Shown: one piece after another, positions 1 through 64,000 of the stretch
Layout: each line of letters starts with the position of its first letter
Position numbering within the stretch: the first letter of the stretch is position 1
Source of the DNA: a virus
Lineage: Duplodnaviria; Caudoviricetes
DNA length: 64,000 bases
Direction: 5' to 3' (one strand)
Virus record (IMG/VR): IMGVR_UViG_3300003937_000325
The notes under the pieces: generated by a model
Told to the model about the DNA's origin: nothing
Seen by the model: the letters and a program-made list of their open reading frames with translations, nothing else
Databases searched by the model: none
Position numbers and translations under genes: made by a program

Positions 1-892
1 CATTCATTATTACAGTACCCAATTGACCTTCACATTGTGGTGATATTGGTGTAACACTTAAGGATAAGTTGGTTAAATTAGTTGGACATGTCCCTACTGT
101 CATCACCCAATTTGCCTTTGTCGGTGGTACACCTTGATTTTGCCACGTTCCTGTTGGTTGTAATTGTGGAGGACTCTGAATTAGTCTCATTGCACCTTGG
201 TTACCGCTAATAGAGGTCCATACTAATACTTCCCACCAACCATTATTAATATTGTATGTTAAGGTAAGACCATTTACAGTATCTAACCATTGGAAATTAC
301 CATTATTATCAGTACCGTTAGGTGTGAAATTATATTGTTGATTTAATTCACTATGACTCAAACATAACGGGTCTTGAGCAGGAGGCGTAGGTGTAGGTGG
401 GTTACAAACAGTACAAGTAGTATAAGAACTATTAATTGTTAATCCAGACACTTCAAGTCCCGCCGAACTAACAGGTCCAATAAACTCATAACATCCCGGT
501 ATTTCATTAAAAATAATTGTAGGTTTGAAATTTGGGAATGGTGGTTCATAAGTTGCCCCTGAAACATAAACTGTTCGAGATGAAAATCCTGGACATGTAA
601 TAAACTTGTAAACTGTTTCGGTACTACTACCCACAACACATGTTGTTTTTTTAATATAATCTCCAAAATAATCAACAACATTAGCTATATATGTACCTGG
701 AGATAAATTAGTTAAAGTATTACCTTGTTGACCATTAGTCCACGTTATAGAATAAGGAGGGGTACCGCCAAATACTTGAACTACGGCACTACCATCAGAT
801 GCTGTTGGGGAAGATGCGTTAGTAACATTACACTCCACCTCCATAGGTATTATGGTTATTATCGTACATTGATTTCCTGTTAATCCTGCCAT
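1..892 (-). CDS. Partial (3'-truncated at window edge) putative virion protein with SprB-like repeat, Cys module and short TP linker
   Basis: Not in the ORF track. Manual translation from ATG at 892 (MAGLTGNQCTIITIIPMEVEC...GGTPPYSITWTNGQQGNTLTNLSPGTY...CTVCNPPTPTPP...) appears to stay open to position 1. Confidence 0.8.
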   Translation of the reverse strand, partial: MAGLTGNQCTIITIIPMEVECNVTNASSPTASDGSAVVQVFGGTPPYSITWTNGQQGNTLTNLSPGTYIANVVDYFGDYIKKTTCVVGSSTETVYKFITCPGFSSRTVYVSGATYEPPFPNFKPTIIFNEIPGCYEFIGPVSSAGLEVSGLTINSSYTTCTVCNPPTPTPPAQDPLCLSHSELNQQYNFTPNGTDNNGNFQWLDTVNGLTLTYNINNGWWEVLVWTSISGNQGAMRLIQSPPQLQPTGTWQNQGVPPTKANWVMTVGTCPTNLTNLSLSVTPISPQCEGQLGTVIMN

Positions 893-903
893 TTTATTAT
901 TTT

Positions 904-2820
904 TTAAGTACAATCATTATATGTCCCTAAAGCTATCTGTATTTGAGTCGAGTAACCCCCACTATATACAGTTTGCCAGAAACTATTCATATTTATACAA
1001 GCCGTGACCGTAGTAGTAGATTCACCACCTAGTATTATAGTAACAACATCACCATTACAAGTTTTTACATTACTTAAGGTTATTTGTGATGATGAAGTAT
1101 TATTCACACCAAACCCTGTTTTACAACCACAATAAGTGTCTGAACAGTCAGTCACTATTGAATATCTATATGCCGCACTCGGCCAATTAGTACCAATTGT
1201 AGTATTATTCTGACTTGACGTTATAGTAAAAGTTTTACCACCTAAAGTATAACAAGTATTAACCCCTTGCGATGGTACAATTTCCTGAACAAGTGCACCT
1301 ATTCCAGCTAATCTGGCAGCACTTATAGTATCACCACTACTTAATGATGACGCTGTTCCCGTATCCATTTGTATAATCATTGTTTTATTATTCACACATC
1401 CTTCAGCTAATATATGTATTGCTTCACATTTACCACTATTACTACAATCACTATTAATTGTATTTAGAGTTGGATTTAATAATGGTGCGCTAGCATCATA
1501 CGGGACTTTTTCATAACATTCGTCAATAGTAAATTGTTGACTCAATTGATTGGTTATCGTAAATACGAAACTTGCAAAATCATCATCATTTAATGTGGTA
1601 TTAAAGGTTGTTGGAGCAACCATTAAATCAGACATACTAGGTGTTAAACCGGCGTTACACAATCTATATGTAGTTGGTAATGATGGGGAACTACTTGTTG
1701 GTGTAGGAGTATTTGTAGGAGTTAAAGTAGGTGTATTAGTAGGTGTATTTGTCGGAGTTAAAGTAGGTGTATTTGTTGGCGTATTTGTCGGAGTTAAAGT
1801 AGGTGTTAAAGTAGGTGTTAAGGTAGGTGTTAAAGTAGGTGTTAAGGTAGGTGTTAAGGTAGGTGTTAAGGTAGGTGTTGGCGTTAAAGTCGCATCAGGT
1901 GTAGATGTAACACTTGGTGTAGGTGTTAAGGTAGGTGTTAAGGTAGGTGTTAAGGTAGGTGTTGGCGTTAAAGTCGCATCAGGTGTAGATGTAACACTTG
2001 GTGTAGGTGTGATAGTAGATGTATTGGTTGGAGTATTAGTTGGTGTGTTAGTTGGAGTATTAGTTGGAGTTGGAGTTAAAGTCGCATCAGGTGTAGATGT
2101 AACTGTCGGCGTATTAGTTGGTGTTAATGTAGCCGTTGGTGTTTGACTTACGTCTATAGTGTTTGTTGGCGTAGCGGTATTTGTTGGAGTAGGTGTTGGT
2201 GTTGGAAAACCACAATCCTCAGTTGTAAAAGATACACTACATGTCGCACCATTTACACAACCTTGGTATAGCCAATTTGTTGTATTAGGTGAAGGAAATA
2301 TCGGAGCCGGATTATAAAATGTTACACCAGCTAAATTCCAACCTGAAATTTCCCATCTTGTACCTGACCACTGTATTGAACCATTATTTGGTGAAATCCA
2401 TTGATTTTGTCCATTAAATAGTGTTGTCGATAATGTATATCTAACCGTCTCCGTAAATCCATTACCTTCAAACACACCATCATAATAAGTGACATTTAGA
2501 CATGGTCCTGTAGCACTAGGTGTAAGTGTTGGTGTTGGCGTGAGAGTAATAGTAGGGGTAACAGTAGGTGTCGCTGTCGGTGTAGGTGATGGTCCGAACC
2601 CGAAACATTCACAAACCACACATAAATCGGCATCTATAACTTTAATACAAAACGGTATATTTTCATAAATTGTCGGTAAATTAAATGTCGCAGGAAAATC
2701 AGCATTAGTCGCCACCTGACCAAGATATGTTTGTTGGGATAACGCATCACAACTATCAGCCACCCATATTTGAAATGGTGATACTCCTGTCGCACTATCT
2801 ATACCTACTGTTGTACTCAT
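904..2820 (-). CDS. Mucin-like Thr/Pro-repeat putative virion protein (638 aa) with Cys-containing flanking modules
   Basis: Central (TPTL/TPTN)n tract, Trp-rich N-terminal domain, C-terminal Cys modules; lies among structural genes. Confidence 0.8.
1793..2010. repeat. 7 x 12-bp tandem repeat (GTTAA[A/G]GTAGGT, 1793-1876) followed by an 84-bp-period duplication (starts at 1877 and 1961)
   Basis: Read directly from the sequence; encodes (PTLT)n and the [12 protein letters not shown] cassette. Confidence 0.85.
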
Positions 2821-2926
2821 TTATTTATCTATTATATTATTATAGTAACTCACATTATTAAGTGAATATGTTATTTTACTATAAGTATTTATCTCTCTTT
2901 CAATTTTATTTTTTTTATCCATAATA

Positions 2927-5900
2927 TTATAATGGTAAACATTCAAAAGTGGTTGGACTACATTCTCCACCAAAAAGGTCCACAACTTTACCATATAAAC
3001 CCGCGTTTGGACCCACAGTTTCAGTTACAATTTTTGCTATTCTAAATTGACCCGTGCCCGTATCTGTTGGATTAACCCAATAAGCGTAAAATCCACCTTC
3101 AATACCATTTGTTATCCCATAAATAAATGTAGGTTGTAATGGGTCATTATCACAAGTTTTTTCTGAAGTAACATTGAAGTTATTATTACAAAAAGCATTA
3201 CATATTGTAACTCCAGCTGAAATATAAATCGTAAATTCACCACTTGGTTGTGAACTAGGTGTTGGTGTTGGTGTAGTTGTATTAGTAGGTGTCGGTGTTG
3301 GTGAATCAATTGGCGTACTTGTCGGTGTTGGTGTCGGTGTTGGAGTCGGACTTTGTGATGGTAGAGGTGAATTGTCAGTTGGACATTGAGTACAGTTAGG
3401 GTATCCCGTATCTAAACTTAACGAGTATGATGGCCCTGAGTAACCTGTTATATCTTCAATATATTCCCAACATCCTGGTACTTCATTAAATGTTGAAACA
3501 TTATTAGCTCCAGGATTAACAACATTTAACCCATATAATGTATCGGTATTTGTTAATTGTGAACCTGAGAATACTATATCGTAGAACTGAGTTTGTCGTT
3601 GTGATGACGTATGATAACCTATTTTACCTTGGTCTGCAAATTTAATTAATTCATTACCCGTCGCGTATGATGGTGCCGAGGTCCACGTATTAATATCATT
3701 CAAGTCTATACTCACTAATAAGGTATATGGGTTGGGGTTACCTGTTTGTACACAATCCGTACACTGTGGTAATACTATAGAATCACCCATCATTTTAGTA
3801 GTATATACATCTATAGTCGTCCCTGTTTTTATTACCTTAACTCTTACATCACCCTGGTTAGAATAAAAATTATAAGTTGAACCATTACTACTACCATTTC
3901 CTGAAAAAGGACTAGTACCTTCCCATACATACGTATCGAAAGAATTGGACCCATTAGTGAACGCTAGCGTAGGATTATTTAAGTTATACCTTATGTCGGC
4001 CTTATCATATTGTGAATTAAATGTCAATAATAAAGACTGTGTTGAACCTGAAGGACCATAAATACCTTCATCATCTTTAATTGTCGATAATACGAGACCA
4101 ATATTGTCATTATCCTGAGCGGTACTTCCAACTGTAACTTCATGTGTGTAATCACTAAATCCACATGTAGAATAGAACCCATTAACTAACCCACTATTTT
4201 GTGAACATTGAATCATGTCGGGTACACCTCCGGCGTTAGTTATTTTAGATATCGCGTTGACTACAGTATTTGAAGGACCTTCAACGGTGTATTTAGTCTG
4301 TAAACTATTAGATAAACTCGTTACATTCCAATTAGTAGTAGTTGTTAATATTTGAGACCCTGTTGGGTTACCTAAAGCTTGACCTTCATTTACAGTCGGA
4401 TTAAACGTTGTCCAAGCCCATCCAGGTTGACCAACATTGTACCAAACAACAAATTTATTTATATAACTATTAAAATAAAATCTACCATTATCGGTTCCCG
4501 CATTACAACCAACACAAGGATACGCTCCGGATAAAGGTGGGGTGGATGGTCCAACATTTTCCCCTTCAGTCATAGGTAGATTATGAACACCTAAATACCT
4601 TGAACTATTATTAATCGTACCACCCGTATAGAACCAATAATTATTGTCATTAGTTATAATAGTACCATCTGGTTGTAATCCCGTTTCAACATTTGTACCA
4701 GGGAATACGTTACGTGCAAAATATGAGAATCGTGTCCAATTATTTACAATATCATTAGGGTTGGTTTGCTCACCATATGTAATGTCATTTTCAACACAGG
4801 CCACACCACCACATCTTTCATATACACTAAATATTTCCGGTGTTGGAGTTGGGTCAGGTGTAGTACATTCTAAACAATCAGCATCTATACTATTAACAGA
4901 AGTTAATATATGTGTTGAAGACCCTTCAACTTCTTCCTCATACGTTAAACAATAATCCACACCACCTATAGTACCATTAAATGTCGTACCTGATGTTACA
5001 GTACCACCAGTATAAGGTATTGGTGCAGTTACATAAAATTCTTGTTCTTTATCATTAGGGTCACAATTAGTTAACCTCGCTACCTCACCACAATCAAAAT
5101 ACCCATCATCTATTATAAATGTTACTGCTCCACCAACAGGCGTTATACACGCTTGCGGTGTAGAAGTGGGTGTAGGTGTCGGTGTTGGAGTAATATCTTT
5201 AACATCATCATTTATTATTATAACCGCATCACAATCATTAATTAACGTACTTGTCGGTGTAGGCGTTAATGTTGGTGTAACTGTATTAGTTGGTGTATTA
5301 GTTGGAGTTATAGTGTTAGTCGGAGTATTGGTTGGTGTTGGGCTTGGACTAAGTCCTGGTGTTACTGTTGGAGTAGGGGTAGGAGTAGGAGTTACCGGTC
5401 CACATACACCTCCAACGCATGAATAAAAGGAATCAGCATAATTCATATTATAGGAAGGTTCACTTGGAAAAGGACTCCATCCAGAAAAATCTATTGGTGG
5501 GAAATTAGTTGAATCTCCACTGTATAATACATCATCTCGCCAAGTCCTTGCTCCAGTTACTTGACCATCTTTAACACATAGATAGAAAAGACCTCCACTT
5601 ACTAATGCCGTAGTAGCACTAAATGTTATAAAATTATTATCACAATCATAATAATCAATTTCAACAACATCATTAGGATTTACAGTATTACCTGTGGCGG
5701 CGAACGGAATATTTGTGTCTATTTCTAAACAATCACAACTTGAATTTGTAGGTGTAATCGTTGGAGTGGCAGTTGGTGTTGCTGTCGGAGTTAATGTAGG
5801 GTCAGTTGGAGTTGGAGTTATTGTAGTCGTAGCTGTTGGAGTTATTGTAGGTGTATTTGTAGGCGTATTAGTTGGTGTTAATGTAGGAGTATTAGTCGGT

Positions 5901-8900
5901 GTATTTGTAGGAGTTAAAGTTGGACTTAACGATGGGGTATTTGTTGGAGTATTAGTCGGTGTAACCGTTGCAGTATTTGTAGGAGTTAATGTGGGGGTTA
6001 AAGTTGGTGTAACGGTAGGAGTATTTGTCGGCGTGTTAGACGGGGTAGGAGTTATGGTCGCATCAGGTGTAGAAGTTACACTTGGAGTTATTGTCGGAGT
6101 ATTAGTAGGAGTATTAGTCGGAGTGTTAGATGGTGTATTAGTAGGACTTAACGATGGAGTATTAGTCGGTGTCAATGTAGGTGTGTTAGTCGGCGTAACA
6201 GTTACAGTATTCGTAGGAGTTAAAGTTGGACTTAACGATGGAGTATTAGTCGGTGTATTAGTTGGGGTATTAGTTGGAGTTAAGGTAGGAGTATTAGTCG
6301 GGGTATTCGTTGGCGTTAATGTAGGTGTGTTAGTCGGAGTATTAGTTGGAGTTAAGGTAGGGGTATTTGTCGGAGTTTGAGTTGGTGTATTAGTTGGAGT
6401 ATTTGTCGGTGTGTTAGTCGGCGTAACAGTAGTGGTATTTGTCGGAGTAGGCGTTAATGTTGGAGTATTTGTTGGAGTAACAGTTGCAGTATTTGTTGGT
6501 GTTAATGTAGGAGTATTAGTTGGTGTTAATGTAGGTGTATTAGTAGGTGTATTAGACGGAGTAGGTGTTAGTGTTGCGGCTGGTGTTGAAGTTACTGTTG
6601 GAGTATTTGTAGGCGTTAAGGTAGGTGTGTTAGTTGGAGTTAAAGTAGGTGTATTAGTCGGAGTAACTGTCGCAGTATTTGTAGGTGTTAAAGTAGGACT
6701 TAACGATGGAGTATTAGTCGGGGTATTCGTTGGTGTTAATGTAGGTGTGTTCGTTGGAGTAACCGTCGCAGTATTAGTAGGAGTTAATGTAGGCGTATTA
6801 GTCGGTGTCAATGTAGGTGTATTAGTCGGTGTCAATGTAGGTGTTGGTGTTATGGTTGCGTCGGGTGTTGACGTTACACTTGGAGTTATTGTCGGAGTAT
6901 TAGTAGGCGTTAATGTTGGTGTTACCGTAGATGTGTTTGTTGGTGTTAAGGTAGGTGTCGGTGTAGACGTATTAGTCGGGGTATTAGTTGGAGTTAATGT
7001 AGGTGTGTTTGTTGGCGTTAATGTAGGTGTTAAGGTAGGAGTTAGAGTTGGTGTAACCGTTGGTGTATTTGTAGGAGTTAAAGTCGGAGTATTAGTAGGT
7101 GTTACCGTAGCCGTATTAGTTGGCGTTAAAGTAGGCGTATTAGTCGGTGTATTAGTAGGTGTTGGTGTAGATGTATTAGTAGGCGTAACCGTTGAGGTAT
7201 TAGTAGGAGTTAATGTAGGTGTGTTTGTTGGCGTTAATGTAGGTGTTAAGGTAGGAGTTAAGGTAGGCGTATTAGTTGGAGTTAAAGTAGGGGTATTAGT
7301 TGGAGTAGGAGTTATGGTCGCATCAGGTGTAGAAGTCACACTTGGAGTTATTGTCGGAGTGTTAGTTGGAGTTAAGGTAGGCGTATTAGTTGGAGTTAAA
7401 GTAGGTGTCGGTGTAGATGTATTTGTAGGTGTAAGGGTAACCGTGTTTGTTGGCGTTAATGTAGGAGTATTAGTAGGAGTTAATGTAGGTGTGTTTGTTG
7501 GTGTTAAGGTAGGAGTTAAGGTTGGCGTATTTGTTGGGGTCAGAGTCGGGGTGTTAGTAGGTGTTAATGTAGGAGTATTAGTAGGTGTTAATGTAGGAGT
7601 ATTAGTAGGTGTTAATGTAGGAGTATTAGTAGGTGTTACCGTTGCTGTATTTGTTGGAGTTAATGTGGGTGTATTTGTTGGAGTTAATGTTGGAGTTAAG
7701 GTGGGCGTGTTTGTAGGAGTTAATGTCGGTGTAACTGTTGCGGTGTTAGTAGGAGTTAATGTTGGTGTGTTAGTAGGTGTTAAGGTTGGCGTATTTGTTG
7801 GAGTAACTGTAGCAGTATTTGTAGGCGTTAAAGTTGGACTTAACGATGGGGTATTAGTCGGAGTTAAGGTAGGAGTATTAGTAGGTGTAACCGTTGCAGT
7901 ATTAGTCGGAGTTAAGGTAGGAGTATTTGTTGGAGTTAAGGTAGGGGTTAAGGTAGGGGTTAAGGTAGGAGTATTTGTCGGAGTAACCGTTGCAGTATTT
8001 GTTGGCGTATTTGTTGGCGTATTTGTTGGAGTTAAGGTAGGGGTTAATGTTGGAGTTAAGGTAGGGGTTAATGTTGGAGTATTTGTCGGAGTAACCGTTG
8101 CAGTATTTGTTGGTGTATTTGTAGGAGTTAAAGTAGGAGTTAAAGTAGGAGTTAATGTTGGCGTATTTGTTGGAGTATTTGTCGGAGTAACCGTTGCAGT
8201 ATTTGTTGGTGTATTTGTAGGAGTTAAAGTAGGAGTTAATGTTGCAGTATTTGTTGGAGTTAAGGTAGGGGTTAATGTTGGAGTATTTGTCGGAGTATTA
8301 GTTGGTGTAACCGTTGGTGTATTTGTAGGTGTTAAAGTAGGTGTTAGTGTCGGGGTATTTGTCGGGGTTGGTGTTGGTGTATCTGACGGACAAGTACCAC
8401 ATGATTCACAAGAATTAAATAAATCATCAGGAATTAACTTACCATCCTCACCTGCTCCACCTTGCGATTCACCCGTAATCTCATAACAATCACCTAACCA
8501 TTTTAAATGGGTTCCACCATATTGTACGCTCGGTTTTAGACTCCCTTTACCACATGGTACCGTTAATTTTACAACTATTCTTTCTTCAGTACAACAGTCT
8601 TCTAATTCTATTATCCAAAATTGACAACCAATCTCTTTTTCATAACATTCTTCACAATCAGGAAAATCGGGAAAGTTAAATAATCCATCAGTACCATCAC
8701 CTCCAAGATTATTAGCGTAATAACAACAATTATCAATAAAAAAAACATTGTTATTTGATACTATATTTGCCGCATCAACTGCGGGAACTAATATACTTTT
8801 CTTTAGAATACTTGTACAACAGTCATACAGTGTTATTTCTCTATAATCAATACTTCTTGTTGGAGTTATTGTTGGTGTTGGTGTTGTAGTAATTGTTGGA

Positions 8901-10234
8901 GTCGGTGTTGGTGTCGGTGTCGGACTTTGTGATGGAGATGGTTCCGAACATGGAAATAACAACTTACATTCTTTACAATCTTGTTCGGGATTAGGATTTA
9001 CTTGTGGTCCGCCAGCACCTCCAGTAGAAACTATTTCGTAACATTCGTTAGCTATTACAAAGGTGGAACCAGCGGGACTAAAAACAGGTGCCTGTACATC
9101 CAAAAATTGAGTTTCGTCACAACATTTTACAGCACGATACCTAGCGTATGATATCACAGGTGTCGTTGGCGTAGGAGTTGGTGTTGCTGTTGGTGTATTG
9201 GATGGGGACGCTCCCGTACAACAATCCGTACAGTCTTCAGAAACACTTGTGATAATTACTGTGGTATTAGATACCGCCTTATCACTAATATCTGTAACCT
9301 GATAACAACAATCATCATCTGGTCCCGGACCTAATGCTGGTACATCTACTGTAACCACCTGACCGAGATATGGACAAGGAATTATTGCAGGTGACTGAAG
9401 AGTAACCCATACCCCATCTAAAGGATATGTACACCCACCTATATCAGGTGGGGGACATAGTCCTGTTATCTCATCACAACGTCTTAATTTTATTTTACAA
9501 ACCGCACTAACTGGTTGAGTGTCACCATCCTCAATAGGTGTCGTACCTGAATCACCAGGACAATTCCCACAATCAGTACCTATCCACACTTGTGCTATTG
9601 TACCGATAAAAGATACTGTTGGCGAGCAGCTCGGACAATCACTTATAGGTATCCAACACGACCCATGACTGTCTTCAAAACCATTAAATCCAACTGCAAG
9701 GTTCGCAGTATTATTAATACATGCAATAGTAAATGGATTATTACAGTTTTGAATACATATCGTACCAACATTATGCACAACATATCCGTCTAATAAATAA
9801 TGAAATGGTCCGTGTAAACTAATTGAAATTAAATCCTCCTTATTGATAGATTTTTCATAACTATAAATGTTCTCTAACAATATACTGTCTTCCGTGATTC
9901 TCACTAATTTGTGGTCATCACCTAAGTATAAATTATTAACATTTTTAAATTCAAAAGTTTTATTTAAAGTATTATATACAAGTATTTCCTTATCCCTTAA
10001 AGATAGTTCATTAATGGTTATATAATCTTGATTTTCTGTGGAAACTTTATTTACCTCAGATGAAGTAAACTCTAAACCATTAATTTCTTTACTTGACCAA
10101 TATTTAGCTTCTTGAACGTCACCATCATTAGGTAAAATAATAGTTTGCAGAGACATACCCTCTTGAACATCTTCAATATTCAAAAGAGTACCATCAAGTA
10201 ATAAAACTTTTTGACCTACTTTATATCCAACCAT
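2927..10234 (-). CDS. Giant 2435-aa putative virion surface/fibre protein: N-terminal Hint domain, Cys-rich modules, roughly 870-aa Thr/Pro tract, C-terminal lectin-like domain
   Basis: N-terminus [24 protein letters not shown]...[10 protein letters not shown] is Hint-like; repeated CxxC modules; TPTNTPTL tract; [13 protein letters not shown] motif. Confidence 0.8.
5760..8385 (-). repeat. About 2.6 kb degenerate coding repeat, ([12 protein letters not shown])n
   Basis: Peptide-level repeat with varied synonymous codons; gives a G/T-rich plus strand. Confidence 0.9.
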
Positions 10235-10252
10235 ATAACTAAATACTTTCTA

Positions 10253-10260
10253 TATAAATA
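10253..10260 (-). promoter_or_regulatory. TATTTATA putative phage promoter motif (representative copy)
   Basis: Sense-strand copies lie upstream of starts at 10253, 21699, 24700, 49634 and 54062 (minus) and 14953 (plus). Variants at 15963, 42719 and 45088. Confidence 0.6.
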
Positions 10261-10288
10261 ATCGCATAAGCGATTTTGTGACATTTTA

Positions 10289-11959
10289 TTATGACTCTTT
10301 TCTTAATTTACCATCATAGTGGTCAAATCGGTCATGTTCTGTTGGTGTAAGTAATAAAATACCAGGGTTTATATTACCCTTTACGGTTTCTTGAAAAATA
10401 TATGACATCCAAGTCTGTTCAAATGGTCTTTCCCACTTTTCAGTTAAAAACATTTTTTTATTACCGTACTTAGAGACCACTTGAGGCCAATTACAGTAAT
10501 ATATTTCACCATGGGCATATGGTACACCATTAAAGGAGTCTATTTTAGTTAATTTAGTCTTAGGTGCGTTGGGGTCTAAACCTTGGATGGGTAATGTTGG
10601 TTTTTCTGGCCATTGATTTTCTCTAAAATTTTGAGGAACATTATACCATGCCCATTGAACCCTATTATCCCCATAAAACTCAGTAAATGATAATTTTAAA
10701 AAATCGAAATCATTTTTTTTACTTATTTGTAATGACTTTCTATATAATCCATCAACAAACCTGTTAAAACCGTTTTTACCGACCTCACCTTTCTTAGGAT
10801 AAAAAAACATATCATCCTCAAAAAAGAAATAATAATCATAACCCCTCTTTTCGGCATCTTCGGCAATCCACTGTCTACCACCACATATACCTAAATTATC
10901 TTTTTTAACATGTATTATATCGTGTTCTTTACATAGTTTTTTGTATTCAGGTGTAGTCTCTAAATCAGTGGAATTATCTAATAATATCCATTGAGGTTTT
11001 TCGACAAAGTCTTTATCGTATTGATTCATAGACTTAATTAGTGTTTTAACCTGATTAGGACTATTAAACGTTATAACATACAAACCAACATTATTAATAT
11101 TTAAATCATTACTTTTTATTTTCACCTTGGATTCATTTAAAACTTTATGTTTGTTATTTTTCACATCTTCAAAAAACTTACTTATTAAACCATTACTTTC
11201 GATTGGGAAATATTGATACAAATCAGGATGTCTATAAAGTAATATTGTAAATAGAGATTCTTCAGTACCCATATAACCTTCATTTAACGTACTTTTCATT
11301 AAATTATAATATTGGTTATTAAAATCGGATATAGACTCAACTGGACCACCGAAAAAACCTCCTCTACACACCTTATCAACTTTAGATGATGTTAATTCAC
11401 ACATTTTCTTATAATTAAACCCATGAATTTCATTTTCAGCCTTATATGGGAAAGATATAAATGTTATTTTATCAATATTACCTAACTTATCAATTACTTT
11501 ATCGTGGGTAAAATATCCAGAGTGTACAGTATTCGTAATACCCGCATCTAACCAATATAAATGAGTAGATTTAAATCTATCCATTATCTTAGCGTCATGC
11601 ATTAGAAATACTTTAGACATCACAAGAGGGTTATACATATCTAATTTAGATTGTGTCGATTCACCTAACCAACCCGCCTGAGCTCTCCATTTTTCTGACT
11701 GCCTTATTTCTGAAATCTTATCATAAAACTCGTTTTTAAACCATTTTTGGTCCCTAACTATAAATTGTGTATTTTCTTTTGTTCTTTTTTTAAAAACAAA
11801 CTCTTCAATTTCTTTATCACCAAATATTATAAGATTATACGGTAAATCTAAAAATTGATTAAATTTTTCTAAATAATGTTCAAACGTTCGAGACCACCCT
11901 TCAGATAATTCGTCTCTTTTTATATTCCATAAACCTGTTACTATAGTGATATTATCCAT
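10289..11959 (-). CDS. Two-domain glycan-modifying protein: HtrL/YibB-like N-terminal domain plus GT-A (GT2-like) C-terminal domain
   Basis: TIVTGLWNI...YNPLVMSK...YWLDAG resembles HtrL_YibB. The second half has LYVITFNSP...LLDNS...GICGGRQ...YYFFFEDD, a GT-A-type acidic motif. Confidence 0.65.
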   Translation of the reverse strand: MDNITIVTGLWNIKRDELSEGWSRTFEHYLEKFNQFLDLPYNLIIFGDKEIEEFVFKKRTKENTQFIVRDQKWFKNEFYDKISEIRQSEKWRAQAGWLGESTQSKLDMYNPLVMSKVFLMHDAKIMDRFKSTHLYWLDAGITNTVHSGYFTHDKVIDKLGNIDKITFISFPYKAENEIHGFNYKKMCELTSSKVDKVCRGGFFGGPVESISDFNNQYYNLMKSTLNEGYMGTEESLFTILLYRHPDLYQYFPIESNGLISKFFEDVKNNKHKVLNESKVKIKSNDLNINNVGLYVITFNSPNQVKTLIKSMNQYDKDFVEKPQWILLDNSTDLETTPEYKKLCKEHDIIHVKKDNLGICGGRQWIAEDAEKRGYDYYFFFEDDMFFYPKKGEVGKNGFNRFVDGLYRKSLQISKKNDFDFLKLSFTEFYGDNRVQWAWYNVPQNFRENQWPEKPTLPIQGLDPNAPKTKLTKIDSFNGVPYAHGEIYYCNWPQVVSKYGNKKMFLTEKWERPFEQTWMSYIFQETVKGNINPGILLLTPTEHDRFDHYDGKLRKES

Positions 11960-12573
11960 TACTCTTTTATTTTACAAACCCATACAACTTTATCAAAAGT
12001 TTCTTTCATAAAACTTTTTAAATTATATTTTTCACACGTTTCCTTTATGTCTTCTTCTCCAATTTCTCTCCAATTCCAAATTTTATCCCTATAATTCTCT
12101 AAAAAGTTTTCTTTAGTATCTACATAGTCGTGAGCCATTATAATATCCCCACTTTTTAAGTACTTTGACAAAATTATAAATTCATTGACTTTACTTCCTC
12201 CATCACATAATACTAATGTAGTCCCTTCTCGACCAATGAACGATTCAACCATTTCTGGTTTTTCAATTTCTTTATATGAATGTGAAAAAATATTTTCAAC
12301 AATAATTTCAATATTTCTCTTTCTCATTTCTGGAAACCATTTATGTTCTTTCACTTCAAAAGATTTAATATCTGTTTTTTCTAACCCTATCTCATCTAAA
12401 GTTTCTCTTATTGAGAGTGTTGTCCCCCCACCAGCAGTTCCAATTTCTACTATTTGTTTAGGTTTAATTTCTTTTAATAGCTTTTCAAAAGCACCACTAA
12501 CTTCAGGTTTTTGTTGCATTGTTAGTCTAAAATTTGGTGTTATTTTTGAAATATATGAAGTATGTCCTTTCAT
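11959..12573 (-). CDS. Class I SAM-dependent methyltransferase (Methyltransf_24/CmcI-like)
   Basis: IVEIGTAGGGTT motif I, LVLCDGG, GDIIMAHDY. Confidence 0.75.
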   Translation of the reverse strand: MKGHTSYISKITPNFRLTMQQKPEVSGAFEKLLKEIKPKQIVEIGTAGGGTTLSIRETLDEIGLEKTDIKSFEVKEHKWFPEMRKRNIEIIVENIFSHSYKEIEKPEMVESFIGREGTTLVLCDGGSKVNEFIILSKYLKSGDIIMAHDYVDTKENFLENYRDKIWNWREIGEEDIKETCEKYNLKSFMKETFDKVVWVCKIKE

Positions 12574-12580
12574 TTTTTTA

Positions 12581-13579
12581 TTATATTAATTTTAATTTAT
12601 TAATGACCAATTCCGCACTTTTTGGCCATCTCATATTTTTATCGTACCAATCTCTTTGGTTTTTACTTATAAATTTTAAAAATTCGTCATCGTTTTTTAC
12701 TTCGTTATATTTAGAAATAATTAAATTTGTTACCCCTTCATGACCATTTTTATCAAATTCTAAATATGCATGTTCTCTAGGTATTGTTATATAGTGATAA
12801 TTAGGTATGAAAGCCTCATGTATCTCGCTTTTATATTCTATTCTTATATACGGAACACCAATCGCCATCATTTCAATATCTCTATAACAAAGCTCACCAG
12901 GGTGTTCATTAGCACTATTAAACATATCAACATCCATATAGTGAGATAATGCAATTTTTTGTTTACTTAATTGATTAAGGTAAGTATCAATATGTATATT
13001 ATTAGGGTCTAAATATTTTTTATCATATAGTAATCTAACAACATTTCGGTATGCAGTTTTTTCATCACCTTTCCAACCACCCCCTTTGAAGTACAACTTG
13101 TCATTTAAGATATCAGTATTATCTCTAATTTCTCGGTGTTTATTAACATCAAAATCTTGAAAAAAACCGAAAATAAATGGATGTACCTTATCTAACTTAT
13201 TTAATAGTCTATTTTTTTTTAAGTGTTCAACAATATATCTCCTACTAAAATGTGCTGACATTATACCTAAACATTTATCACTTTTTAGATAATGAACCAC
13301 TTGCGATGTGAAATACTTAGTAAAAGTTATGACAATAAATTCGCCATTATCTAAATTTTCTGCAATAAAATCAACATCACTTAATGGTGGATTATTACCA
13401 AATTGACCCACTTTAGATTGTAAATCTATTCTACCACTAAATGTGCCACCATCTTTATTATAATTAACTACTTCAACCTCTGAAAATTGCTTTAAAAATT
13501 CTATAAATTTTTTATACCAAGGTAAATGATACCTACCCCATTTTTCATTTTGAAACATATGTACTCTCAGTTTTGCCAT
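12581..13579 (-). CDS. Putative glycosyltransferase (GT-B C-terminal half-like)
   Basis: LYFKGG...YLNQLSKQKIALS...GELCYRDIEMMAIGVPYI resembles the Glyco_trans_1_2/exostosin-type C-terminus; sits in the GT operon. Confidence 0.5.
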   Translation of the reverse strand: MAKLRVHMFQNEKWGRYHLPWYKKFIEFLKQFSEVEVVNYNKDGGTFSGRIDLQSKVGQFGNNPPLSDVDFIAENLDNGEFIVITFTKYFTSQVVHYLKSDKCLGIMSAHFSRRYIVEHLKKNRLLNKLDKVHPFIFGFFQDFDVNKHREIRDNTDILNDKLYFKGGGWKGDEKTAYRNVVRLLYDKKYLDPNNIHIDTYLNQLSKQKIALSHYMDVDMFNSANEHPGELCYRDIEMMAIGVPYIRIEYKSEIHEAFIPNYHYITIPREHAYLEFDKNGHEGVTNLIISKYNEVKNDDEFLKFISKNQRDWYDKNMRWPKSAELVINKLKLI

Positions 13580-13590
13580 ATATATCTACA

Positions 13591-14859
13591 CTATAAATTT
13601 CCTATTATTCGTTCACCCCAACCTTTAGACTCTGAAAATGGCCAAACTACCCAATACTTAGGTTTTTCAGCTGTAGGGAACTCTCTCCAAACTTTACAAT
13701 AACCTGCAGGGTCTGTCATCATTCGTTTAATCTCGTTTTTATCCGCATCCTTTCTAAATAAAGTCTTATCATCTTCTCCATGAAATGCAACTACCCAATA
13801 TTCATAATCTTTTTCAGGTACTTTATCAAACCCAACATCTATACAATGTTTAAATATTGAAGAAAAACTTTCTAACCATTTTTTCTCACCACCAAGTTCT
13901 TTTATGCCTGGATTTGGTGGATAATTTTTATCAATAGTATGTTGTTGTATAGCTCTTTTTGAAAATAGTAAACCTGAATACTCCTCATATTGCCTTAAAG
14001 TTCTTTCAGTACCAAACCCATATATACCTTCGTGACCTTCTTGTTTTTCACCATCCATACCAAATAACTTTCTATTAGTTAAATGTGAATGACTATTTTT
14101 TTCTCCCCATGTACTATCATCATCCCATTGTTTAGTTCTACCCTTACGAGTATACTCATGCCAAATCAATGTTTTATGTGGGTGAAATAAATCATATCCC
14201 CATGTAAATGCCCTAACTGCGATTGATATTTCTTCCCCGTGAAAATAATATTCTGGATTATGTTGTACTTCTTCAGAAAACTGACCTAAGGTAAAGCACA
14301 TATGTGCCGAATAGAACCTTGATGGTACTGGTGTATCTAATTCCTTCCAATTCGGTATTGTTTCAGGTAAGAAAAATACTGCACCTTCAGGAATAAACCT
14401 ATCAAAAGCCATTCTCCATGGTTCCATAACTCGTCCTTGAGGGTCGTTATCGGGGTTATATGACGACACATAACCCGTTAACAATGGTTTAGGAATACCT
14501 ATTTTTTGGAGGTCTTTAACCATCTTTATTAGTTCTGTATCCCAATTTGGTGCAAATCTCATATGTGAATCAATTTGTAAAGTATACATTTCACCACCAT
14601 AAAGTTGTTGAACTTGATTTCTAGCCCAACATACTCCTTTAGCATCAGTATAAAGTACATCACTAATTCGGAACCTTTTATCGTCTCGATACTTATCTAA
14701 GTTATCAAATCCGTCCTCAGGGTGATATTGTCTACAAATACCTAACACTAAATTCTGAGGTTTCTTAGCGTTCTCCAACATATCCTCAATAGTTTTCACT
14801 AATTCAGGGTCTCGATATGCGGCTATTTGTACAAAAATTGTTTGTGGTTTACGAGCCAT
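13591..14859 (-). CDS. GT60-like (Pfam GlcNAc; Gnt1/Skp1-type) polypeptide or hydroxyproline alpha-GlcNAc transferase
   Basis: TIFVQIAAYRDPEL, KGVCWARNQVQQLYGGEMYTLQIDSHMRF (DxH motif), FHGEEISIAVRAFTWGYDLFHP...WHEY. Confidence 0.75.
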   Translation of the reverse strand: MARKPQTIFVQIAAYRDPELVKTIEDMLENAKKPQNLVLGICRQYHPEDGFDNLDKYRDDKRFRISDVLYTDAKGVCWARNQVQQLYGGEMYTLQIDSHMRFAPNWDTELIKMVKDLQKIGIPKPLLTGYVSSYNPDNDPQGRVMEPWRMAFDRFIPEGAVFFLPETIPNWKELDTPVPSRFYSAHMCFTLGQFSEEVQHNPEYYFHGEEISIAVRAFTWGYDLFHPHKTLIWHEYTRKGRTKQWDDDSTWGEKNSHSHLTNRKLFGMDGEKQEGHEGIYGFGTERTLRQYEEYSGLLFSKRAIQQHTIDKNYPPNPGIKELGGEKKWLESFSSIFKHCIDVGFDKVPEKDYEYWVVAFHGEDDKTLFRKDADKNEIKRMMTDPAGYCKVWREFPTAEKPKYWVVWPFSESKGWGERIIGNL

Positions 14860-14966
14860 TGTTTTTATTTTATTTAAAAGTTTATATTTTATTCTTATAC
14901 TAAAAAATCATATAAAAAAATCAATTGTAAAGAACTAAACACCATTTTCAGATATTTATAATTGAT

Positions 14967-15134
14967 ATGAAATTATTAAGAACAATTACAGAAATAGTTG
15001 AGGAAGCGGAAACTAATTATTACACCGCTTCTATAGAAACTAATGACCCGAAGGAGCTTGAAGTTTTAGAATCCAAATTAAATGATAGTCTCAGATTATT
15101 AGAGATTTACAAAGGCATAAAAAAAGAGGACTAA
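14967..15134 (+). CDS. Small 55-aa hypothetical protein, the only supported plus-strand gene
   Basis: MKLLRTITEIVEEAETNYYTASIETNDPKELEVLESKLNDSLRLLEIYKGIKKED. TATTTATA motif at 14953-14960, 6 nt before the ATG; fills the intergenic gap and ends in a terminator hairpin. Confidence 0.65.
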   Translation: MKLLRTITEIVEEAETNYYTASIETNDPKELEVLESKLNDSLRLLEIYKGIKKED

Positions 15135-15146
15135 ACCTCTTTATTA
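15119..15146. terminator. Probable bidirectional intrinsic terminator
   Basis: AAAGAGG-ACTAAA-CCTCTTT flanked by A and T runs, between convergent genes. Confidence 0.6.
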
Positions 15147-15168
15147 TTATTTTAAATTAACTTTGGTT

Positions 15169-15901
15169 CTATATTGAACTAGTTCCTTGTGGGTACTCCA
15201 CCAACATCTTATCGATATCTTTTCTTTCGGCTTGTACTATGTAAAAACACTTCACTTTAGAACTTAAAATGTTTGAATTCCCTACAATCACAGTATTATC
15301 TACAATATTCTTAACAAATAAATTTTGATGTGACCCAATTGGTGTTAACTGTACTGTTATCGTACTTTCATCAACTAATTCTAACCAATAATCTGGTAAC
15401 TCAATAACTTTACTACCCTCTAATTTACCTCTAACATAAACACCGTGTTCAGGACCCTCTAATGAACCATGTCTTAAATTCGTAACCTTCAATCTGATTA
15501 GTCGCACGCTCAGATGATTTTATTTGTACTACCGTACTATAACTATCATCAGCTTCGAAGAACACTCTAGGTCTAAGGGTTGGGGATACTGAGACGGTTT
15601 TAATTATTGCAGTCAACTCATTAGTATTTGACCTAAATTCTAAATTATTATCATCTTGGACAACTATTCTATTACCCCCTAAAGTACCATCTCCTGTATA
15701 TAAATTTTCAGAATTACTAAAACTAACACCTCCATTACCATCAGTAGTTAAAACTTGATTAGCTGAACCATCAGTTGTTGGAAACGTATAGCTAGAATTA
15801 AATTTTATAACCCCACCGGTAGAAATTTGTATTCGTTCACTACCTCCTGAAGTTAAATCTAACCCTGTCGTATTATTATAATATAGTCCGTTATCGGCCA
15901 T
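15169..15901 (-). pseudogene. Split (frameshifted) tail-fibre-like gene: 150-aa ORF plus a +1-frame C-terminal LRHGSLEGPEHGVYVRGK chaperone-like domain
   Basis: The two ORFs overlap at 15449-15507. Removing one T from GAA TTT AAG A fuses them into ...EGYELRHGSLEGPEH... Confidence 0.55.
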
Positions 15902-15917
15902 GTTCTTTTTTTATTTT

Positions 15918-15958
15918 GGCTATGGGAGAGAAATGAATCTCTCCCGTTAATTATAGTC
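15918..15958 (-). promoter_or_regulatory. Structured 5' leader: 8-bp hairpin followed by ATAGCC, 16 nt before the ATG
   Basis: GGGAGAGA-TTCATT-TCTCTCCC-ATAGCC, preceded by TATTTATC at 15963-15970. Confidence 0.55.
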
Positions 15959-16008
15959 TATTGATAAATAGTTTCAATACAATTTATATTGATTTTTTTT
16001 ATCCTTAA

Positions 16009-18120
16009 TTAGATAACTTGTACCCAACCAAATGACTTATAGATGTATACACCTTCTCTACTATCAGTTTGATAAACCATCAATCCTGTTGCTGGTGAAC
16101 CAATCGCTAATCTTTGAGCCGATGTCATTCTTGGAAATAAGAACCCTTTAGTAGTTGAGTTTACCTCTAAGACTGCTGTAGCCTCAGGTGCATTTGCTCC
16201 TCCACCAATATGAACACTTGCTGATGTTTCATCAACATATAGTGTATCATTAAGATTAATACTACCTTTAATGAAATTTATTACTCCGTTTCCTAAATCA
16301 ACAGTTCTCGCAGCATCCGTTAATTGTCCATCAATATTATAGATGTTTTGAGATGTTACCGAACCATCAACTGTAATGTCAATAGTATCAGCCGCACCAC
16401 CTGCAGTAATTATTGCTGATGAATCCGAAGATATGAACGTTAATGTTCCACCTAAGTCTACATCTGAATCAGTTCCCGCAGTTCCCGCGAATGTTAATGA
16501 ATCATTAACTAATCTTGCGTTTCCGATAGAACCATCAATTAATTCTGCCGTTACTGAAGCTCCCGCACTAACTGTAAAGTCAATTTCTGATGAATCAACA
16601 AAATTAGCTACTTCAAACACTGAAGCTAAAACCTTACCATCAAAGTCACTAACTTGAGATGCTGTAATGTCAATTGTTACATCAGCCGCCGCAGTTAATC
16701 TACCTTGAGAATCAACTGTAAATGTCGCCACTGTATCAGCCGCCCCGTAAGATGCCGCAGTTACCGCCGTATCATCAAGATTGAATGTTACTGTGTCAGT
16801 TGCTGAACCTACACCTGTAATACCTGTACCACCTAAAAGGTTTAAAGTATCACCTAACTGTACAACTTGTCCAACACCACTATCACTAGATAAGTTAAAT
16901 TGAAATCCTGAAGCAGTTACATCAGGTTTACCATTACTTAAAGATAATGTTAATGTTCCTGAACCTAATGTTGCACCTGTTACGAATGAATCCGAAACTG
17001 ATGATGCGTCTACTGTTAAGTCTAAACCACCTGAACCATTTCCTGTAGCTACAATAGAACCATCAGAAGATGTGAATGTTAAATCACTACCTAAATTAAT
17101 GTCAGAATTAGTACCCGCAGTACCATTAACCCCAATTGAAGAGTTAACTAAAGATGCCGTTACTGAAGCTCCCGCACTAACTGTAAAGTCAATACCTGCC
17201 GCTCCTGTTGAATCAACAAAGTTAGCTACTTCAAACACTGAAGATAAAACCTCACTATCAAAGTCAGTTACCTGAGATGCCGTTATTGCAATTGCTTGTT
17301 CTGATGCCGCAGTTAAACGACCTTGTTGGTCAACTGTAAACGTTACCGTTTCACTTGCTGAACCATAAGTACCTGGAGTCACTGCCGTATCATCAAGTGT
17401 AACTGTAATACTTAAACTACCATCATCTACAGTTGAAATACCTGTACCACCTAAAATATTAAGTCTATCACCGTTATACATTGTTGAGTTACCTGAGTCA
17501 GCATTAGTAAACCATGAGAACCCTGTAACGTCTACGTTAGCACCATCATTCCTTGTAAGTCTTAATGTACCTGACGCTGGTGAGTTGATTGTTCCACTCG
17601 TTACGAACGTATCAGTATCATCAATACCTGTGATTGTAATATCACTTTCTAATCCTCCGTTTATCGCTAAAGTAATTGTACCCGCGTTGTAAGTACCTGC
17701 AGTAATAAAAGGTAACTCAAAGTTACCTGATACTGTACCTGTACCTGATTGTGCAATACCCCATGAAGTATCATAAGCTACACTTGTTAATGCGTCGATA
17801 GTAAATGTGGTATCAGCGATATCATTGTATGCGACTGTTACTACATTTGAAGCTTCGGTTACGTCTGTGACTACTGTACCAACAGCGATATCACTACGTG
17901 TTCCGACAACCCCGTTGCCATCTACCACCATAAAGTTCGTATTTGAACTTGACGATGGGATTCCTTCAAACCTAACACCTGCCGCGTCTACGTGGAAATC
18001 TGTACTCGGTGCAATTGTACCGAAACCAAATTGTCCTGATGCGTCGATAATCATCCTATCAACCGTACCCGTAGCGAACGTTAAACCTGAAGTTTGTAAA
18101 TTTAAACCATTTGTTGCCAT
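16009..18120 (-). CDS. Fibre-like protein (703 aa) with internal duplication and Bacteroidota-type C-terminal module
   Basis: G/T/S/D-rich beta repeats; C-terminus LEVNSTTKGFLFPRMTSAQRLAIGSPATGLMVYQTD...GVYIYKSFGW. Confidence 0.65.
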   Translation of the reverse strand: MATNGLNLQTSGLTFATGTVDRMIIDASGQFGFGTIAPSTDFHVDAAGVRFEGIPSSSSNTNFMVVDGNGVVGTRSDIAVGTVVTDVTEASNVVTVAYNDIADTTFTIDALTSVAYDTSWGIAQSGTGTVSGNFELPFITAGTYNAGTITLAINGGLESDITITGIDDTDTFVTSGTINSPASGTLRLTRNDGANVDVTGFSWFTNADSGNSTMYNGDRLNILGGTGISTVDDGSLSITVTLDDTAVTPGTYGSASETVTFTVDQQGRLTAASEQAIAITASQVTDFDSEVLSSVFEVANFVDSTGAAGIDFTVSAGASVTASLVNSSIGVNGTAGTNSDINLGSDLTFTSSDGSIVATGNGSGGLDLTVDASSVSDSFVTGATLGSGTLTLSLSNGKPDVTASGFQFNLSSDSGVGQVVQLGDTLNLLGGTGITGVGSATDTVTFNLDDTAVTAASYGAADTVATFTVDSQGRLTAAADVTIDITASQVSDFDGKVLASVFEVANFVDSSEIDFTVSAGASVTAELIDGSIGNARLVNDSLTFAGTAGTDSDVDLGGTLTFISSDSSAIITAGGAADTIDITVDGSVTSQNIYNIDGQLTDAARTVDLGNGVINFIKGSINLNDTLYVDETSASVHIGGGANAPEATAVLEVNSTTKGFLFPRMTSAQRLAIGSPATGLMVYQTDSREGVYIYKSFGWVQVI

Positions 18121-18171
18121 TGTTATTTTGTTTTTTAATTGGTTATTATCCCTATTTTATTAGTAAGGCTG

Positions 18172-18624
18172 TTACAATACATTGACCCATCCTAAAGATT
18201 TATACATAAACATACCCTCTTTAGCGTTACTTGTGTTATCTGTACAATACACCAATAAACCTGGAAGGGGATTACTTATATTTAGTCTCTGTGATTGAGT
18301 CATTCTCGGAATTAAAAGTCCTTGACTCTCACTCGCTAATTCTAATAAGGCACATACAGGAGACGAGGTCCCTGTACCGATTGATACTCCTGAATCACCA
18401 CTAAATGTTAGGTGGTTAGTATCTTGGTCGACAATACGGTTACTATCAAGTGTACCATCGTCCGTATATATGTTGGTATTAGGTATCGTTGAAATATCTC
18501 TGTACTTTACCTCAGTACCATCAAGTACTAAAATAGAGTTGACGTTAACATCTAAGTCAACTGTCGAGATAAATGTCTTTCCACTTACCGATAATCCATG
18601 TCTTGTTACAAACTCTCTTGCCAT
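18172..18624 (-). CDS. Short fibre-like protein (150 aa; likely start MAREFVTRHG at 18624)
   Basis: N-terminus paralogous to MAHELVARNG of the neighbouring gene; A-rich leader; C-terminal LLIPRMTQSQRLNISNP module. Confidence 0.65.
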   Translation of the reverse strand: MAREFVTRHGLSVSGKTFISTVDLDVNVNSILVLDGTEVKYRDISTIPNTNIYTDDGTLDSNRIVDQDTNHLTFSGDSGVSIGTGTSSPVCALLELASESQGLLIPRMTQSQRLNISNPLPGLLVYCTDNTSNAKEGMFMYKSLGWVNVL

Positions 18625-18642
18625 TTTATTTTTTTTTCTTAA

Positions 18643-18672
18643 GGCTATTGAGGGAAGGAGGACTTCCCTCAA
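18643..18672 (-). promoter_or_regulatory. Structured 5' leader: 10-bp hairpin overlapping ATAGCC, 18 nt before the ATG
   Basis: TTGAGGGAAG-TCCTC-CTTCCCTCAA-TAGCC; same architecture as 15918-15958. Confidence 0.55.
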
Positions 18673-18747
18673 AATTTTAATTATTATTCTTTATTATTAA
18701 ATAGATATTCTAAGTAATAACATTGGTTATTATAACTTTTATTTTAA

Positions 18748-20193
18748 TTATATTTTAACCGCTCTTGTATTCGCTATACAGTCCATATTTTGAACTGCTC
18801 CCGCAACGACTCTTATTTCACCATTTGCAGTTGCGTCAAGTTCAACACCCGCCGTAAACGTCCCTAAATCAACAGTCGACCAATCAGCAAATTCTACCGA
18901 AGGTGTATTCTCAGCGTCTCTACCAAATACCGCAGTAAAGAATCCTGAACGGTATCCATTTCCTCCACCTTTTTCAGTTAAAAAGTATTCAACGTGAACC
19001 GCACCATATACCAATGGGTCAACACTAAATAAAACCTGTGTACCACCACCTGACGATGTGACTCTTATTGTTTGTTCTGAGTCAATTAGAACTGTGTTAC
19101 CATCATTTCTTGTTAAAGTCGCCTCAGGGTAATCAACAGTAGCACCCGTCACAAATGTATCACCTGTTAATGTACCAAAACCTGAAACTACAATATCGGA
19201 CTCTAAACCATCGTTTATTTCTAAAGTAAGTGACCCTCCATTTAAAGTTGCCCCTGTAATGAACGGTAAAGCCACAGGAGTTGTACCAAGTGTACCTGTT
19301 CCTGCAAATGCTACGTCCCACGCACTACTGTAAGTAACCGCAGTTAAAGCATCTATCGTACCTATAGTTATACCAGTAGACGATGTATTTAATGTTATTA
19401 TATTGTTAGTTATTGAACCACCTGAAACATACGGTTGGTCTAATAAAGTAGTAATTGTTAAACCTCCATCATCTACAACAGTTAAACCCGGTCCACCTCT
19501 AAAATTAATTCTACTTCCATTATAGAAAGTTGACGTACCTTGGTCACCTGTAGTAGTAAATTCTAAACCTGTAACGTCAACATTACTGTTGTCATTTAAT
19601 CTAAGTCTCATTGTGCCAAGTGCCGGTGAATTAATTGTTCCACCTGTAACAAACGTATCACCTGTTAGTGTTCCAAATCCTGAAACTACAATGTCAGATT
19701 CTAATCCTTGGTTTATTTCTAAAGTAAGTGACCCTCCATTTAAAGTTGCTCCTGTAATGAATGGTAATTCAATTGGACTAGCACCTAAAGTACCGTATCC
19801 CGCTAATGCGACATCCCAATCGTTATTATAGGTTAAACCTGTTACCGCAGCTACTTCTATGTTAAAGTCCGCTCCTTGATTATTTGTGAAGGTCAGTGCT
19901 CCTGTCCCTCCGTTTAATGTACCACCTGTTACGTGAATATTCACGTCAGCTATTGATACTGTACCTCCTTGATTATTTGTTAATACAAGGGTTGAATCCC
20001 CTATTCCGCTTAGCGTACCACCTGTTATGAAAGTATCACCACTAAACGAGGCTAGTGATAAAAAATTTACTTCATTATTTGACGGGTCTAAAGCTAGAAT
20101 AGTAGACGATAATGATTGGTCTAATTGTACGTCTCCAAGGAATGTACTTCCTGAGACTCTTAAACCGTTTCTTGCTACTAATTCGTGTGCCAT
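18748..20193 (-). CDS. Fibre-like structural protein (481 aa) with internal duplication
   Basis: DTFVTGGT repeats; two copies of LPFITGATLNGGSLTLEINxGLESDIVVSGFGTLTGDTFVTG. Confidence 0.6.
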   Translation of the reverse strand: MAHELVARNGLRVSGSTFLGDVQLDQSLSSTILALDPSNNEVNFLSLASFSGDTFITGGTLSGIGDSTLVLTNNQGGTVSIADVNIHVTGGTLNGGTGALTFTNNQGADFNIEVAAVTGLTYNNDWDVALAGYGTLGASPIELPFITGATLNGGSLTLEINQGLESDIVVSGFGTLTGDTFVTGGTINSPALGTMRLRLNDNSNVDVTGLEFTTTGDQGTSTFYNGSRINFRGGPGLTVVDDGGLTITTLLDQPYVSGGSITNNIITLNTSSTGITIGTIDALTAVTYSSAWDVAFAGTGTLGTTPVALPFITGATLNGGSLTLEINDGLESDIVVSGFGTLTGDTFVTGATVDYPEATLTRNDGNTVLIDSEQTIRVTSSGGGTQVLFSVDPLVYGAVHVEYFLTEKGGGNGYRSGFFTAVFGRDAENTPSVEFADWSTVDLGTFTAGVELDATANGEIRVVAGAVQNMDCIANTRAVKI

Positions 20194-20205
20194 TTTTTTA
20201 TTTTT

Positions 20206-21684
20206 TTATATAATGTGTTTAATTATCCTGATATTCCAGGTCCCCCCTAAAATATTGGCTTTTAGTAACGCATCGTTACCATTCAATTCCATCCCCCATG
20301 AAAAATTATTAGTTGTTCCTATATCAACCGTTGAGAAATCATTGAAATCTATATCAGTACTCGACCATACCGCTTGTATTGTTCCAGCCCTATAGTTAGT
20401 ACCATCATCAATTACATAATCAAAGAACACTGCTCTATATGTTGTAGTATCCACAGAATCAATAGTTGTCCCACTAACCGAAACATTAGAATCATTTACT
20501 AATCCAATATGTGTTAATATTTCTAAACCTGTAATTTGTGAAGTTGTTCCATCATTATTATTTAATGTAATAGAACCACCTGAATAAGTACCCCCTGTTA
20601 CTTCAGCCGCAAATGTTCCAGCATTAAAATCAACACCATCATTTAAACCTAACGTTAATGTCTTAGTTATTTGATTATATGACATACCTGTCACATATGT
20701 ATCCTCAGTAGTCCCTGTTGTAAAACCTGTTAGTGTAACTACAGAACCATCACTATTTTTTAACTCAACTGTACCCGAACTATTATTATAAGTACCACCC
20801 GTTAATTCAGTGTCAGTTGGTTGTTGCCATTGTCCATCACCCCTATAAAATGTTTTATCGTTTGCTCCACCACCATTATTTATTAAAGCAATGGTCATTT
20901 CATCAGGGTTAATCGCCGCGTCGGTAGCTATACCCGCACCTCCTGGTTCTTGGTAACCCGTGAAATTTAAAGTGAATCCATCAACAACCTCAATTGGTGT
21001 AGTAGGTACGTTATCACCAGATGCCGTCCACCCTGTATATGACCCTGTACCACCCGTAGTAAAACCTGTAACATTGAATGTTCCACCCGTACTATTAGTA
21101 AAGACCGCAGTACCATTACTATAGGTACCACCTGTTACAGTAATATCGGTACCGTAAAATATTTTCCATCTGGCGTTTGCTCGTGTTACTCCACTTACAC
21201 CTTCTATTGATGAATCTAACCAAGCATTTATGAAATTAGTACCACCAACGTTTGGTGCGAACTGTGTACCCGAACTAATTGTGGTAGTCGTGTCACCAGT
21301 TTCTACCGCACCACCAGCAAAGGCATCATCGTATAGAGTTTCATAGTTATTTATAACATATTGATAAACTGTGTCCGTTTCATGAACATAAACTAACTGA
21401 CCTAACCTTCGTCTACCAGATGATATTAAATCGTTATTAAGTGTTATTATGTTAGATTGAAAAGGAGCTAGTCTTTGATAGTATTCGATAGGGATTCTAT
21501 TAGCTTCTTCCCGTATATTACCTGTACCAATAATAGTAAAAATAAGGTCACTAAGAGCCCATACTTCAGTATATCCACCAACTAAACCAGCACTAAAAGT
21601 TGTACCCTTAGTATCGGTTCTAATTACTGATAATGTACCATTTACTATATCAGTTGATAGTGGATTTTTATATATGAATGACAT
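20206..21684 (-). CDS. Fibre-like structural protein (492 aa)
   Basis: TGGTY repeats; C-terminal FDYVIDDGTNYRAGTIQAVWS domain paralogous to the C-terminus of 18748-20193. Confidence 0.6.
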   Translation of the reverse strand: MSFIYKNPLSTDIVNGTLSVIRTDTKGTTFSAGLVGGYTEVWALSDLIFTIIGTGNIREEANRIPIEYYQRLAPFQSNIITLNNDLISSGRRRLGQLVYVHETDTVYQYVINNYETLYDDAFAGGAVETGDTTTTISSGTQFAPNVGGTNFINAWLDSSIEGVSGVTRANARWKIFYGTDITVTGGTYSNGTAVFTNSTGGTFNVTGFTTGGTGSYTGWTASGDNVPTTPIEVVDGFTLNFTGYQEPGGAGIATDAAINPDEMTIALINNGGGANDKTFYRGDGQWQQPTDTELTGGTYNNSSGTVELKNSDGSVVTLTGFTTGTTEDTYVTGMSYNQITKTLTLGLNDGVDFNAGTFAAEVTGGTYSGGSITLNNNDGTTSQITGLEILTHIGLVNDSNVSVSGTTIDSVDTTTYRAVFFDYVIDDGTNYRAGTIQAVWSSTDIDFNDFSTVDIGTTNNFSWGMELNGNDALLKANILGGTWNIRIIKHII

Positions 21685-21738
21685 CTATTTCTTTATTTTA
21701 TAAATATGTAGAGTTAACTACTTTTCTTTTATTATTTA

Positions 21739-24681
21739 CTAAATTAAACTACCCCCTCTAATATAATTAGCTGTGGTATCTACAACACCCGAAGCCCCTT
21801 GGTTCCATCCTCCATTACTAGAGAATACTCGATATGTTCCATTCGGCCAATTTGAGCCCGTATATGTAATATCAAAACGTCTAAGAGTACTATCGGTAGT
21901 TAATGGACTTAAACTATTTGGTGCTCCCGCGAAATTAAATTGTACATCACCGTAAACTAAAGATGATGAGTCTAATAATGAATGTGGTACCCATATCGAA
22001 TACCATACATTACCTGTAGTCGTATTTGCAATTATTTCAGCAGTTTCAAATACAAACGCATCTATTGGATTTCCTTGACTATCACTACCTCCCGTAACTT
22101 GAGGTACTGGAACTTTTATAACAGGCGGTACATTCGCTGTTCCATTAACAAATCCTGGCCAATCCATATAAATCTTTAAATCTGCTACATTAGTCCCATT
22201 TACTCCCGAACCTCCTTGGAAACCATACCAAGATGATGCACCTGTATTAAACATATATCGTAAAATATCCGTATTTGGATTTGAACCAAATACTGAGTCA
22301 TCAGCTGATTCCATAAATATTAACGCTTGTTTGTCTTCTTCTGGTCTCAATGATGGAGTCGGAGTTGGAGTAATAGTATTAGTCGGAGTCATAGTCGGAG
22401 TATTAGTTACTGTTGGTGTAGGTGTATTAGTTGGTGTATTAGTTGGGGTATTAGTTGGCGTGTTTGTTGGAGTATTTGTTGGAGTGTTAGTAGGTGTAGG
22501 AGTGTTAGTCGGTGTATTCGTAGGAGTATTTGTCGGTGTCGGGGTGTTAGTAGGGGTGTTAGTTGGAGTATTCGTAGGTGTATTAGTCGGCGTATTCGTA
22601 GGTGTGTTAGTTGGAGTATTTGTTGGAGTATTTGTCGGTGTTAGGGTAGGAGTTATAGTTGGTGTGTTAGTTGGAGTATTTGTCGGTGTGTTAGTTGGCG
22701 TGTTAGTTGGTGTGTTAGTAGGCGTGTTCGTAGGAGTATTTGTTGGAGTATTGGTTGGTGTAGGAGTATTAGTAGGAGTGTTAGTTGGGGTGTTAGTAGG
22801 AGTATTAGTTGGTGTGTTTGTTGGAGTATTAGTTGGTGTGTTAGTAGGGGTACTAGTTAGTGTTGGAGTTATTGTTGGAGTTATTGTTGGAGTATTAGTT
22901 GGAGTGTTAGTTGGAGTATTGGTTGGAGTATTAGTCGGTGTATTTGTAGGAGTTAATGTTGGGGTATTAGTAGGAGTATTTGTTGGTGTGTTAGTCGGAG
23001 TATTGGTTGGCGTATTAGTCGGAGTATTAGTTGGAGTATTAGTTGGAGTATTAGTTGGCGTATTAGTTGGGGTAGGAGTATTAGTTGGCGTATTCGTAGG
23101 AGTATTTGTCGGTGTGTTAGTAGGAGTATTTGTTGGTGTGTTAGTCGGAGTATTAGTTGGAGTATTAGTTGGAGTATTTGTCGGTGTATTTGTTGGAGTA
23201 TTAGTTGGAGTGTTAGTAGGTGTAGACGTATTTGTCGGAGTGTTCGTAGGTGTGTTAGTTGGAGTTAGTGTTGGAGTTAGTGTTGGAGTTATTGTTGGAG
23301 TTATTGTTGGAGTATTCGTAGGTGTGTTAGTTGGCGTATTCGTTGGCGTATTCGTTGGTGTATTCGTTGGAGTAGGTGTTATAGTTGCGTCAGGAGTTGA
23401 AGTAGGAGATGGTGTTACAGTATTAGTAGGAGTTAATGTTGGAGTATTAGTCGGAGTATTAGTCGGTGTATTTGTAGGAGTTAATGTTGGAGTATTAGTA
23501 GGAGTATTGGTTGGGGTGTTAGTAGGAGTATTAGTTGGAGTATTAGTTGGGGTATTAGTTGGGGTGTTAGTAGGGGTGTTAGTAGGGGTAGGAGTTATAG
23601 TTGCATCAGGAGTTGAAGTAGGAGATGGTGTTACAGTATTAGTTGGGGTATTAGTTGGTGTATTTGTTGGAGTATTGGTTGGAGTGTTAGTAGGAGTATT
23701 GGTTGGAGTTTGTGTTGGAGTATTAGTCGGCGTATTAGTAGGGGTGTTAGTAGGAGTATTGGTTGGAGTTTGTGTTGGAGTTTGTGTTGGAGTATTAGTC
23801 GGCGTATTAGTCGGCGTATTAGTCGGAGTTGGTGTCGGAACGTTTGTAAATGAACCATCAACCACAAAATCACAATCTAAACCTGACGCTGTCGGAGTTG
23901 GAGTTTGTGTTGGTGTATTAGTTGGTGTTGGTGTTGGAATATTTGTAAATGAACCATCAACCACAAAATCACAATCTAACGTTGATGTTGCTGTCGGAGT
24001 AGGGGTTACAGTACTAGTTGGAGTATTAGTTGGAGTTACGGTTGGAGTAAGACCTGATGTTGGTGTTGGTGTAGGGGTTACAGTACTAGTTGGAGTATTA
24101 GTTGGCGTCGCCGTTGGCGTAATAGTTGGGGTAAGACCCGATGTTGGTGTCGGTGTAGGTGTTACAGTACCAGTAGGAGTATTAGTTGGCGTCGCCGTTG
24201 GCGTAATAGTTGGAGTAAGACCTGATGTTGGTGTTGGCGTAGGGGTCACAGTACCAGTAGGAGTATTAGTTGGTGTATTCGTAGGAGTACTAGTTGGGGT
24301 AATAGTTGGTGTGAGACCTGATGTTGGTGTCGGAGTAGGAGTTACAGTACTAGTTGGAGTATTAGTTGGTGTGTTAGTCGGAGTTGGAGTAAATCCTATT
24401 GTTACTGTTGGCGTAGGAGTTGGAGTTGGAGTTACATCGTCATCATAAACAATTATTTTTTTGGACACCGTCTCATCGTTACAACCTGGTTGCTTATTAA
24501 CGACAAAAATAGTGTATTCAATACCTGCAACTGAACCTGGTAAATCTAAAACAACACCCGCAACTATTTGGTCTCTAGTAATACCCGTTCTAATAGGCAC
24601 AGTCTGAGTAGAACCCGTGTGAATATCAAACGGTCCAACCGCATTTGAACTTAAAGTTAATCTTATTATTACTTGACCCAT
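21739..24681 (-). CDS. Mucin-like Thr/Pro-repeat protein (980 aa)
   Basis: About 700 aa of (TPTN)n between small N- and C-terminal globular domains. Confidence 0.8.
22340..24430 (-). repeat. About 2.1 kb degenerate (TPTN)n coding repeat with sub-repeats ([11 protein letters not shown] x4; [13 protein letters not shown] x2)
   Basis: Direct inspection. Confidence 0.9.
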
Positions 24682-24792
24682 TAATTAATACATTTGTTAT
24701 ATAAATACTGCGAGAATGTAAAATACAGATTTCTATTTACTTTATTTTTTTTTAGTTTTATCACTTGAATATATTATTATTTGTAGAAATTA

Positions 24793-27700
24793 TTAGCAAC
24801 CTCCTCCGATTCCACTACAATTACCACCTAAACATGTTAAGAAACTTGTTACAACACCGTTACTAACATTAAAAACACATCCCGTATCTGAAACAAATGC
24901 TCCGTTACCTAACAGTACGTAGTTACCACCACTAAAGGCGTAAACCGAATTACCTGTAGGACAATCTAAGAACGTAGATGTTAGTACATCTGTAAAATAT
25001 TCAGTAGTTGGAGTGTCCCCACCAATAAAGGCATTACATGGTTGTGAGGAACCTCCTCCGTGAAGTCCGAAGAATAGACCTAATGAGGCATATCCTGGAG
25101 GTGTCGTATCACATGGGTCAAAACCTGTAATGAAATTACCAGAAGGACAATCATTATACATTACTTCTTCAGTACCAAATCCTAAATCTTTTACCACTCT
25201 AACCCAACTAACATCAGAGTGACAAGATGAACCCCCAGTACAGTTTTGATTAGGTCCTGAAAATATACATGCACAATTAAACGAGAAGTCAATAAGACCA
25301 CTAGAAGAAGCCGCCGCTATAGCCTGAGCCTGTGTCGAATCAATTGATAATTGACTATATCTATCCCTATTACTTTGACCAGGATAACCAGAACCCCCTA
25401 CTAAAGTAGAATCAGGTGGGTAATTTAGAAGGTCAGTAAATCCACCGTTATTATTCATAGATACCTGACCAATATTTATACCATTCGCTATAATATCAAA
25501 CCTCGCTCTATTACATGTGTGACCCCCATGACAAGGCGAACCGTTTGCAGAGCTCTGATTATATTCAACTATAAATGTTAGAGACTCAATACAAGTAACT
25601 AAAGGTAGTGTTGTCGGTGTAGGTGTTGGAGTCGGTGTTGGAATTAGAGTGGTTGTTGGTGTTGGAGTCGGAGTACTTGTTTGTGTTGGAGTTGGAGTCG
25701 GTGTAATATCATTACAACATATATCGTACACTATTTTAGTACTTAATCTAAAGTACACATTCTTTAATTCTTTACAGTCCGAAATAATTGTTATTAAATT
25801 TTGGTCAATATCTAATGTGAAACTTTCAATTTGCGGTATCGTTTTAAGTATCTCATCAATTGCGTTCATCCAATCTTGAGCACTAGGATAGTCACCTAAA
25901 GTAGTTCCTGTATAAAATGGGTTTTCTACGTGATAAGGAGGTGTCAGTGTACCACCTGAAAAATCAACTATAGCATAAAAAACGGCATTTACTAACGTAC
26001 AGTTCTGATGTCCAACAGTTAAATCAAGGTAACCCTCATTTAACATAGAACCAAAATCTCTAATACCCGCTGAAGTAGTAATAAAATCGTTTTCACATAT
26101 TTCATTTACTTCATAACATTCAACAATTTGATTGTTACAGTTAATAGTTACCGACTCCGTAGCACTACATCCGTTATCATCAGTAATAGTTGCGGTATAT
26201 GTACCACCACTTAAACCTGTAATTGACATCGTAGTCTCACCATTACTCCATAAAATATTAAATGGAGCAACTCCATCGCTAATACTAATATCTGCCATAC
26301 CATCATCACCTGTAACACATTCAGTAGGAAGTATTATAAAGTTTACTCCTGTAGATGGGGCGATTGTTATAGTTTGAGAAACTGTACAGTTTCTTACATC
26401 AATAACATTTAAAAGGTACGTTGATGGTGCCAACGAAGTAATTGACTGAGTATTTGATGGGTCATCAATAACGGAATAAACAACTGAACCCGTATTAACA
26501 TCAGTTAAGATATAATCAAATGGACCCTGTAATGGAACAGAACCCGCAGTTAGATTAATATCTATTATCCCATTGTTATCACCACAAGTACCATCAGTGA
26601 TAGTACTATTAACGTTAAATTTAACATTATTACTTATAGTTTTATCAGTACTATATGTACAGTTACCATTTTGAGATACAATTGTAACCGTATATGTACC
26701 TGAAGGTAAGTTATTAAAAGTATGACTTTGTGAACTAGTTGTTGTACTATCAGTAATTAAACCATTCGTAACCTCATAAGTGAAAATTCCCGCAGGTGCT
26801 GATATACTTATCGATATTGAACCATCATCGTTACAATCGGAATTAGTAACCCCTATATTAACAATGGTGAAACCTGCAGTTGAAGGTATAGACTGAATTG
26901 CCGTAACTGAACAACCACCCGCATCTGTAATAATAGTACTATTAAAACCTCCACATAATCCTGTAAATGATTCTGATAAATTATTAGAAGTTATTACTTC
27001 ACCTGCACTATTTTGGTATGTATATGGTGAAGTACCTCCCGATATTGTTACCACAACTTGACCATCACAATCAAAACAACCCGCTTGTGTTGGTACGGTT
27101 GAGACTATACCTAATGGGTCAGCTAACCCTACGTTAATACTTTGACTTAATCTACACCCTTCAGAATCTGTAACTTCAACACCCCACGAACCCACGGATA
27201 ATCCAGTTGCTGTTTGTGTTGTTTGTCCGTTGGACCACAAGTATGTGTATGGTGGAGTACCACCTAATAAATTAGTAACAGTCGCAGTACCCACACCAGG
27301 ACCACACGGAGAATCAGGAACAACTAAAATATTATAACTAATTGGGTCCGTACTTACAACTGTCGTATTTGTTGTTTGTGCGATTGCACCTCCAAAATCT
27401 GTAACAATACAGTAGTAGGTTGCGGGACCAATATTTGTAAATGTCTGTGTATTTGAAAAACTATTAAAAGATTGAAAAATAGTTCCCGAAACCGTATCGT
27501 ATAAATCATATTGAAATGGACTAGATAATGAATCATTTGTAACTGTTACAACTCCGTTGATATTTCCACATGTCGTACCTGAAGAAGTTATAGTGGCATT
27601 AAAACAACCTTCAACATTAACATTAATAACCACATCTTGATTAACCCCACCTGAACTATCTTGAAGTAAAAAGACATAACTACCTTCATCAACACCACCC

Positions 27701-29670
27701 CAACTAAATGGTCCGTTACCTGTTTGTTGACCTAATAGTAATCCACCCGCCGCAGTGGTTGACGTATTTTGAATAGTATATGGTTTTGTACCACCTGAAG
27801 GACTTATTAATATAATACCACCTTTAGGATTAGTACAAGTACCTGTAACTTCAAAACTATAAGTTATCGGACCTTCATCACAACTAACAACACATACGTC
27901 ACCACTAATTTGTACACCTTGCATCGAAACATTAATATCAACACATACCTCTAACCCTACTTCATTACCTTGTTGTAATCTTCCACAACAATCCGTATAC
28001 GTATAAAAACCATCTGTAATACCTGAAAAACAACCCTCCCCCACATTTGAAGTTGGTGTTGGTGTGGGTGTAGGCGTAGGGGTATAACTAGGAGGGACAA
28101 AGGGACTTGAAGTTGGTGTTGGTGTGGGTGTAGGCGTAGGGGTATAACTAGGAGGAACAAAGGGACTTGAAGTTGGCGTGGGAGTTAGAGTATTTGTGGG
28201 AGTAGGTGTAGGAGACAATCTAACTTCAGGTGAAGGTGTTGGTGTTGGCGTGAGAGTATTTGTAGGGGTAGGTGTGGGTGTAGATTCTTGACATATAATG
28301 TCAGTACACTTTATTGGCCCCACTGAAGCAACACTATTATCCCAATATATTATAGTAACATAAGGTTCTAAAAGTGGTTCATTAATTCTATTATAACACC
28401 CATTAACTCCACCTACATTTTCAAATAAATAGCCATTAAAAGGTGGGCTCGTATATAAATCATTATCAAAATCTATAACATTAAATCTAAATATTTTATT
28501 ACCTGAACACGCAGAAAAATAATAATATTCATCTAACTCAGAAACATTATTTTGACAATCAGTACAATTTTCATAAACGTTTGTTATTTCATGTCCTGAT
28601 GTTATATTAGTACTTATTAGTACTTGGTCAACTTTATCCGTTTCACCACCAAAACAGAACGTCTTACTTTCAACGAATTGCGGCGTTATAAATCCAGTTC
28701 CAAGCGGGTTACCCCACGTTAACGTTGAAGCACTAAAAGTACTTTGACCCTGATTTACCCCGTTACAATCATTACCAGATGGTTGAAATTTATATATATT
28801 ATTAAATGGATTATTAGAAACACAATCGGAACAATCAGAATACCAATTTGATACTATGTCGTAATAACCAACACCTAAAGTACCTGAATAGGGTTGTTGA
28901 ACATTATTAGGCTTTAAACACGGACCCCCCCATATTGAAGAATATGATTCTACCCTATCCCTCATATCACCAGAATATTGCACACCACTCGAATCTGTTA
29001 TTAAATTACCGTAACAATCATCGGACATTGTAACCCACCCATCATATAAACCGTTAAAGTAGTTTCTGGCGTTTGTTGCGAAATAGGGTATTTGTGTATA
29101 ATATGACCCTAAACCACTTACTAAGTCTGATGTAATAGAACTGGCATTATTAAAATCATAGTTTAAAACCCCATTATTAGTAATGTGACTATAATCATTT
29201 ACACTTGTTAGAAAAATAAAATCATACCTATTAGTATCCGCACCACCTATTACTTTTGATAAATCATTAAACGTATTTGCACTATAAAAATTAGTACTGT
29301 ATCTAGGAGATTTAAATGTCCCACTTGGACCTATTACATCAATATAGTTTTGAGCGAAAAATGTTGTATTAATATTAAACGTTGAACCTATATAAACCGC
29401 GACTGAAGTATCTGATACCTTACTCCAATATTCACCTGTAACCATTTGAGTGTCAAAAGGGATTGTTGCTGAACCTAAATTTGTAGCTTTCCAATATCTT
29501 GACCTAAATGACCAAGTTGTATCAGGGTTAGTAAGTAGATGGTTCTCCGTAAACGCTCTATTTAATCCTGCGGGTGTAGCCGCATCGGGCCAAGCCATAT
29601 ATACGGTAGAACCTGTAGTTGGTGAACCTACAGTCGCTATTTGTTCTAATTTAAAATATAAAGTCGCCAT
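24793..29670 (-). CDS. Large putative virion protein (1625 aa) with SprB-like repeats, Cys modules and TP linkers
   Basis: [37 protein letters not shown] and [36 protein letters not shown]. Confidence 0.7.
28047..28176. repeat. 60-bp near-perfect tandem repeat (about 2.2 copies) encoding [18 protein letters not shown]
   Basis: Lines 28021, 28081 and 28141 align column for column. Confidence 0.85.
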
Positions 29671-32636
29671 TAACTACAATTGATTTTTACATTTACACCA
29701 ACGTTTACTGTTAGAGTTTTATTTGTGAATTCGGGGTCGCATCCTGTGTTACTTACTGTCAAAATATTATTACTGTCTATAGTATAGTTTAAACCACTTT
29801 GATATAAATACTGTAACTTATCATTCAACGCAATAATCCAATCAGTAAATGTCGGGTAATCTTGTCCACCAAGTCCCTCATAAAATTCCTCCTGCACTAA
29901 AATTGTTGAGTCTAATCTTACATCAACATACCATTTACTAACTAAACTGTTTAGTACACAGTCATTAATAGTGTACCCAGATTTATTAATACAACTATTA
30001 ATACTATTATTTAATATAGTGGGTATAGAACTTATATTAACATCACACGTCAATGTTTCGTCAATACAATCATTATCAAATAACTGACCGTAGTATATAC
30101 ATGGAATACAGTCAATAGGTATAATTTCACAACCTCTTTGTCTTCTCCAAACATGTTTTTGTCTTTGTAAAACATTGTTTACCATTTTCTGACCACCCAT
30201 CCATATTGTAGAGGCCGGAATCATCTGTTCAACTAATTTTGTCCAATAATCACCAATACCTAAAGTAAAATCAATCATCTTCTGATAAGTGTATTGATTT
30301 GAAGGTATATTTACCGCCGATTCCGATTGTAAATATTTCCAATATATGGACTGTAATGTTGGGTAACTGTTGGCCGCCCCATCACTAATAGTCTGTCTGT
30401 TTCGTACATTTATTAATGTATTATAAAACGTTTGAGCGAACTCGAAAAATGTTTTTTCCTGTGGTAGTGGATTAATAACGGTCCAATCTTTACCTCCAGG
30501 GTACGGATAAGGCGATGTTAAACCTGATGATGGAAATGGATATCCATAACGTCTAGACATTCTCCATATATCGTAGGTTATACCTTGCGCCATGTTTAAG
30601 TATAATTCAACATTTTTAGCGTTAAGTACTAATTTTTCATCAAACACCTCATAATACGCATTATACGCACCATCACGATTTCTCCTAATACCTGTTTCAG
30701 TATCATCCCATGATTTATTATTATCAATAGTTCTGGTTAACCCAAAACCAATATTCATATATGGGAACTTTCTAAATCTATCAAAATACTTTTGACCATA
30801 AGTAAAAGTCTCTAAAGATGTTTGTATACTAGGGTTAGCCCCTGTAAATGTTGAATTAGTAATATCAAGTTTTTCAATAGCTCTATGGTCAGGTGTCTCA
30901 ATATACCAACCCGCACCTTTTTCAAAGAAATATTCATTATTTGTTACGGGTCTCTTTGGATACCCATACTCATTCATAGGGTAATCCCCTCTTGTAGCAT
31001 CTGTTTGACTAACATATTTTGACGTAGTGAAACCTGTGTACGTAACACCTTGTATATTGTAAACTACATTCGGGTCTAAAGCGGGTACATCATCTACTTT
31101 TGTACCACCTGACAGTTTTAAGTATTCACCTTCAAATCTTTTTACATTTATTGGACCATCAGCGATGTATACTATTTCATTGAACTCAATCAAATCTTTA
31201 GGTGCCCCTACCATCCTCATAATTGCCTCAATAGAATGTCTTGTTCCTTTTGATTTAAATAGATAAGCCGAATTCAGTATCAAATTTCTATAAAATTGAA
31301 AATTTAACTGATTAGGTGTCGGGTCATTTTGAAAACCAGGATATATAGATTTATTTTTAGTCCCAAATATTGATGTTAAAAAATCTTCGTTAGTTATTGG
31401 TGAAATATTTGTATTCCATCCTAAAGTTTGTGCTAAATTTTGTAGTAATTCTGAAGGTATATCATTTTGAGGAGTATAATGTACTGAATTCATAAAAGAT
31501 AACGCATCTATGAATTTTTTAGACTCATCAAAACTTCTACCGTATAATTGTAAAACTTTTTCAACTTTTTTATCACCCGTATCAAAGTCTTTAAAAGCAC
31601 CTGTAGTTAAAAATCTAACTATTAAATCAGTTTTATACCTATCTATTACCTCACCAATTTCACTAACCTGTGTTAAGTAATTGTCAAATCTTAATGTTGA
31701 TATATCTAAATTCCATACCCCTAATTTAGGCCACGTAACCCTTTTTTTACGTTTTACGAATTGCCCATCATCGGTCTCTTCAACCATATCAAATATCGCA
31801 GTATATGGTGGGTTACTAAATCTATTTAATAAAAAATCTTCAATCTCATCAAAATCTTCTTTAAATGTAAATTCAGTATTGAATGATGTAGGTCTTAATA
31901 TTAGTGTATCTGTTGACGCGGTTAACCCACTAAATGGGTTACCTTTTACACTTACAGTAACAGTACCCGCAGAAACGTTTTGAGACGCCATAAAATTAAC
32001 AAATGGATATTCAGTTTCCATATCGTTAACATATAAAGCATATTTATTATAATTGGTGGTCATATCCCTTAATGGACTTGTTGGGTATGGTCTAACTGAT
32101 ATGTTACGAGCGGCATTTACTGAATAATCAATATCAAACGGATTATCAAATCTGGTAACATCCATAGTGAACGTTGTAATTTGTTCAACACTATCAAATG
32201 TTATATTATTAGCAGTATTTGCACTAGAATAAGATGGTAACGAAACCCTATTTACTTGTATTGAAGCCGGAAAAAAATTAATTATTTTAGTTATAGATGT
32301 AGACAGTCTTTTCTGTAATGACCCATAAAGAGCGTAATTAGTAACTTGACTTATATCATAGTTTGGATAAACTCTATAATTTTTTATTGCAATCGCTTTA
32401 GACTCTTCAATACTACCAACGTCAAGGTCGTTTAAAGATATGGGATTACTAAAAACACCCGTTTCAAATGTCCTATTAACTTTTTCAACAATATTTGTGG
32501 AAAATTCAAAATTACCCTGCGTTAACCCTCCACCATCAACCACCTGTAACCCAACTAAATCAGGTGAAAATGATTGGTCAGCACTTGGAGGTGCTGGAGG
32601 ATAAAAAAACTTTTTTTTATTGTTGTTTGTAGCCAT
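29670..32636 (-). CDS. Baseplate wedge/tail protein with P2 gpI-like segment (988 aa)
   Basis: [15 protein letters not shown]...[13 protein letters not shown] resembles the Tail_P2_I motif; baseplate context. Confidence 0.55.
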
Positions 32637-32638
32637 TT

Positions 32639-33547
32639 TTAGTTGGTTATGTTATTGAAATTTTTACTGAAATCTATGTTATCATCTCTATCTTGTCTAA
32701 CCTCATATAATAAATCGTTAAATTCATCTCTAATCTCATATAAGTTATATTGTTTGTATATATTAAGATTACTATCATACATAGTATAAATTCCATCTTC
32801 CATACTTTTTGTTTGATTACCATAAAGTGCGATAGCTAACGTATCAATATCATGTTCAGCCAATTCAATATCCATACTAATTGGATTAAAGAATGTGTTA
32901 GTCATAACAATATTTTGATTAGGTTGACCAATAAATGGTGTCGCATTTGCCTTATTAGAAGGGGCACTTGAAGGTGATACCGTACAAAATATTAAATCAC
33001 TTCCCCCATCAACATATCTATATCTTATCGCCTTTTGAGAACTATTACTTAAATTAGTCACAACTGGTTCACAATAAAAAGCTGATGTAACAACTCTATA
33101 AAAATTAGGTATCTTAGTGCCGTCACTATTTAAATATTCAATACGGTAACCAATTAGTCCTTGATTGATAAATCTATTTCGGTACTCTTGTGGTACCCCA
33201 TTTAAGTCGATGATTATACCCTTAACATTGGGTAATGATGATAATACACCACAATCTGTAATAGTGGTTCTTATTTCTACAGGTCTTATATATAATGTGT
33301 ATATACCTATTTTATTAAATTCTTCAGCTGGAAGTTTTAAGTTATATAAACCACCTAATATTTCAACATCGGCATTACCTCCTGTAGTTGAACTGTGGAA
33401 ATAAGGTGTTAAAACATCTTGGGCGTTCAGTTTTGTTAAAACAAAATTTGTCGTAACGTCTCTTGATGGAGTATAATTTAAAATTATCTCAACATCTTCT
33501 GGTGACATGTCAGCTGGTCTTACTGTTCCGTATGTTCCTAAAGCCAT
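32639..33547 (-). CDS. Hypothetical structural protein (302 aa)
   Basis: Long ORF tightly packed in the structural operon. Confidence 0.6.
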   Translation of the reverse strand: MALGTYGTVRPADMSPEDVEIILNYTPSRDVTTNFVLTKLNAQDVLTPYFHSSTTGGNADVEILGGLYNLKLPAEEFNKIGIYTLYIRPVEIRTTITDCGVLSSLPNVKGIIIDLNGVPQEYRNRFINQGLIGYRIEYLNSDGTKIPNFYRVVTSAFYCEPVVTNLSNSSQKAIRYRYVDGGSDLIFCTVSPSSAPSNKANATPFIGQPNQNIVMTNTFFNPISMDIELAEHDIDTLAIALYGNQTKSMEDGIYTMYDSNLNIYKQYNLYEIRDEFNDLLYEVRQDRDDNIDFSKNFNNITN

Positions 33548-33551
33548 TTTT

Positions 33552-34634
33552 TTACTCGTTATTATTGTTTATTCTAAAGTAACCATACCCATAAGATATC
33601 ATGTCACCTAAGTTATCCACCTCTCCAAGTCTTTGTAGTGATTCAAACCCTGAAAGCTTACCTCTTTCAATAAATATTTCAGATTGTATTTCTGGCGAGT
33701 CAACTACGTTAATTAATACTTCTTGTTTAGTAATTGCTGACGCAACTAACTCATTACTTGTTAAACCCGAAGATTCGGCGATATATAATGTAGTACCATC
33801 TAAGTAATCGTAGTATTGAACATTATTAATTGTATAGGAGGTGTAACCACTCGTTATTTGGTCCACTTTACCAAAAGGTTGACCCCCCTTAACCACTGTT
33901 GTGGTCACATCAAATTGAGTATTTCCATATAATTTAAGTTCAGATAACCTTGAAGAACTAAACCCACTCAATATAAATGGTACCGTTGTAAAATTATTAG
34001 ACGTTTGACTTTGTACCGTATTAGAACTATCACCCGTAAAAATATAATCGTAACTAATAGGTATTCCTGACCAACTTCCACCTTGGGGAATAAATGTGAC
34101 GTTACCATAAGGATTAGTTATTGTTACCCCTGTTGTTGGAACATAAACCTTTTTCTCAACTATCGTTTGTCCCCATGGATTATTTTGAGTCAATGTTATA
34201 ACATAGCTAGTGGTTACATTAGGATAAGTATGTGATAAATACTGAGGAGCGTTTGACGTTAGTGGTTCACTAAAACCGTCCCCCCAATCGACAATATAGT
34301 CAGACAACTTTAAAAATCCTTTAAATTCGTCAGACGTATTAAATAACCTTATCGTATTTTGATTAGACGGGTCACCTGATGTTATAAAATTTGATACTAC
34401 ATCTTGCTGTAACGCAAATCCATCAAATGGAGTATAAAAACCGTAGTTTTCATACGTTTGTCTAAAAACTATTGGTACTGTTAAACCTGTTAATAAACTA
34501 CTACCATCCGTACCCCCACTTAATATTTGAGTCATACCAGTATATACACCAAAAGTGTTTCCACTAAAGTATTCAGTAATAACGTCACCTTTTATTGATT
34601 CGGGTGAAATCTTTATGTAGTATTTCTCTTCCAT
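33552..34634 (-). CDS. Structural protein with PKD-like domain (360 aa)
   Basis: YIVDWGDG...SHTY...YVITLT is a PKD-type motif. Confidence 0.55.
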   Translation of the reverse strand: MEEKYYIKISPESIKGDVITEYFSGNTFGVYTGMTQILSGGTDGSSLLTGLTVPIVFRQTYENYGFYTPFDGFALQQDVVSNFITSGDPSNQNTIRLFNTSDEFKGFLKLSDYIVDWGDGFSEPLTSNAPQYLSHTYPNVTTSYVITLTQNNPWGQTIVEKKVYVPTTGVTITNPYGNVTFIPQGGSWSGIPISYDYIFTGDSSNTVQSQTSNNFTTVPFILSGFSSSRLSELKLYGNTQFDVTTTVVKGGQPFGKVDQITSGYTSYTINNVQYYDYLDGTTLYIAESSGLTSNELVASAITKQEVLINVVDSPEIQSEIFIERGKLSGFESLQRLGEVDNLGDMISYGYGYFRINNNNE

Positions 34635-35494
34635 TATTGCGGATTAACATATTCATACCATTTTATACCGTTTGTAAGTTGTCCCACACGATTTCCTAAA
34701 CCGTATCCTTGAAACACTTGATACTGATAATTATTCACATCTAAATCAACCTTGTAATAAAAGTATTCAGTTTTATTAAATTTAAACGTTTCACTCATTT
34801 CAGATTGTGGTCGATTAATCATTCTAACAAATTGTCCTGTTTTGGCGTTAAAAAATTTAGCTGACATATAAAATGTATTGACATCAATATATTCTCTACT
34901 TTTTAACCAATAAATAAAATACCCTTCTTTATCACCTATAAAATCTAAATTAAAAGTGGGGGTCCTTATTATAACAGGTTTTGGTACTGATGGTGTTCCA
35001 ATGTCAACTTCTTGTTTTTCACCTTGCTGAGTAGGTATCACCAATGTGAAGTATAATCTTTGGTTTTCAGGTTGTGTAGAATCATAAAAGTCTAACTTAA
35101 AAAAACTCCTTTTAAATGAATTAGCGTAATAATACATTTCTTTATTAGTAAATGAAATTCCACTATATGTTTGGTAAACTGAGGGGTCCACATAATTGTA
35201 ACTTGAGACCCACATATTAGTATTTGCTGGTGTGGTATTATTAACGTCTATGGTCCTATTAAAAAAGAAAAACTCATAAGTCGTACTAGTTTTAGGTTCA
35301 TTATTAACCGTTAACCACTGAGTATGTGAATATCTAGTAGTCTCAAAATCCTCCACGGGATTAATGATTTCCTCAAGCACATCATTTTCATACTGTTTAA
35401 TTAAATCTTCCCTTCCGAAATTATCAAAGTCAATTTCCATAGGAAGATTAATATACGTATCTTCATTATTAACGGTAAATCTAAATTTATTCAC
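34634..35494 (-). CDS. Hypothetical structural protein (286 aa)
   Basis: Overlapping start/stop with neighbouring genes. Confidence 0.6.
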   Translation of the reverse strand: MNKFRFTVNNEDTYINLPMEIDFDNFGREDLIKQYENDVLEEIINPVEDFETTRYSHTQWLTVNNEPKTSTTYEFFFFNRTIDVNNTTPANTNMWVSSYNYVDPSVYQTYSGISFTNKEMYYYANSFKRSFFKLDFYDSTQPENQRLYFTLVIPTQQGEKQEVDIGTPSVPKPVIIRTPTFNLDFIGDKEGYFIYWLKSREYIDVNTFYMSAKFFNAKTGQFVRMINRPQSEMSETFKFNKTEYFYYKVDLDVNNYQYQVFQGYGLGNRVGQLTNGIKWYEYVNPQ

Positions 35495-37247
35495 AATTAT
35501 CTATTATTGGTTGAAAGATTATGTTATTGAAAACGTTATTATTTTTCATTAGTGGCGTTTGTAAGAATAATACATCAGCAAATGGGTAGTGTTCTCCGTT
35601 TAAAAATGGATAATTAACACCGTTACCACTTGAATCAACAAAACCGTAAGAGTATATGTCTCTCCATCTCCATTGTTGCTCATAGTTTGAAAAGAATGAG
35701 TAGTCTGGTACACCACTTACATCATTTTTATCACCCACTTCAATATAGTCTGAATACACTCTTAATTTTACCGAATGGTGTGGATTATACGTATAACCAT
35801 CAGGTAAATTAATATCCGTATTAGTTTTGAAAACATCAGTATTAAATGAAAATTTATGTGATATCGGTGAAAGCACAGTTTCTTTTTGGTCAAATTCATT
35901 CCACTCACAAACATCACCCTTTAATTCAGTACCGATAGGTAAATCTTTATTATAATAAAATCTAATATTTAATCCTGGTGGGATATCCCCTTGTTTATCA
36001 TAAAAATCAACATCAATATTATCTTTATTATTAAAATTTATTTTAGACCACCAATCATCCACACTGTTTTCTAAAAAATTAAAACCCCATCCAACTTCTA
36101 ACCCTTTAGTTGGTTGAATACCGTCAACACGTGGTTTATTAAAATAACCAATATAACCTTTATTAATAATGGTAATAAATAATTCAGTTACAGGTCGGTC
36201 TAAATTATCCATTAAAGAAATTATATCGATATCTTTATCGAAAGATACTCCGAATGTTCCCCTACCATCTTTAATAGATATTCTTGAAACCTCATTAGGA
36301 GTCAATGCAGAATATTCTAATTTTTTATTGACAGGAAAATTATTTTGTTCAAACCCCATTTTAGTTAAATCTACATTTGAAACATCCGTTAAAGTTTTAT
36401 GTTTTCTAACATAGTACTTAGACATTGTTTCTCCTGAGTTTTTAGGGTTTATAACACGTTTTAAATTTGACATATATCCGTCACTAATTGTTACCCCAGT
36501 AAAACCATAGTTATATACATTAAGAATTTTATCGTCATTTCCATATGCTTGGTCACCTAAACTATAAACCTCAAGAAGGTTACTACCATTTATTGGCGTA
36601 TTTAAATAAATGTAATCCCCCTGTTTTATATTATGTTTATAACCGCAATAAAAACTTAACATATTCTTACCGTTCACCACTCGGTTTTTAATTGTGTAGG
36701 GTATACCTTCTGAAACTTGAAACGATATATCCGTACCACTTTCCTCATCAGTATATTTCATTATTTGATTATAATCGTTACTATGTGGATACGTTAGGTA
36801 GGTGGACCAATTATAAGTTGATGCGCTCTTACTTTTATATATAATATGTCCAGGGACTGCACTTACTCTAAAAAAATTAAATTCATCATACGGTGGGTAA
36901 CCTGTCCAAACACAATTTGCTAAGACCCCGTAAGCATCTACTACAGTCTTAGTCGGGTCAATTAAATATAATTCATTCTCAAACGGTTGATAGTTATTTG
37001 TTTTACCTGAAACGATATTATCAAACAGATTAACTATTTTTCCGGCGATTCTAAACTTAGTCGATATTTGTCTTTCGTGGTCAAATCTTTCCTCTAAATT
37101 TAATAAAACAGTTCTATCACCTTCGATAATACTTTTTTTGGTATTCTCTATAGGTACTTGGATAGATAAGTCCGTGTCGGGAGCACCTGCGTATCTGTCA
37201 GAACCCCTAACAATCCTTATTGTTTGATTATTTTTTTGATTACCCAT
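35487..37247 (-). CDS. Hypothetical structural protein (586 aa)
   Basis: Overlapping start/stop with neighbouring genes. Confidence 0.6.
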   Translation of the reverse strand: MGNQKNNQTIRIVRGSDRYAGAPDTDLSIQVPIENTKKSIIEGDRTVLLNLEERFDHERQISTKFRIAGKIVNLFDNIVSGKTNNYQPFENELYLIDPTKTVVDAYGVLANCVWTGYPPYDEFNFFRVSAVPGHIIYKSKSASTYNWSTYLTYPHSNDYNQIMKYTDEESGTDISFQVSEGIPYTIKNRVVNGKNMLSFYCGYKHNIKQGDYIYLNTPINGSNLLEVYSLGDQAYGNDDKILNVYNYGFTGVTISDGYMSNLKRVINPKNSGETMSKYYVRKHKTLTDVSNVDLTKMGFEQNNFPVNKKLEYSALTPNEVSRISIKDGRGTFGVSFDKDIDIISLMDNLDRPVTELFITIINKGYIGYFNKPRVDGIQPTKGLEVGWGFNFLENSVDDWWSKINFNNKDNIDVDFYDKQGDIPPGLNIRFYYNKDLPIGTELKGDVCEWNEFDQKETVLSPISHKFSFNTDVFKTNTDINLPDGYTYNPHHSVKLRVYSDYIEVGDKNDVSGVPDYSFFSNYEQQWRWRDIYSYGFVDSSGNGVNYPFLNGEHYPFADVLFLQTPLMKNNNVFNNIIFQPIIDNCE

Positions 37248-40200
37248 TTAAGTCAGCATTAAACATATATTTAGTTATGAATAAATTCATTGCACTTTTA
37301 CCTTTTTTTAATCCAAAGTAATTTTGGAATGGTGAACCCACACGATACCCGTCGCCATAATCGCCATCTGGTGGTGGAGTACCCGAAAAGATACCTAATG
37401 TTCGATTAAATAAGAATCCTGTTCCAAGTCCATCTTGAGGTCTGGGATAATTATTAGCCCCATCAAATGTTTCATCTTGGTATTTAGCTGTTATCGCGAC
37501 TTCTGTTTGCCATGTATTTTCCTCACTACCCCAAACACTTCCTCCTTCGTATTTCCACCCATAATGTGGTATAATTTGACTACCAGGGTATTTAAAATCA
37601 CTTGTTATAAAAGGAGATGGCTCATTAAAAGTTAATTGTCCCGGACCTAATATCCTTCTATCTTCGACTGTACTACCACCAACTGTATTATAAATACTTT
37701 TAGTACTACCTGTAAACCATATTCCCATTAAACTTTGATTAACTGAAATACTATCATAATAGTTTCCTGATAGATAAGGTAACACCCCAAACTCAGTATT
37801 AATAGAAATCATTTGAGCGTAGTCCCCATCGATTCTAGAATCAGTAAATTGGTTTAGTAGGTTAGATTCCGCGTCCCTTGAAAATAATTTTTGTATTGAT
37901 GCGTCACCAACACCTAATAAATTTTCTAAGAAATTTGAGTCTATCAATCTCGATATTATAAATAAATTTAAAACACCTGATACATCTTGAAAAGATGTTG
38001 ATTCTATTTCATCAATGATATATCCTTGAAATTCAGGAGTTAATAAAATTTCTTTTAAGAAATCAGTTTTAGGTCCTAAATCCATTATAGTTGTCGGTTG
38101 AAAAATATTACCCTTGTTAGCACCTATCGTAGCTAATCCACCAAAAAACCCATAGTTACATTTTTTTGATGGTACAAAATCACCATTATAGAAAGGGGTG
38201 GACCTATAAAAGAATGAATTAGTGTCGGTATTGTAATAAAGTGGTCCACAATTTTTCTTAGTCGTCTCAAGCAACCCACCTTCACCACTTTGAGGGTCAC
38301 CACAATACTTATAACGTTTTACCTCATTATCAGTATTATAGAAAGTTCTCTTTTGAAATGACGGCATATATAACGTTCCGTTAATCCAATTGTTTTGGAA
38401 TGAATGAGCAATTACACCTCTACACGCGGCAAACATAAATTTAATTCTAGTTCTCCACTCAAAAAGATATGCAAAATCACCTTTAGACCCAAACAGACTC
38501 ACAATAAGAGGATTATCCACATAAACATAACAACCCCCTTGTGTCCTATCAAATTCACTACAATTTGGGTCCACACCAAAAGTATCACCCTCTCCTTTAT
38601 AACATTTAAGGACAACCAACCCATCACACGTAAAAGTTTGTAACACGTCAGGAAGAAAAGCGGTGTCTGGGTCAGACTCTAAATCACCTTGACCACCTGA
38701 ACTATCGTTAGAAGTATTTGCACCGTCAGCACCTACTAATGTACTTTGTCCATTATCACCAATATACCAATAAGCAAACGTTTCATTCAACATAAATGGA
38801 AAATCCTGATAAGTTCTTAAATCGGAGTCAAGACCCGTATCTCTATACGATGAAGTAGGTAACCTATCAGACCTAAATATTAATTGTGTAGGGTCATTTA
38901 TCTCAATGGTCGGAGTATTTCCACCAGGATTTAATGGGTCTTCATTTAACCAATATGATGGTGCAATAGTAAAACCTTTTTGACTATTATCATTACTATC
39001 TATTGGATAATTAGGACTTTGATTCGTCCATTGGTATGATGCTCCATCAATACGTCCCTGACCGTTATTCGTAAGATAAGTACTACTTATTGAATAGACT
39101 TTATTTGGTTGTACACCTGAAGTACTTGCAGGAGGATATGTCGGGGTACTAGAATTAGAATTAACTACTTTACCATCAGGGCAACCCATATTACCAATAG
39201 GGGCTGGTGAGGATAAATTACCACCCCATTGTTCACCTAATGATGAGTAATAGGCAAATGCCGTTGTCTCAAATGTTGTAAATGAGTTTATTAATGATAT
39301 ACACCAAGTACCAAGACCACCTGAGGTTCCAGGGATAAATGTCGAACTAACAATCTCAAATGAAATATCTCCGTTTGCTGAGTTATATGAAATAACAGTA
39401 CCTATTATAAAATTTGAATCATCTAAAGAAAATTTTATAGTTTCTCCCGCAACATACGGTAGACCCGCACTTATTGTACAACCAGTAGTTGTATTTGGTG
39501 TTTGAGGTAATTTAAAATTTTGTGAAGTACAATCTTCATATGCCGTACCAATGTTAGGAGGAGTAAACAAAAAAGATTTATGAAATAATTTACCATTACT
39601 ATTACCTATCCCACCATTATTAAATTGGAGTCCAACTAAATTTTCGTAGTGAGTTTCAGGTGCATAAATATCCGTAGGGTTAGTCGCACCAATAGGTATA
39701 TTTGGGAAGTAATCACCCTCAAAAACGGTTTGAACATGAGTACTAGTTATCGAGTAATTCGTATTACCAAACAACATAGACATATTAAATTTCATCTTTT
39801 GTCTTGGGGCGAAGGGGTCAACACCCTTAGTTAGGAAATATATTTTTAAATCTTTATATTGTTCAAAATATTCTGTCCATGATAGTGATTGAATAGACAT
39901 TGAATTGAGTAGTGATACTTGCCTATAACATAATATTTGATTAACTTTACCTATCAAATAATTCCATAATATGGACCTAGTTTTGTAAATTTGGTTCGAA
40001 CTGTATCCCGTCATAATATCAATCGCCTCACCTATCGTAACACTTCCGATTACTTGGTGATACTCAAGACCCATTTTAAAATTATATGACAATCCTGAAA
40101 CAGGTGAGTAGAAATCTATATCAGCATTCTGAGTATTACCATCAGGTTTCATATATGTTATTGCATTTGTAACCTGAACATAATTAGACGAGTTGTGGGT

Positions 40201-42705
40201 CATAGTACCCTCAATACTTTGGTACCCGTATTGGTTAATTGTTAAACCAGTATTATTAACGTTTTCATCAGGTACCAATTCAGGGTCTACAAAACTTAAT
40301 AATTGTCCATTATCCATATTGACTTGACCATCAGTAACCATTATAAGAGGCATATCTTCATACCGATTTCTAGTAGCGGTTATCGGTGGGTCAGAGACAC
40401 CATTAGATGCGAATTGGTTGTTTGTAAACTCAACTTGCATACGATTTGGTAAATTATTAAAAACTGTATTACCGTCACCATCATCAATATTTTGAAAATA
40501 TCGTTCCCTTTGATTCATTAAATTTACCGCTTGAGGTACTGTTACGTGATAAGGAATTCTTGTTCTAGGGTTACCGGGGGTTGGGTCCTGTAAAGAAATC
40601 GGACTTTTATACCACCTATTACTTGGTTGAGGTAAATCATTCGTACCTGGACCTGAAATTTCAGCGTCAGGGTCATACCCTGAGAATATAACCATGTTGT
40701 AATTTTCTGGCGCACCGTCATCACTTGTACCGTTATAACAAGAGTTACAAATCTGCGTATTAGAACCCGCACCATCTAGTTGGACTCCATTTGGTAGCGT
40801 AGAATTCCTACATTCAATTGGTGCGTCATACGCTCCAATACTAACAAAATCCGCTAAATTACTTTCGTTGTTATTTGCTAATACCACATTCATATCATCA
40901 AGAGTCTCACTCTCGGCGGGAGGTAACGTCGCTTCTTTACAGTTACAAGCCTCACAATCGGGATAAGTTATCATAGGTAGTGTTAACCTCTTGAATGGGT
41001 TATCTTTAGGTAATGGAGTAATTGTTTCTTTTTTACAATCACTCTTTTTTAATTTTCTACTTAGAAATGCAACAACCTTACAAATACCATAAACTAACTT
41101 GTTTATAATCCATAAAACAAAATTAATTATTACCCTAAAAATTGGATATAGTAACGCTAAAACGTGCATTATAGGTAAAATAACCACAATAATCGGTGTA
41201 ACGATAGTTAATAGAATATTAAATAAAAAGTACAATAAATCAAAATTTCGCTGTCCATCATTTGTTGGAAACCTATTATTCTCACTCGCACATGACTTGT
41301 CTAAAATTTCTTTTATACCGTAATGTGACGCCCTATTAATACCGTATTTCCAACGGTCAATATGTGCCGCTGTTGTATATACCTTATTATAACCAAACAA
41401 ATAAAATGTGTCTTCACATTTTATTGCGGAATCTTTATCATAATAATCCGACCAATCTAATGAAAACGAATATGATTTATTTCTATTTATAAAATTGGTA
41501 TTGGAACCCATATTAGGCGCGGTGCCACCTGTCCAATGTTCTTTTATATTTGGAATTAAATAATTGGCCCTCATTATTTGAGTTTGTAGTCCCGCCTCAT
41601 TTTGCCATTTAACTTTAAACCTATACTTAGATTTAGTTGGTATACCGACTGTTGGGTCAACTGAAATAACTCGTTCCCCGAACTCGTTAGTAGTTACATA
41701 ATCTAAGTTCATCGGTAGGTCAATTAACCAAGCACCGTTATCATCTATAACATTACCACCATCCTCTAATTGGTATTGTTCAAGTACTGGGTCACCATTC
41801 TCATCTTCTTGTATCGTTTGTCTTATGGCTAAAATCTCTCCAGGACCTGCAACCATATCACATAGGTTACCCGTATCTTTTTTAGGTCTACAATTGGCTT
41901 TGATATATTCATCATCATTTGATGACGTAATTGAACCCATGAAAGTTGAATGAGGTAAGATTTCAATACCCTGGTCAGATAAATCAAAATCGACCCTAGT
42001 TATTCCAACGTCACACATCTCATCTTGTCCCCAAAATGAACTAACATCTATATCTTTTATTTCGTGAGCTATCTGTGGTAGTGAGTCAATATTTTCAGAA
42101 TCTTTAAATAGTTGACCATTAAATTGAGATTTAACCCCTCTACCCATTCTAATTAAATCGGAAGGCCTTAATGAAAACTCACCCATATTAGACAGGTCTA
42201 AATCCATAACAATTTTTTGACTACCTAACGGTACCCCCACAATCATAAAATCACCTGACGCATTGGTTCTTACAGAATACTTATAATACTTTTCATAAAC
42301 CTGTAAAACTTCTTTACGTGTTAATACATCATCAACCGAAGGGAACGTCCCCGTAGCATTGTGTCCATAGTACTCATCTTCATAAGGTAAAAGATTATAA
42401 CGATACCCATCCTCATTTTTAGTGGTTGGTGTTTTATATGGGTAAAGTGTAGATATTATCGGGTCTTCTTCATCCACACTATCTAAAGGTATAAAAATAG
42501 AAATATGGGCGTTAGGTACACCTAACCCCCCATTGGCGATAACACGACCTACAACGACCCCATAGTCGGCACAAAACTGTGTGTATAAATCCTCTTGTCT
42601 TAATTTTAAAGACAGAATTTCTAACGAATCAAAATCTTGGTCAATTTTAACATTAATATTTCTATCAACACCAGGTTCTGTTCTTATTCTAATTGATTTC
42701 GGCAT
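37240..42705 (-). CDS. Large tail/baseplate-associated protein (1821 aa) with carboxypeptidase-regulatory-like N-terminal domain and a long hydrophobic segment
   Basis: GVVVGRVIANGGLGVPNAHISIF...TNASGDFMIVGVPLG; hydrophobic run LLYFLFNILLTIVTPIIVVILPIMHVLALLYPIFRVIINFVLWII. Confidence 0.55.
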   Translation of the reverse strand: MPKSIRIRTEPGVDRNINVKIDQDFDSLEILSLKLRQEDLYTQFCADYGVVVGRVIANGGLGVPNAHISIFIPLDSVDEEDPIISTLYPYKTPTTKNEDGYRYNLLPYEDEYYGHNATGTFPSVDDVLTRKEVLQVYEKYYKYSVRTNASGDFMIVGVPLGSQKIVMDLDLSNMGEFSLRPSDLIRMGRGVKSQFNGQLFKDSENIDSLPQIAHEIKDIDVSSFWGQDEMCDVGITRVDFDLSDQGIEILPHSTFMGSITSSNDDEYIKANCRPKKDTGNLCDMVAGPGEILAIRQTIQEDENGDPVLEQYQLEDGGNVIDDNGAWLIDLPMNLDYVTTNEFGERVISVDPTVGIPTKSKYRFKVKWQNEAGLQTQIMRANYLIPNIKEHWTGGTAPNMGSNTNFINRNKSYSFSLDWSDYYDKDSAIKCEDTFYLFGYNKVYTTAAHIDRWKYGINRASHYGIKEILDKSCASENNRFPTNDGQRNFDLLYFLFNILLTIVTPIIVVILPIMHVLALLYPIFRVIINFVLWIINKLVYGICKVVAFLSRKLKKSDCKKETITPLPKDNPFKRLTLPMITYPDCEACNCKEATLPPAESETLDDMNVVLANNNESNLADFVSIGAYDAPIECRNSTLPNGVQLDGAGSNTQICNSCYNGTSDDGAPENYNMVIFSGYDPDAEISGPGTNDLPQPSNRWYKSPISLQDPTPGNPRTRIPYHVTVPQAVNLMNQRERYFQNIDDGDGNTVFNNLPNRMQVEFTNNQFASNGVSDPPITATRNRYEDMPLIMVTDGQVNMDNGQLLSFVDPELVPDENVNNTGLTINQYGYQSIEGTMTHNSSNYVQVTNAITYMKPDGNTQNADIDFYSPVSGLSYNFKMGLEYHQVIGSVTIGEAIDIMTGYSSNQIYKTRSILWNYLIGKVNQILCYRQVSLLNSMSIQSLSWTEYFEQYKDLKIYFLTKGVDPFAPRQKMKFNMSMLFGNTNYSITSTHVQTVFEGDYFPNIPIGATNPTDIYAPETHYENLVGLQFNNGGIGNSNGKLFHKSFLFTPPNIGTAYEDCTSQNFKLPQTPNTTTGCTISAGLPYVAGETIKFSLDDSNFIIGTVISYNSANGDISFEIVSSTFIPGTSGGLGTWCISLINSFTTFETTAFAYYSSLGEQWGGNLSSPAPIGNMGCPDGKVVNSNSSTPTYPPASTSGVQPNKVYSISSTYLTNNGQGRIDGASYQWTNQSPNYPIDSNDNSQKGFTIAPSYWLNEDPLNPGGNTPTIEINDPTQLIFRSDRLPTSSYRDTGLDSDLRTYQDFPFMLNETFAYWYIGDNGQSTLVGADGANTSNDSSGGQGDLESDPDTAFLPDVLQTFTCDGLVVLKCYKGEGDTFGVDPNCSEFDRTQGGCYVYVDNPLIVSLFGSKGDFAYLFEWRTRIKFMFAACRGVIAHSFQNNWINGTLYMPSFQKRTFYNTDNEVKRYKYCGDPQSGEGGLLETTKKNCGPLYYNTDTNSFFYRSTPFYNGDFVPSKKCNYGFFGGLATIGANKGNIFQPTTIMDLGPKTDFLKEILLTPEFQGYIIDEIESTSFQDVSGVLNLFIISRLIDSNFLENLLGVGDASIQKLFSRDAESNLLNQFTDSRIDGDYAQMISINTEFGVLPYLSGNYYDSISVNQSLMGIWFTGSTKSIYNTVGGSTVEDRRILGPGQLTFNEPSPFITSDFKYPGSQIIPHYGWKYEGGSVWGSEENTWQTEVAITAKYQDETFDGANNYPRPQDGLGTGFLFNRTLGIFSGTPPPDGDYGDGYRVGSPFQNYFGLKKGKSAMNLFITKYMFNADLNG

Positions 42706-42776
42706 AATTAGTTTTTAAGATAAATAGTTATTCATCCTAATTTTAATTTGATTTTGTCAAAAGTATATGGATAGAT

Positions 42777-44615
42777 TTAAGAGAAGTCGACATTTTTAAG
42801 TGACTTAGCCCTTACTTTGATATCGTTATCGGGAAAACGAATTTGATACACCTGATTTGGTTGAGCAAAAATGGTATCATCAATTAACTTTATTTCTTTT
42901 GTTTGACTATCAGAATATCTTTGTGATGTTTGCGAATTAGAGTACCTACCCCCAACTTTTCCAAAAACCTTTAAGTCAGATAATGAAATAACACCTGGAA
43001 TATCTTGAACGATTCTTCTAACATCTGAAACATTAACATTACTACCTAACTGTTGTCTTTGAGGTGAAAAATAACTATCTACAGAATTAATAATATTTGT
43101 GATAATTTGCCCTTGATTTTGAGTCGAATCCATAACAACTGATAAGTCAAATTCTAAATCCACTACGTTTGCACTTGATATGGAGATATAATCATTTATC
43201 ATCCTATAATGTGATAAATAATTAGCAATATTTTGTTTTAATGTATTAGATACCGATTCAGTTAACTTACCTTGGGTGTCGTATGAAAGAATTTCAATTT
43301 TTATTTTATTATCTTCTTCAGTAATCGCAGCCTTAGCAGGTGCACCATATCTACTCGGCATAGTTCTAACTAATGAATTATAATCATTAACCGTTACCGC
43401 TCTTTTTTGTGCGGCAAAATTAAAGGATACCATATTTCTAACTTCCTCAGCAGTTGGTAAATCACCTCCACCGATTGCCGCGGTAACATTATTAGTTCTT
43501 AAACTTTCAATTACATTTTGACTAATTGTACTTGACGGTCCATTTACATCAAAAAATGTTGTACCAAATTGAGTTAATGTATCAACACCAATATTAGACG
43601 CCTTACCACCACCAACTCTATATTGTACAAATAATGTCGTGTTAGCCCTAACAGTAACACCTAAACCAATATTATTTTGATAATCTTGTATTCTTAACGG
43701 AACTCCCGTTCTTGTGAATTCTTGTAACTGTTCTTCAGGTGTTGTAGTACCACCACCAAAATTTATTTTACAATACCCTTCAGGTGTATATTCAGAAACA
43801 AATCGTGTTTCAGTCTCAATATACTTCCCAACTTTAATACCTGGTTGGTCAGCAGGTTTAGTTGGGTCCTCAACAAATATTTTAGACTCAGCCAACGCAT
43901 CGACTTCATACCATTTGTTAGTTGAACTTATAAATTCATCATATGTAGGTGGAGACTGATAGTTAACCCCATCTTTTTGTATTATAGAAGTTATACTAAT
44001 AACATTCTTTTCAGGTAAAAAGAATTCAAAAAATGGTCTAACATCGTTATTATTAATAACCTTTTTAAAAGTTTTAGTTAAACCATTAACTACAACCTCT
44101 CTTTTGGTCATAGTATAATTTATTAAACGATTATTGGCGTCAAAATTTGGTGTCTTAGTACGATTCGGGTAACCTTCACTATTATACTGTGAACTAAACT
44201 CAATGTCATTAGGGTTCTCAAATACTTGACCCCCACCAATAAACTGAGAACCCGCTCTCATAGTACCCAAATATCTCTCATCTTCTTGGTCACCTAAAGC
44301 CGGTACTGTAATTGATACATCAACTAAAGCGATGGAAGGTCTATTACCGGGTATTTTTAACCCATACGTTCTTGCGATATTATATATTGATGACTTCTGT
44401 TGAGCATATTGAAGTACCGTTTCTTGTATACTACGGTCCATATGGTAATGTAAGTTATCACCAATCGCAGCGTTTAAATCCATAAATACCGAATAAATGG
44501 ATGCGTCATTAAAATTACCTATTAAATCAGGGTAATATTGTTGAGTGTAATTTATCAATTCCTGTCTTAAGGATTGAAAGTCTCTATCTGTGTATGAAAT
44601 TTTACGGTTAGCCAT
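42777..44615 (-). CDS. Baseplate wedge subunit, T4 gp6/Baseplate J-like
   Basis: YTDRDFQSLRQEL...IYNIARTYG; C-terminal QKRAVTVNDY; adjacent to the gp25-like gene. Confidence 0.75.
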   Translation of the reverse strand: MANRKISYTDRDFQSLRQELINYTQQYYPDLIGNFNDASIYSVFMDLNAAIGDNLHYHMDRSIQETVLQYAQQKSSIYNIARTYGLKIPGNRPSIALVDVSITVPALGDQEDERYLGTMRAGSQFIGGGQVFENPNDIEFSSQYNSEGYPNRTKTPNFDANNRLINYTMTKREVVVNGLTKTFKKVINNNDVRPFFEFFLPEKNVISITSIIQKDGVNYQSPPTYDEFISSTNKWYEVDALAESKIFVEDPTKPADQPGIKVGKYIETETRFVSEYTPEGYCKINFGGGTTTPEEQLQEFTRTGVPLRIQDYQNNIGLGVTVRANTTLFVQYRVGGGKASNIGVDTLTQFGTTFFDVNGPSSTISQNVIESLRTNNVTAAIGGGDLPTAEEVRNMVSFNFAAQKRAVTVNDYNSLVRTMPSRYGAPAKAAITEEDNKIKIEILSYDTQGKLTESVSNTLKQNIANYLSHYRMINDYISISSANVVDLEFDLSVVMDSTQNQGQIITNIINSVDSYFSPQRQQLGSNVNVSDVRRIVQDIPGVISLSDLKVFGKVGGRYSNSQTSQRYSDSQTKEIKLIDDTIFAQPNQVYQIRFPDNDIKVRAKSLKNVDFS

Positions 44616-44621
44616 ATACTA

Positions 44622-45083
44622 TTAAATATTTATAATCACGAAATCTTTTGATGAAAATGTACCACTAACAATTGTATAGTCAATTCTTAACTTTGCAGTA
44701 TACTCAACCGCACTATCACTAGCTACTCTAAAAATTTGACCACCTAACTCATCATAGTTTATTTCACCAGGTAAAGGTTCCGCCTCTACATAAGGTTCTA
44801 TTGTAATATCATTTATTTGTAAATTAGGTATATACTTATCTACAGCTTGTCGGACATCGGCTTTTATAGCATCGAATGTTGGTCCATCCATTGGTTCAAA
44901 AATAAACTCATAAATACGAGTTCCAAAATCAGGTAAATAATATCTACTTCCTTTCCTAGTTAATATTAAATGTAGTAAATCTGCCCTAATCTCCTCATCA
45001 GTTGATTGAGTCAATCTAAGGTAGTCCCCTTGTAAACTATCCCTGAATGGAAAGAATACACCGTATGTTTTACCGTTCGCCAT
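44622..45083 (-). CDS. Baseplate wedge subunit, T4 gp25-like
   Basis: IRADLLHLILTRKGSRYYLPDFGTRIYEFIFEP. Confidence 0.85.
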   Translation of the reverse strand: MANGKTYGVFFPFRDSLQGDYLRLTQSTDEEIRADLLHLILTRKGSRYYLPDFGTRIYEFIFEPMDGPTFDAIKADVRQAVDKYIPNLQINDITIEPYVEAEPLPGEINYDELGGQIFRVASDSAVEYTAKLRIDYTIVSGTFSSKDFVIINI

Positions 45084-45127
45084 ATTTCATAAATATAAAC
45101 ACAGATTATTTTATCTAAATATAAAAG

Positions 45128-45155
45128 AAAAAAGGTTAGACGAATCTAACCTTTT
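45128..45155 (-). terminator. Intrinsic terminator downstream of nrdA
   Basis: AGGTTAGA-TTCG-TCTAACCT followed by a T-run on the minus strand. Confidence 0.8.
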
Positions 45156-45181
45156 CACATAAAATACTATTATTTTATTCC

Positions 45182-46888
45182 TTAACCTTCACATGCAACA
45201 CATTGTAAATCATTTAGATTTAACTTTTTCCTTGCAAATGCCTGTGCCGAATTCATAGAATGTTGGTAATATAAAGTTTTAACCCCCAACTTCCACGAGT
45301 CAATAAGTAATTTATTAACATCTTTAGTCGGCATCTCAGGTGATACCATTAAGTTTAGAGACTGTGATTGGTCAATAAAATCTTGTCTAATTGCCGCCTG
45401 ATTAATAATCGATGATTGGTTAATCTCAGCAAAAGTTCTAAAGACATCTTTTTGTTCGTCACTTAGGAAGTCTAAGTGTTGTACTGACCCATCAGCCTTT
45501 TTTATACTATCCCAAGTCTCTTTATTATCTCGACCCATAGTGTCTAATAATTCTTTCAACACTGGATTTTTTATAGTTACCTTCATCTTAGCAACATCCT
45601 TAACATAACAGTTAGACCAAATTGGTTCAATAGATTGTGATACCTGACCAAGAATAAATGCTGATGACGTAGTCGGAGCGACCGCATTAAGTGTTACGTT
45701 TCTTCTACCATAACCTTTTAGATATTCAGGTTCCCCAAATATTTCAGCTAACTCCTCGGATGCTTTATATGATTTATCTTTAATAGTTTTAAACACCTCA
45801 ACGTTAAGTTTAGCGGTTTCTCTGGTATCAAAAGCCAACCCTTTTGATTGTAATAATGAGTGCCAACCTAAAACACCTAAACCAAGAGCTCTTTGTCTTT
45901 TAGCGAAGTTATAAGCTTTTTCCATATAAAGAAACGCCATTTTACCTTCTCTAGTACCATTGTCTCTTAATTCCTCTAATTTATTACAATATTCAGTAAC
46001 TACTGCGTCTAAGAAATAAACCATAGTTTCAACAGCATCGGTATCTTTCCACTCATCGTAGTGTAACACATTCATTGAAGATAATACACAAACGAATGAT
46101 TCATCTTCAGAGTTATGTAGAGCTATCTCAGAACAAAGATTAGAGTTATAAATTTTAGCCCCTTTATCTTGGTAAACTTTAGGTGCATTATTATTCATCG
46201 TGTCATGAAACATAATATATGGGTAACCAATTTCACCTCTTCTTTGGATTACTTTTGCCCATATTTTTCTTTTCTCATCGTCACCTGCAATCATTTCTTC
46301 CATAAATTTATCAGTCACTGTAACTGCGTGTGTTAAATCTTGGATTGAAGCCCCTTCTGTACCAATCTCTAAGAACTCCATAATATCTGGATGTTCAACG
46401 GGTAAGTAAGGTGAGAAACGACCTCTTCTTGTCGCCCCTTGTGAAATATTATCAACAACACTCTGAAATAAGTTCATGAAGTGAACCGCACCAGGAGCAT
46501 GTCCATTGTCAGTTATCTTAGCTCCACGACCTCTAATGTTACCGAAGTACCCTGAGGTACCACCACCCATTTTACTCATTTCTCCAACTTCAGCTTGAGT
46601 AAATAATATTGATTCTATGTTATCGCTAACATTAGAACCAAAACAACTTACAGGTAAACCTCTAACTTTACCAAAATTTGCCCATACAGGTGATGATAAC
46701 GAATACCATCCTTTACTCATATAGTCGTAAAATTTTTCAGCAAACCCTTCTTTACCTAAAAGTTTTTCTGCATGTTGTGCAATTGTTTTTATTCTATCTA
46801 AAGGTTCTTCACCTTCACTTAAATAACCTCTACGAAGAAACGTTATTGATTCTTCATTAATCCAATTAAAAGGTTTTCTATTTTTCAT
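45182..46888 (-). CDS. nrdA: Ribonucleotide reductase class I alpha subunit, lacking an ATP-cone
   Basis: PVSCFG, SNLCSEI, APTTSS, KTLYY and C-terminal CVAC motifs. Confidence 0.92.
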   Translation of the reverse strand: MKNRKPFNWINEESITFLRRGYLSEGEEPLDRIKTIAQHAEKLLGKEGFAEKFYDYMSKGWYSLSSPVWANFGKVRGLPVSCFGSNVSDNIESILFTQAEVGEMSKMGGGTSGYFGNIRGRGAKITDNGHAPGAVHFMNLFQSVVDNISQGATRRGRFSPYLPVEHPDIMEFLEIGTEGASIQDLTHAVTVTDKFMEEMIAGDDEKRKIWAKVIQRRGEIGYPYIMFHDTMNNNAPKVYQDKGAKIYNSNLCSEIALHNSEDESFVCVLSSMNVLHYDEWKDTDAVETMVYFLDAVVTEYCNKLEELRDNGTREGKMAFLYMEKAYNFAKRQRALGLGVLGWHSLLQSKGLAFDTRETAKLNVEVFKTIKDKSYKASEELAEIFGEPEYLKGYGRRNVTLNAVAPTTSSAFILGQVSQSIEPIWSNCYVKDVAKMKVTIKNPVLKELLDTMGRDNKETWDSIKKADGSVQHLDFLSDEQKDVFRTFAEINQSSIINQAAIRQDFIDQSQSLNLMVSPEMPTKDVNKLLIDSWKLGVKTLYYQHSMNSAQAFARKKLNLNDLQCVACEG

Positions 46889-46918
46889 ATTATTGTTTTA
46901 TTATTGTTTTGTTTCTTT

Positions 46919-48199
46919 TTAAAATAAGTCGTTTGACGTTATTGATTTTTGTTTCTTACTATAGTTAATACTTCTTTTATTGAAAAAATCAGTATGTTTG
47001 GTCGTTAAAATCTCATCATCAAACCACTCTGTAGTTTCTAATAATGTATCATTAGTTTCGAATATACTGTCAACACCTATAGAATTCAAAGATACATTAA
47101 ATCTATATTTAATGAACTCCATTGTTTGTTTTTTAGTTAAGAAATCTAAATCACCTTTTTCAAAAATCCAATTAACCACTTCAGTCTCAGCCTCGTAAGC
47201 CTCTTTAGTTGCAATAATTAAATCTTCAACTAACTGAGGTGTCCACCATTCAGGGTTTTCTTTTTTAATTAAATTAACTAACTCAAACCCAAATTCAGCA
47301 TGAATATTTTCTTCTTTAGATGTCGCCTCAACCGCGTTACTAATACCCTTTAATTTGTTTTTATGTTTATTAAATGACATAATAACTAAAAATTGTGAGA
47401 ATAACGAAACGTTTTCAACAAACATCGAGAATAAAACTATAGACTCAAAATACTCTTTATCGTCAACTGATTTTGAATTTGAAATCGCTTTCTCTAAATA
47501 TTTAATTCTCCTTCTCACTTGTGGTACTTCTAATAAATTTTCAAATTCATTATTAAGACCTAATAGTTGTATTAAGTGTGAATATGCGTCTGCGTGTCTT
47601 ACTTCCGATTCCGCAAATGTCGCACCGACATTACCAATTTCAGGTTTTGGCATCCTCTTATAAATGTCACCCCAAAATGATTTAACTGCAACTTCAATTT
47701 GTGAAATTGCTAACATCGCTCTTTCAACTGCCGATTTTTCTTTTTCGTTTAAATGTACTTTGTAATCTTGGATATCTGACGTATAATTAAATTCAGTGTG
47801 TACCCAGTATGAATGTCTAATTGCGTCAACATACTCATTTAAATTAGGGTATTCGTAAGGTTTAAGATTAATTCTTTTTGAAAAGATGTTAGGTTGGTTC
47901 TTAGAACGATAAATAATGTATTCTTTGGCAACGTCATTTAAACCGTTATCCATTAACTTATTTTCAACCATATCATGAATTTCATCTACGTTAGGAATTC
48001 TTTCTTTATTACCTCTGAAAAGTCCTTTTGTTGTGAGTCTAGCAATTTTTTCAGCCATACCCTCATCAACTTTATCAATACTTTTCATGGCATTTAAAAT
48101 AGCCATTTCAATCTTTTCAGATTTAAAAACTACTTTATCTCCACTTCTCTTTATTACGTAACGAATGTCTTTTGAGACACTATCTATTAGATTGTCCAT
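46919..48199 (-). CDS. nrdB: Ribonucleotide reductase beta subunit with N-terminal ATP-cone (class Id-like)
   Basis: VIKRSG...IHDMVENKLM...AKEYIIYR ATP-cone; ferritin-like QIEVAVK, ESEVRHADAY and EENIH motifs. Confidence 0.92.
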   Translation of the reverse strand: MDNLIDSVSKDIRYVIKRSGDKVVFKSEKIEMAILNAMKSIDKVDEGMAEKIARLTTKGLFRGNKERIPNVDEIHDMVENKLMDNGLNDVAKEYIIYRSKNQPNIFSKRINLKPYEYPNLNEYVDAIRHSYWVHTEFNYTSDIQDYKVHLNEKEKSAVERAMLAISQIEVAVKSFWGDIYKRMPKPEIGNVGATFAESEVRHADAYSHLIQLLGLNNEFENLLEVPQVRRRIKYLEKAISNSKSVDDKEYFESIVLFSMFVENVSLFSQFLVIMSFNKHKNKLKGISNAVEATSKEENIHAEFGFELVNLIKKENPEWWTPQLVEDLIIATKEAYEAETEVVNWIFEKGDLDFLTKKQTMEFIKYRFNVSLNSIGVDSIFETNDTLLETTEWFDDEILTTKHTDFFNKRSINYSKKQKSITSNDLF

Positions 48200-48221
48200 T
48201 TACTATTGTTTTTAAAAAAAT

Positions 48222-49601
48222 TTATAATTTATTTTCCCTTTGTTTTCTTTTTTGTAGAAGTTCTTGAATACGTACTTTGTTCTTTTCTTCTTTTTGTTCT
48301 TCCATTCCTAAGAATGTTACACTACTGTCCGTATCAATTTCTATCATTTCGTTATCGAATTTACAATTTTCAAATACAATTCCATCTTTACCAATTCTTG
48401 ATTTAGTAATAGCAATTGTTGCTAAATTCATTTCTTTCTGTTGTAGGGATTTAGCAACAGAAATAATAACGTGACCTACTTGAGCTTTCTTAATTGAACC
48501 ACCCATTTGGTCCGTAGTAACTACTTCAGAAGATATTGACGAACGGTTACCTTGAGTGGCCGTCCATCCTGCTATATCTAATTCATGACACATAGATTCA
48601 AACCCTCTCATAACCGAACCTTCACTTTTCCATTCGTCCCCTAAATTTTTATCGGGAACGATACAATCAATATAATCAACTACAACTAAATCTATTTTAG
48701 TACCTTCCGCTATCATTTTACGTATCTGATTTTTTATTTGATTCATCGTTAACGTATCGGATGGTAACTTCTTTAGAACTAATCGATTAGATGCATTTTC
48801 TTTAATTTGTCTAACTTTTTCTAAAACTTCTTCCCTTTGTAGTGACAAATTATCAGGTGCAATTTTTGTCCACATAGTGAAATGTTTTCTTTGTATAATC
48901 TTAGGGTTGTCTTCGAAAAATATTTGTAAAACATTATAACCTAAGTTAAATGCGTTATTAGCTATTTTACTAAGTACTGTAGTTTTACCCACACCTGTCG
49001 GAGCTAAAATAACTCCAATTTCACCCTTCGCTAACCCACCTTTTAGTAGATTATCTATACCTGTTATTCCCATCGGAATCGGATGTCTAAAGTCATCATC
49101 CAAAACCTCATCTAAATTAAAAAAAACATCTGCAGTTCCCGTATCAACTTCTCCAACTTGTAAAGCTTCTCTTACCATTTCTTCTAAATGGTCATAAGAT
49201 TCAAAATCACCTTTATCGATAATCTTCTGTGCTTTAGTCATTACCTTCTGTAATTCTTGTTGTTTACAGAACTTTAACGCCTTTTCTTGAACGTATTGGT
49301 ATCCATCATCAGGTGCATCTACTACTTGAGTAATCATATCTAAGACCATTTTTTGGGCCATAGGTGACGTAACTTCTGATTTTGTAATTTGTTCAAGTGT
49401 TGAGAACGAAGGAGCGTGTTCGTACTTGTGATAATACTCCTTGGTCATCTGCATGATTAACTTAAAATATTGATTGTCAAAGTACTTAGGTTCCAACACA
49501 TCTACAATAGAACTTGCAAAATCCTTATGAAGGATAATATTGTTAAGTATTTGTAGTTGAAATGTATTACCGAGGTAACCAAAATTCTTTTCTTTTGACA
49601 T
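48222..49601 (-). CDS. Replicative DnaB/gp41-like DNA helicase
   Basis: APTGVGKTT Walker A, VVVDY Walker B, WTATQGNR. Confidence 0.88.
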   Translation of the reverse strand: MSKEKNFGYLGNTFQLQILNNIILHKDFASSIVDVLEPKYFDNQYFKLIMQMTKEYYHKYEHAPSFSTLEQITKSEVTSPMAQKMVLDMITQVVDAPDDGYQYVQEKALKFCKQQELQKVMTKAQKIIDKGDFESYDHLEEMVREALQVGEVDTGTADVFFNLDEVLDDDFRHPIPMGITGIDNLLKGGLAKGEIGVILAPTGVGKTTVLSKIANNAFNLGYNVLQIFFEDNPKIIQRKHFTMWTKIAPDNLSLQREEVLEKVRQIKENASNRLVLKKLPSDTLTMNQIKNQIRKMIAEGTKIDLVVVDYIDCIVPDKNLGDEWKSEGSVMRGFESMCHELDIAGWTATQGNRSSISSEVVTTDQMGGSIKKAQVGHVIISVAKSLQQKEMNLATIAITKSRIGKDGIVFENCKFDNEMIEIDTDSSVTFLGMEEQKEEKNKVRIQELLQKRKQRENKL

Positions 49602-49632
49602 ATTTTTTTGAGTTTTAATCTGTGTTTGTAAA

Positions 49633-50097
49633 TTATAAATATGGGTGAATTAGTGAATGCTCCATGTACTTGTAAGTTAAATTTTCACTTGAGAAAGTGT
49701 CAGTTAACTCGCGAAGTAACTTTTTTAGGTGTGGGCGTACATCCACAGTGTATCTAGTCTTAGGTGGGTATAATTTAGCGTCCCAAATTCTATGACAAAT
49801 TGTCTCATCTCCTATCTTAAGATAGATGTTAAAATACTCATCTCCTTCAGTATTTGATGTTTCTAAAATTTCAGGATTGACCATAATTTGACCCATATTT
49901 TCTGAAAGGTAGTTAGATGATTTGATTTTCAAATCTTCTTGGATTACTTCAGCAGCATTTCTGATTACCTCATAAAGTTCAACACTCCCTCTCGCCTTAG
50001 GATTGTACCCACGAACATTAAAGTACCTCTGTACAACAAAGTTGTTGTTTAGAGTCATTAAGAACTCTAATTTGGTTGTTTCTGTTTTTTCTTTCAT
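49633..50097 (-). CDS. Hypothetical protein (154 aa)
   Basis: ORF packed within the replication operon. Confidence 0.65.
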   Translation of the reverse strand: MKEKTETTKLEFLMTLNNNFVVQRYFNVRGYNPKARGSVELYEVIRNAAEVIQEDLKIKSSNYLSENMGQIMVNPEILETSNTEGDEYFNIYLKIGDETICHRIWDAKLYPPKTRYTVDVRPHLKKLLRELTDTFSSENLTYKYMEHSLIHPYL

Positions 50098-51110
50098 ATT
50101 AAACGTTTTTTAGTTTTAAATCTTCTTTTTTCTTTTCTTGTTAATTTCATAAAAGGGGTTAAAAATTCAACCCACGCGTTGTCATGTTTTGGTAGATACT
50201 TAAAAATTCCATCTTTCATCATCATTCTCATTAAGTTTTTATAACCTCTACCATCAGGGTCTAAATTTTCTGTATGGTACTGTTTAATTATTTCTTTTGA
50301 GTCTTCAGTTAATAATGGTTGAGACAAATCTACGAGTTTTTTATTTATTATAAAAAATTCTTCACCATAAATTCCTCTTTTAGTTTTACCTGAGAGTAAA
50401 TTTTGTAATGCTCGATTGTCTTTATCATTTTTATGTAGCTCCTCCGCACGTTTTAAAATATCATCAATAGTTACGACACTATCAACTATTTCGGGAAATA
50501 ACTTAACAAATGTTTTTTCTCCCATATAACGGATACCGTCAATATTATCGGATTTATCTCCCGATATAATCTTAAATGTTGATATGTTTTGGTGAGGGAT
50601 AGATATATCCTTTAAAGGGACTAAATCTCCATTTTTAAGGGTTATTCTCTTCATCGGTTGGTACACCTCCACTTTGTCCGATATAAGTTGTGTAAGGTCT
50701 TTATCTGAAGAATATATAGTCTTATACTCGTTTTCAGATATTTGACAGTAATAAGCAATTAAATCATCACTTTCAGTATTTTTAACAGAAACTTGTCTGA
50801 TAAACATTTCTTCAAGATAAGCTTTAACTTGTTGTACTTGCCACTCAAATGATTCTTTTTTAGCCTCATTTAAAGTTTGCTTACGATTACCCTTATAGTC
50901 TGGTGAAATAAGTTTTCTTTGGGATGAGTTATTCTCCCCATCCCAAAACACAATTACTTTATCATGATTGTGTTCATTAAGAAACTTTTTGATTGTATTG
51001 ACAAAATGATAGATACCTCCAATATGTTTACCCCCATGATAGAAATCTCTAACTCCATGAAAACCTATTTTAAATAAATTATTTCCGTCAATTAATAATG
51101 TTTTAACCAC
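50094..51110 (-). CDS. 5'-3' exonuclease (PolI N-terminal/T4 RNase H-like flap nuclease)
   Basis: LLIDGNNL, ESDDLIA, SSDKDLTQL, GDKSDNIDGI. Confidence 0.88.
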   Translation of the reverse strand: MVKTLLIDGNNLFKIGFHGVRDFYHGGKHIGGIYHFVNTIKKFLNEHNHDKVIVFWDGENNSSQRKLISPDYKGNRKQTLNEAKKESFEWQVQQVKAYLEEMFIRQVSVKNTESDDLIAYYCQISENEYKTIYSSDKDLTQLISDKVEVYQPMKRITLKNGDLVPLKDISIPHQNISTFKIISGDKSDNIDGIRYMGEKTFVKLFPEIVDSVVTIDDILKRAEELHKNDKDNRALQNLLSGKTKRGIYGEEFFIINKKLVDLSQPLLTEDSKEIIKQYHTENLDPDGRGYKNLMRMMMKDGIFKYLPKHDNAWVEFLTPFMKLTRKEKRRFKTKKRLI

Positions 51111-51128
51111 TTTTTATGCGTTAAATTG

Positions 51129-52133
51129 TTACACTTCCTGTTTTTCTTCTTCTAACTTAAAGTCACCTTCTACTCCAATGACTTCTTTCCAATACTCAGA
51201 TTGTTCACCTTTGTATTTTTCAATTGATTTTTTTTCTTCACTACTTTCCTTACCTGCTAAGAATCCGTGTGGGGTTACAATTATTTTCCCATCAGCATAT
51301 CCTAATCCATTAATGTGATTTTTCATTACTGATATTTTTGTTCTTGAAGCGAACTTTACTTTTCTTTTGTTCTTAACCGCAGATATAGTTGTTGTCCCAG
51401 CATTTTTTTGATTACCAAATAAAAACACCAAAGACGAGTTTAACCATATTGATTCTCCACCTTTAGCCTTAATTTTGGGTTGACCAAATGGTGAGTCAGG
51501 TAAAGCCACCCACGGTTGATTAACTATTAGTAAAGTATTTTCATACTTAGAATCTGCCTTACGTGAACCCGATATCCTTTGGTTGATACCCATACCTATT
51601 TTATCCGCTAATGTGGATGCATTATGTTGTTTACCTCCTTTACCATCAAAAGTCATCTTACATGGTACCGAACCTACTGAATCCCATAAGAAAAGTAAAT
51701 CATACTCTAATTCACCCTTATTTTGTGCATCCAATAATTCATTGATGTAGTCAGTTATTTGCTCAATATAATTAAAATTATTATTAAAAATAAAGAACCC
51801 GTCCCAATCTAATTCACCCGTTTCTTCATCCACAACTTCTTCACATTCAAACCCCATTAACTTAGCGTGTTCAAATGACCATTTTTGTTCGGTAATTATA
51901 AACACAGGTAAAATACCTTTTTTTTGTGCGTCAACCGCCGCCTTTACTAAAGCTGTTGTTTTACCCGTATCTGAATGACCTAAAAACATATTTAAATGAC
52001 CAATTGCGGGGCCAGGTAATCCAACCGCGTCTAAGAAATCTTCACCCAAATCTAAAAACCTTTGTGGTTTGTATTTTGCAGATGTAGAAAATTTCTTCTT
52101 TATACTACTAAAATCTTTTTTCTTTATTGCCAT
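51129..52133 (-). CDS. RecA/UvsX-like recombinase
   Basis: GHSDTGKTT Walker A, WDSVGS, VNQPW, KGGE. Confidence 0.85.
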   Translation of the reverse strand: MAIKKKDFSSIKKKFSTSAKYKPQRFLDLGEDFLDAVGLPGPAIGHLNMFLGHSDTGKTTALVKAAVDAQKKGILPVFIITEQKWSFEHAKLMGFECEEVVDEETGELDWDGFFIFNNNFNYIEQITDYINELLDAQNKGELEYDLLFLWDSVGSVPCKMTFDGKGGKQHNASTLADKIGMGINQRISGSRKADSKYENTLLIVNQPWVALPDSPFGQPKIKAKGGESIWLNSSLVFLFGNQKNAGTTTISAVKNKRKVKFASRTKISVMKNHINGLGYADGKIIVTPHGFLAGKESSEEKKSIEKYKGEQSEYWKEVIGVEGDFKLEEEKQEV

Positions 52134-52145
52134 ATTTTTTAATTT

Positions 52146-52181
52146 GATAAAGGTGGTAACGACATCACTGTCGTCACCACC
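52146..52181 (-). terminator. Strong 13-bp hairpin with GNRA (GUGA) loop after the SSB gene
   Basis: GGTGGTGACGACA-GTGA-TGTCGTTACCACC-TTTATC; includes a G-U pair that is only valid on the minus-strand RNA. Confidence 0.7.
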
Positions 52182-52197
52182 ATCATGTTAGTTGTTA

Positions 52198-53058
52198 TTA
52201 AAATGGTAAGTCTGTGTCCACACCCATTTTTGATTGTGGGTCAGTTGTTTCCTCAGTTTTAGTCGATTCGTTTGAACCACCTAACACTACTTCAGAAGAG
52301 TCGTCACCATAAACATATTTCTTTAAGTCAGAACTCCAAACAGGTGTCTCACCTCTTGCAATCGCCTCTAAGTACTCCACAGGTTTCTGTGCGTAAACAT
52401 CTTGCCATGTTAACTCATTAGTCATCCACTCATCCATTTGAGACTTTTCTGAGTGTATCGGACATGGGTCGTCATACATAACTGTCTGTACAACAGTGTA
52501 CTCAATACCTTTAGGTGTTTTAGCCTTTGATAATTCAACCATTAAATCACGTCCTTCATTCGCGTCGGTAACATCTCCCTTAGCTTTCCATATTGGAATG
52601 ATTTTATCTAAGATACCTTCTTGTTTGTAGTTATCTTTAAATCTCCAAAATTTAGGTCCGTGGTCTTCATTATCTCTATCAATAAGTTTTACAATATAGA
52701 ATTTACGTGGACGGTATTGTCTCGCCAAATCCTTGTCAGATTCCTTACCTGTTGAGATTAGTTCTTCGTAAACCTCTGTAAGAGGTGAACGTTCTCCGTC
52801 ATTCTTTCCTGGGTCATATAGTTTTGTCCATTTACCATCAATCTGTACTTCGTGGTACCACACTTCTTTAAAAGGTGATGACCCGTCAGGTGTTGGTAAG
52901 ATACGCACTCTTTTTTGTCCCGAACTTGTACCTTTTGGTAAATAAGTCGTGAAATAACGTTTTAGTCTATCTTCTTGAGAGATAGATTGTTTTCCATTGT
53001 TTGATTTTGAAGTATTCTTCTCGTACTGAGCTAATACTGCGTCTAATGCATTTGCCAT
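52198..53058 (-). CDS. T4 gp32-like single-stranded DNA-binding protein
   Basis: RVRILPTPDGSSPFKEVWYH, KFYIVKLIDRD, GRDL; C-terminal DLPF; next to the recombinase. Confidence 0.7.
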   Translation of the reverse strand: MANALDAVLAQYEKNTSKSNNGKQSISQEDRLKRYFTTYLPKGTSSGQKRVRILPTPDGSSPFKEVWYHEVQIDGKWTKLYDPGKNDGERSPLTEVYEELISTGKESDKDLARQYRPRKFYIVKLIDRDNEDHGPKFWRFKDNYKQEGILDKIIPIWKAKGDVTDANEGRDLMVELSKAKTPKGIEYTVVQTVMYDDPCPIHSEKSQMDEWMTNELTWQDVYAQKPVEYLEAIARGETPVWSSDLKKYVYGDDSSEVVLGGSNESTKTEETTDPQSKMGVDTDLPF

Positions 53059-53137
53059 AATTTTTCTTTTTTCTCTGTTATTATTTATTTATCGTTTACT
53101 CAATTATAATATAACAAAGAAAGTCATTAAGTCAAAT

Positions 53138-53164
53138 AAAAAAAGACCATCGAAATGGTCTTTT
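53138..53164 (-). terminator. Intrinsic terminator, possibly bidirectional
   Basis: AAAAGACCAT-TTCG-ATGGTCTTTTTTT. Confidence 0.8.
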
Positions 53165-53194
53165 AGTGTTTTTATAAAAATTATATAAGGGGTG

Positions 53195-53812
53195 TTAATA
53201 TTCGTTTTCTAATGGTGCGTCAAATGAGTCTTTAATATCTCTATCAGTATAATTTTCAACTTCATCAGATGTTAAAACATACTCATTTTTACCCGTTTTT
53301 TCCATATCAGGACCTTTGTCCATAAAGAAATCAGTTAACTTTTGATTGTATGGATAACTATCTAAACTTCTTAATTGTAATTTTTCTTCGGGAGATTTTT
53401 GACGATACTTATCTACCTTATCTTCTAAATTATTAATTTTAACTAATATTTTGTCCATATCAGATAATTTAGAAGTTAGGTCATTTAACCTATCCATCAT
53501 ACTATCCATATATTCTTCTTGTTTGGTGGACATATCTTTTTGAGTAGTTACTAAGTCAGTAATATCTAACTCTTCAGTTCCACTTTCTTCATCACTTAAT
53601 TCAGATGTTGGCTCACCCACAACTTCTACTTCAGGGTCAGATTCAACATCGACAGGTTGTACATCATCAATATCAAGTTCAGAACCATCTAACTCAATAT
53701 CTTCACCACCACCTTCGATTGGTTCAGGTAAATCAGTTTCTTGCTCACTAATATATTTGTTAATATTATTATATTTAGTTATCTCTTCTAATATTTTCTT
53801 ATCTACAGACAT
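53195..53812 (-). CDS. Acidic hypothetical protein with coiled coil (205 aa)
   Basis: E/D-rich N-terminal half; heptad region MMDRLNDLTSKLSDMDKIL. Confidence 0.7.
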   Translation of the reverse strand: MSVDKKILEEITKYNNINKYISEQETDLPEPIEGGGEDIELDGSELDIDDVQPVDVESDPEVEVVGEPTSELSDEESGTEELDITDLVTTQKDMSTKQEEYMDSMMDRLNDLTSKLSDMDKILVKINNLEDKVDKYRQKSPEEKLQLRSLDSYPYNQKLTDFFMDKGPDMEKTGKNEYVLTSDEVENYTDRDIKDSFDAPLENEY

Positions 53813-53825
53813 TTTGTATTTTTTT

Positions 53826-54050
53826 TTAACCGTTCAAGAGTGTTTTTACCCCGTGAGGTGTTTCAACTCTTAAAGTCCTATTTAGTTTCATAGAATTATC
53901 AACTCTTTCTATAAGGCCATCTCTCATTCTTACGGTATAACAATCTCCAGTATCTAAATCACAAACTTCTTTGTAACCATTACCCGTATTTTTTTCAGTT
54001 ATTCTAGTGTCTTTTGACAAAAACTGGTCTAATAATGCTTTAGTATCCAT
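53826..54050 (-). CDS. Small hypothetical protein (74 aa)
   Basis: TATTTATA motif at 54062-54069 upstream; A-rich start context. Confidence 0.7.
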   Translation of the reverse strand: MDTKALLDQFLSKDTRITEKNTGNGYKEVCDLDTGDCYTVRMRDGLIERVDNSMKLNRTLRVETPHGVKTLLNG

Positions 54051-54094
54051 AATCTTTTATTTATAAATATACGATAAATGCCCTTTTTCTTAAA

Positions 54095-57000
54095 TTAGTT
54101 TCTATTCCAAGCGTTTATTTTAGATTTAAAAACCGCCTCAGCTTTATCAAAAAGTTGTTTTGATACGCTATTCGCATTTAAATCATGATTAACTGACGCA
54201 ATAATCGAATCATCGATATTACTACCCGCAGTCAATTCTTTATCCATAGTAGTAAATCTAAAGGTATAATACCATAAGTATGCAAATGTTTTAGGTAAAT
54301 TACCATTTATTGTTGTATTAACTAAAAATGCGTCAATTATTTGTTCATACTGTGAACATACTTGACCCATAAATTTAATTGAATCGGCTGGCGATTTAAA
54401 TGATAAGTATGGTACCGCATAATTATTATCATTTACACAGGTTTGTTCTTCAAAGTTAATTGTCCATCTAGCATTTTCTTTAAGGTTTTTTAAATTGAAG
54501 TGATTATTATTTATACTTACCACATTAGTATCTTTACCATTTTCAACATAACCAACCCCAAAAATAAATCGTTTTACATTCTCATTTAGATTACTACTTC
54601 CATCAATTAAAGTTTTAAATTTAGTCTGAGTAATACTTTTTCGTGTAATATCAACATAAGGTTTATTAATTTTTTGTACCGCAACACATTTTTGATTGTC
54701 AGCAATTTGTGTTTTTGCCCCACTCTTGGTTGAACTATTTTTTATATCTGTTGACCTAGTAACTGTGTCTGCAGTAGAACCCGCAAGTGTGGGTATTCTT
54801 CTAACTTCTGATAAATAGTTTTGTACAATTTCTCGGTTAACACTAGATATTAATCCATTAGGCATTTTTAGTGAGTATTTTGACATACGTACCCCCTCGA
54901 AACTCGTTTGAAAATCTCTAGTAGTGATATCATGAGTTACACTTGTTATTAAATAAGGACCATAAAACATTGGGACATACCTTAAATTAAAATACATTGT
55001 AGGTTGAATCATAACGTTACCCATAGACGTAACACTACAATTATAACTAGCCGCTTTATAAAAATTATATAAGCTAACCGATTGTTGAGCCACTTTTTGC
55101 CCATCGGCCTGAGCGCCCATATCCGCGAGTACTTGAAACGTTGGTGCTATATTTTTTCTTTGAGACATATCAATATTTATTGATTTAAATATACTTTGAT
55201 TTTGTATCCCAAAGTCCACGTTAAACGCAACAACTTTATTTCTATCTGAGAAATTAGTGACACCATCTTCGGTTGCTCTAACCCCACTTTGTGATGGTAT
55301 TGATATATCAAAAGAGTCGTCCCCGTATAAGTAATTATCGTTTTCAGGTGACGTGTTTAATTTTTCGGCGGGTTTACCAACATATATCGCCAATAATTTA
55401 GGTTCAGAGGTATGGGTATCTACTTCTAAAAATGTTCCAAAAGTATTATTAGCAACATCACTAAACGCGGGGTTAGGCATACCTTCTTTTACTCTTTCGT
55501 TTCTACCATAAAAATTTGCGTAAGATGGTGTGGGCATAAATATAAAATTATTTTTTTCTAAAATACTACCTATTAAGTCCAACACACTAGTTTGAGCTAA
55601 ATTACTTTTTAAAAACCCTCTTAATTGATTAATATTAATGATTACCTTATCACCAATAGGTCTATTCGCCTTATCCAAAAATAGAAATTGCTCAAACAAT
55701 GTTTTATTCTTAACATCTTGACCTGATATCCACCTATCATTAAAGTTTTTAAATGTTTCCCATAATTCAGTTTTTAAAGCACCTCCCTTATCGTCTAATT
55801 TAGAAATTCTTGATTGAGTATTGTTTACTTTAACTGACGGTAACGTTTTATTTAAATTAGTAAAAATTTGGTTTAACATGTCATTTTGAAATGTTACCTG
55901 GCCTGACATAAAATCATCAAATGTTTGTTGGAAATCACTCTTAGTTAAATTATTGTCATTCATTTTTTGTGTTGCAAAAACTTTAATAATTTGTGACAAA
56001 TCTCTAACATTTTCTTTAGTAAACTGAATATCCATAACAGGAAAAAAATCAGTAATAAAGGAACCATTATCACTATACATTAAGTCAAAGTCTTCATACA
56101 TGCCAACACGTAAATATAATTCGTCCCATACTTCAGGGAATGTTCCTTGGCTCGCAGCCAATGTAGTTGAGTTTGTCGCAGTTGGAACACTATTCTCTCT
56201 ATAATAACTAAAGTCAATTGGGTCTATTGGAACAATATTTTCAATGGATGAGAATGAATCAAACACTCGTCTATTAAATCTCCCTGGGTTACCTATTTTT
56301 AATATAATATCCCTTTCCTGTATTTGAGTTTTATTTAAATTGACAAATTGTTCCATTTGATTATCAGAAATACTCTTAACATCATTTATTGAATTATCTG
56401 TTAATTCAGGTTTATCAATAATGAGTAAACTTTTCATTACTTTTTCAATATTATAATTGTACTCAATATTAAATGCCCCTAAGTACTCGTCATCGTTAGG
56501 TGTGGATGGATTAAATACTATATCTTCATAGTCCTTATCTTTTTTACAAAAGTTTAAAAAGTGTTTTTCAAATTCATCTAACATCTCTTTAGAGAAAATT
56601 GCAAAAATTTCCTCAATAGATTTATATGGGTTATCATTATCTTTATTAATAATATTAAACGCATTTTGTTGAGTATCTCCCGTATCAATAACTTTAATAT
56701 ATTGATTTGTCTTGGGTTTTCTTACCCATTCATTATTATAATACCCGTAATTAGATGACGCCCACAATGACCTAACATTACCATTTTGAATCGATTTATT
56801 ATTAATATCTATACTTTGGGTTAAGTGATTTTGTGAGTTTAGACACTCTCTTTGGGCTTGTGTAAATTTTAAATAACCTGAAGATGGTATTATTAACATC
56901 TTTGGTGAAGTAGTATTTTCACCTGAAACTGTAAAATTAAAATCAAAACTAACGTTACCCTCAATATCAAAGTACTGATAGTAACTATCATAACTTAAAG

Positions 57001-60000
57001 TATTAAGTACGTTATCTTGGTCATATCCCGCAGGTAAAAAATTACTTTGTGATTTACCTAATTTGAATTTACCATTATTAAATAAGTCATTCATTTCAGT
57101 GTTGGTGTACCCCGTTAAAGGTGATTTACCAGTAAAGAATTTGTAAGTGTCATTTACCACTTTAGGATAAAATCCATTTTTAGTAATTTGTTTGTTAAAA
57201 TTAACAAGTGTACCTGGAAGTGTTGGATTTATTATATTAGGTATTAGTACAGGAACTATTTCGGTCTTTTGAGGCACATAAGTCGTACTTCCTCCCGTAT
57301 AGTTTTGTACATCATAAACTTTATTTATATCGTTAGTAATTGGGTCATACGCGTTAACATAATCAAAATCTTTCCATATCCCATCAAGAATATCTCCATT
57401 ACCTACTTTATCTTCTTTGTATCTATGCCATATTGAACCGTACTTTAATAACCAAAGGTAAGGTATTTTATGGAGAGCTGCAAACTTACTTAAACCAGCA
57501 TAAATGTTATCTCCCCATTTTACAGTATCAACACCAGCATCGCTAGTGTTTTTTGTTAAATATTTCTCACTTAATGTTGGTAGTGGCAGTGAATTCAAAT
57601 ATATATAACCTAAACCAACATATGGATTTACCTCTTGATTTGTTTCACCCGATACCCCCTTCAATATTGCATTAGTAAAATAAGGAGTATTCAATAGAGA
57701 CGTTGTCTGTATTGTTGTTAAATTGTTTGTTGCAGTATTATAATCAGTCCCATAATCTATTGGGCTTTCCGTTAAATAAAAATCTTTATTTTCTCTATTT
57801 AAATAGTAATCCTTAACCTGAGCATTTGTTTGATACTGCGTACTATCACTATTATTACTAGTATTTTGATTTGGATTTGACGGGTAGTTTTTATCATATT
57901 GGTAATAAGTGATAAAATTATTTTTATATCTTACATCATCAGATGATTGGTCATCAAACGTCGCTATACTCTTTTTAAGAATATTAAAATTCATAACACC
58001 AGTAGTACTATTAGTTCTTTCAATATTTGATATATCTTTACCGTTAGAAATATTTTCTTTTAACCATTTAAGATTATTAAATGGATACACATCCATTAAC
58101 GTAGTAGCGTTTGATGACGTTCCCGTAATATAAGTTTCTAAATCTTTTACTGACTCTGTTGATGATATAACCTCAACCGAATTTGTATTCATACTTTCTT
58201 GACTGTAGATACCAAAATCGTGTTCAATATAACCTTTTATATAATTTTGAGTATATATGTCTCTCACCTTTCTGGCAAAATAACTACCTTCACCATTATT
58301 GGAAATTGATAAAAGGTATCGATTAAAAGTTGACGCATTAAATTTAAATTCCTTTAATATTTTCATTAATTCAGGAATGTTATCTACACCATCTTTTATG
58401 TTAGATGATTCAAAATCCGCCAATACGTTATATAACGTTTTTCTAAAATTATTATTTCTAACTACTTTACTATAGTTAGCTCCTAAGTAGGTTCTTTCAA
58501 ATATTTCATAGAAAAATGAAACATATTCTTCATTGGTATATGGCGAATTATCGAACGGGAACTCCACTGAATTTATTCCAATATAGTTAGTGACTTGGGT
58601 TTCATTACCATAATTTATATTAATATTAGGTTTGTCTTTTTCTAAAGACGCAGTAATATATTCCTCAGTAAATTGTATTTCAGGCCAAACATTATGGTTC
58701 CATCCCTGTAACGTAGTAACCACTGCGGGGTCACCCGGATAAGTTAGAGTATATTCAGTTTTGTTATCAACCGTCTCTTCAATAAAATATTGTGGCCACG
58801 GATAAACTATTTGACTATTTTGTAAAGTAGGTGATTTACCATCAACTTTCACAGTCTTTAATGAAGCTTTAGACGCATCAACACCAAAAGATTTTTCAGA
58901 TGGCATAATTGCGGTTAACCTTACCGGATTGTCTCTAACATCCCACGCCCTTCTATGAGTCTCATCCATTAATCTATAAAATGCCTCGGCGTTTGCACAT
59001 ATAACCGCTAATACATTATTCATAGTTGGATTAAATCCTAATCCCACATCTGAACTTACAATTTTTTTAGCTAATGCCTCAGATAATTTTGTTTCAATCT
59101 CTTCCTTTAATCTTTTAAATGTAGTCTCAATTTTAGCTAATTTAGCCAGAAAACTACCATTTTGAAAGTTAGCACTTTTAAAAACTCCACCAAAAGCGAT
59201 AAGTACTGAAGGGCTATCAGTTTCCTGTAATTCACCATCCTTTCCAACTTTATAACTTTTGGACGAAACTTTAAACGCCCCTTTAATGTCCCCTTCAAAC
59301 GTTTTTAATTGGTCTTCTGTTGGTTCATTACCATTACGTTTAATGTATGTTGCTTTATAATCTATTACCTCTGGGTCCGTAATATCTTCTATTAAGTCAC
59401 TAGCTTTAATGTTAACCGCAATTTTTGAAGGATTTGATTTACCTTCTATCTCATAAGTACCAGGAAGAAAAAACGTTGGGTTATCTTGTAATGATTTATT
59501 ACCTTCGTCAATCGCAATTTTTAATTTTGATATTGCGGTTCTACGTCCTTGTTCATCAAGGTCAGGATTTAATCCGTACAACACGGTAGCTTTAGTATCT
59601 TTTAAAATATAGATTTGATTCCTGTCAATATACTGATTATACCAATTTTTACCAACATCAGGATAAAGACTTCTTCTATATTTCGTAATGGCTCTCTCAT
59701 AATTAACAATATTAGTTAAAACTGACATATCTTCTTTAGAATACGCCTCCATAACATAACGATTAAAGTACTCTAACCTCATTCTCATTTGATTAAGAGT
59801 AATTTCAGGAAAATCTTCATCAACTAAACCTTTAGCCTTATATAAAGAATACACTTCTTTTATTTTTTCCATTCCTTTAGTGGTATCAATCTTATCAATT
59901 GCAACTGTTCCTCCCGCAGGTACCCCCTTGACGTTTTCAAGTTCATAACTTTTTGGGTACATATGTGGTGTAGTGTATAGATAATCTAATAACGTATCTT

Positions 60001-60712
60001 TTAGAAAGGCGTGTGACCTAGCAACATATGAGGTCGTTATTTTGTAACTACCGTCTGAAGGTTCAAATCTGGCGTTAAAATCTTTTAACATTAACTCTAA
60101 CTTAATCGCTTTACCATAATGACCTTTTACCGTTAAAATAAAAATTGGGTATGGTAAATTCATGAATATCGAATACGGCGACTTATCACCCCTTTCAAAT
60201 AAAACTCTTCCCTGTACATCGGTCATTTCAATAGTAACCGTAGGGACAAATGCAGGATTCATTTTTATGTTAATTCTGGTAATACCTAATAATTGTGTAT
60301 CAACACCTCTTCCCGAACTAAAAATGTCATTTTCCATTTTATTATTTTGTCCAGGTAAAAATTGGTCAGTCCATGTAGAATCAAAATATTTTGGGTCTTC
60401 AGAGTCTTTACCCCCTAAGTTAACGTTGGGTTCTTTTTGATTTTGTGGATTACCCTCCATAAAGTTAACCTTTAATTGAGCTACCCCCACATTTTTAACA
60501 CTATCCGAGTAATTAGACCCAATGGCTAATTTTGTTCTTGGTATTACTCTTGCTTCTAAGTTTGCGTAGGTTATTAAATTTTCTTGTTTGATATTGCGTT
60601 CTTGAACAGTGCCGTCAGAGTTGACAACTTTGTTGGGGTCAATTAGTACAACATTATCATATTCGGTTTGTACATAGACCTTATCGTTACCAAAAAATTT
60701 ATTATCTGCCAT
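54095..60712 (-). CDS. Very large baseplate hub-like protein (2205 aa) with possible C-terminal GH73-like muramidase domain
   Basis: Baseplate context next to the LysM gene; C-terminal GVGYVENG...NNNHFNLK...YLSFKSPADSIKFM. Confidence 0.5.
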   Translation of the reverse strand: MADNKFFGNDKVYVQTEYDNVVLIDPNKVVNSDGTVQERNIKQENLITYANLEARVIPRTKLAIGSNYSDSVKNVGVAQLKVNFMEGNPQNQKEPNVNLGGKDSEDPKYFDSTWTDQFLPGQNNKMENDIFSSGRGVDTQLLGITRINIKMNPAFVPTVTIEMTDVQGRVLFERGDKSPYSIFMNLPYPIFILTVKGHYGKAIKLELMLKDFNARFEPSDGSYKITTSYVARSHAFLKDTLLDYLYTTPHMYPKSYELENVKGVPAGGTVAIDKIDTTKGMEKIKEVYSLYKAKGLVDEDFPEITLNQMRMRLEYFNRYVMEAYSKEDMSVLTNIVNYERAITKYRRSLYPDVGKNWYNQYIDRNQIYILKDTKATVLYGLNPDLDEQGRRTAISKLKIAIDEGNKSLQDNPTFFLPGTYEIEGKSNPSKIAVNIKASDLIEDITDPEVIDYKATYIKRNGNEPTEDQLKTFEGDIKGAFKVSSKSYKVGKDGELQETDSPSVLIAFGGVFKSANFQNGSFLAKLAKIETTFKRLKEEIETKLSEALAKKIVSSDVGLGFNPTMNNVLAVICANAEAFYRLMDETHRRAWDVRDNPVRLTAIMPSEKSFGVDASKASLKTVKVDGKSPTLQNSQIVYPWPQYFIEETVDNKTEYTLTYPGDPAVVTTLQGWNHNVWPEIQFTEEYITASLEKDKPNININYGNETQVTNYIGINSVEFPFDNSPYTNEEYVSFFYEIFERTYLGANYSKVVRNNNFRKTLYNVLADFESSNIKDGVDNIPELMKILKEFKFNASTFNRYLLSISNNGEGSYFARKVRDIYTQNYIKGYIEHDFGIYSQESMNTNSVEVISSTESVKDLETYITGTSSNATTLMDVYPFNNLKWLKENISNGKDISNIERTNSTTGVMNFNILKKSIATFDDQSSDDVRYKNNFITYYQYDKNYPSNPNQNTSNNSDSTQYQTNAQVKDYYLNRENKDFYLTESPIDYGTDYNTATNNLTTIQTTSLLNTPYFTNAILKGVSGETNQEVNPYVGLGYIYLNSLPLPTLSEKYLTKNTSDAGVDTVKWGDNIYAGLSKFAALHKIPYLWLLKYGSIWHRYKEDKVGNGDILDGIWKDFDYVNAYDPITNDINKVYDVQNYTGGSTTYVPQKTEIVPVLIPNIINPTLPGTLVNFNKQITKNGFYPKVVNDTYKFFTGKSPLTGYTNTEMNDLFNNGKFKLGKSQSNFLPAGYDQDNVLNTLSYDSYYQYFDIEGNVSFDFNFTVSGENTTSPKMLIIPSSGYLKFTQAQRECLNSQNHLTQSIDINNKSIQNGNVRSLWASSNYGYYNNEWVRKPKTNQYIKVIDTGDTQQNAFNIINKDNDNPYKSIEEIFAIFSKEMLDEFEKHFLNFCKKDKDYEDIVFNPSTPNDDEYLGAFNIEYNYNIEKVMKSLLIIDKPELTDNSINDVKSISDNQMEQFVNLNKTQIQERDIILKIGNPGRFNRRVFDSFSSIENIVPIDPIDFSYYRENSVPTATNSTTLAASQGTFPEVWDELYLRVGMYEDFDLMYSDNGSFITDFFPVMDIQFTKENVRDLSQIIKVFATQKMNDNNLTKSDFQQTFDDFMSGQVTFQNDMLNQIFTNLNKTLPSVKVNNTQSRISKLDDKGGALKTELWETFKNFNDRWISGQDVKNKTLFEQFLFLDKANRPIGDKVIININQLRGFLKSNLAQTSVLDLIGSILEKNNFIFMPTPSYANFYGRNERVKEGMPNPAFSDVANNTFGTFLEVDTHTSEPKLLAIYVGKPAEKLNTSPENDNYLYGDDSFDISIPSQSGVRATEDGVTNFSDRNKVVAFNVDFGIQNQSIFKSINIDMSQRKNIAPTFQVLADMGAQADGQKVAQQSVSLYNFYKAASYNCSVTSMGNVMIQPTMYFNLRYVPMFYGPYLITSVTHDITTRDFQTSFEGVRMSKYSLKMPNGLISSVNREIVQNYLSEVRRIPTLAGSTADTVTRSTDIKNSSTKSGAKTQIADNQKCVAVQKINKPYVDITRKSITQTKFKTLIDGSSNLNENVKRFIFGVGYVENGKDTNVVSINNNHFNLKNLKENARWTINFEEQTCVNDNNYAVPYLSFKSPADSIKFMGQVCSQYEQIIDAFLVNTTINGNLPKTFAYLWYYTFRFTTMDKELTAGSNIDDSIIASVNHDLNANSVSKQLFDKAEAVFKSKINAWNRN

Positions 60713-61019
60713 AGTAGAAGAAATGTTGTTCCACCGCCGCTTTGTAGTCCTGTAAAGAATTTGTTAGGGGAAATGGTATAAAAAGTAGAGCGTTATCAGG
60801 TATATTAGACTCCAAACCACCATACTGTGGATTCGCGGCTAATATTAACCAACCAAAATACGGTGATTCATAAAACTCATAACTTAGTTTATCTAACCTA
60901 CTACGACCAGTCCTAAAAATAAATCTTTTATCCGAAGGTTTTGAAGGTATTCTAACAAACGGAACCACTGATTGTTGTCCGTTAACTAAAAAGTCTGTAT
61001 ATCTGTTCCAATATCTCAT
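60702..61019 (-). CDS. LysM-like baseplate protein (gp53/gpX-like)
   Basis: RLDKLSYEFYESPYFGWLILAANP...LFIP. Confidence 0.75.
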   Translation of the reverse strand: MRYWNRYTDFLVNGQQSVVPFVRIPSKPSDKRFIFRTGRSRLDKLSYEFYESPYFGWLILAANPQYGGLESNIPDNALLFIPFPLTNSLQDYKAAVEQHFFYYGR

Positions 61020-61021
61020 AA

Positions 61022-64000
61022 TTAATTAAATGTTACTTTTCCGTTGTATGATTCTGCAGTACCTTTATTTAATCCAGAATACAGTTCGTTAAAGTACCCA
61101 TCTCTAACTGAATTTATGTTCTCTTTAGGTACGTTTATATAATAAAATATTCTTTCTTTTTCTTTAGTAAATGGTGAATAGTCGTTAAACTTCCTAACTG
61201 AACTACGTTTACTAAATCTGTCTAACTCTCTTTCAGTTTTTCTTTGTACTTTTTCATAGTTCCTTTGTAAGTCATCAACAAGATTATTAACGTATCTATC
61301 CCATTTATTGATGTTACCTAACCTATCATTCAATAGTTTTAATATAACCGTGTCTTTATCGTTTAATATTTTTTGATACATAGCATTCATAAAACGAGAG
61401 TAATATTGACCCTCATCTTGGTATTCAATCGAAAATGAGTAATCAGGTTTAAATGGTTTTTCGACTAATTTTTTATTATCGTCAAATATTTGGTCATAAA
61501 ACTCCTTTAAGTCAGTACTTAAAGTCACCATATCATTTTCCATTTCTTCGTATGTGTTATTTGCGTTTTTAGAAGTTTTATCAACACTATCGGTTGCCTC
61601 TAATTCTTGTTGTACATTTCTAGCCTTATCCGCAAACCCATCTGTATTAGTCATTACAAAACTTATTTTATCTATGGTTTCGATTAGACTTAATTGGTTA
61701 TTCACAACTTTTGGCATAACACTCATATAATCTGATATGTAATTTGGTTTAACTTCATTAATCAAAGTGATTATATTAAACTTATATAAATCTATATCGG
61801 CATTTGTAAAATTCTTATTATGTATCTTTTTAAGTAATGGTGAATTATCATTATTCACGTCATCAATTATTTCATCAAAAAGATTATTTATTTTATTTTG
61901 TAACTCGTCCTCTTTTGGTTTACCAAATAGTTTGGTATCTGTAGTTGTACCTGTAAATCCATCAGTATAATAACCTAACGTTTTACCGTCAGTATAATTT
62001 CTTTCGTCCGTAAAGTAAGCTAAACCATCTATTGAGTAAGTATTTGCTACTTGAGTCAGTGATTCGGTAATTGAGTTTGCATAATTTTTAACGTCCTCAA
62101 CCGCAGTTGCCATTATTGTTTTAAAAGAGGTTTGACCACTAGTCGTAGTCGCGGTAGTTGTAGGATAAGTGGTTAATTCGTCACTTTTAATAGTACCAAT
62201 TGTAACACCTTTATTTGGTATGTTATCATTAGTTGGTATATTATCTTTACCATCAAAGACTACATTACTTTCTATAGATTCCCATATCTCTTGATTTAAC
62301 TCGTCCCTTTGTTCTGTAACTACAGACCTTTCATCATAAACCTCTGTATTGGCATAATAATTAAATGAAAGTGCGTTTTGTAATCTATTTACGGGTTCTT
62401 TCAATCCTTGACCACCTATAAAGAAAAATGACATATTAATATCCGCTAACATTGGTTGAACACCTATTCCCTCAGGATTTAAATCAAAAGTTAATGGTTC
62501 ATAACTGATAGATATTTGATTAATGGCAATTTTAGTATGATAGAAATCACCAATTCTTAATATACATATTGGTGGCGCCCCAAATGATGTATTCTTCGCA
62601 TTAAACTCAGTTGGTCTACCATCATCACCTATTACGGGTATAGTATCACCAGGTCTAATACATTGTTGTAAAAAAGTAAGTCTTGAATTTAAACCTTCAG
62701 GTGTTATAGAGTGAAATGCTGGTTGGAAGTACTTTATTTTTTCCTTTATACCACTATAAACCATCGGCGAACTTTCCTTTACTAAATTAAAGTAATCACA
62801 CTCAGTCAATAATTTTCTAACTATTATCTTCGCTACCTCTTGTTTTTGTTTTGCGGTTGTTGTTGGGTCTTTATATTTAATTGGTTCCTCAGTAACAGTT
62901 TCCGTTACAGTATCTTTTGTGGGTACCGTCTTTTCTTCATCAGTTACCGGAACCTCTTCTTGAGATGGTGTTTCAACAACACTGTTAAAAAATACTCTTC
63001 TACAACCCATCGCCTGTGGTGAATATACCTTATCTGCTTCAGGTAATTCTTGTGTACAATCGACACCACCAATAGTCACCTGCTCTCCTGACGCAACCTC
63101 TTTAATTATAAATTTACCATCATCTTTCCACTGTTGTAACGTTTTTTGACTATTTGAAGGTTTTAATGGTAATAAATATTGTATAACACTATCGATTCTT
63201 CTTTTTGATAATGATTTATTATAGTTAACATCATTAGGTGACGATGCCGAACCTTGTAATAAGACTTCAACTGTAGAGCCGGCGTTTAACGCCTCTCCAA
63301 CTCCTTCAATAAATAATAAAGTACTATGTAACGGTCCCTTTTCAGGTCCTGTTAAAATATTTTTTTCATAGAACTCCTTAACCCCCACTTTATTTTCTGT
63401 ACTCGCGTATGTATTATAATCAGTCTGTTTAGCAATATAATTAGTTAATGTTGTTTGGTAAGACTCATCAGAGGTGGTTGATGTAGCGTTTGTTGGCCCA
63501 GGAACATCATTATCAAAATAATAAGCAAAACTGTAAGTATCCTCCTTTATTTTATCAACATACTCAACAACTGCGGGGTCCTCATCTCCAGGTACGCCAG
63601 GATTTATAAAATCAAAATGTTCCTTAACGTCTTCAGGTACGGGTGAGTTAACAATTATCTCGTAGATATCATTATAAGTAAATTGAGGATATCTTAAGGC
63701 TAATTCATATATGTCGTATTTTCTACAACCAGCAAAAAATGAATCCACAATACCTGTAACTTTATTGTTATTACTCTGATTCGCCAATTCTTTATCTACT
63801 ATAGCATTTAGTATTGATGGGTGGTCAACCACAATCTTCCAACTTAAATTACCATTTCTTGTTGTATTATTATATGTGTAAATTGGTTCAGGTCGACCTA
63901 AGAACTCATTTGTATTCCAATTCGCTGAGTTTGTTTCACTTACTTTCATATCGTAAGGTGGAAACCACATTATCCTACCACCATTAGGTCCTCTCTCACA
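61022..64000 (-). CDS. 5'-truncated large baseplate/tail-tube-initiator-like protein with OmpA-like domain
   Basis: The frame is open to the window end (CERGPNGGRIMWFPPYD...); FLGRPEPIYTY; GSASSPNDVNYNKSLSKRRIDSVIQYL. Confidence 0.55.
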   Translation of the reverse strand, partial: CERGPNGGRIMWFPPYDMKVSETNSANWNTNEFLGRPEPIYTYNNTTRNGNLSWKIVVDHPSILNAIVDKELANQSNNNKVTGIVDSFFAGCRKYDIYELALRYPQFTYNDIYEIIVNSPVPEDVKEHFDFINPGVPGDEDPAVVEYVDKIKEDTYSFAYYFDNDVPGPTNATSTTSDESYQTTLTNYIAKQTDYNTYASTENKVGVKEFYEKNILTGPEKGPLHSTLLFIEGVGEALNAGSTVEVLLQGSASSPNDVNYNKSLSKRRIDSVIQYLLPLKPSNSQKTLQQWKDDGKFIIKEVASGEQVTIGGVDCTQELPEADKVYSPQAMGCRRVFFNSVVETPSQEEVPVTDEEKTVPTKDTVTETVTEEPIKYKDPTTTAKQKQEVAKIIVRKLLTECDYFNLVKESSPMVYSGIKEKIKYFQPAFHSITPEGLNSRLTFLQQCIRPGDTIPVIGDDGRPTEFNAKNTSFGAPPICILRIGDFYHTKIAINQISISYEPLTFDLNPEGIGVQPMLADINMSFFFIGGQGLKEPVNRLQNALSFNYYANTEVYDERSVVTEQRDELNQEIWESIESNVVFDGKDNIPTNDNIPNKGVTIGTIKSDELTTYPTTTATTTSGQTSFKTIMATAVEDVKNYANSITESLTQVANTYSIDGLAYFTDERNYTDGKTLGYYTDGFTGTTTDTKLFGKPKEDELQNKINNLFDEIIDDVNNDNSPLLKKIHNKNFTNADIDLYKFNIITLINEVKPNYISDYMSVMPKVVNNQLSLIETIDKISFVMTNTDGFADKARNVQQELEATDSVDKTSKNANNTYEEMENDMVTLSTDLKEFYDQIFDDNKKLVEKPFKPDYSFSIEYQDEGQYYSRFMNAMYQKILNDKDTVILKLLNDRLGNINKWDRYVNNLVDDLQRNYEKVQRKTERELDRFSKRSSVRKFNDYSPFTKEKERIFYYINVPKENINSVRDGYFNELYSGLNKGTAESYNGKVTFN

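Follow-up and report, generated by a model that had tools for sequence, protein, structure and literature searches.

Why would a tailed phage encode a compact set of sugar-transferring enzymes next to giant proteins built largely of threonine and proline repeats? The question is raised by IMG/VR record IMGVR_UViG_3300003937_000325 (Duplodnaviria; Caudoviricetes), of which a stretch of 64,000 nucleotides, hereafter the window, was analysed. It carries a compact four-gene glycosyltransferase (GT) operon on the minus strand (10289-14859) and four genes for large proteins with Thr/Pro tracts (Table 1). We consider it probable, with moderate confidence, that this operon encodes a soluble, cytoplasmic O-glycosylation system acting on the Thr/Pro tracts of the phage's own tail appendages, in which a GT60-family enzyme would initiate the glycan, further glycosyltransferases would extend it and a methyl group would cap it.

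Table 1. Features of the locus, with positions in the window and the evidence for each assignment
Feature	Position	Strand	Evidence
638-aa protein, 219 tract residues	904..2820	-	translation, tract count
2435-aa putative virion appendage protein, 1,099 tract residues	2927..10234	-	translation, tract count
556-aa HtrL/YibB-like + GT-A tandem glycosyltransferase	10289..11959	-	Pfam, AF2, Foldseek
204-aa class-I SAM methyltransferase-like protein	11959..12573	-	weak Methyltransf_24 match
332-aa protein, possibly GT-B-like	12581..13579	-	language-model neighbours (a lead)
422-aa GT60-family (PF11397) glycosyltransferase	13591..14859	-	Pfam, phrog_24687
Six ORFs without annotation, operon to 980-aa gene	15169-21684		
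980-aa protein, 703 tract residues, C-terminal globular domain	21739..24681	-	translation, TRF, tract count
1625-aa protein, SprB repeats, Ig-like domain, two short Pro/Thr linkers	24793..29670	-	PF13573
Large structural genes, upstream context, up to baseplate wedge gene	29670..44615	-	
Baseplate wedge gene	42777-44615		phrog_219, E 1.4e-24

The coordinates and lengths of the four large proteins (638, 2435, 980 and 1625 aa) agree with the original prediction, and all four genes lie on the minus strand. The gene order places the whole block in the baseplate/tail-appendage module, because the structural genes upstream reach the baseplate wedge gene; the 302-aa and 988-aa genes of this upstream context are kept in the relative G041. 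The tract genes had been described as flanking the operon, which is tight at one side only, that of the 2435-aa gene, because six ORFs separate the operon from the 980-aa gene. A TATTTAT motif, considered as a possible late promoter that the tract genes might share with the operon, is located 20 nt upstream of both the 2435-aa and the 980-aa genes, whereas none was found before the GT operon. In a near-identity DNA search, the operon had no match among cultured phages, and the gene searched for was absent from G001, the record nearest to the window.

The Thr/Pro tracts are real, long (TPTx)n runs being present in the translations of all four large proteins. With tracts defined as 12-residue windows of which T/P/S make up 66% or more, they comprise 2,213 residues in the whole window, of which 2,149 belong to these four proteins, where well over 1500 had been predicted. 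Their composition (968 Thr, 542 Pro, 106 Ser and 1 Lys) is strongly biased, with a Thr:Ser ratio of 9.1 within tracts vs 1.11 outside, a chemistry that fits a Thr-specific enzyme. At the DNA level, a pattern encoding P-T-x-T-P-T-x-T-P has 252 matches, none of them on the plus strand, against none in 100 shuffles, and TRF detects repeat arrays whose periods range from 12 to 114 bp. Two long plus-strand ORFs (6411-8486 and 22331-24448) are antisense artefacts of these repeats.

The 2435-aa protein, encoded immediately downstream of the GT operon, contains a single 891-residue (TPTx)n tract (residues 611-1501) and Cys-rich globular parts; over its first 618 aa it has 81% identity to the protein of the relative L003, the tract length differing between the two. 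The tract of the 980-aa gene is built from a 12-bp unit in ~121 DNA-level copies. In the 1625-aa protein, the 128 tract residues form the two short linkers, and the SprB repeats are recognized by PF13573 (E 3.3e-19; E 3.8e-20 using residues 546-1320); a homologue is found in the syntenic module of G041. Apart from the SprB repeats and the Ig-like domain, the globular parts of the tract proteins had no match in Pfam or PHROG, so the lectin or adhesin heads that had been proposed for these stalks find family support in the 1625-aa protein only, and lectin heads in particular are unsupported. Matches of the tract proteins to phrog_15511 are apparently driven by the low-complexity tracts themselves, and a Hint/intein-like N-terminus suspected by eye in the 2435-aa protein has no Pfam support.

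The 422-aa enzyme is the central element of the operon. Its GT60-like nature is borne out by PF11397 (E 8.6e-65; 219.9 bits, cut-off 21), with profile positions 96-349 and an N-terminal block aligned, by phrog_24687 (E 4.5e-164) and by a DxH motif, the GT27/GT60-specific replacement of DxD (PMC7185993). Across 40 phage homologues (32-97% identity), this motif, D97-S-H99, does not vary, nor do H186, E210, D223 and H234, while residues ~300-422 form a C-terminal extension past the Pfam domain. More than 7,200 metagenomic homologues were found; PF11397 had no match in 14 control genomes, and a sequence search of the PDB returned no relative. Since characterized GT60 enzymes modify Thr or Hyp of polypeptides (PMC8724618, PMC3769586), the 422-aa protein is proposed to be an initiating polypeptide alpha-HexNAc transferase. 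No hydrophobic or membrane segment was found in any of the four operon enzymes, and their solubility agrees with a cytoplasmic site of action on phage proteins. A literature search found no earlier description of GT60 or PF11397 in phages.

The 556-aa enzyme is a bifunctional tandem GT-A glycosyltransferase, as judged from its model, with two Rossmann-like GT-A domains bearing acidic motifs. The AF2 model, built on a 36-sequence alignment, has a pLDDT of 92.1 and consists of an HtrL/YibB-like domain (1-276), a linker (277-286) and a GT-A domain (287-556) with E381-D382-D383. The predicted HtrL-like/GT-A fusion is thereby confirmed: PF09612 (HtrL_YibB) matches residues 3-249 (E 2.3e-16; 60.6 bits, cut-off 24.1), and Foldseek aligns E. 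coli HtrL from AlphaFold-DB over residues 2-262 (TM by hit 0.71). The protein scores 67.9 against the NCBIfam HtrL equivalog, far under its cut-off of 264.9, and is thus a member of the family rather than an orthologue. W136 and D138 in the first domain and E381 and D383 in the second are invariant, D382 nearly so. Further Foldseek neighbours are the tandem-GT-A enzymes E. coli K4 chondroitin polymerase (K4CP), LH3, LARGE1, mimivirus R699, COLGALT1, Pasteurella heparosan synthase 2 (PmHS2) and PgtA, the first six with E about 5e-11 to 1e-6, TM 0.23-0.29, low because domain orientation differs, and ~10% sequence identity. They share the two-GT-A-domain architecture, which is compatible with a processive alternating polymerase such as K4CP, PmHS2 or LARGE1; unlike any of K4CP, PmHS2, LARGE1, LH3/COLGALT1 and R699, the phage enzyme has an N-terminal domain of the uncharacterized HtrL family. 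LARGE1 makes a repeating disaccharide on the O-glycan of dystroglycan, and LH3/COLGALT1 glycosylate hydroxylysine in collagen.

The C-terminal GT-A domain also bears on an alternative, foreseen in the original prediction, in which the target is phage DNA, whose hydroxymethylated or hydroxylated bases would be glycosylated as a hypermodification against restriction. It weakly matches the TET-associated glycosyltransferase family (TAGT, PF20691; E 0.0038; 17.6 bits, under the cut-off of 27.5) and phrog_842, beta-glucosyl-HMC alpha-glucosyltransferase (E 1.2e-5, 59 residues only), and in phage XacN1 the operon is close to replication genes. Both matches, however, are limited to the GT-A nucleotide-binding core, the annotated ORFs of the window include no base hydroxymethylase or TET gene, and DNA modification leaves the coupling of GT60 to tracts, described below, unexplained. 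We know of no DNA-modification cassette with up to five GT-like genes together with fucosyltransferase-like genes and sugar O-methyl-, carbamoyl- or sulfotransferases, and we regard this alternative as very improbable.

The two remaining operon proteins are assigned with more caution. The 332-aa protein, predicted to be GT-B-like, is possibly a glycosyltransferase of this fold taking part in extension: it has no profile match in Pfam, NCBIfam or PHROG, its single-sequence AF2 model is unusable (pLDDT 38), and the lead comes from Atlas feature neighbours at 0.95, which carry Glyco_trans_1_2, GT90 or RXYLT1_C. Homologues are found in L003 (99.7%) and, partial or weak, in L019/L020 and G022. The 204-aa protein, whose gene has a stop codon overlapping the start of the 556-aa gene, is proposed to be a sugar O-methyl cap enzyme. 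The predicted SAM methyltransferase assignment is weak, Methyltransf_24 remaining below its cut-off (E 8.5e-4; 20.6 bits vs 26.3) and NCBIfam matches, including rhamnosyl O-methyltransferase (E 0.0068), being weak as well; supporting context comes from tandem-GT relatives fused to TylF/FkbM O-methyltransferase domains, others being fused to carbamoyltransferase or sulfotransferase domains. Comparison ruled out that the 204-aa protein is an orthologue of the fused TylF domain (29% identity across just 77 residues); its homologues occur in L015 (48%) and, twice, in G022.

The make-up of these enzymes could also point to host envelope glycans (LPS core, O-antigen or capsule) as the target, for instance in superinfection exclusion or receptor masking. 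The HtrL/YibB family stems from LPS-core gene clusters, the structural neighbours include Myxococcus RfbC besides the polysaccharide polymerases K4CP and PmHS2, and carbamoyl and methyl caps are typical at polysaccharide termini. Yet flippase, ABC transporter, polymerase/ligase and membrane-anchored components are all missing from the cassette, each of its four proteins is soluble, every characterized GT60 enzyme acts on polypeptides, and the cassette, located in a tail-appendage module, shows its coupling to tracts in hosts ranging from Xanthomonas to presumed Bacteroidota, which makes an envelope target, in our view, quite unlikely.

Among relatives, the conserved core of the cassette is the pair of GT60 and the 556-aa tandem GT, and the intervening genes vary. 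The tandem GT alone falls into 198 clusters (50% identity) at E<1e-30. Genes between the pair include carbamoyl-, methyl- and fucosyl-type transferases, GT2 and GT25, and the variable part of the cassette as a whole comprises carbamoyltransferase, GT25, GT10/GT11-like, GT2 and FkbM methyltransferase genes and a second GT60, so that it seems to have the make-up of a glycan-diversifying locus. The make-up of the cassette fits the predicted initiate-extend-cap pathway as a multi-step construction of a glycan with a putative methyl cap. In the window and in L003, L004, L006, L007-9/17 and L015, the tandem-GT gene is followed immediately downstream by a tract-rich ORF. In G041, the GT60 in the same fibre module has no more than 37% identity and is likewise flanked by tract-bearing genes.

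The predicted co-occurrence of GT60 with TP-repeat genes is found across several lineages as well as in this divergent but syntenic cassette. The tract pattern was detected in 15 of 19 GT60-bearing IMG/VR contigs vs 3 of 37 control contigs (p 1.4e-7), and PF11397 in 10 of 45 tract-bearing contigs vs none of the 37 controls (p 0.0017), figures that are inflated by shared ancestry, since most GT60-positive contigs come from one aquatic clade, and that refer to controls drawn as a reversed-pattern contig sample, shorter and from other phage types. No tract was seen in four GT60-positive fragments, one of them a 68-kb contig with a GT60 of just 32% identity. Conversely, GT60 is absent from 35 of the 45 tract-bearing contigs, including 9 of the 10 with a completeness of 90% or more; tracts therefore do not need GT60, and the coupling runs from GT60 to tracts and not in reverse. 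Among cultured GT60 carriers, the pattern matches 21 times in XacN1, 16 times in Xoo-sp13 and 7 times in CM1, and not at all in the GT60-less jumbo phages RsoM2USA, Phosso, Xanthomonas phage XbC2 and Vibrio phage 2.275.O. XacN1, in which ORF334 and ORF330 are the orthologues of the core pair and which also carries a GT9-like gene, has at least two Schiff-positive (PAS-positive) glycoproteins in its virions, the bands of which are not assigned to proteins (PMC5852040, Fig. S4).

These unassigned bands, together with the many GT60-less phages that carry tracts, also fit a reading in which the cassette glycosylates other virion proteins (capsid, sheath or tube termini), the tracts being plain flexible spacers common in the same lineages. 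There is a precedent, since the O-glycosylation shown experimentally in mycobacteriophage virions modifies capsid and tail-tube C-termini (Freeman et al. 2023, as cited in PMC12619734). The coupling of GT60 to tracts in several lineages, the repeated adjacency of tract genes to the cassette, even in G041 where it has been replaced, and the Thr-over-Ser bias of the tracts all speak against this option, which we judge unlikely.

A variation on the acceptor is suggested by G002, a 97%-identical relative in which two tandem OGFOD2-like/2OG-FeII_Oxy_3 genes lie beyond the window start: such 2OG-Fe(II) oxygenases could hydroxylate tract prolines, and GT60 would then modify hydroxyproline, as the founding enzyme Gnt1 does on Skp1. 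These oxygenases, however, are of a common cyanophage type, lie outside the cassette and have no homologue in XacN1, Xoo-sp13, CM1 or RAS14; they are thus not coupled to GT60, and the hydroxyproline route is demoted to a slim chance.

Direct O-glycosylation of tract threonines, the reading that we prefer, draws on family membership, catalytic motifs, the tandem-GT fold, the core pair, its variable tailoring genes and the tract coupling. In a first step, GT60 would move alpha-HexNAc, probably GlcNAc, from a UDP-sugar onto Thr of newly made (T-P-T-x)n tracts. The 332-aa GT-B-like protein and both GT-A domains of the 556-aa enzyme would then add sugars, giving a short defined chain or a repeating disaccharide polymer, and the 204-aa methyltransferase would O-methylate the non-reducing end. 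The outcome would be densely glycosylated, extended and protease-resistant virion stalks. We infer the acceptor, sugar, step order and physical effect, including the stiff bottle-brush form. Glycan composition is proposed to vary by phage lineage, because genes between the conserved core enzymes are swapped.

Several known systems resemble parts of this scheme. Cellulomonas fimi CenA and Cex contain Pro/Thr linkers ('PT boxes') of 20-100 residues, which are O-glycosylated on Thr, and thereby protected from proteases, by host membrane-associated mannosyltransferases after export. The phage tracts likewise join globular modules, but extend to 891 residues, and their modification would be the work of phage enzymes inside the cytoplasm. 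The protist GT60 enzymes (Dictyostelium Gnt1 and pp-alphaGlcNAcT2, Trypanosoma cruzi pp-alphaGlcNAcT) share PF11397 and the DxH motif with the phage enzyme, for which the presumed acceptors are likewise Thr-rich, Pro-containing mucin-like repeats; the phage enzyme, soluble like Gnt1 and likewise a candidate for cytoplasmic action, differs in being phage-encoded, in that it would act on virion proteins in a bacterial cytoplasm, in its ~120-aa C-terminal extension and in having no coupled prolyl hydroxylase. The Dictyostelium Skp1 pathway similarly pairs a GT60 initiator, Gnt1, with a conserved extender of two catalytic domains, PgtA, which is a structural neighbour of the 556-aa protein at rank 9 (TM 0.27, low and reflecting tandem-GT architecture only); the phage extender, however, is of the HtrL and GT-A families, and the proposed substrate is repeat tracts instead of one Hyp. 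Mycobacteriophages and chlorovirus PBCV-1 also decorate their own structural proteins with virus-encoded cytoplasmic glycosyltransferases. Their GT families differ from those of the candidate system described here, and their substrates are capsid/tail-tube termini and the capsid protein Vp54, respectively, vs kilo-residue Thr/Pro tail-appendage repeats.

Phage virion glycosylation itself is thus already known, and what is new here is the conserved GT60/tandem-GT core pair with its variable intervening genes and the statistical coupling of GT60 to tracts. A bolder version, which we advance tentatively and hold at somewhat less than even chances, is that tailed phages carry out, within the bacterial cytoplasm, mucin-type O-glycosylation of a eukaryote-like kind, (TPTx)n tracts of kilo-residue length receiving alpha-GlcNAc seeds from GT60 at hundreds of Thr and the tandem GT-A enzyme building chains, possibly repeating polymers, capped by methyl, carbamoyl or sulfate according to lineage. 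The resulting bottle-brush fibres would be perhaps 200 nm long, their glycan coat diversified through cassette swapping. If so, this would be the first functional assignment for GT60 of the prokaryote world and for the HtrL family, and would imply that a virion glycocalyx is widespread among aquatic and plant-associated jumbo phages.

If the preferred reading holds, a role would be assigned to a phage gene pair that is very common but has had none, there would be an explanation for the giant low-complexity genes that are puzzling in annotations of jumbo phages, and mucin-type protein glycosylation, thought to be eukaryotic, would work in phage-infected bacteria with soluble enzymes. The swapping of tailoring genes would suggest selection on the virion surface glycan, through host adhesion, protease resistance or the avoidance of aggregation or grazing, and the soluble GT60 and the capped tandem GT could serve as tools for glycoengineering of repeat proteins in E. 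coli cytoplasm. The four cultured phages with GT60 also have the tandem GT in full length, and the question is directly testable because XacN1, Xoo-sp13, CM1 and RAS14 are in culture.

The original prediction placed Thr/Pro tracts in four large genes, and their coordinates are exact (table), with a (T-P-T-x)n repeat, x being mostly Asn, Pro or Leu, in all four translations; counted over the whole window, tract residues number 2,213, where the original prediction gave well over 1500 repeat residues for the four proteins. The 2,213 comprise 968 Thr, 542 Pro, 106 Ser and a single Lys, Arg being absent, the Thr:Ser ratio being 9.1 in the tracts versus 1.11 elsewhere in the window, and the longest single tract, of 891 residues, lies in the 2435-aa protein. 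At the DNA level, the tracts show nested repeat periods of 12-114 bp (TRF), and the PTxTPTxTP pattern has 252 matches in the window, all on the minus strand, and none in 100 shuffles. Long plus-strand ORFs within the tracts were rejected as genes: the repeats produce them as antisense artefacts. The globular portions of the tract proteins are unusually rich in Cys (2.8-3.4%), suggesting extracellular modules that bind metal or are held by disulfide bonds. The N-terminus of the 2435-aa protein (residues 1-170, ending in ...GYVVHN) looks Hint/intein-like by eye, an assignment set aside with no Pfam match at E up to 0.5.

Coordinates of the features discussed (positions in the window unless a relative is named)
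Feature	Location	Strand	Remarks
638-aa tract protein	904-2820		219 tract residues
2435-aa tract protein	2927-10234	-	1,099 tract residues
980-aa tract protein	21739-24681	-	703 tract residues
1625-aa tract protein	24793-29670		128 tract residues; SprB repeats
Glycosyltransferase operon	10289-14859	-	four genes (422, 332, 204 and 556 aa)
112-aa ORF	15169-15507	-	overlaps the 150-aa ORF
150-aa ORF	15449-15901	-
Baseplate wedge protein	42777-44615
377-aa frame	L004, 777-1907		counterpart of the 150-aa and 112-aa ORFs
XacN1 operon region	L001 (AP018399.1), 203370-223508
Two OGFOD2-like / 2OG-FeII_Oxy_3 genes	L285 (G002:C1:72000-89100), 7543-8933	-	211 and 203 aa

Four tightly packed genes form the glycosyltransferase operon. 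Its 422-aa product, originally described as GT60-like, is a firm PF11397/GT60 member (Pfam E 8.6e-65; phrog_24687, E 4.5e-164), in which D97-S-H99 as well as H186, E210, D223 and H234 do not vary among 40 phage homologues (32-97% identity). DxH takes the place of DxD in families GT27 and GT60, and GT60 is described as limited to prokaryotes and protists (PMC7185993); its characterized members are protist polypeptide alpha-GlcNAc-transferases (PMC8724618, PMC3769586). The 332-aa protein has language-model neighbours of GT-B-type families (carrying Glyco_trans_1_2, GT90 and RXYLT1_C) but no profile match, the class-I methyltransferase match of the 204-aa protein is sub-threshold, and the 556-aa protein does combine HtrL/YibB (residues 3-249) with a C-terminal GT-A domain. 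A search for hydrophobic segments in all four operon proteins found none. We consider it fairly probable that soluble enzymes of the phage act in the cytoplasm, ahead of assembly, to glycosylate Thr residues of the appendage proteins that carry tracts. In this scheme, the chain would be initiated by GT60 on tract Thr, lengthened by the 332-aa protein and both GT-A domains, and capped by the putative methyltransferase.

For the 556-aa protein, a model from a 36-sequence alignment is confident (pLDDT 92.1) and has two domains with a disordered linker between them (277-286); the N-terminal domain can be superposed on E. coli HtrL (TM by hit 0.71). The whole chain matches tandem-GT-A enzymes, namely the K4 chondroitin polymerase (K4CP), LH3, LARGE1, mimivirus R699, COLGALT1, heparosan synthase 2 and Dictyostelium PgtA, at low TM values (0.23-0.29); the resemblance is one of architecture, not orthology. 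Acidic residues are invariant in both domains (W136/D138 in the first, E381/D383 in the second), and D382 is nearly so. The product might be a short defined chain, such as PgtA and LH3 make, or, as K4CP and LARGE1 suggest, a polymer of repeating units terminated by the cap. The one observation in favour of DNA hypermodification as the function of these enzymes, which we hold to be very improbable, is that the GT-A core resembles TAGT and phrog_842 at a sub-threshold level.

Glycosylation of the tracts can be set against the distribution of GT60 and tracts across genomes, the latter scored by the PTxTPTxTP pattern. Among cultured GT60 carriers, XacN1 has 21 matches, Xoo-sp13 16 and CM1 seven, across many large genes; a control with the pattern reversed gives none. 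The pattern is absent from four GT60-less jumbo phages picked through a DNA-polymerase search with the XacN1 enzyme, including Xanthomonas phage XbC2 and RsoM2USA, the nearest match outside the GT60-carrying group. In IMG/VR, it occurs on 15 of 19 GT60-bearing contigs versus 3 of 37 control contigs, the latter shorter and mostly from small phages (Fisher p 1.4e-7), and PF11397 occurs on 10 of 45 arbitrary tract-bearing contigs versus none of the 37 controls (Fisher p 0.0017); these tests count contigs as independent, and a single aquatic clade (50-97% identity) supplies most of the GT60-positive contigs, the GT60-positive lineages numbering about five or six (the window clade, the Xanthomonas/Stenotrophomonas clade, the small contigs G017-G019, and contigs G041, G029 and G020). 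The co-occurrence proposed as a check is present but runs one way only: 9 of the 10 tract-bearing contigs of at least 90% completeness lack GT60, and tracts are thus common without it. G020, whose GT60 is 32% identical and has no partner, shows no tract in 68 kb. Two other readings are that the acceptor is another virion protein, which seems unlikely, and that the target is a host envelope glycan, which seems less likely again.

The gene neighbourhood also bears on tract glycosylation. A tract-rich ORF directly follows the tandem-GT gene in the window and in the related loci L003, L004, L006, L007-9/17 and L015. Contig G041 has a fibre module clearly homologous to that of the window (302-aa protein 77% identical, 988-aa protein 52%, SprB protein 35%), and its GT60 gene, whose product is only 37% identical and which lacks a tandem-GT partner, again lies between tract-bearing genes. 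In XacN1, the operon, running from GT60 to tandem GT, has as neighbours a GT9-like gene, the gene of a 3313-aa protein with tracts, and baseplate wedge genes, so the association of the cassette with a baseplate/fibre module is kept across very distant phages. The XacN1 tracts reside in large hypothetical proteins, some beside baseplate (ORF325) or tail-sheath genes (ORF370, ORF372). In the window, TATTTAT lies 6-20 nt upstream of five minus-strand structural-module gene starts (10234, 21684, 24681, 42705 and 45083); it precedes two tract genes but is not found upstream of the glycosyltransferase operon. The overlapping 150-aa and 112-aa ORFs just upstream of the operon jointly match single families (phrog_17490, phrog_28536), their counterparts being one frame in L004 and about 580 bp apart in L003; a frameshift, split or rearrangement of one gene might account for this.

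The glycan might instead be linked to Hyp rather than Thr, which is very doubtful: a tandem 2OG-Fe(II) oxygenase pair lies beyond the window start in the 97%-identical relative G002, but these oxygenases are of a common cyanophage type, with mostly cyanophage homologues, and none occurs in the XacN1 group. The pair adjoins a PALP enzyme and a metallophosphoesterase.

Virion glycosylation by phage- or virus-encoded enzymes is known in mycobacteriophages and chloroviruses. It was already proposed for XacN1, whose virions are reported to contain at least two Schiff-positive glycoproteins; the authors suggest as the enzymes two glycosyltransferases annotated in this phage, among them ORF334 (PMC5852040). 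ORF334 is the GT60 orthologue, and ORF330 is the tandem GT of XacN1. No paper in the literature searched connects GT60/PF11397 with phages or with proteins made of Pro/Thr repeats. Four core glycosyltransferase families of aquatic 'moraphages' are listed, but not assigned, in a paper from 2025 (PMC12619734).

The AT-rich window (G+C of about 29-42% in 2-kb windows), with nearly all of its genes on the minus strand, looks like a segment of a large myovirus genome and also encodes both ribonucleotide reductase subunits, a DnaB-like helicase and a UvsX-like recombinase. The closest cultured relatives of its baseplate protein are from Flavobacterium phages (about 27% identity), and SprB is a Bacteroidota-type adhesin repeat, which together make a Bacteroidota host plausible.

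GT60 and tandem-GT genes co-occur in most related IMG/VR loci of sufficient extent, as well as in cultured Xanthomonas phages XacN1 and Xoo-sp13, with GT60 first and the tandem GT last in almost all pair-bearing loci. Across 50,697 cultured phage records, GT60 turns up in four phages (XacN1, Xoo-sp13 and the Stenotrophomonas phages CM1 and RAS14), and a full-length tandem GT in the same ones. The genes between them vary by lineage, including NodU/CmcH-type carbamoyltransferases, GT25, GT10-/GT11-like fucosyltransferases, GT2, a GT4-like protein, an FkbM methyltransferase and a second GT60 copy. Diversifying selection on a surface glycan would be expected to leave this arrangement, in which initiator and extender are conserved and tailoring enzymes are exchanged. 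Other members have a tandem GT fused to an N-terminal TylF or FkbM O-methyltransferase, carbamoyltransferase or sulfotransferase domain, which suggests that the adjoining putative 204-aa methyltransferase modifies the same glycan. Contigs G017, G018 and G019 (loci L022, L023 and L024; 24-29 kb), 83-100% complete by CheckV and one with direct terminal repeats, carry a GT60 gene at 51-53% identity and Pro/Thr tracts, a 774-aa Gly_transf_sug/Caps_synth protein replacing the tandem GT in L022; these contigs perhaps represent small phages or satellite-like elements that share the glycosylation theme.
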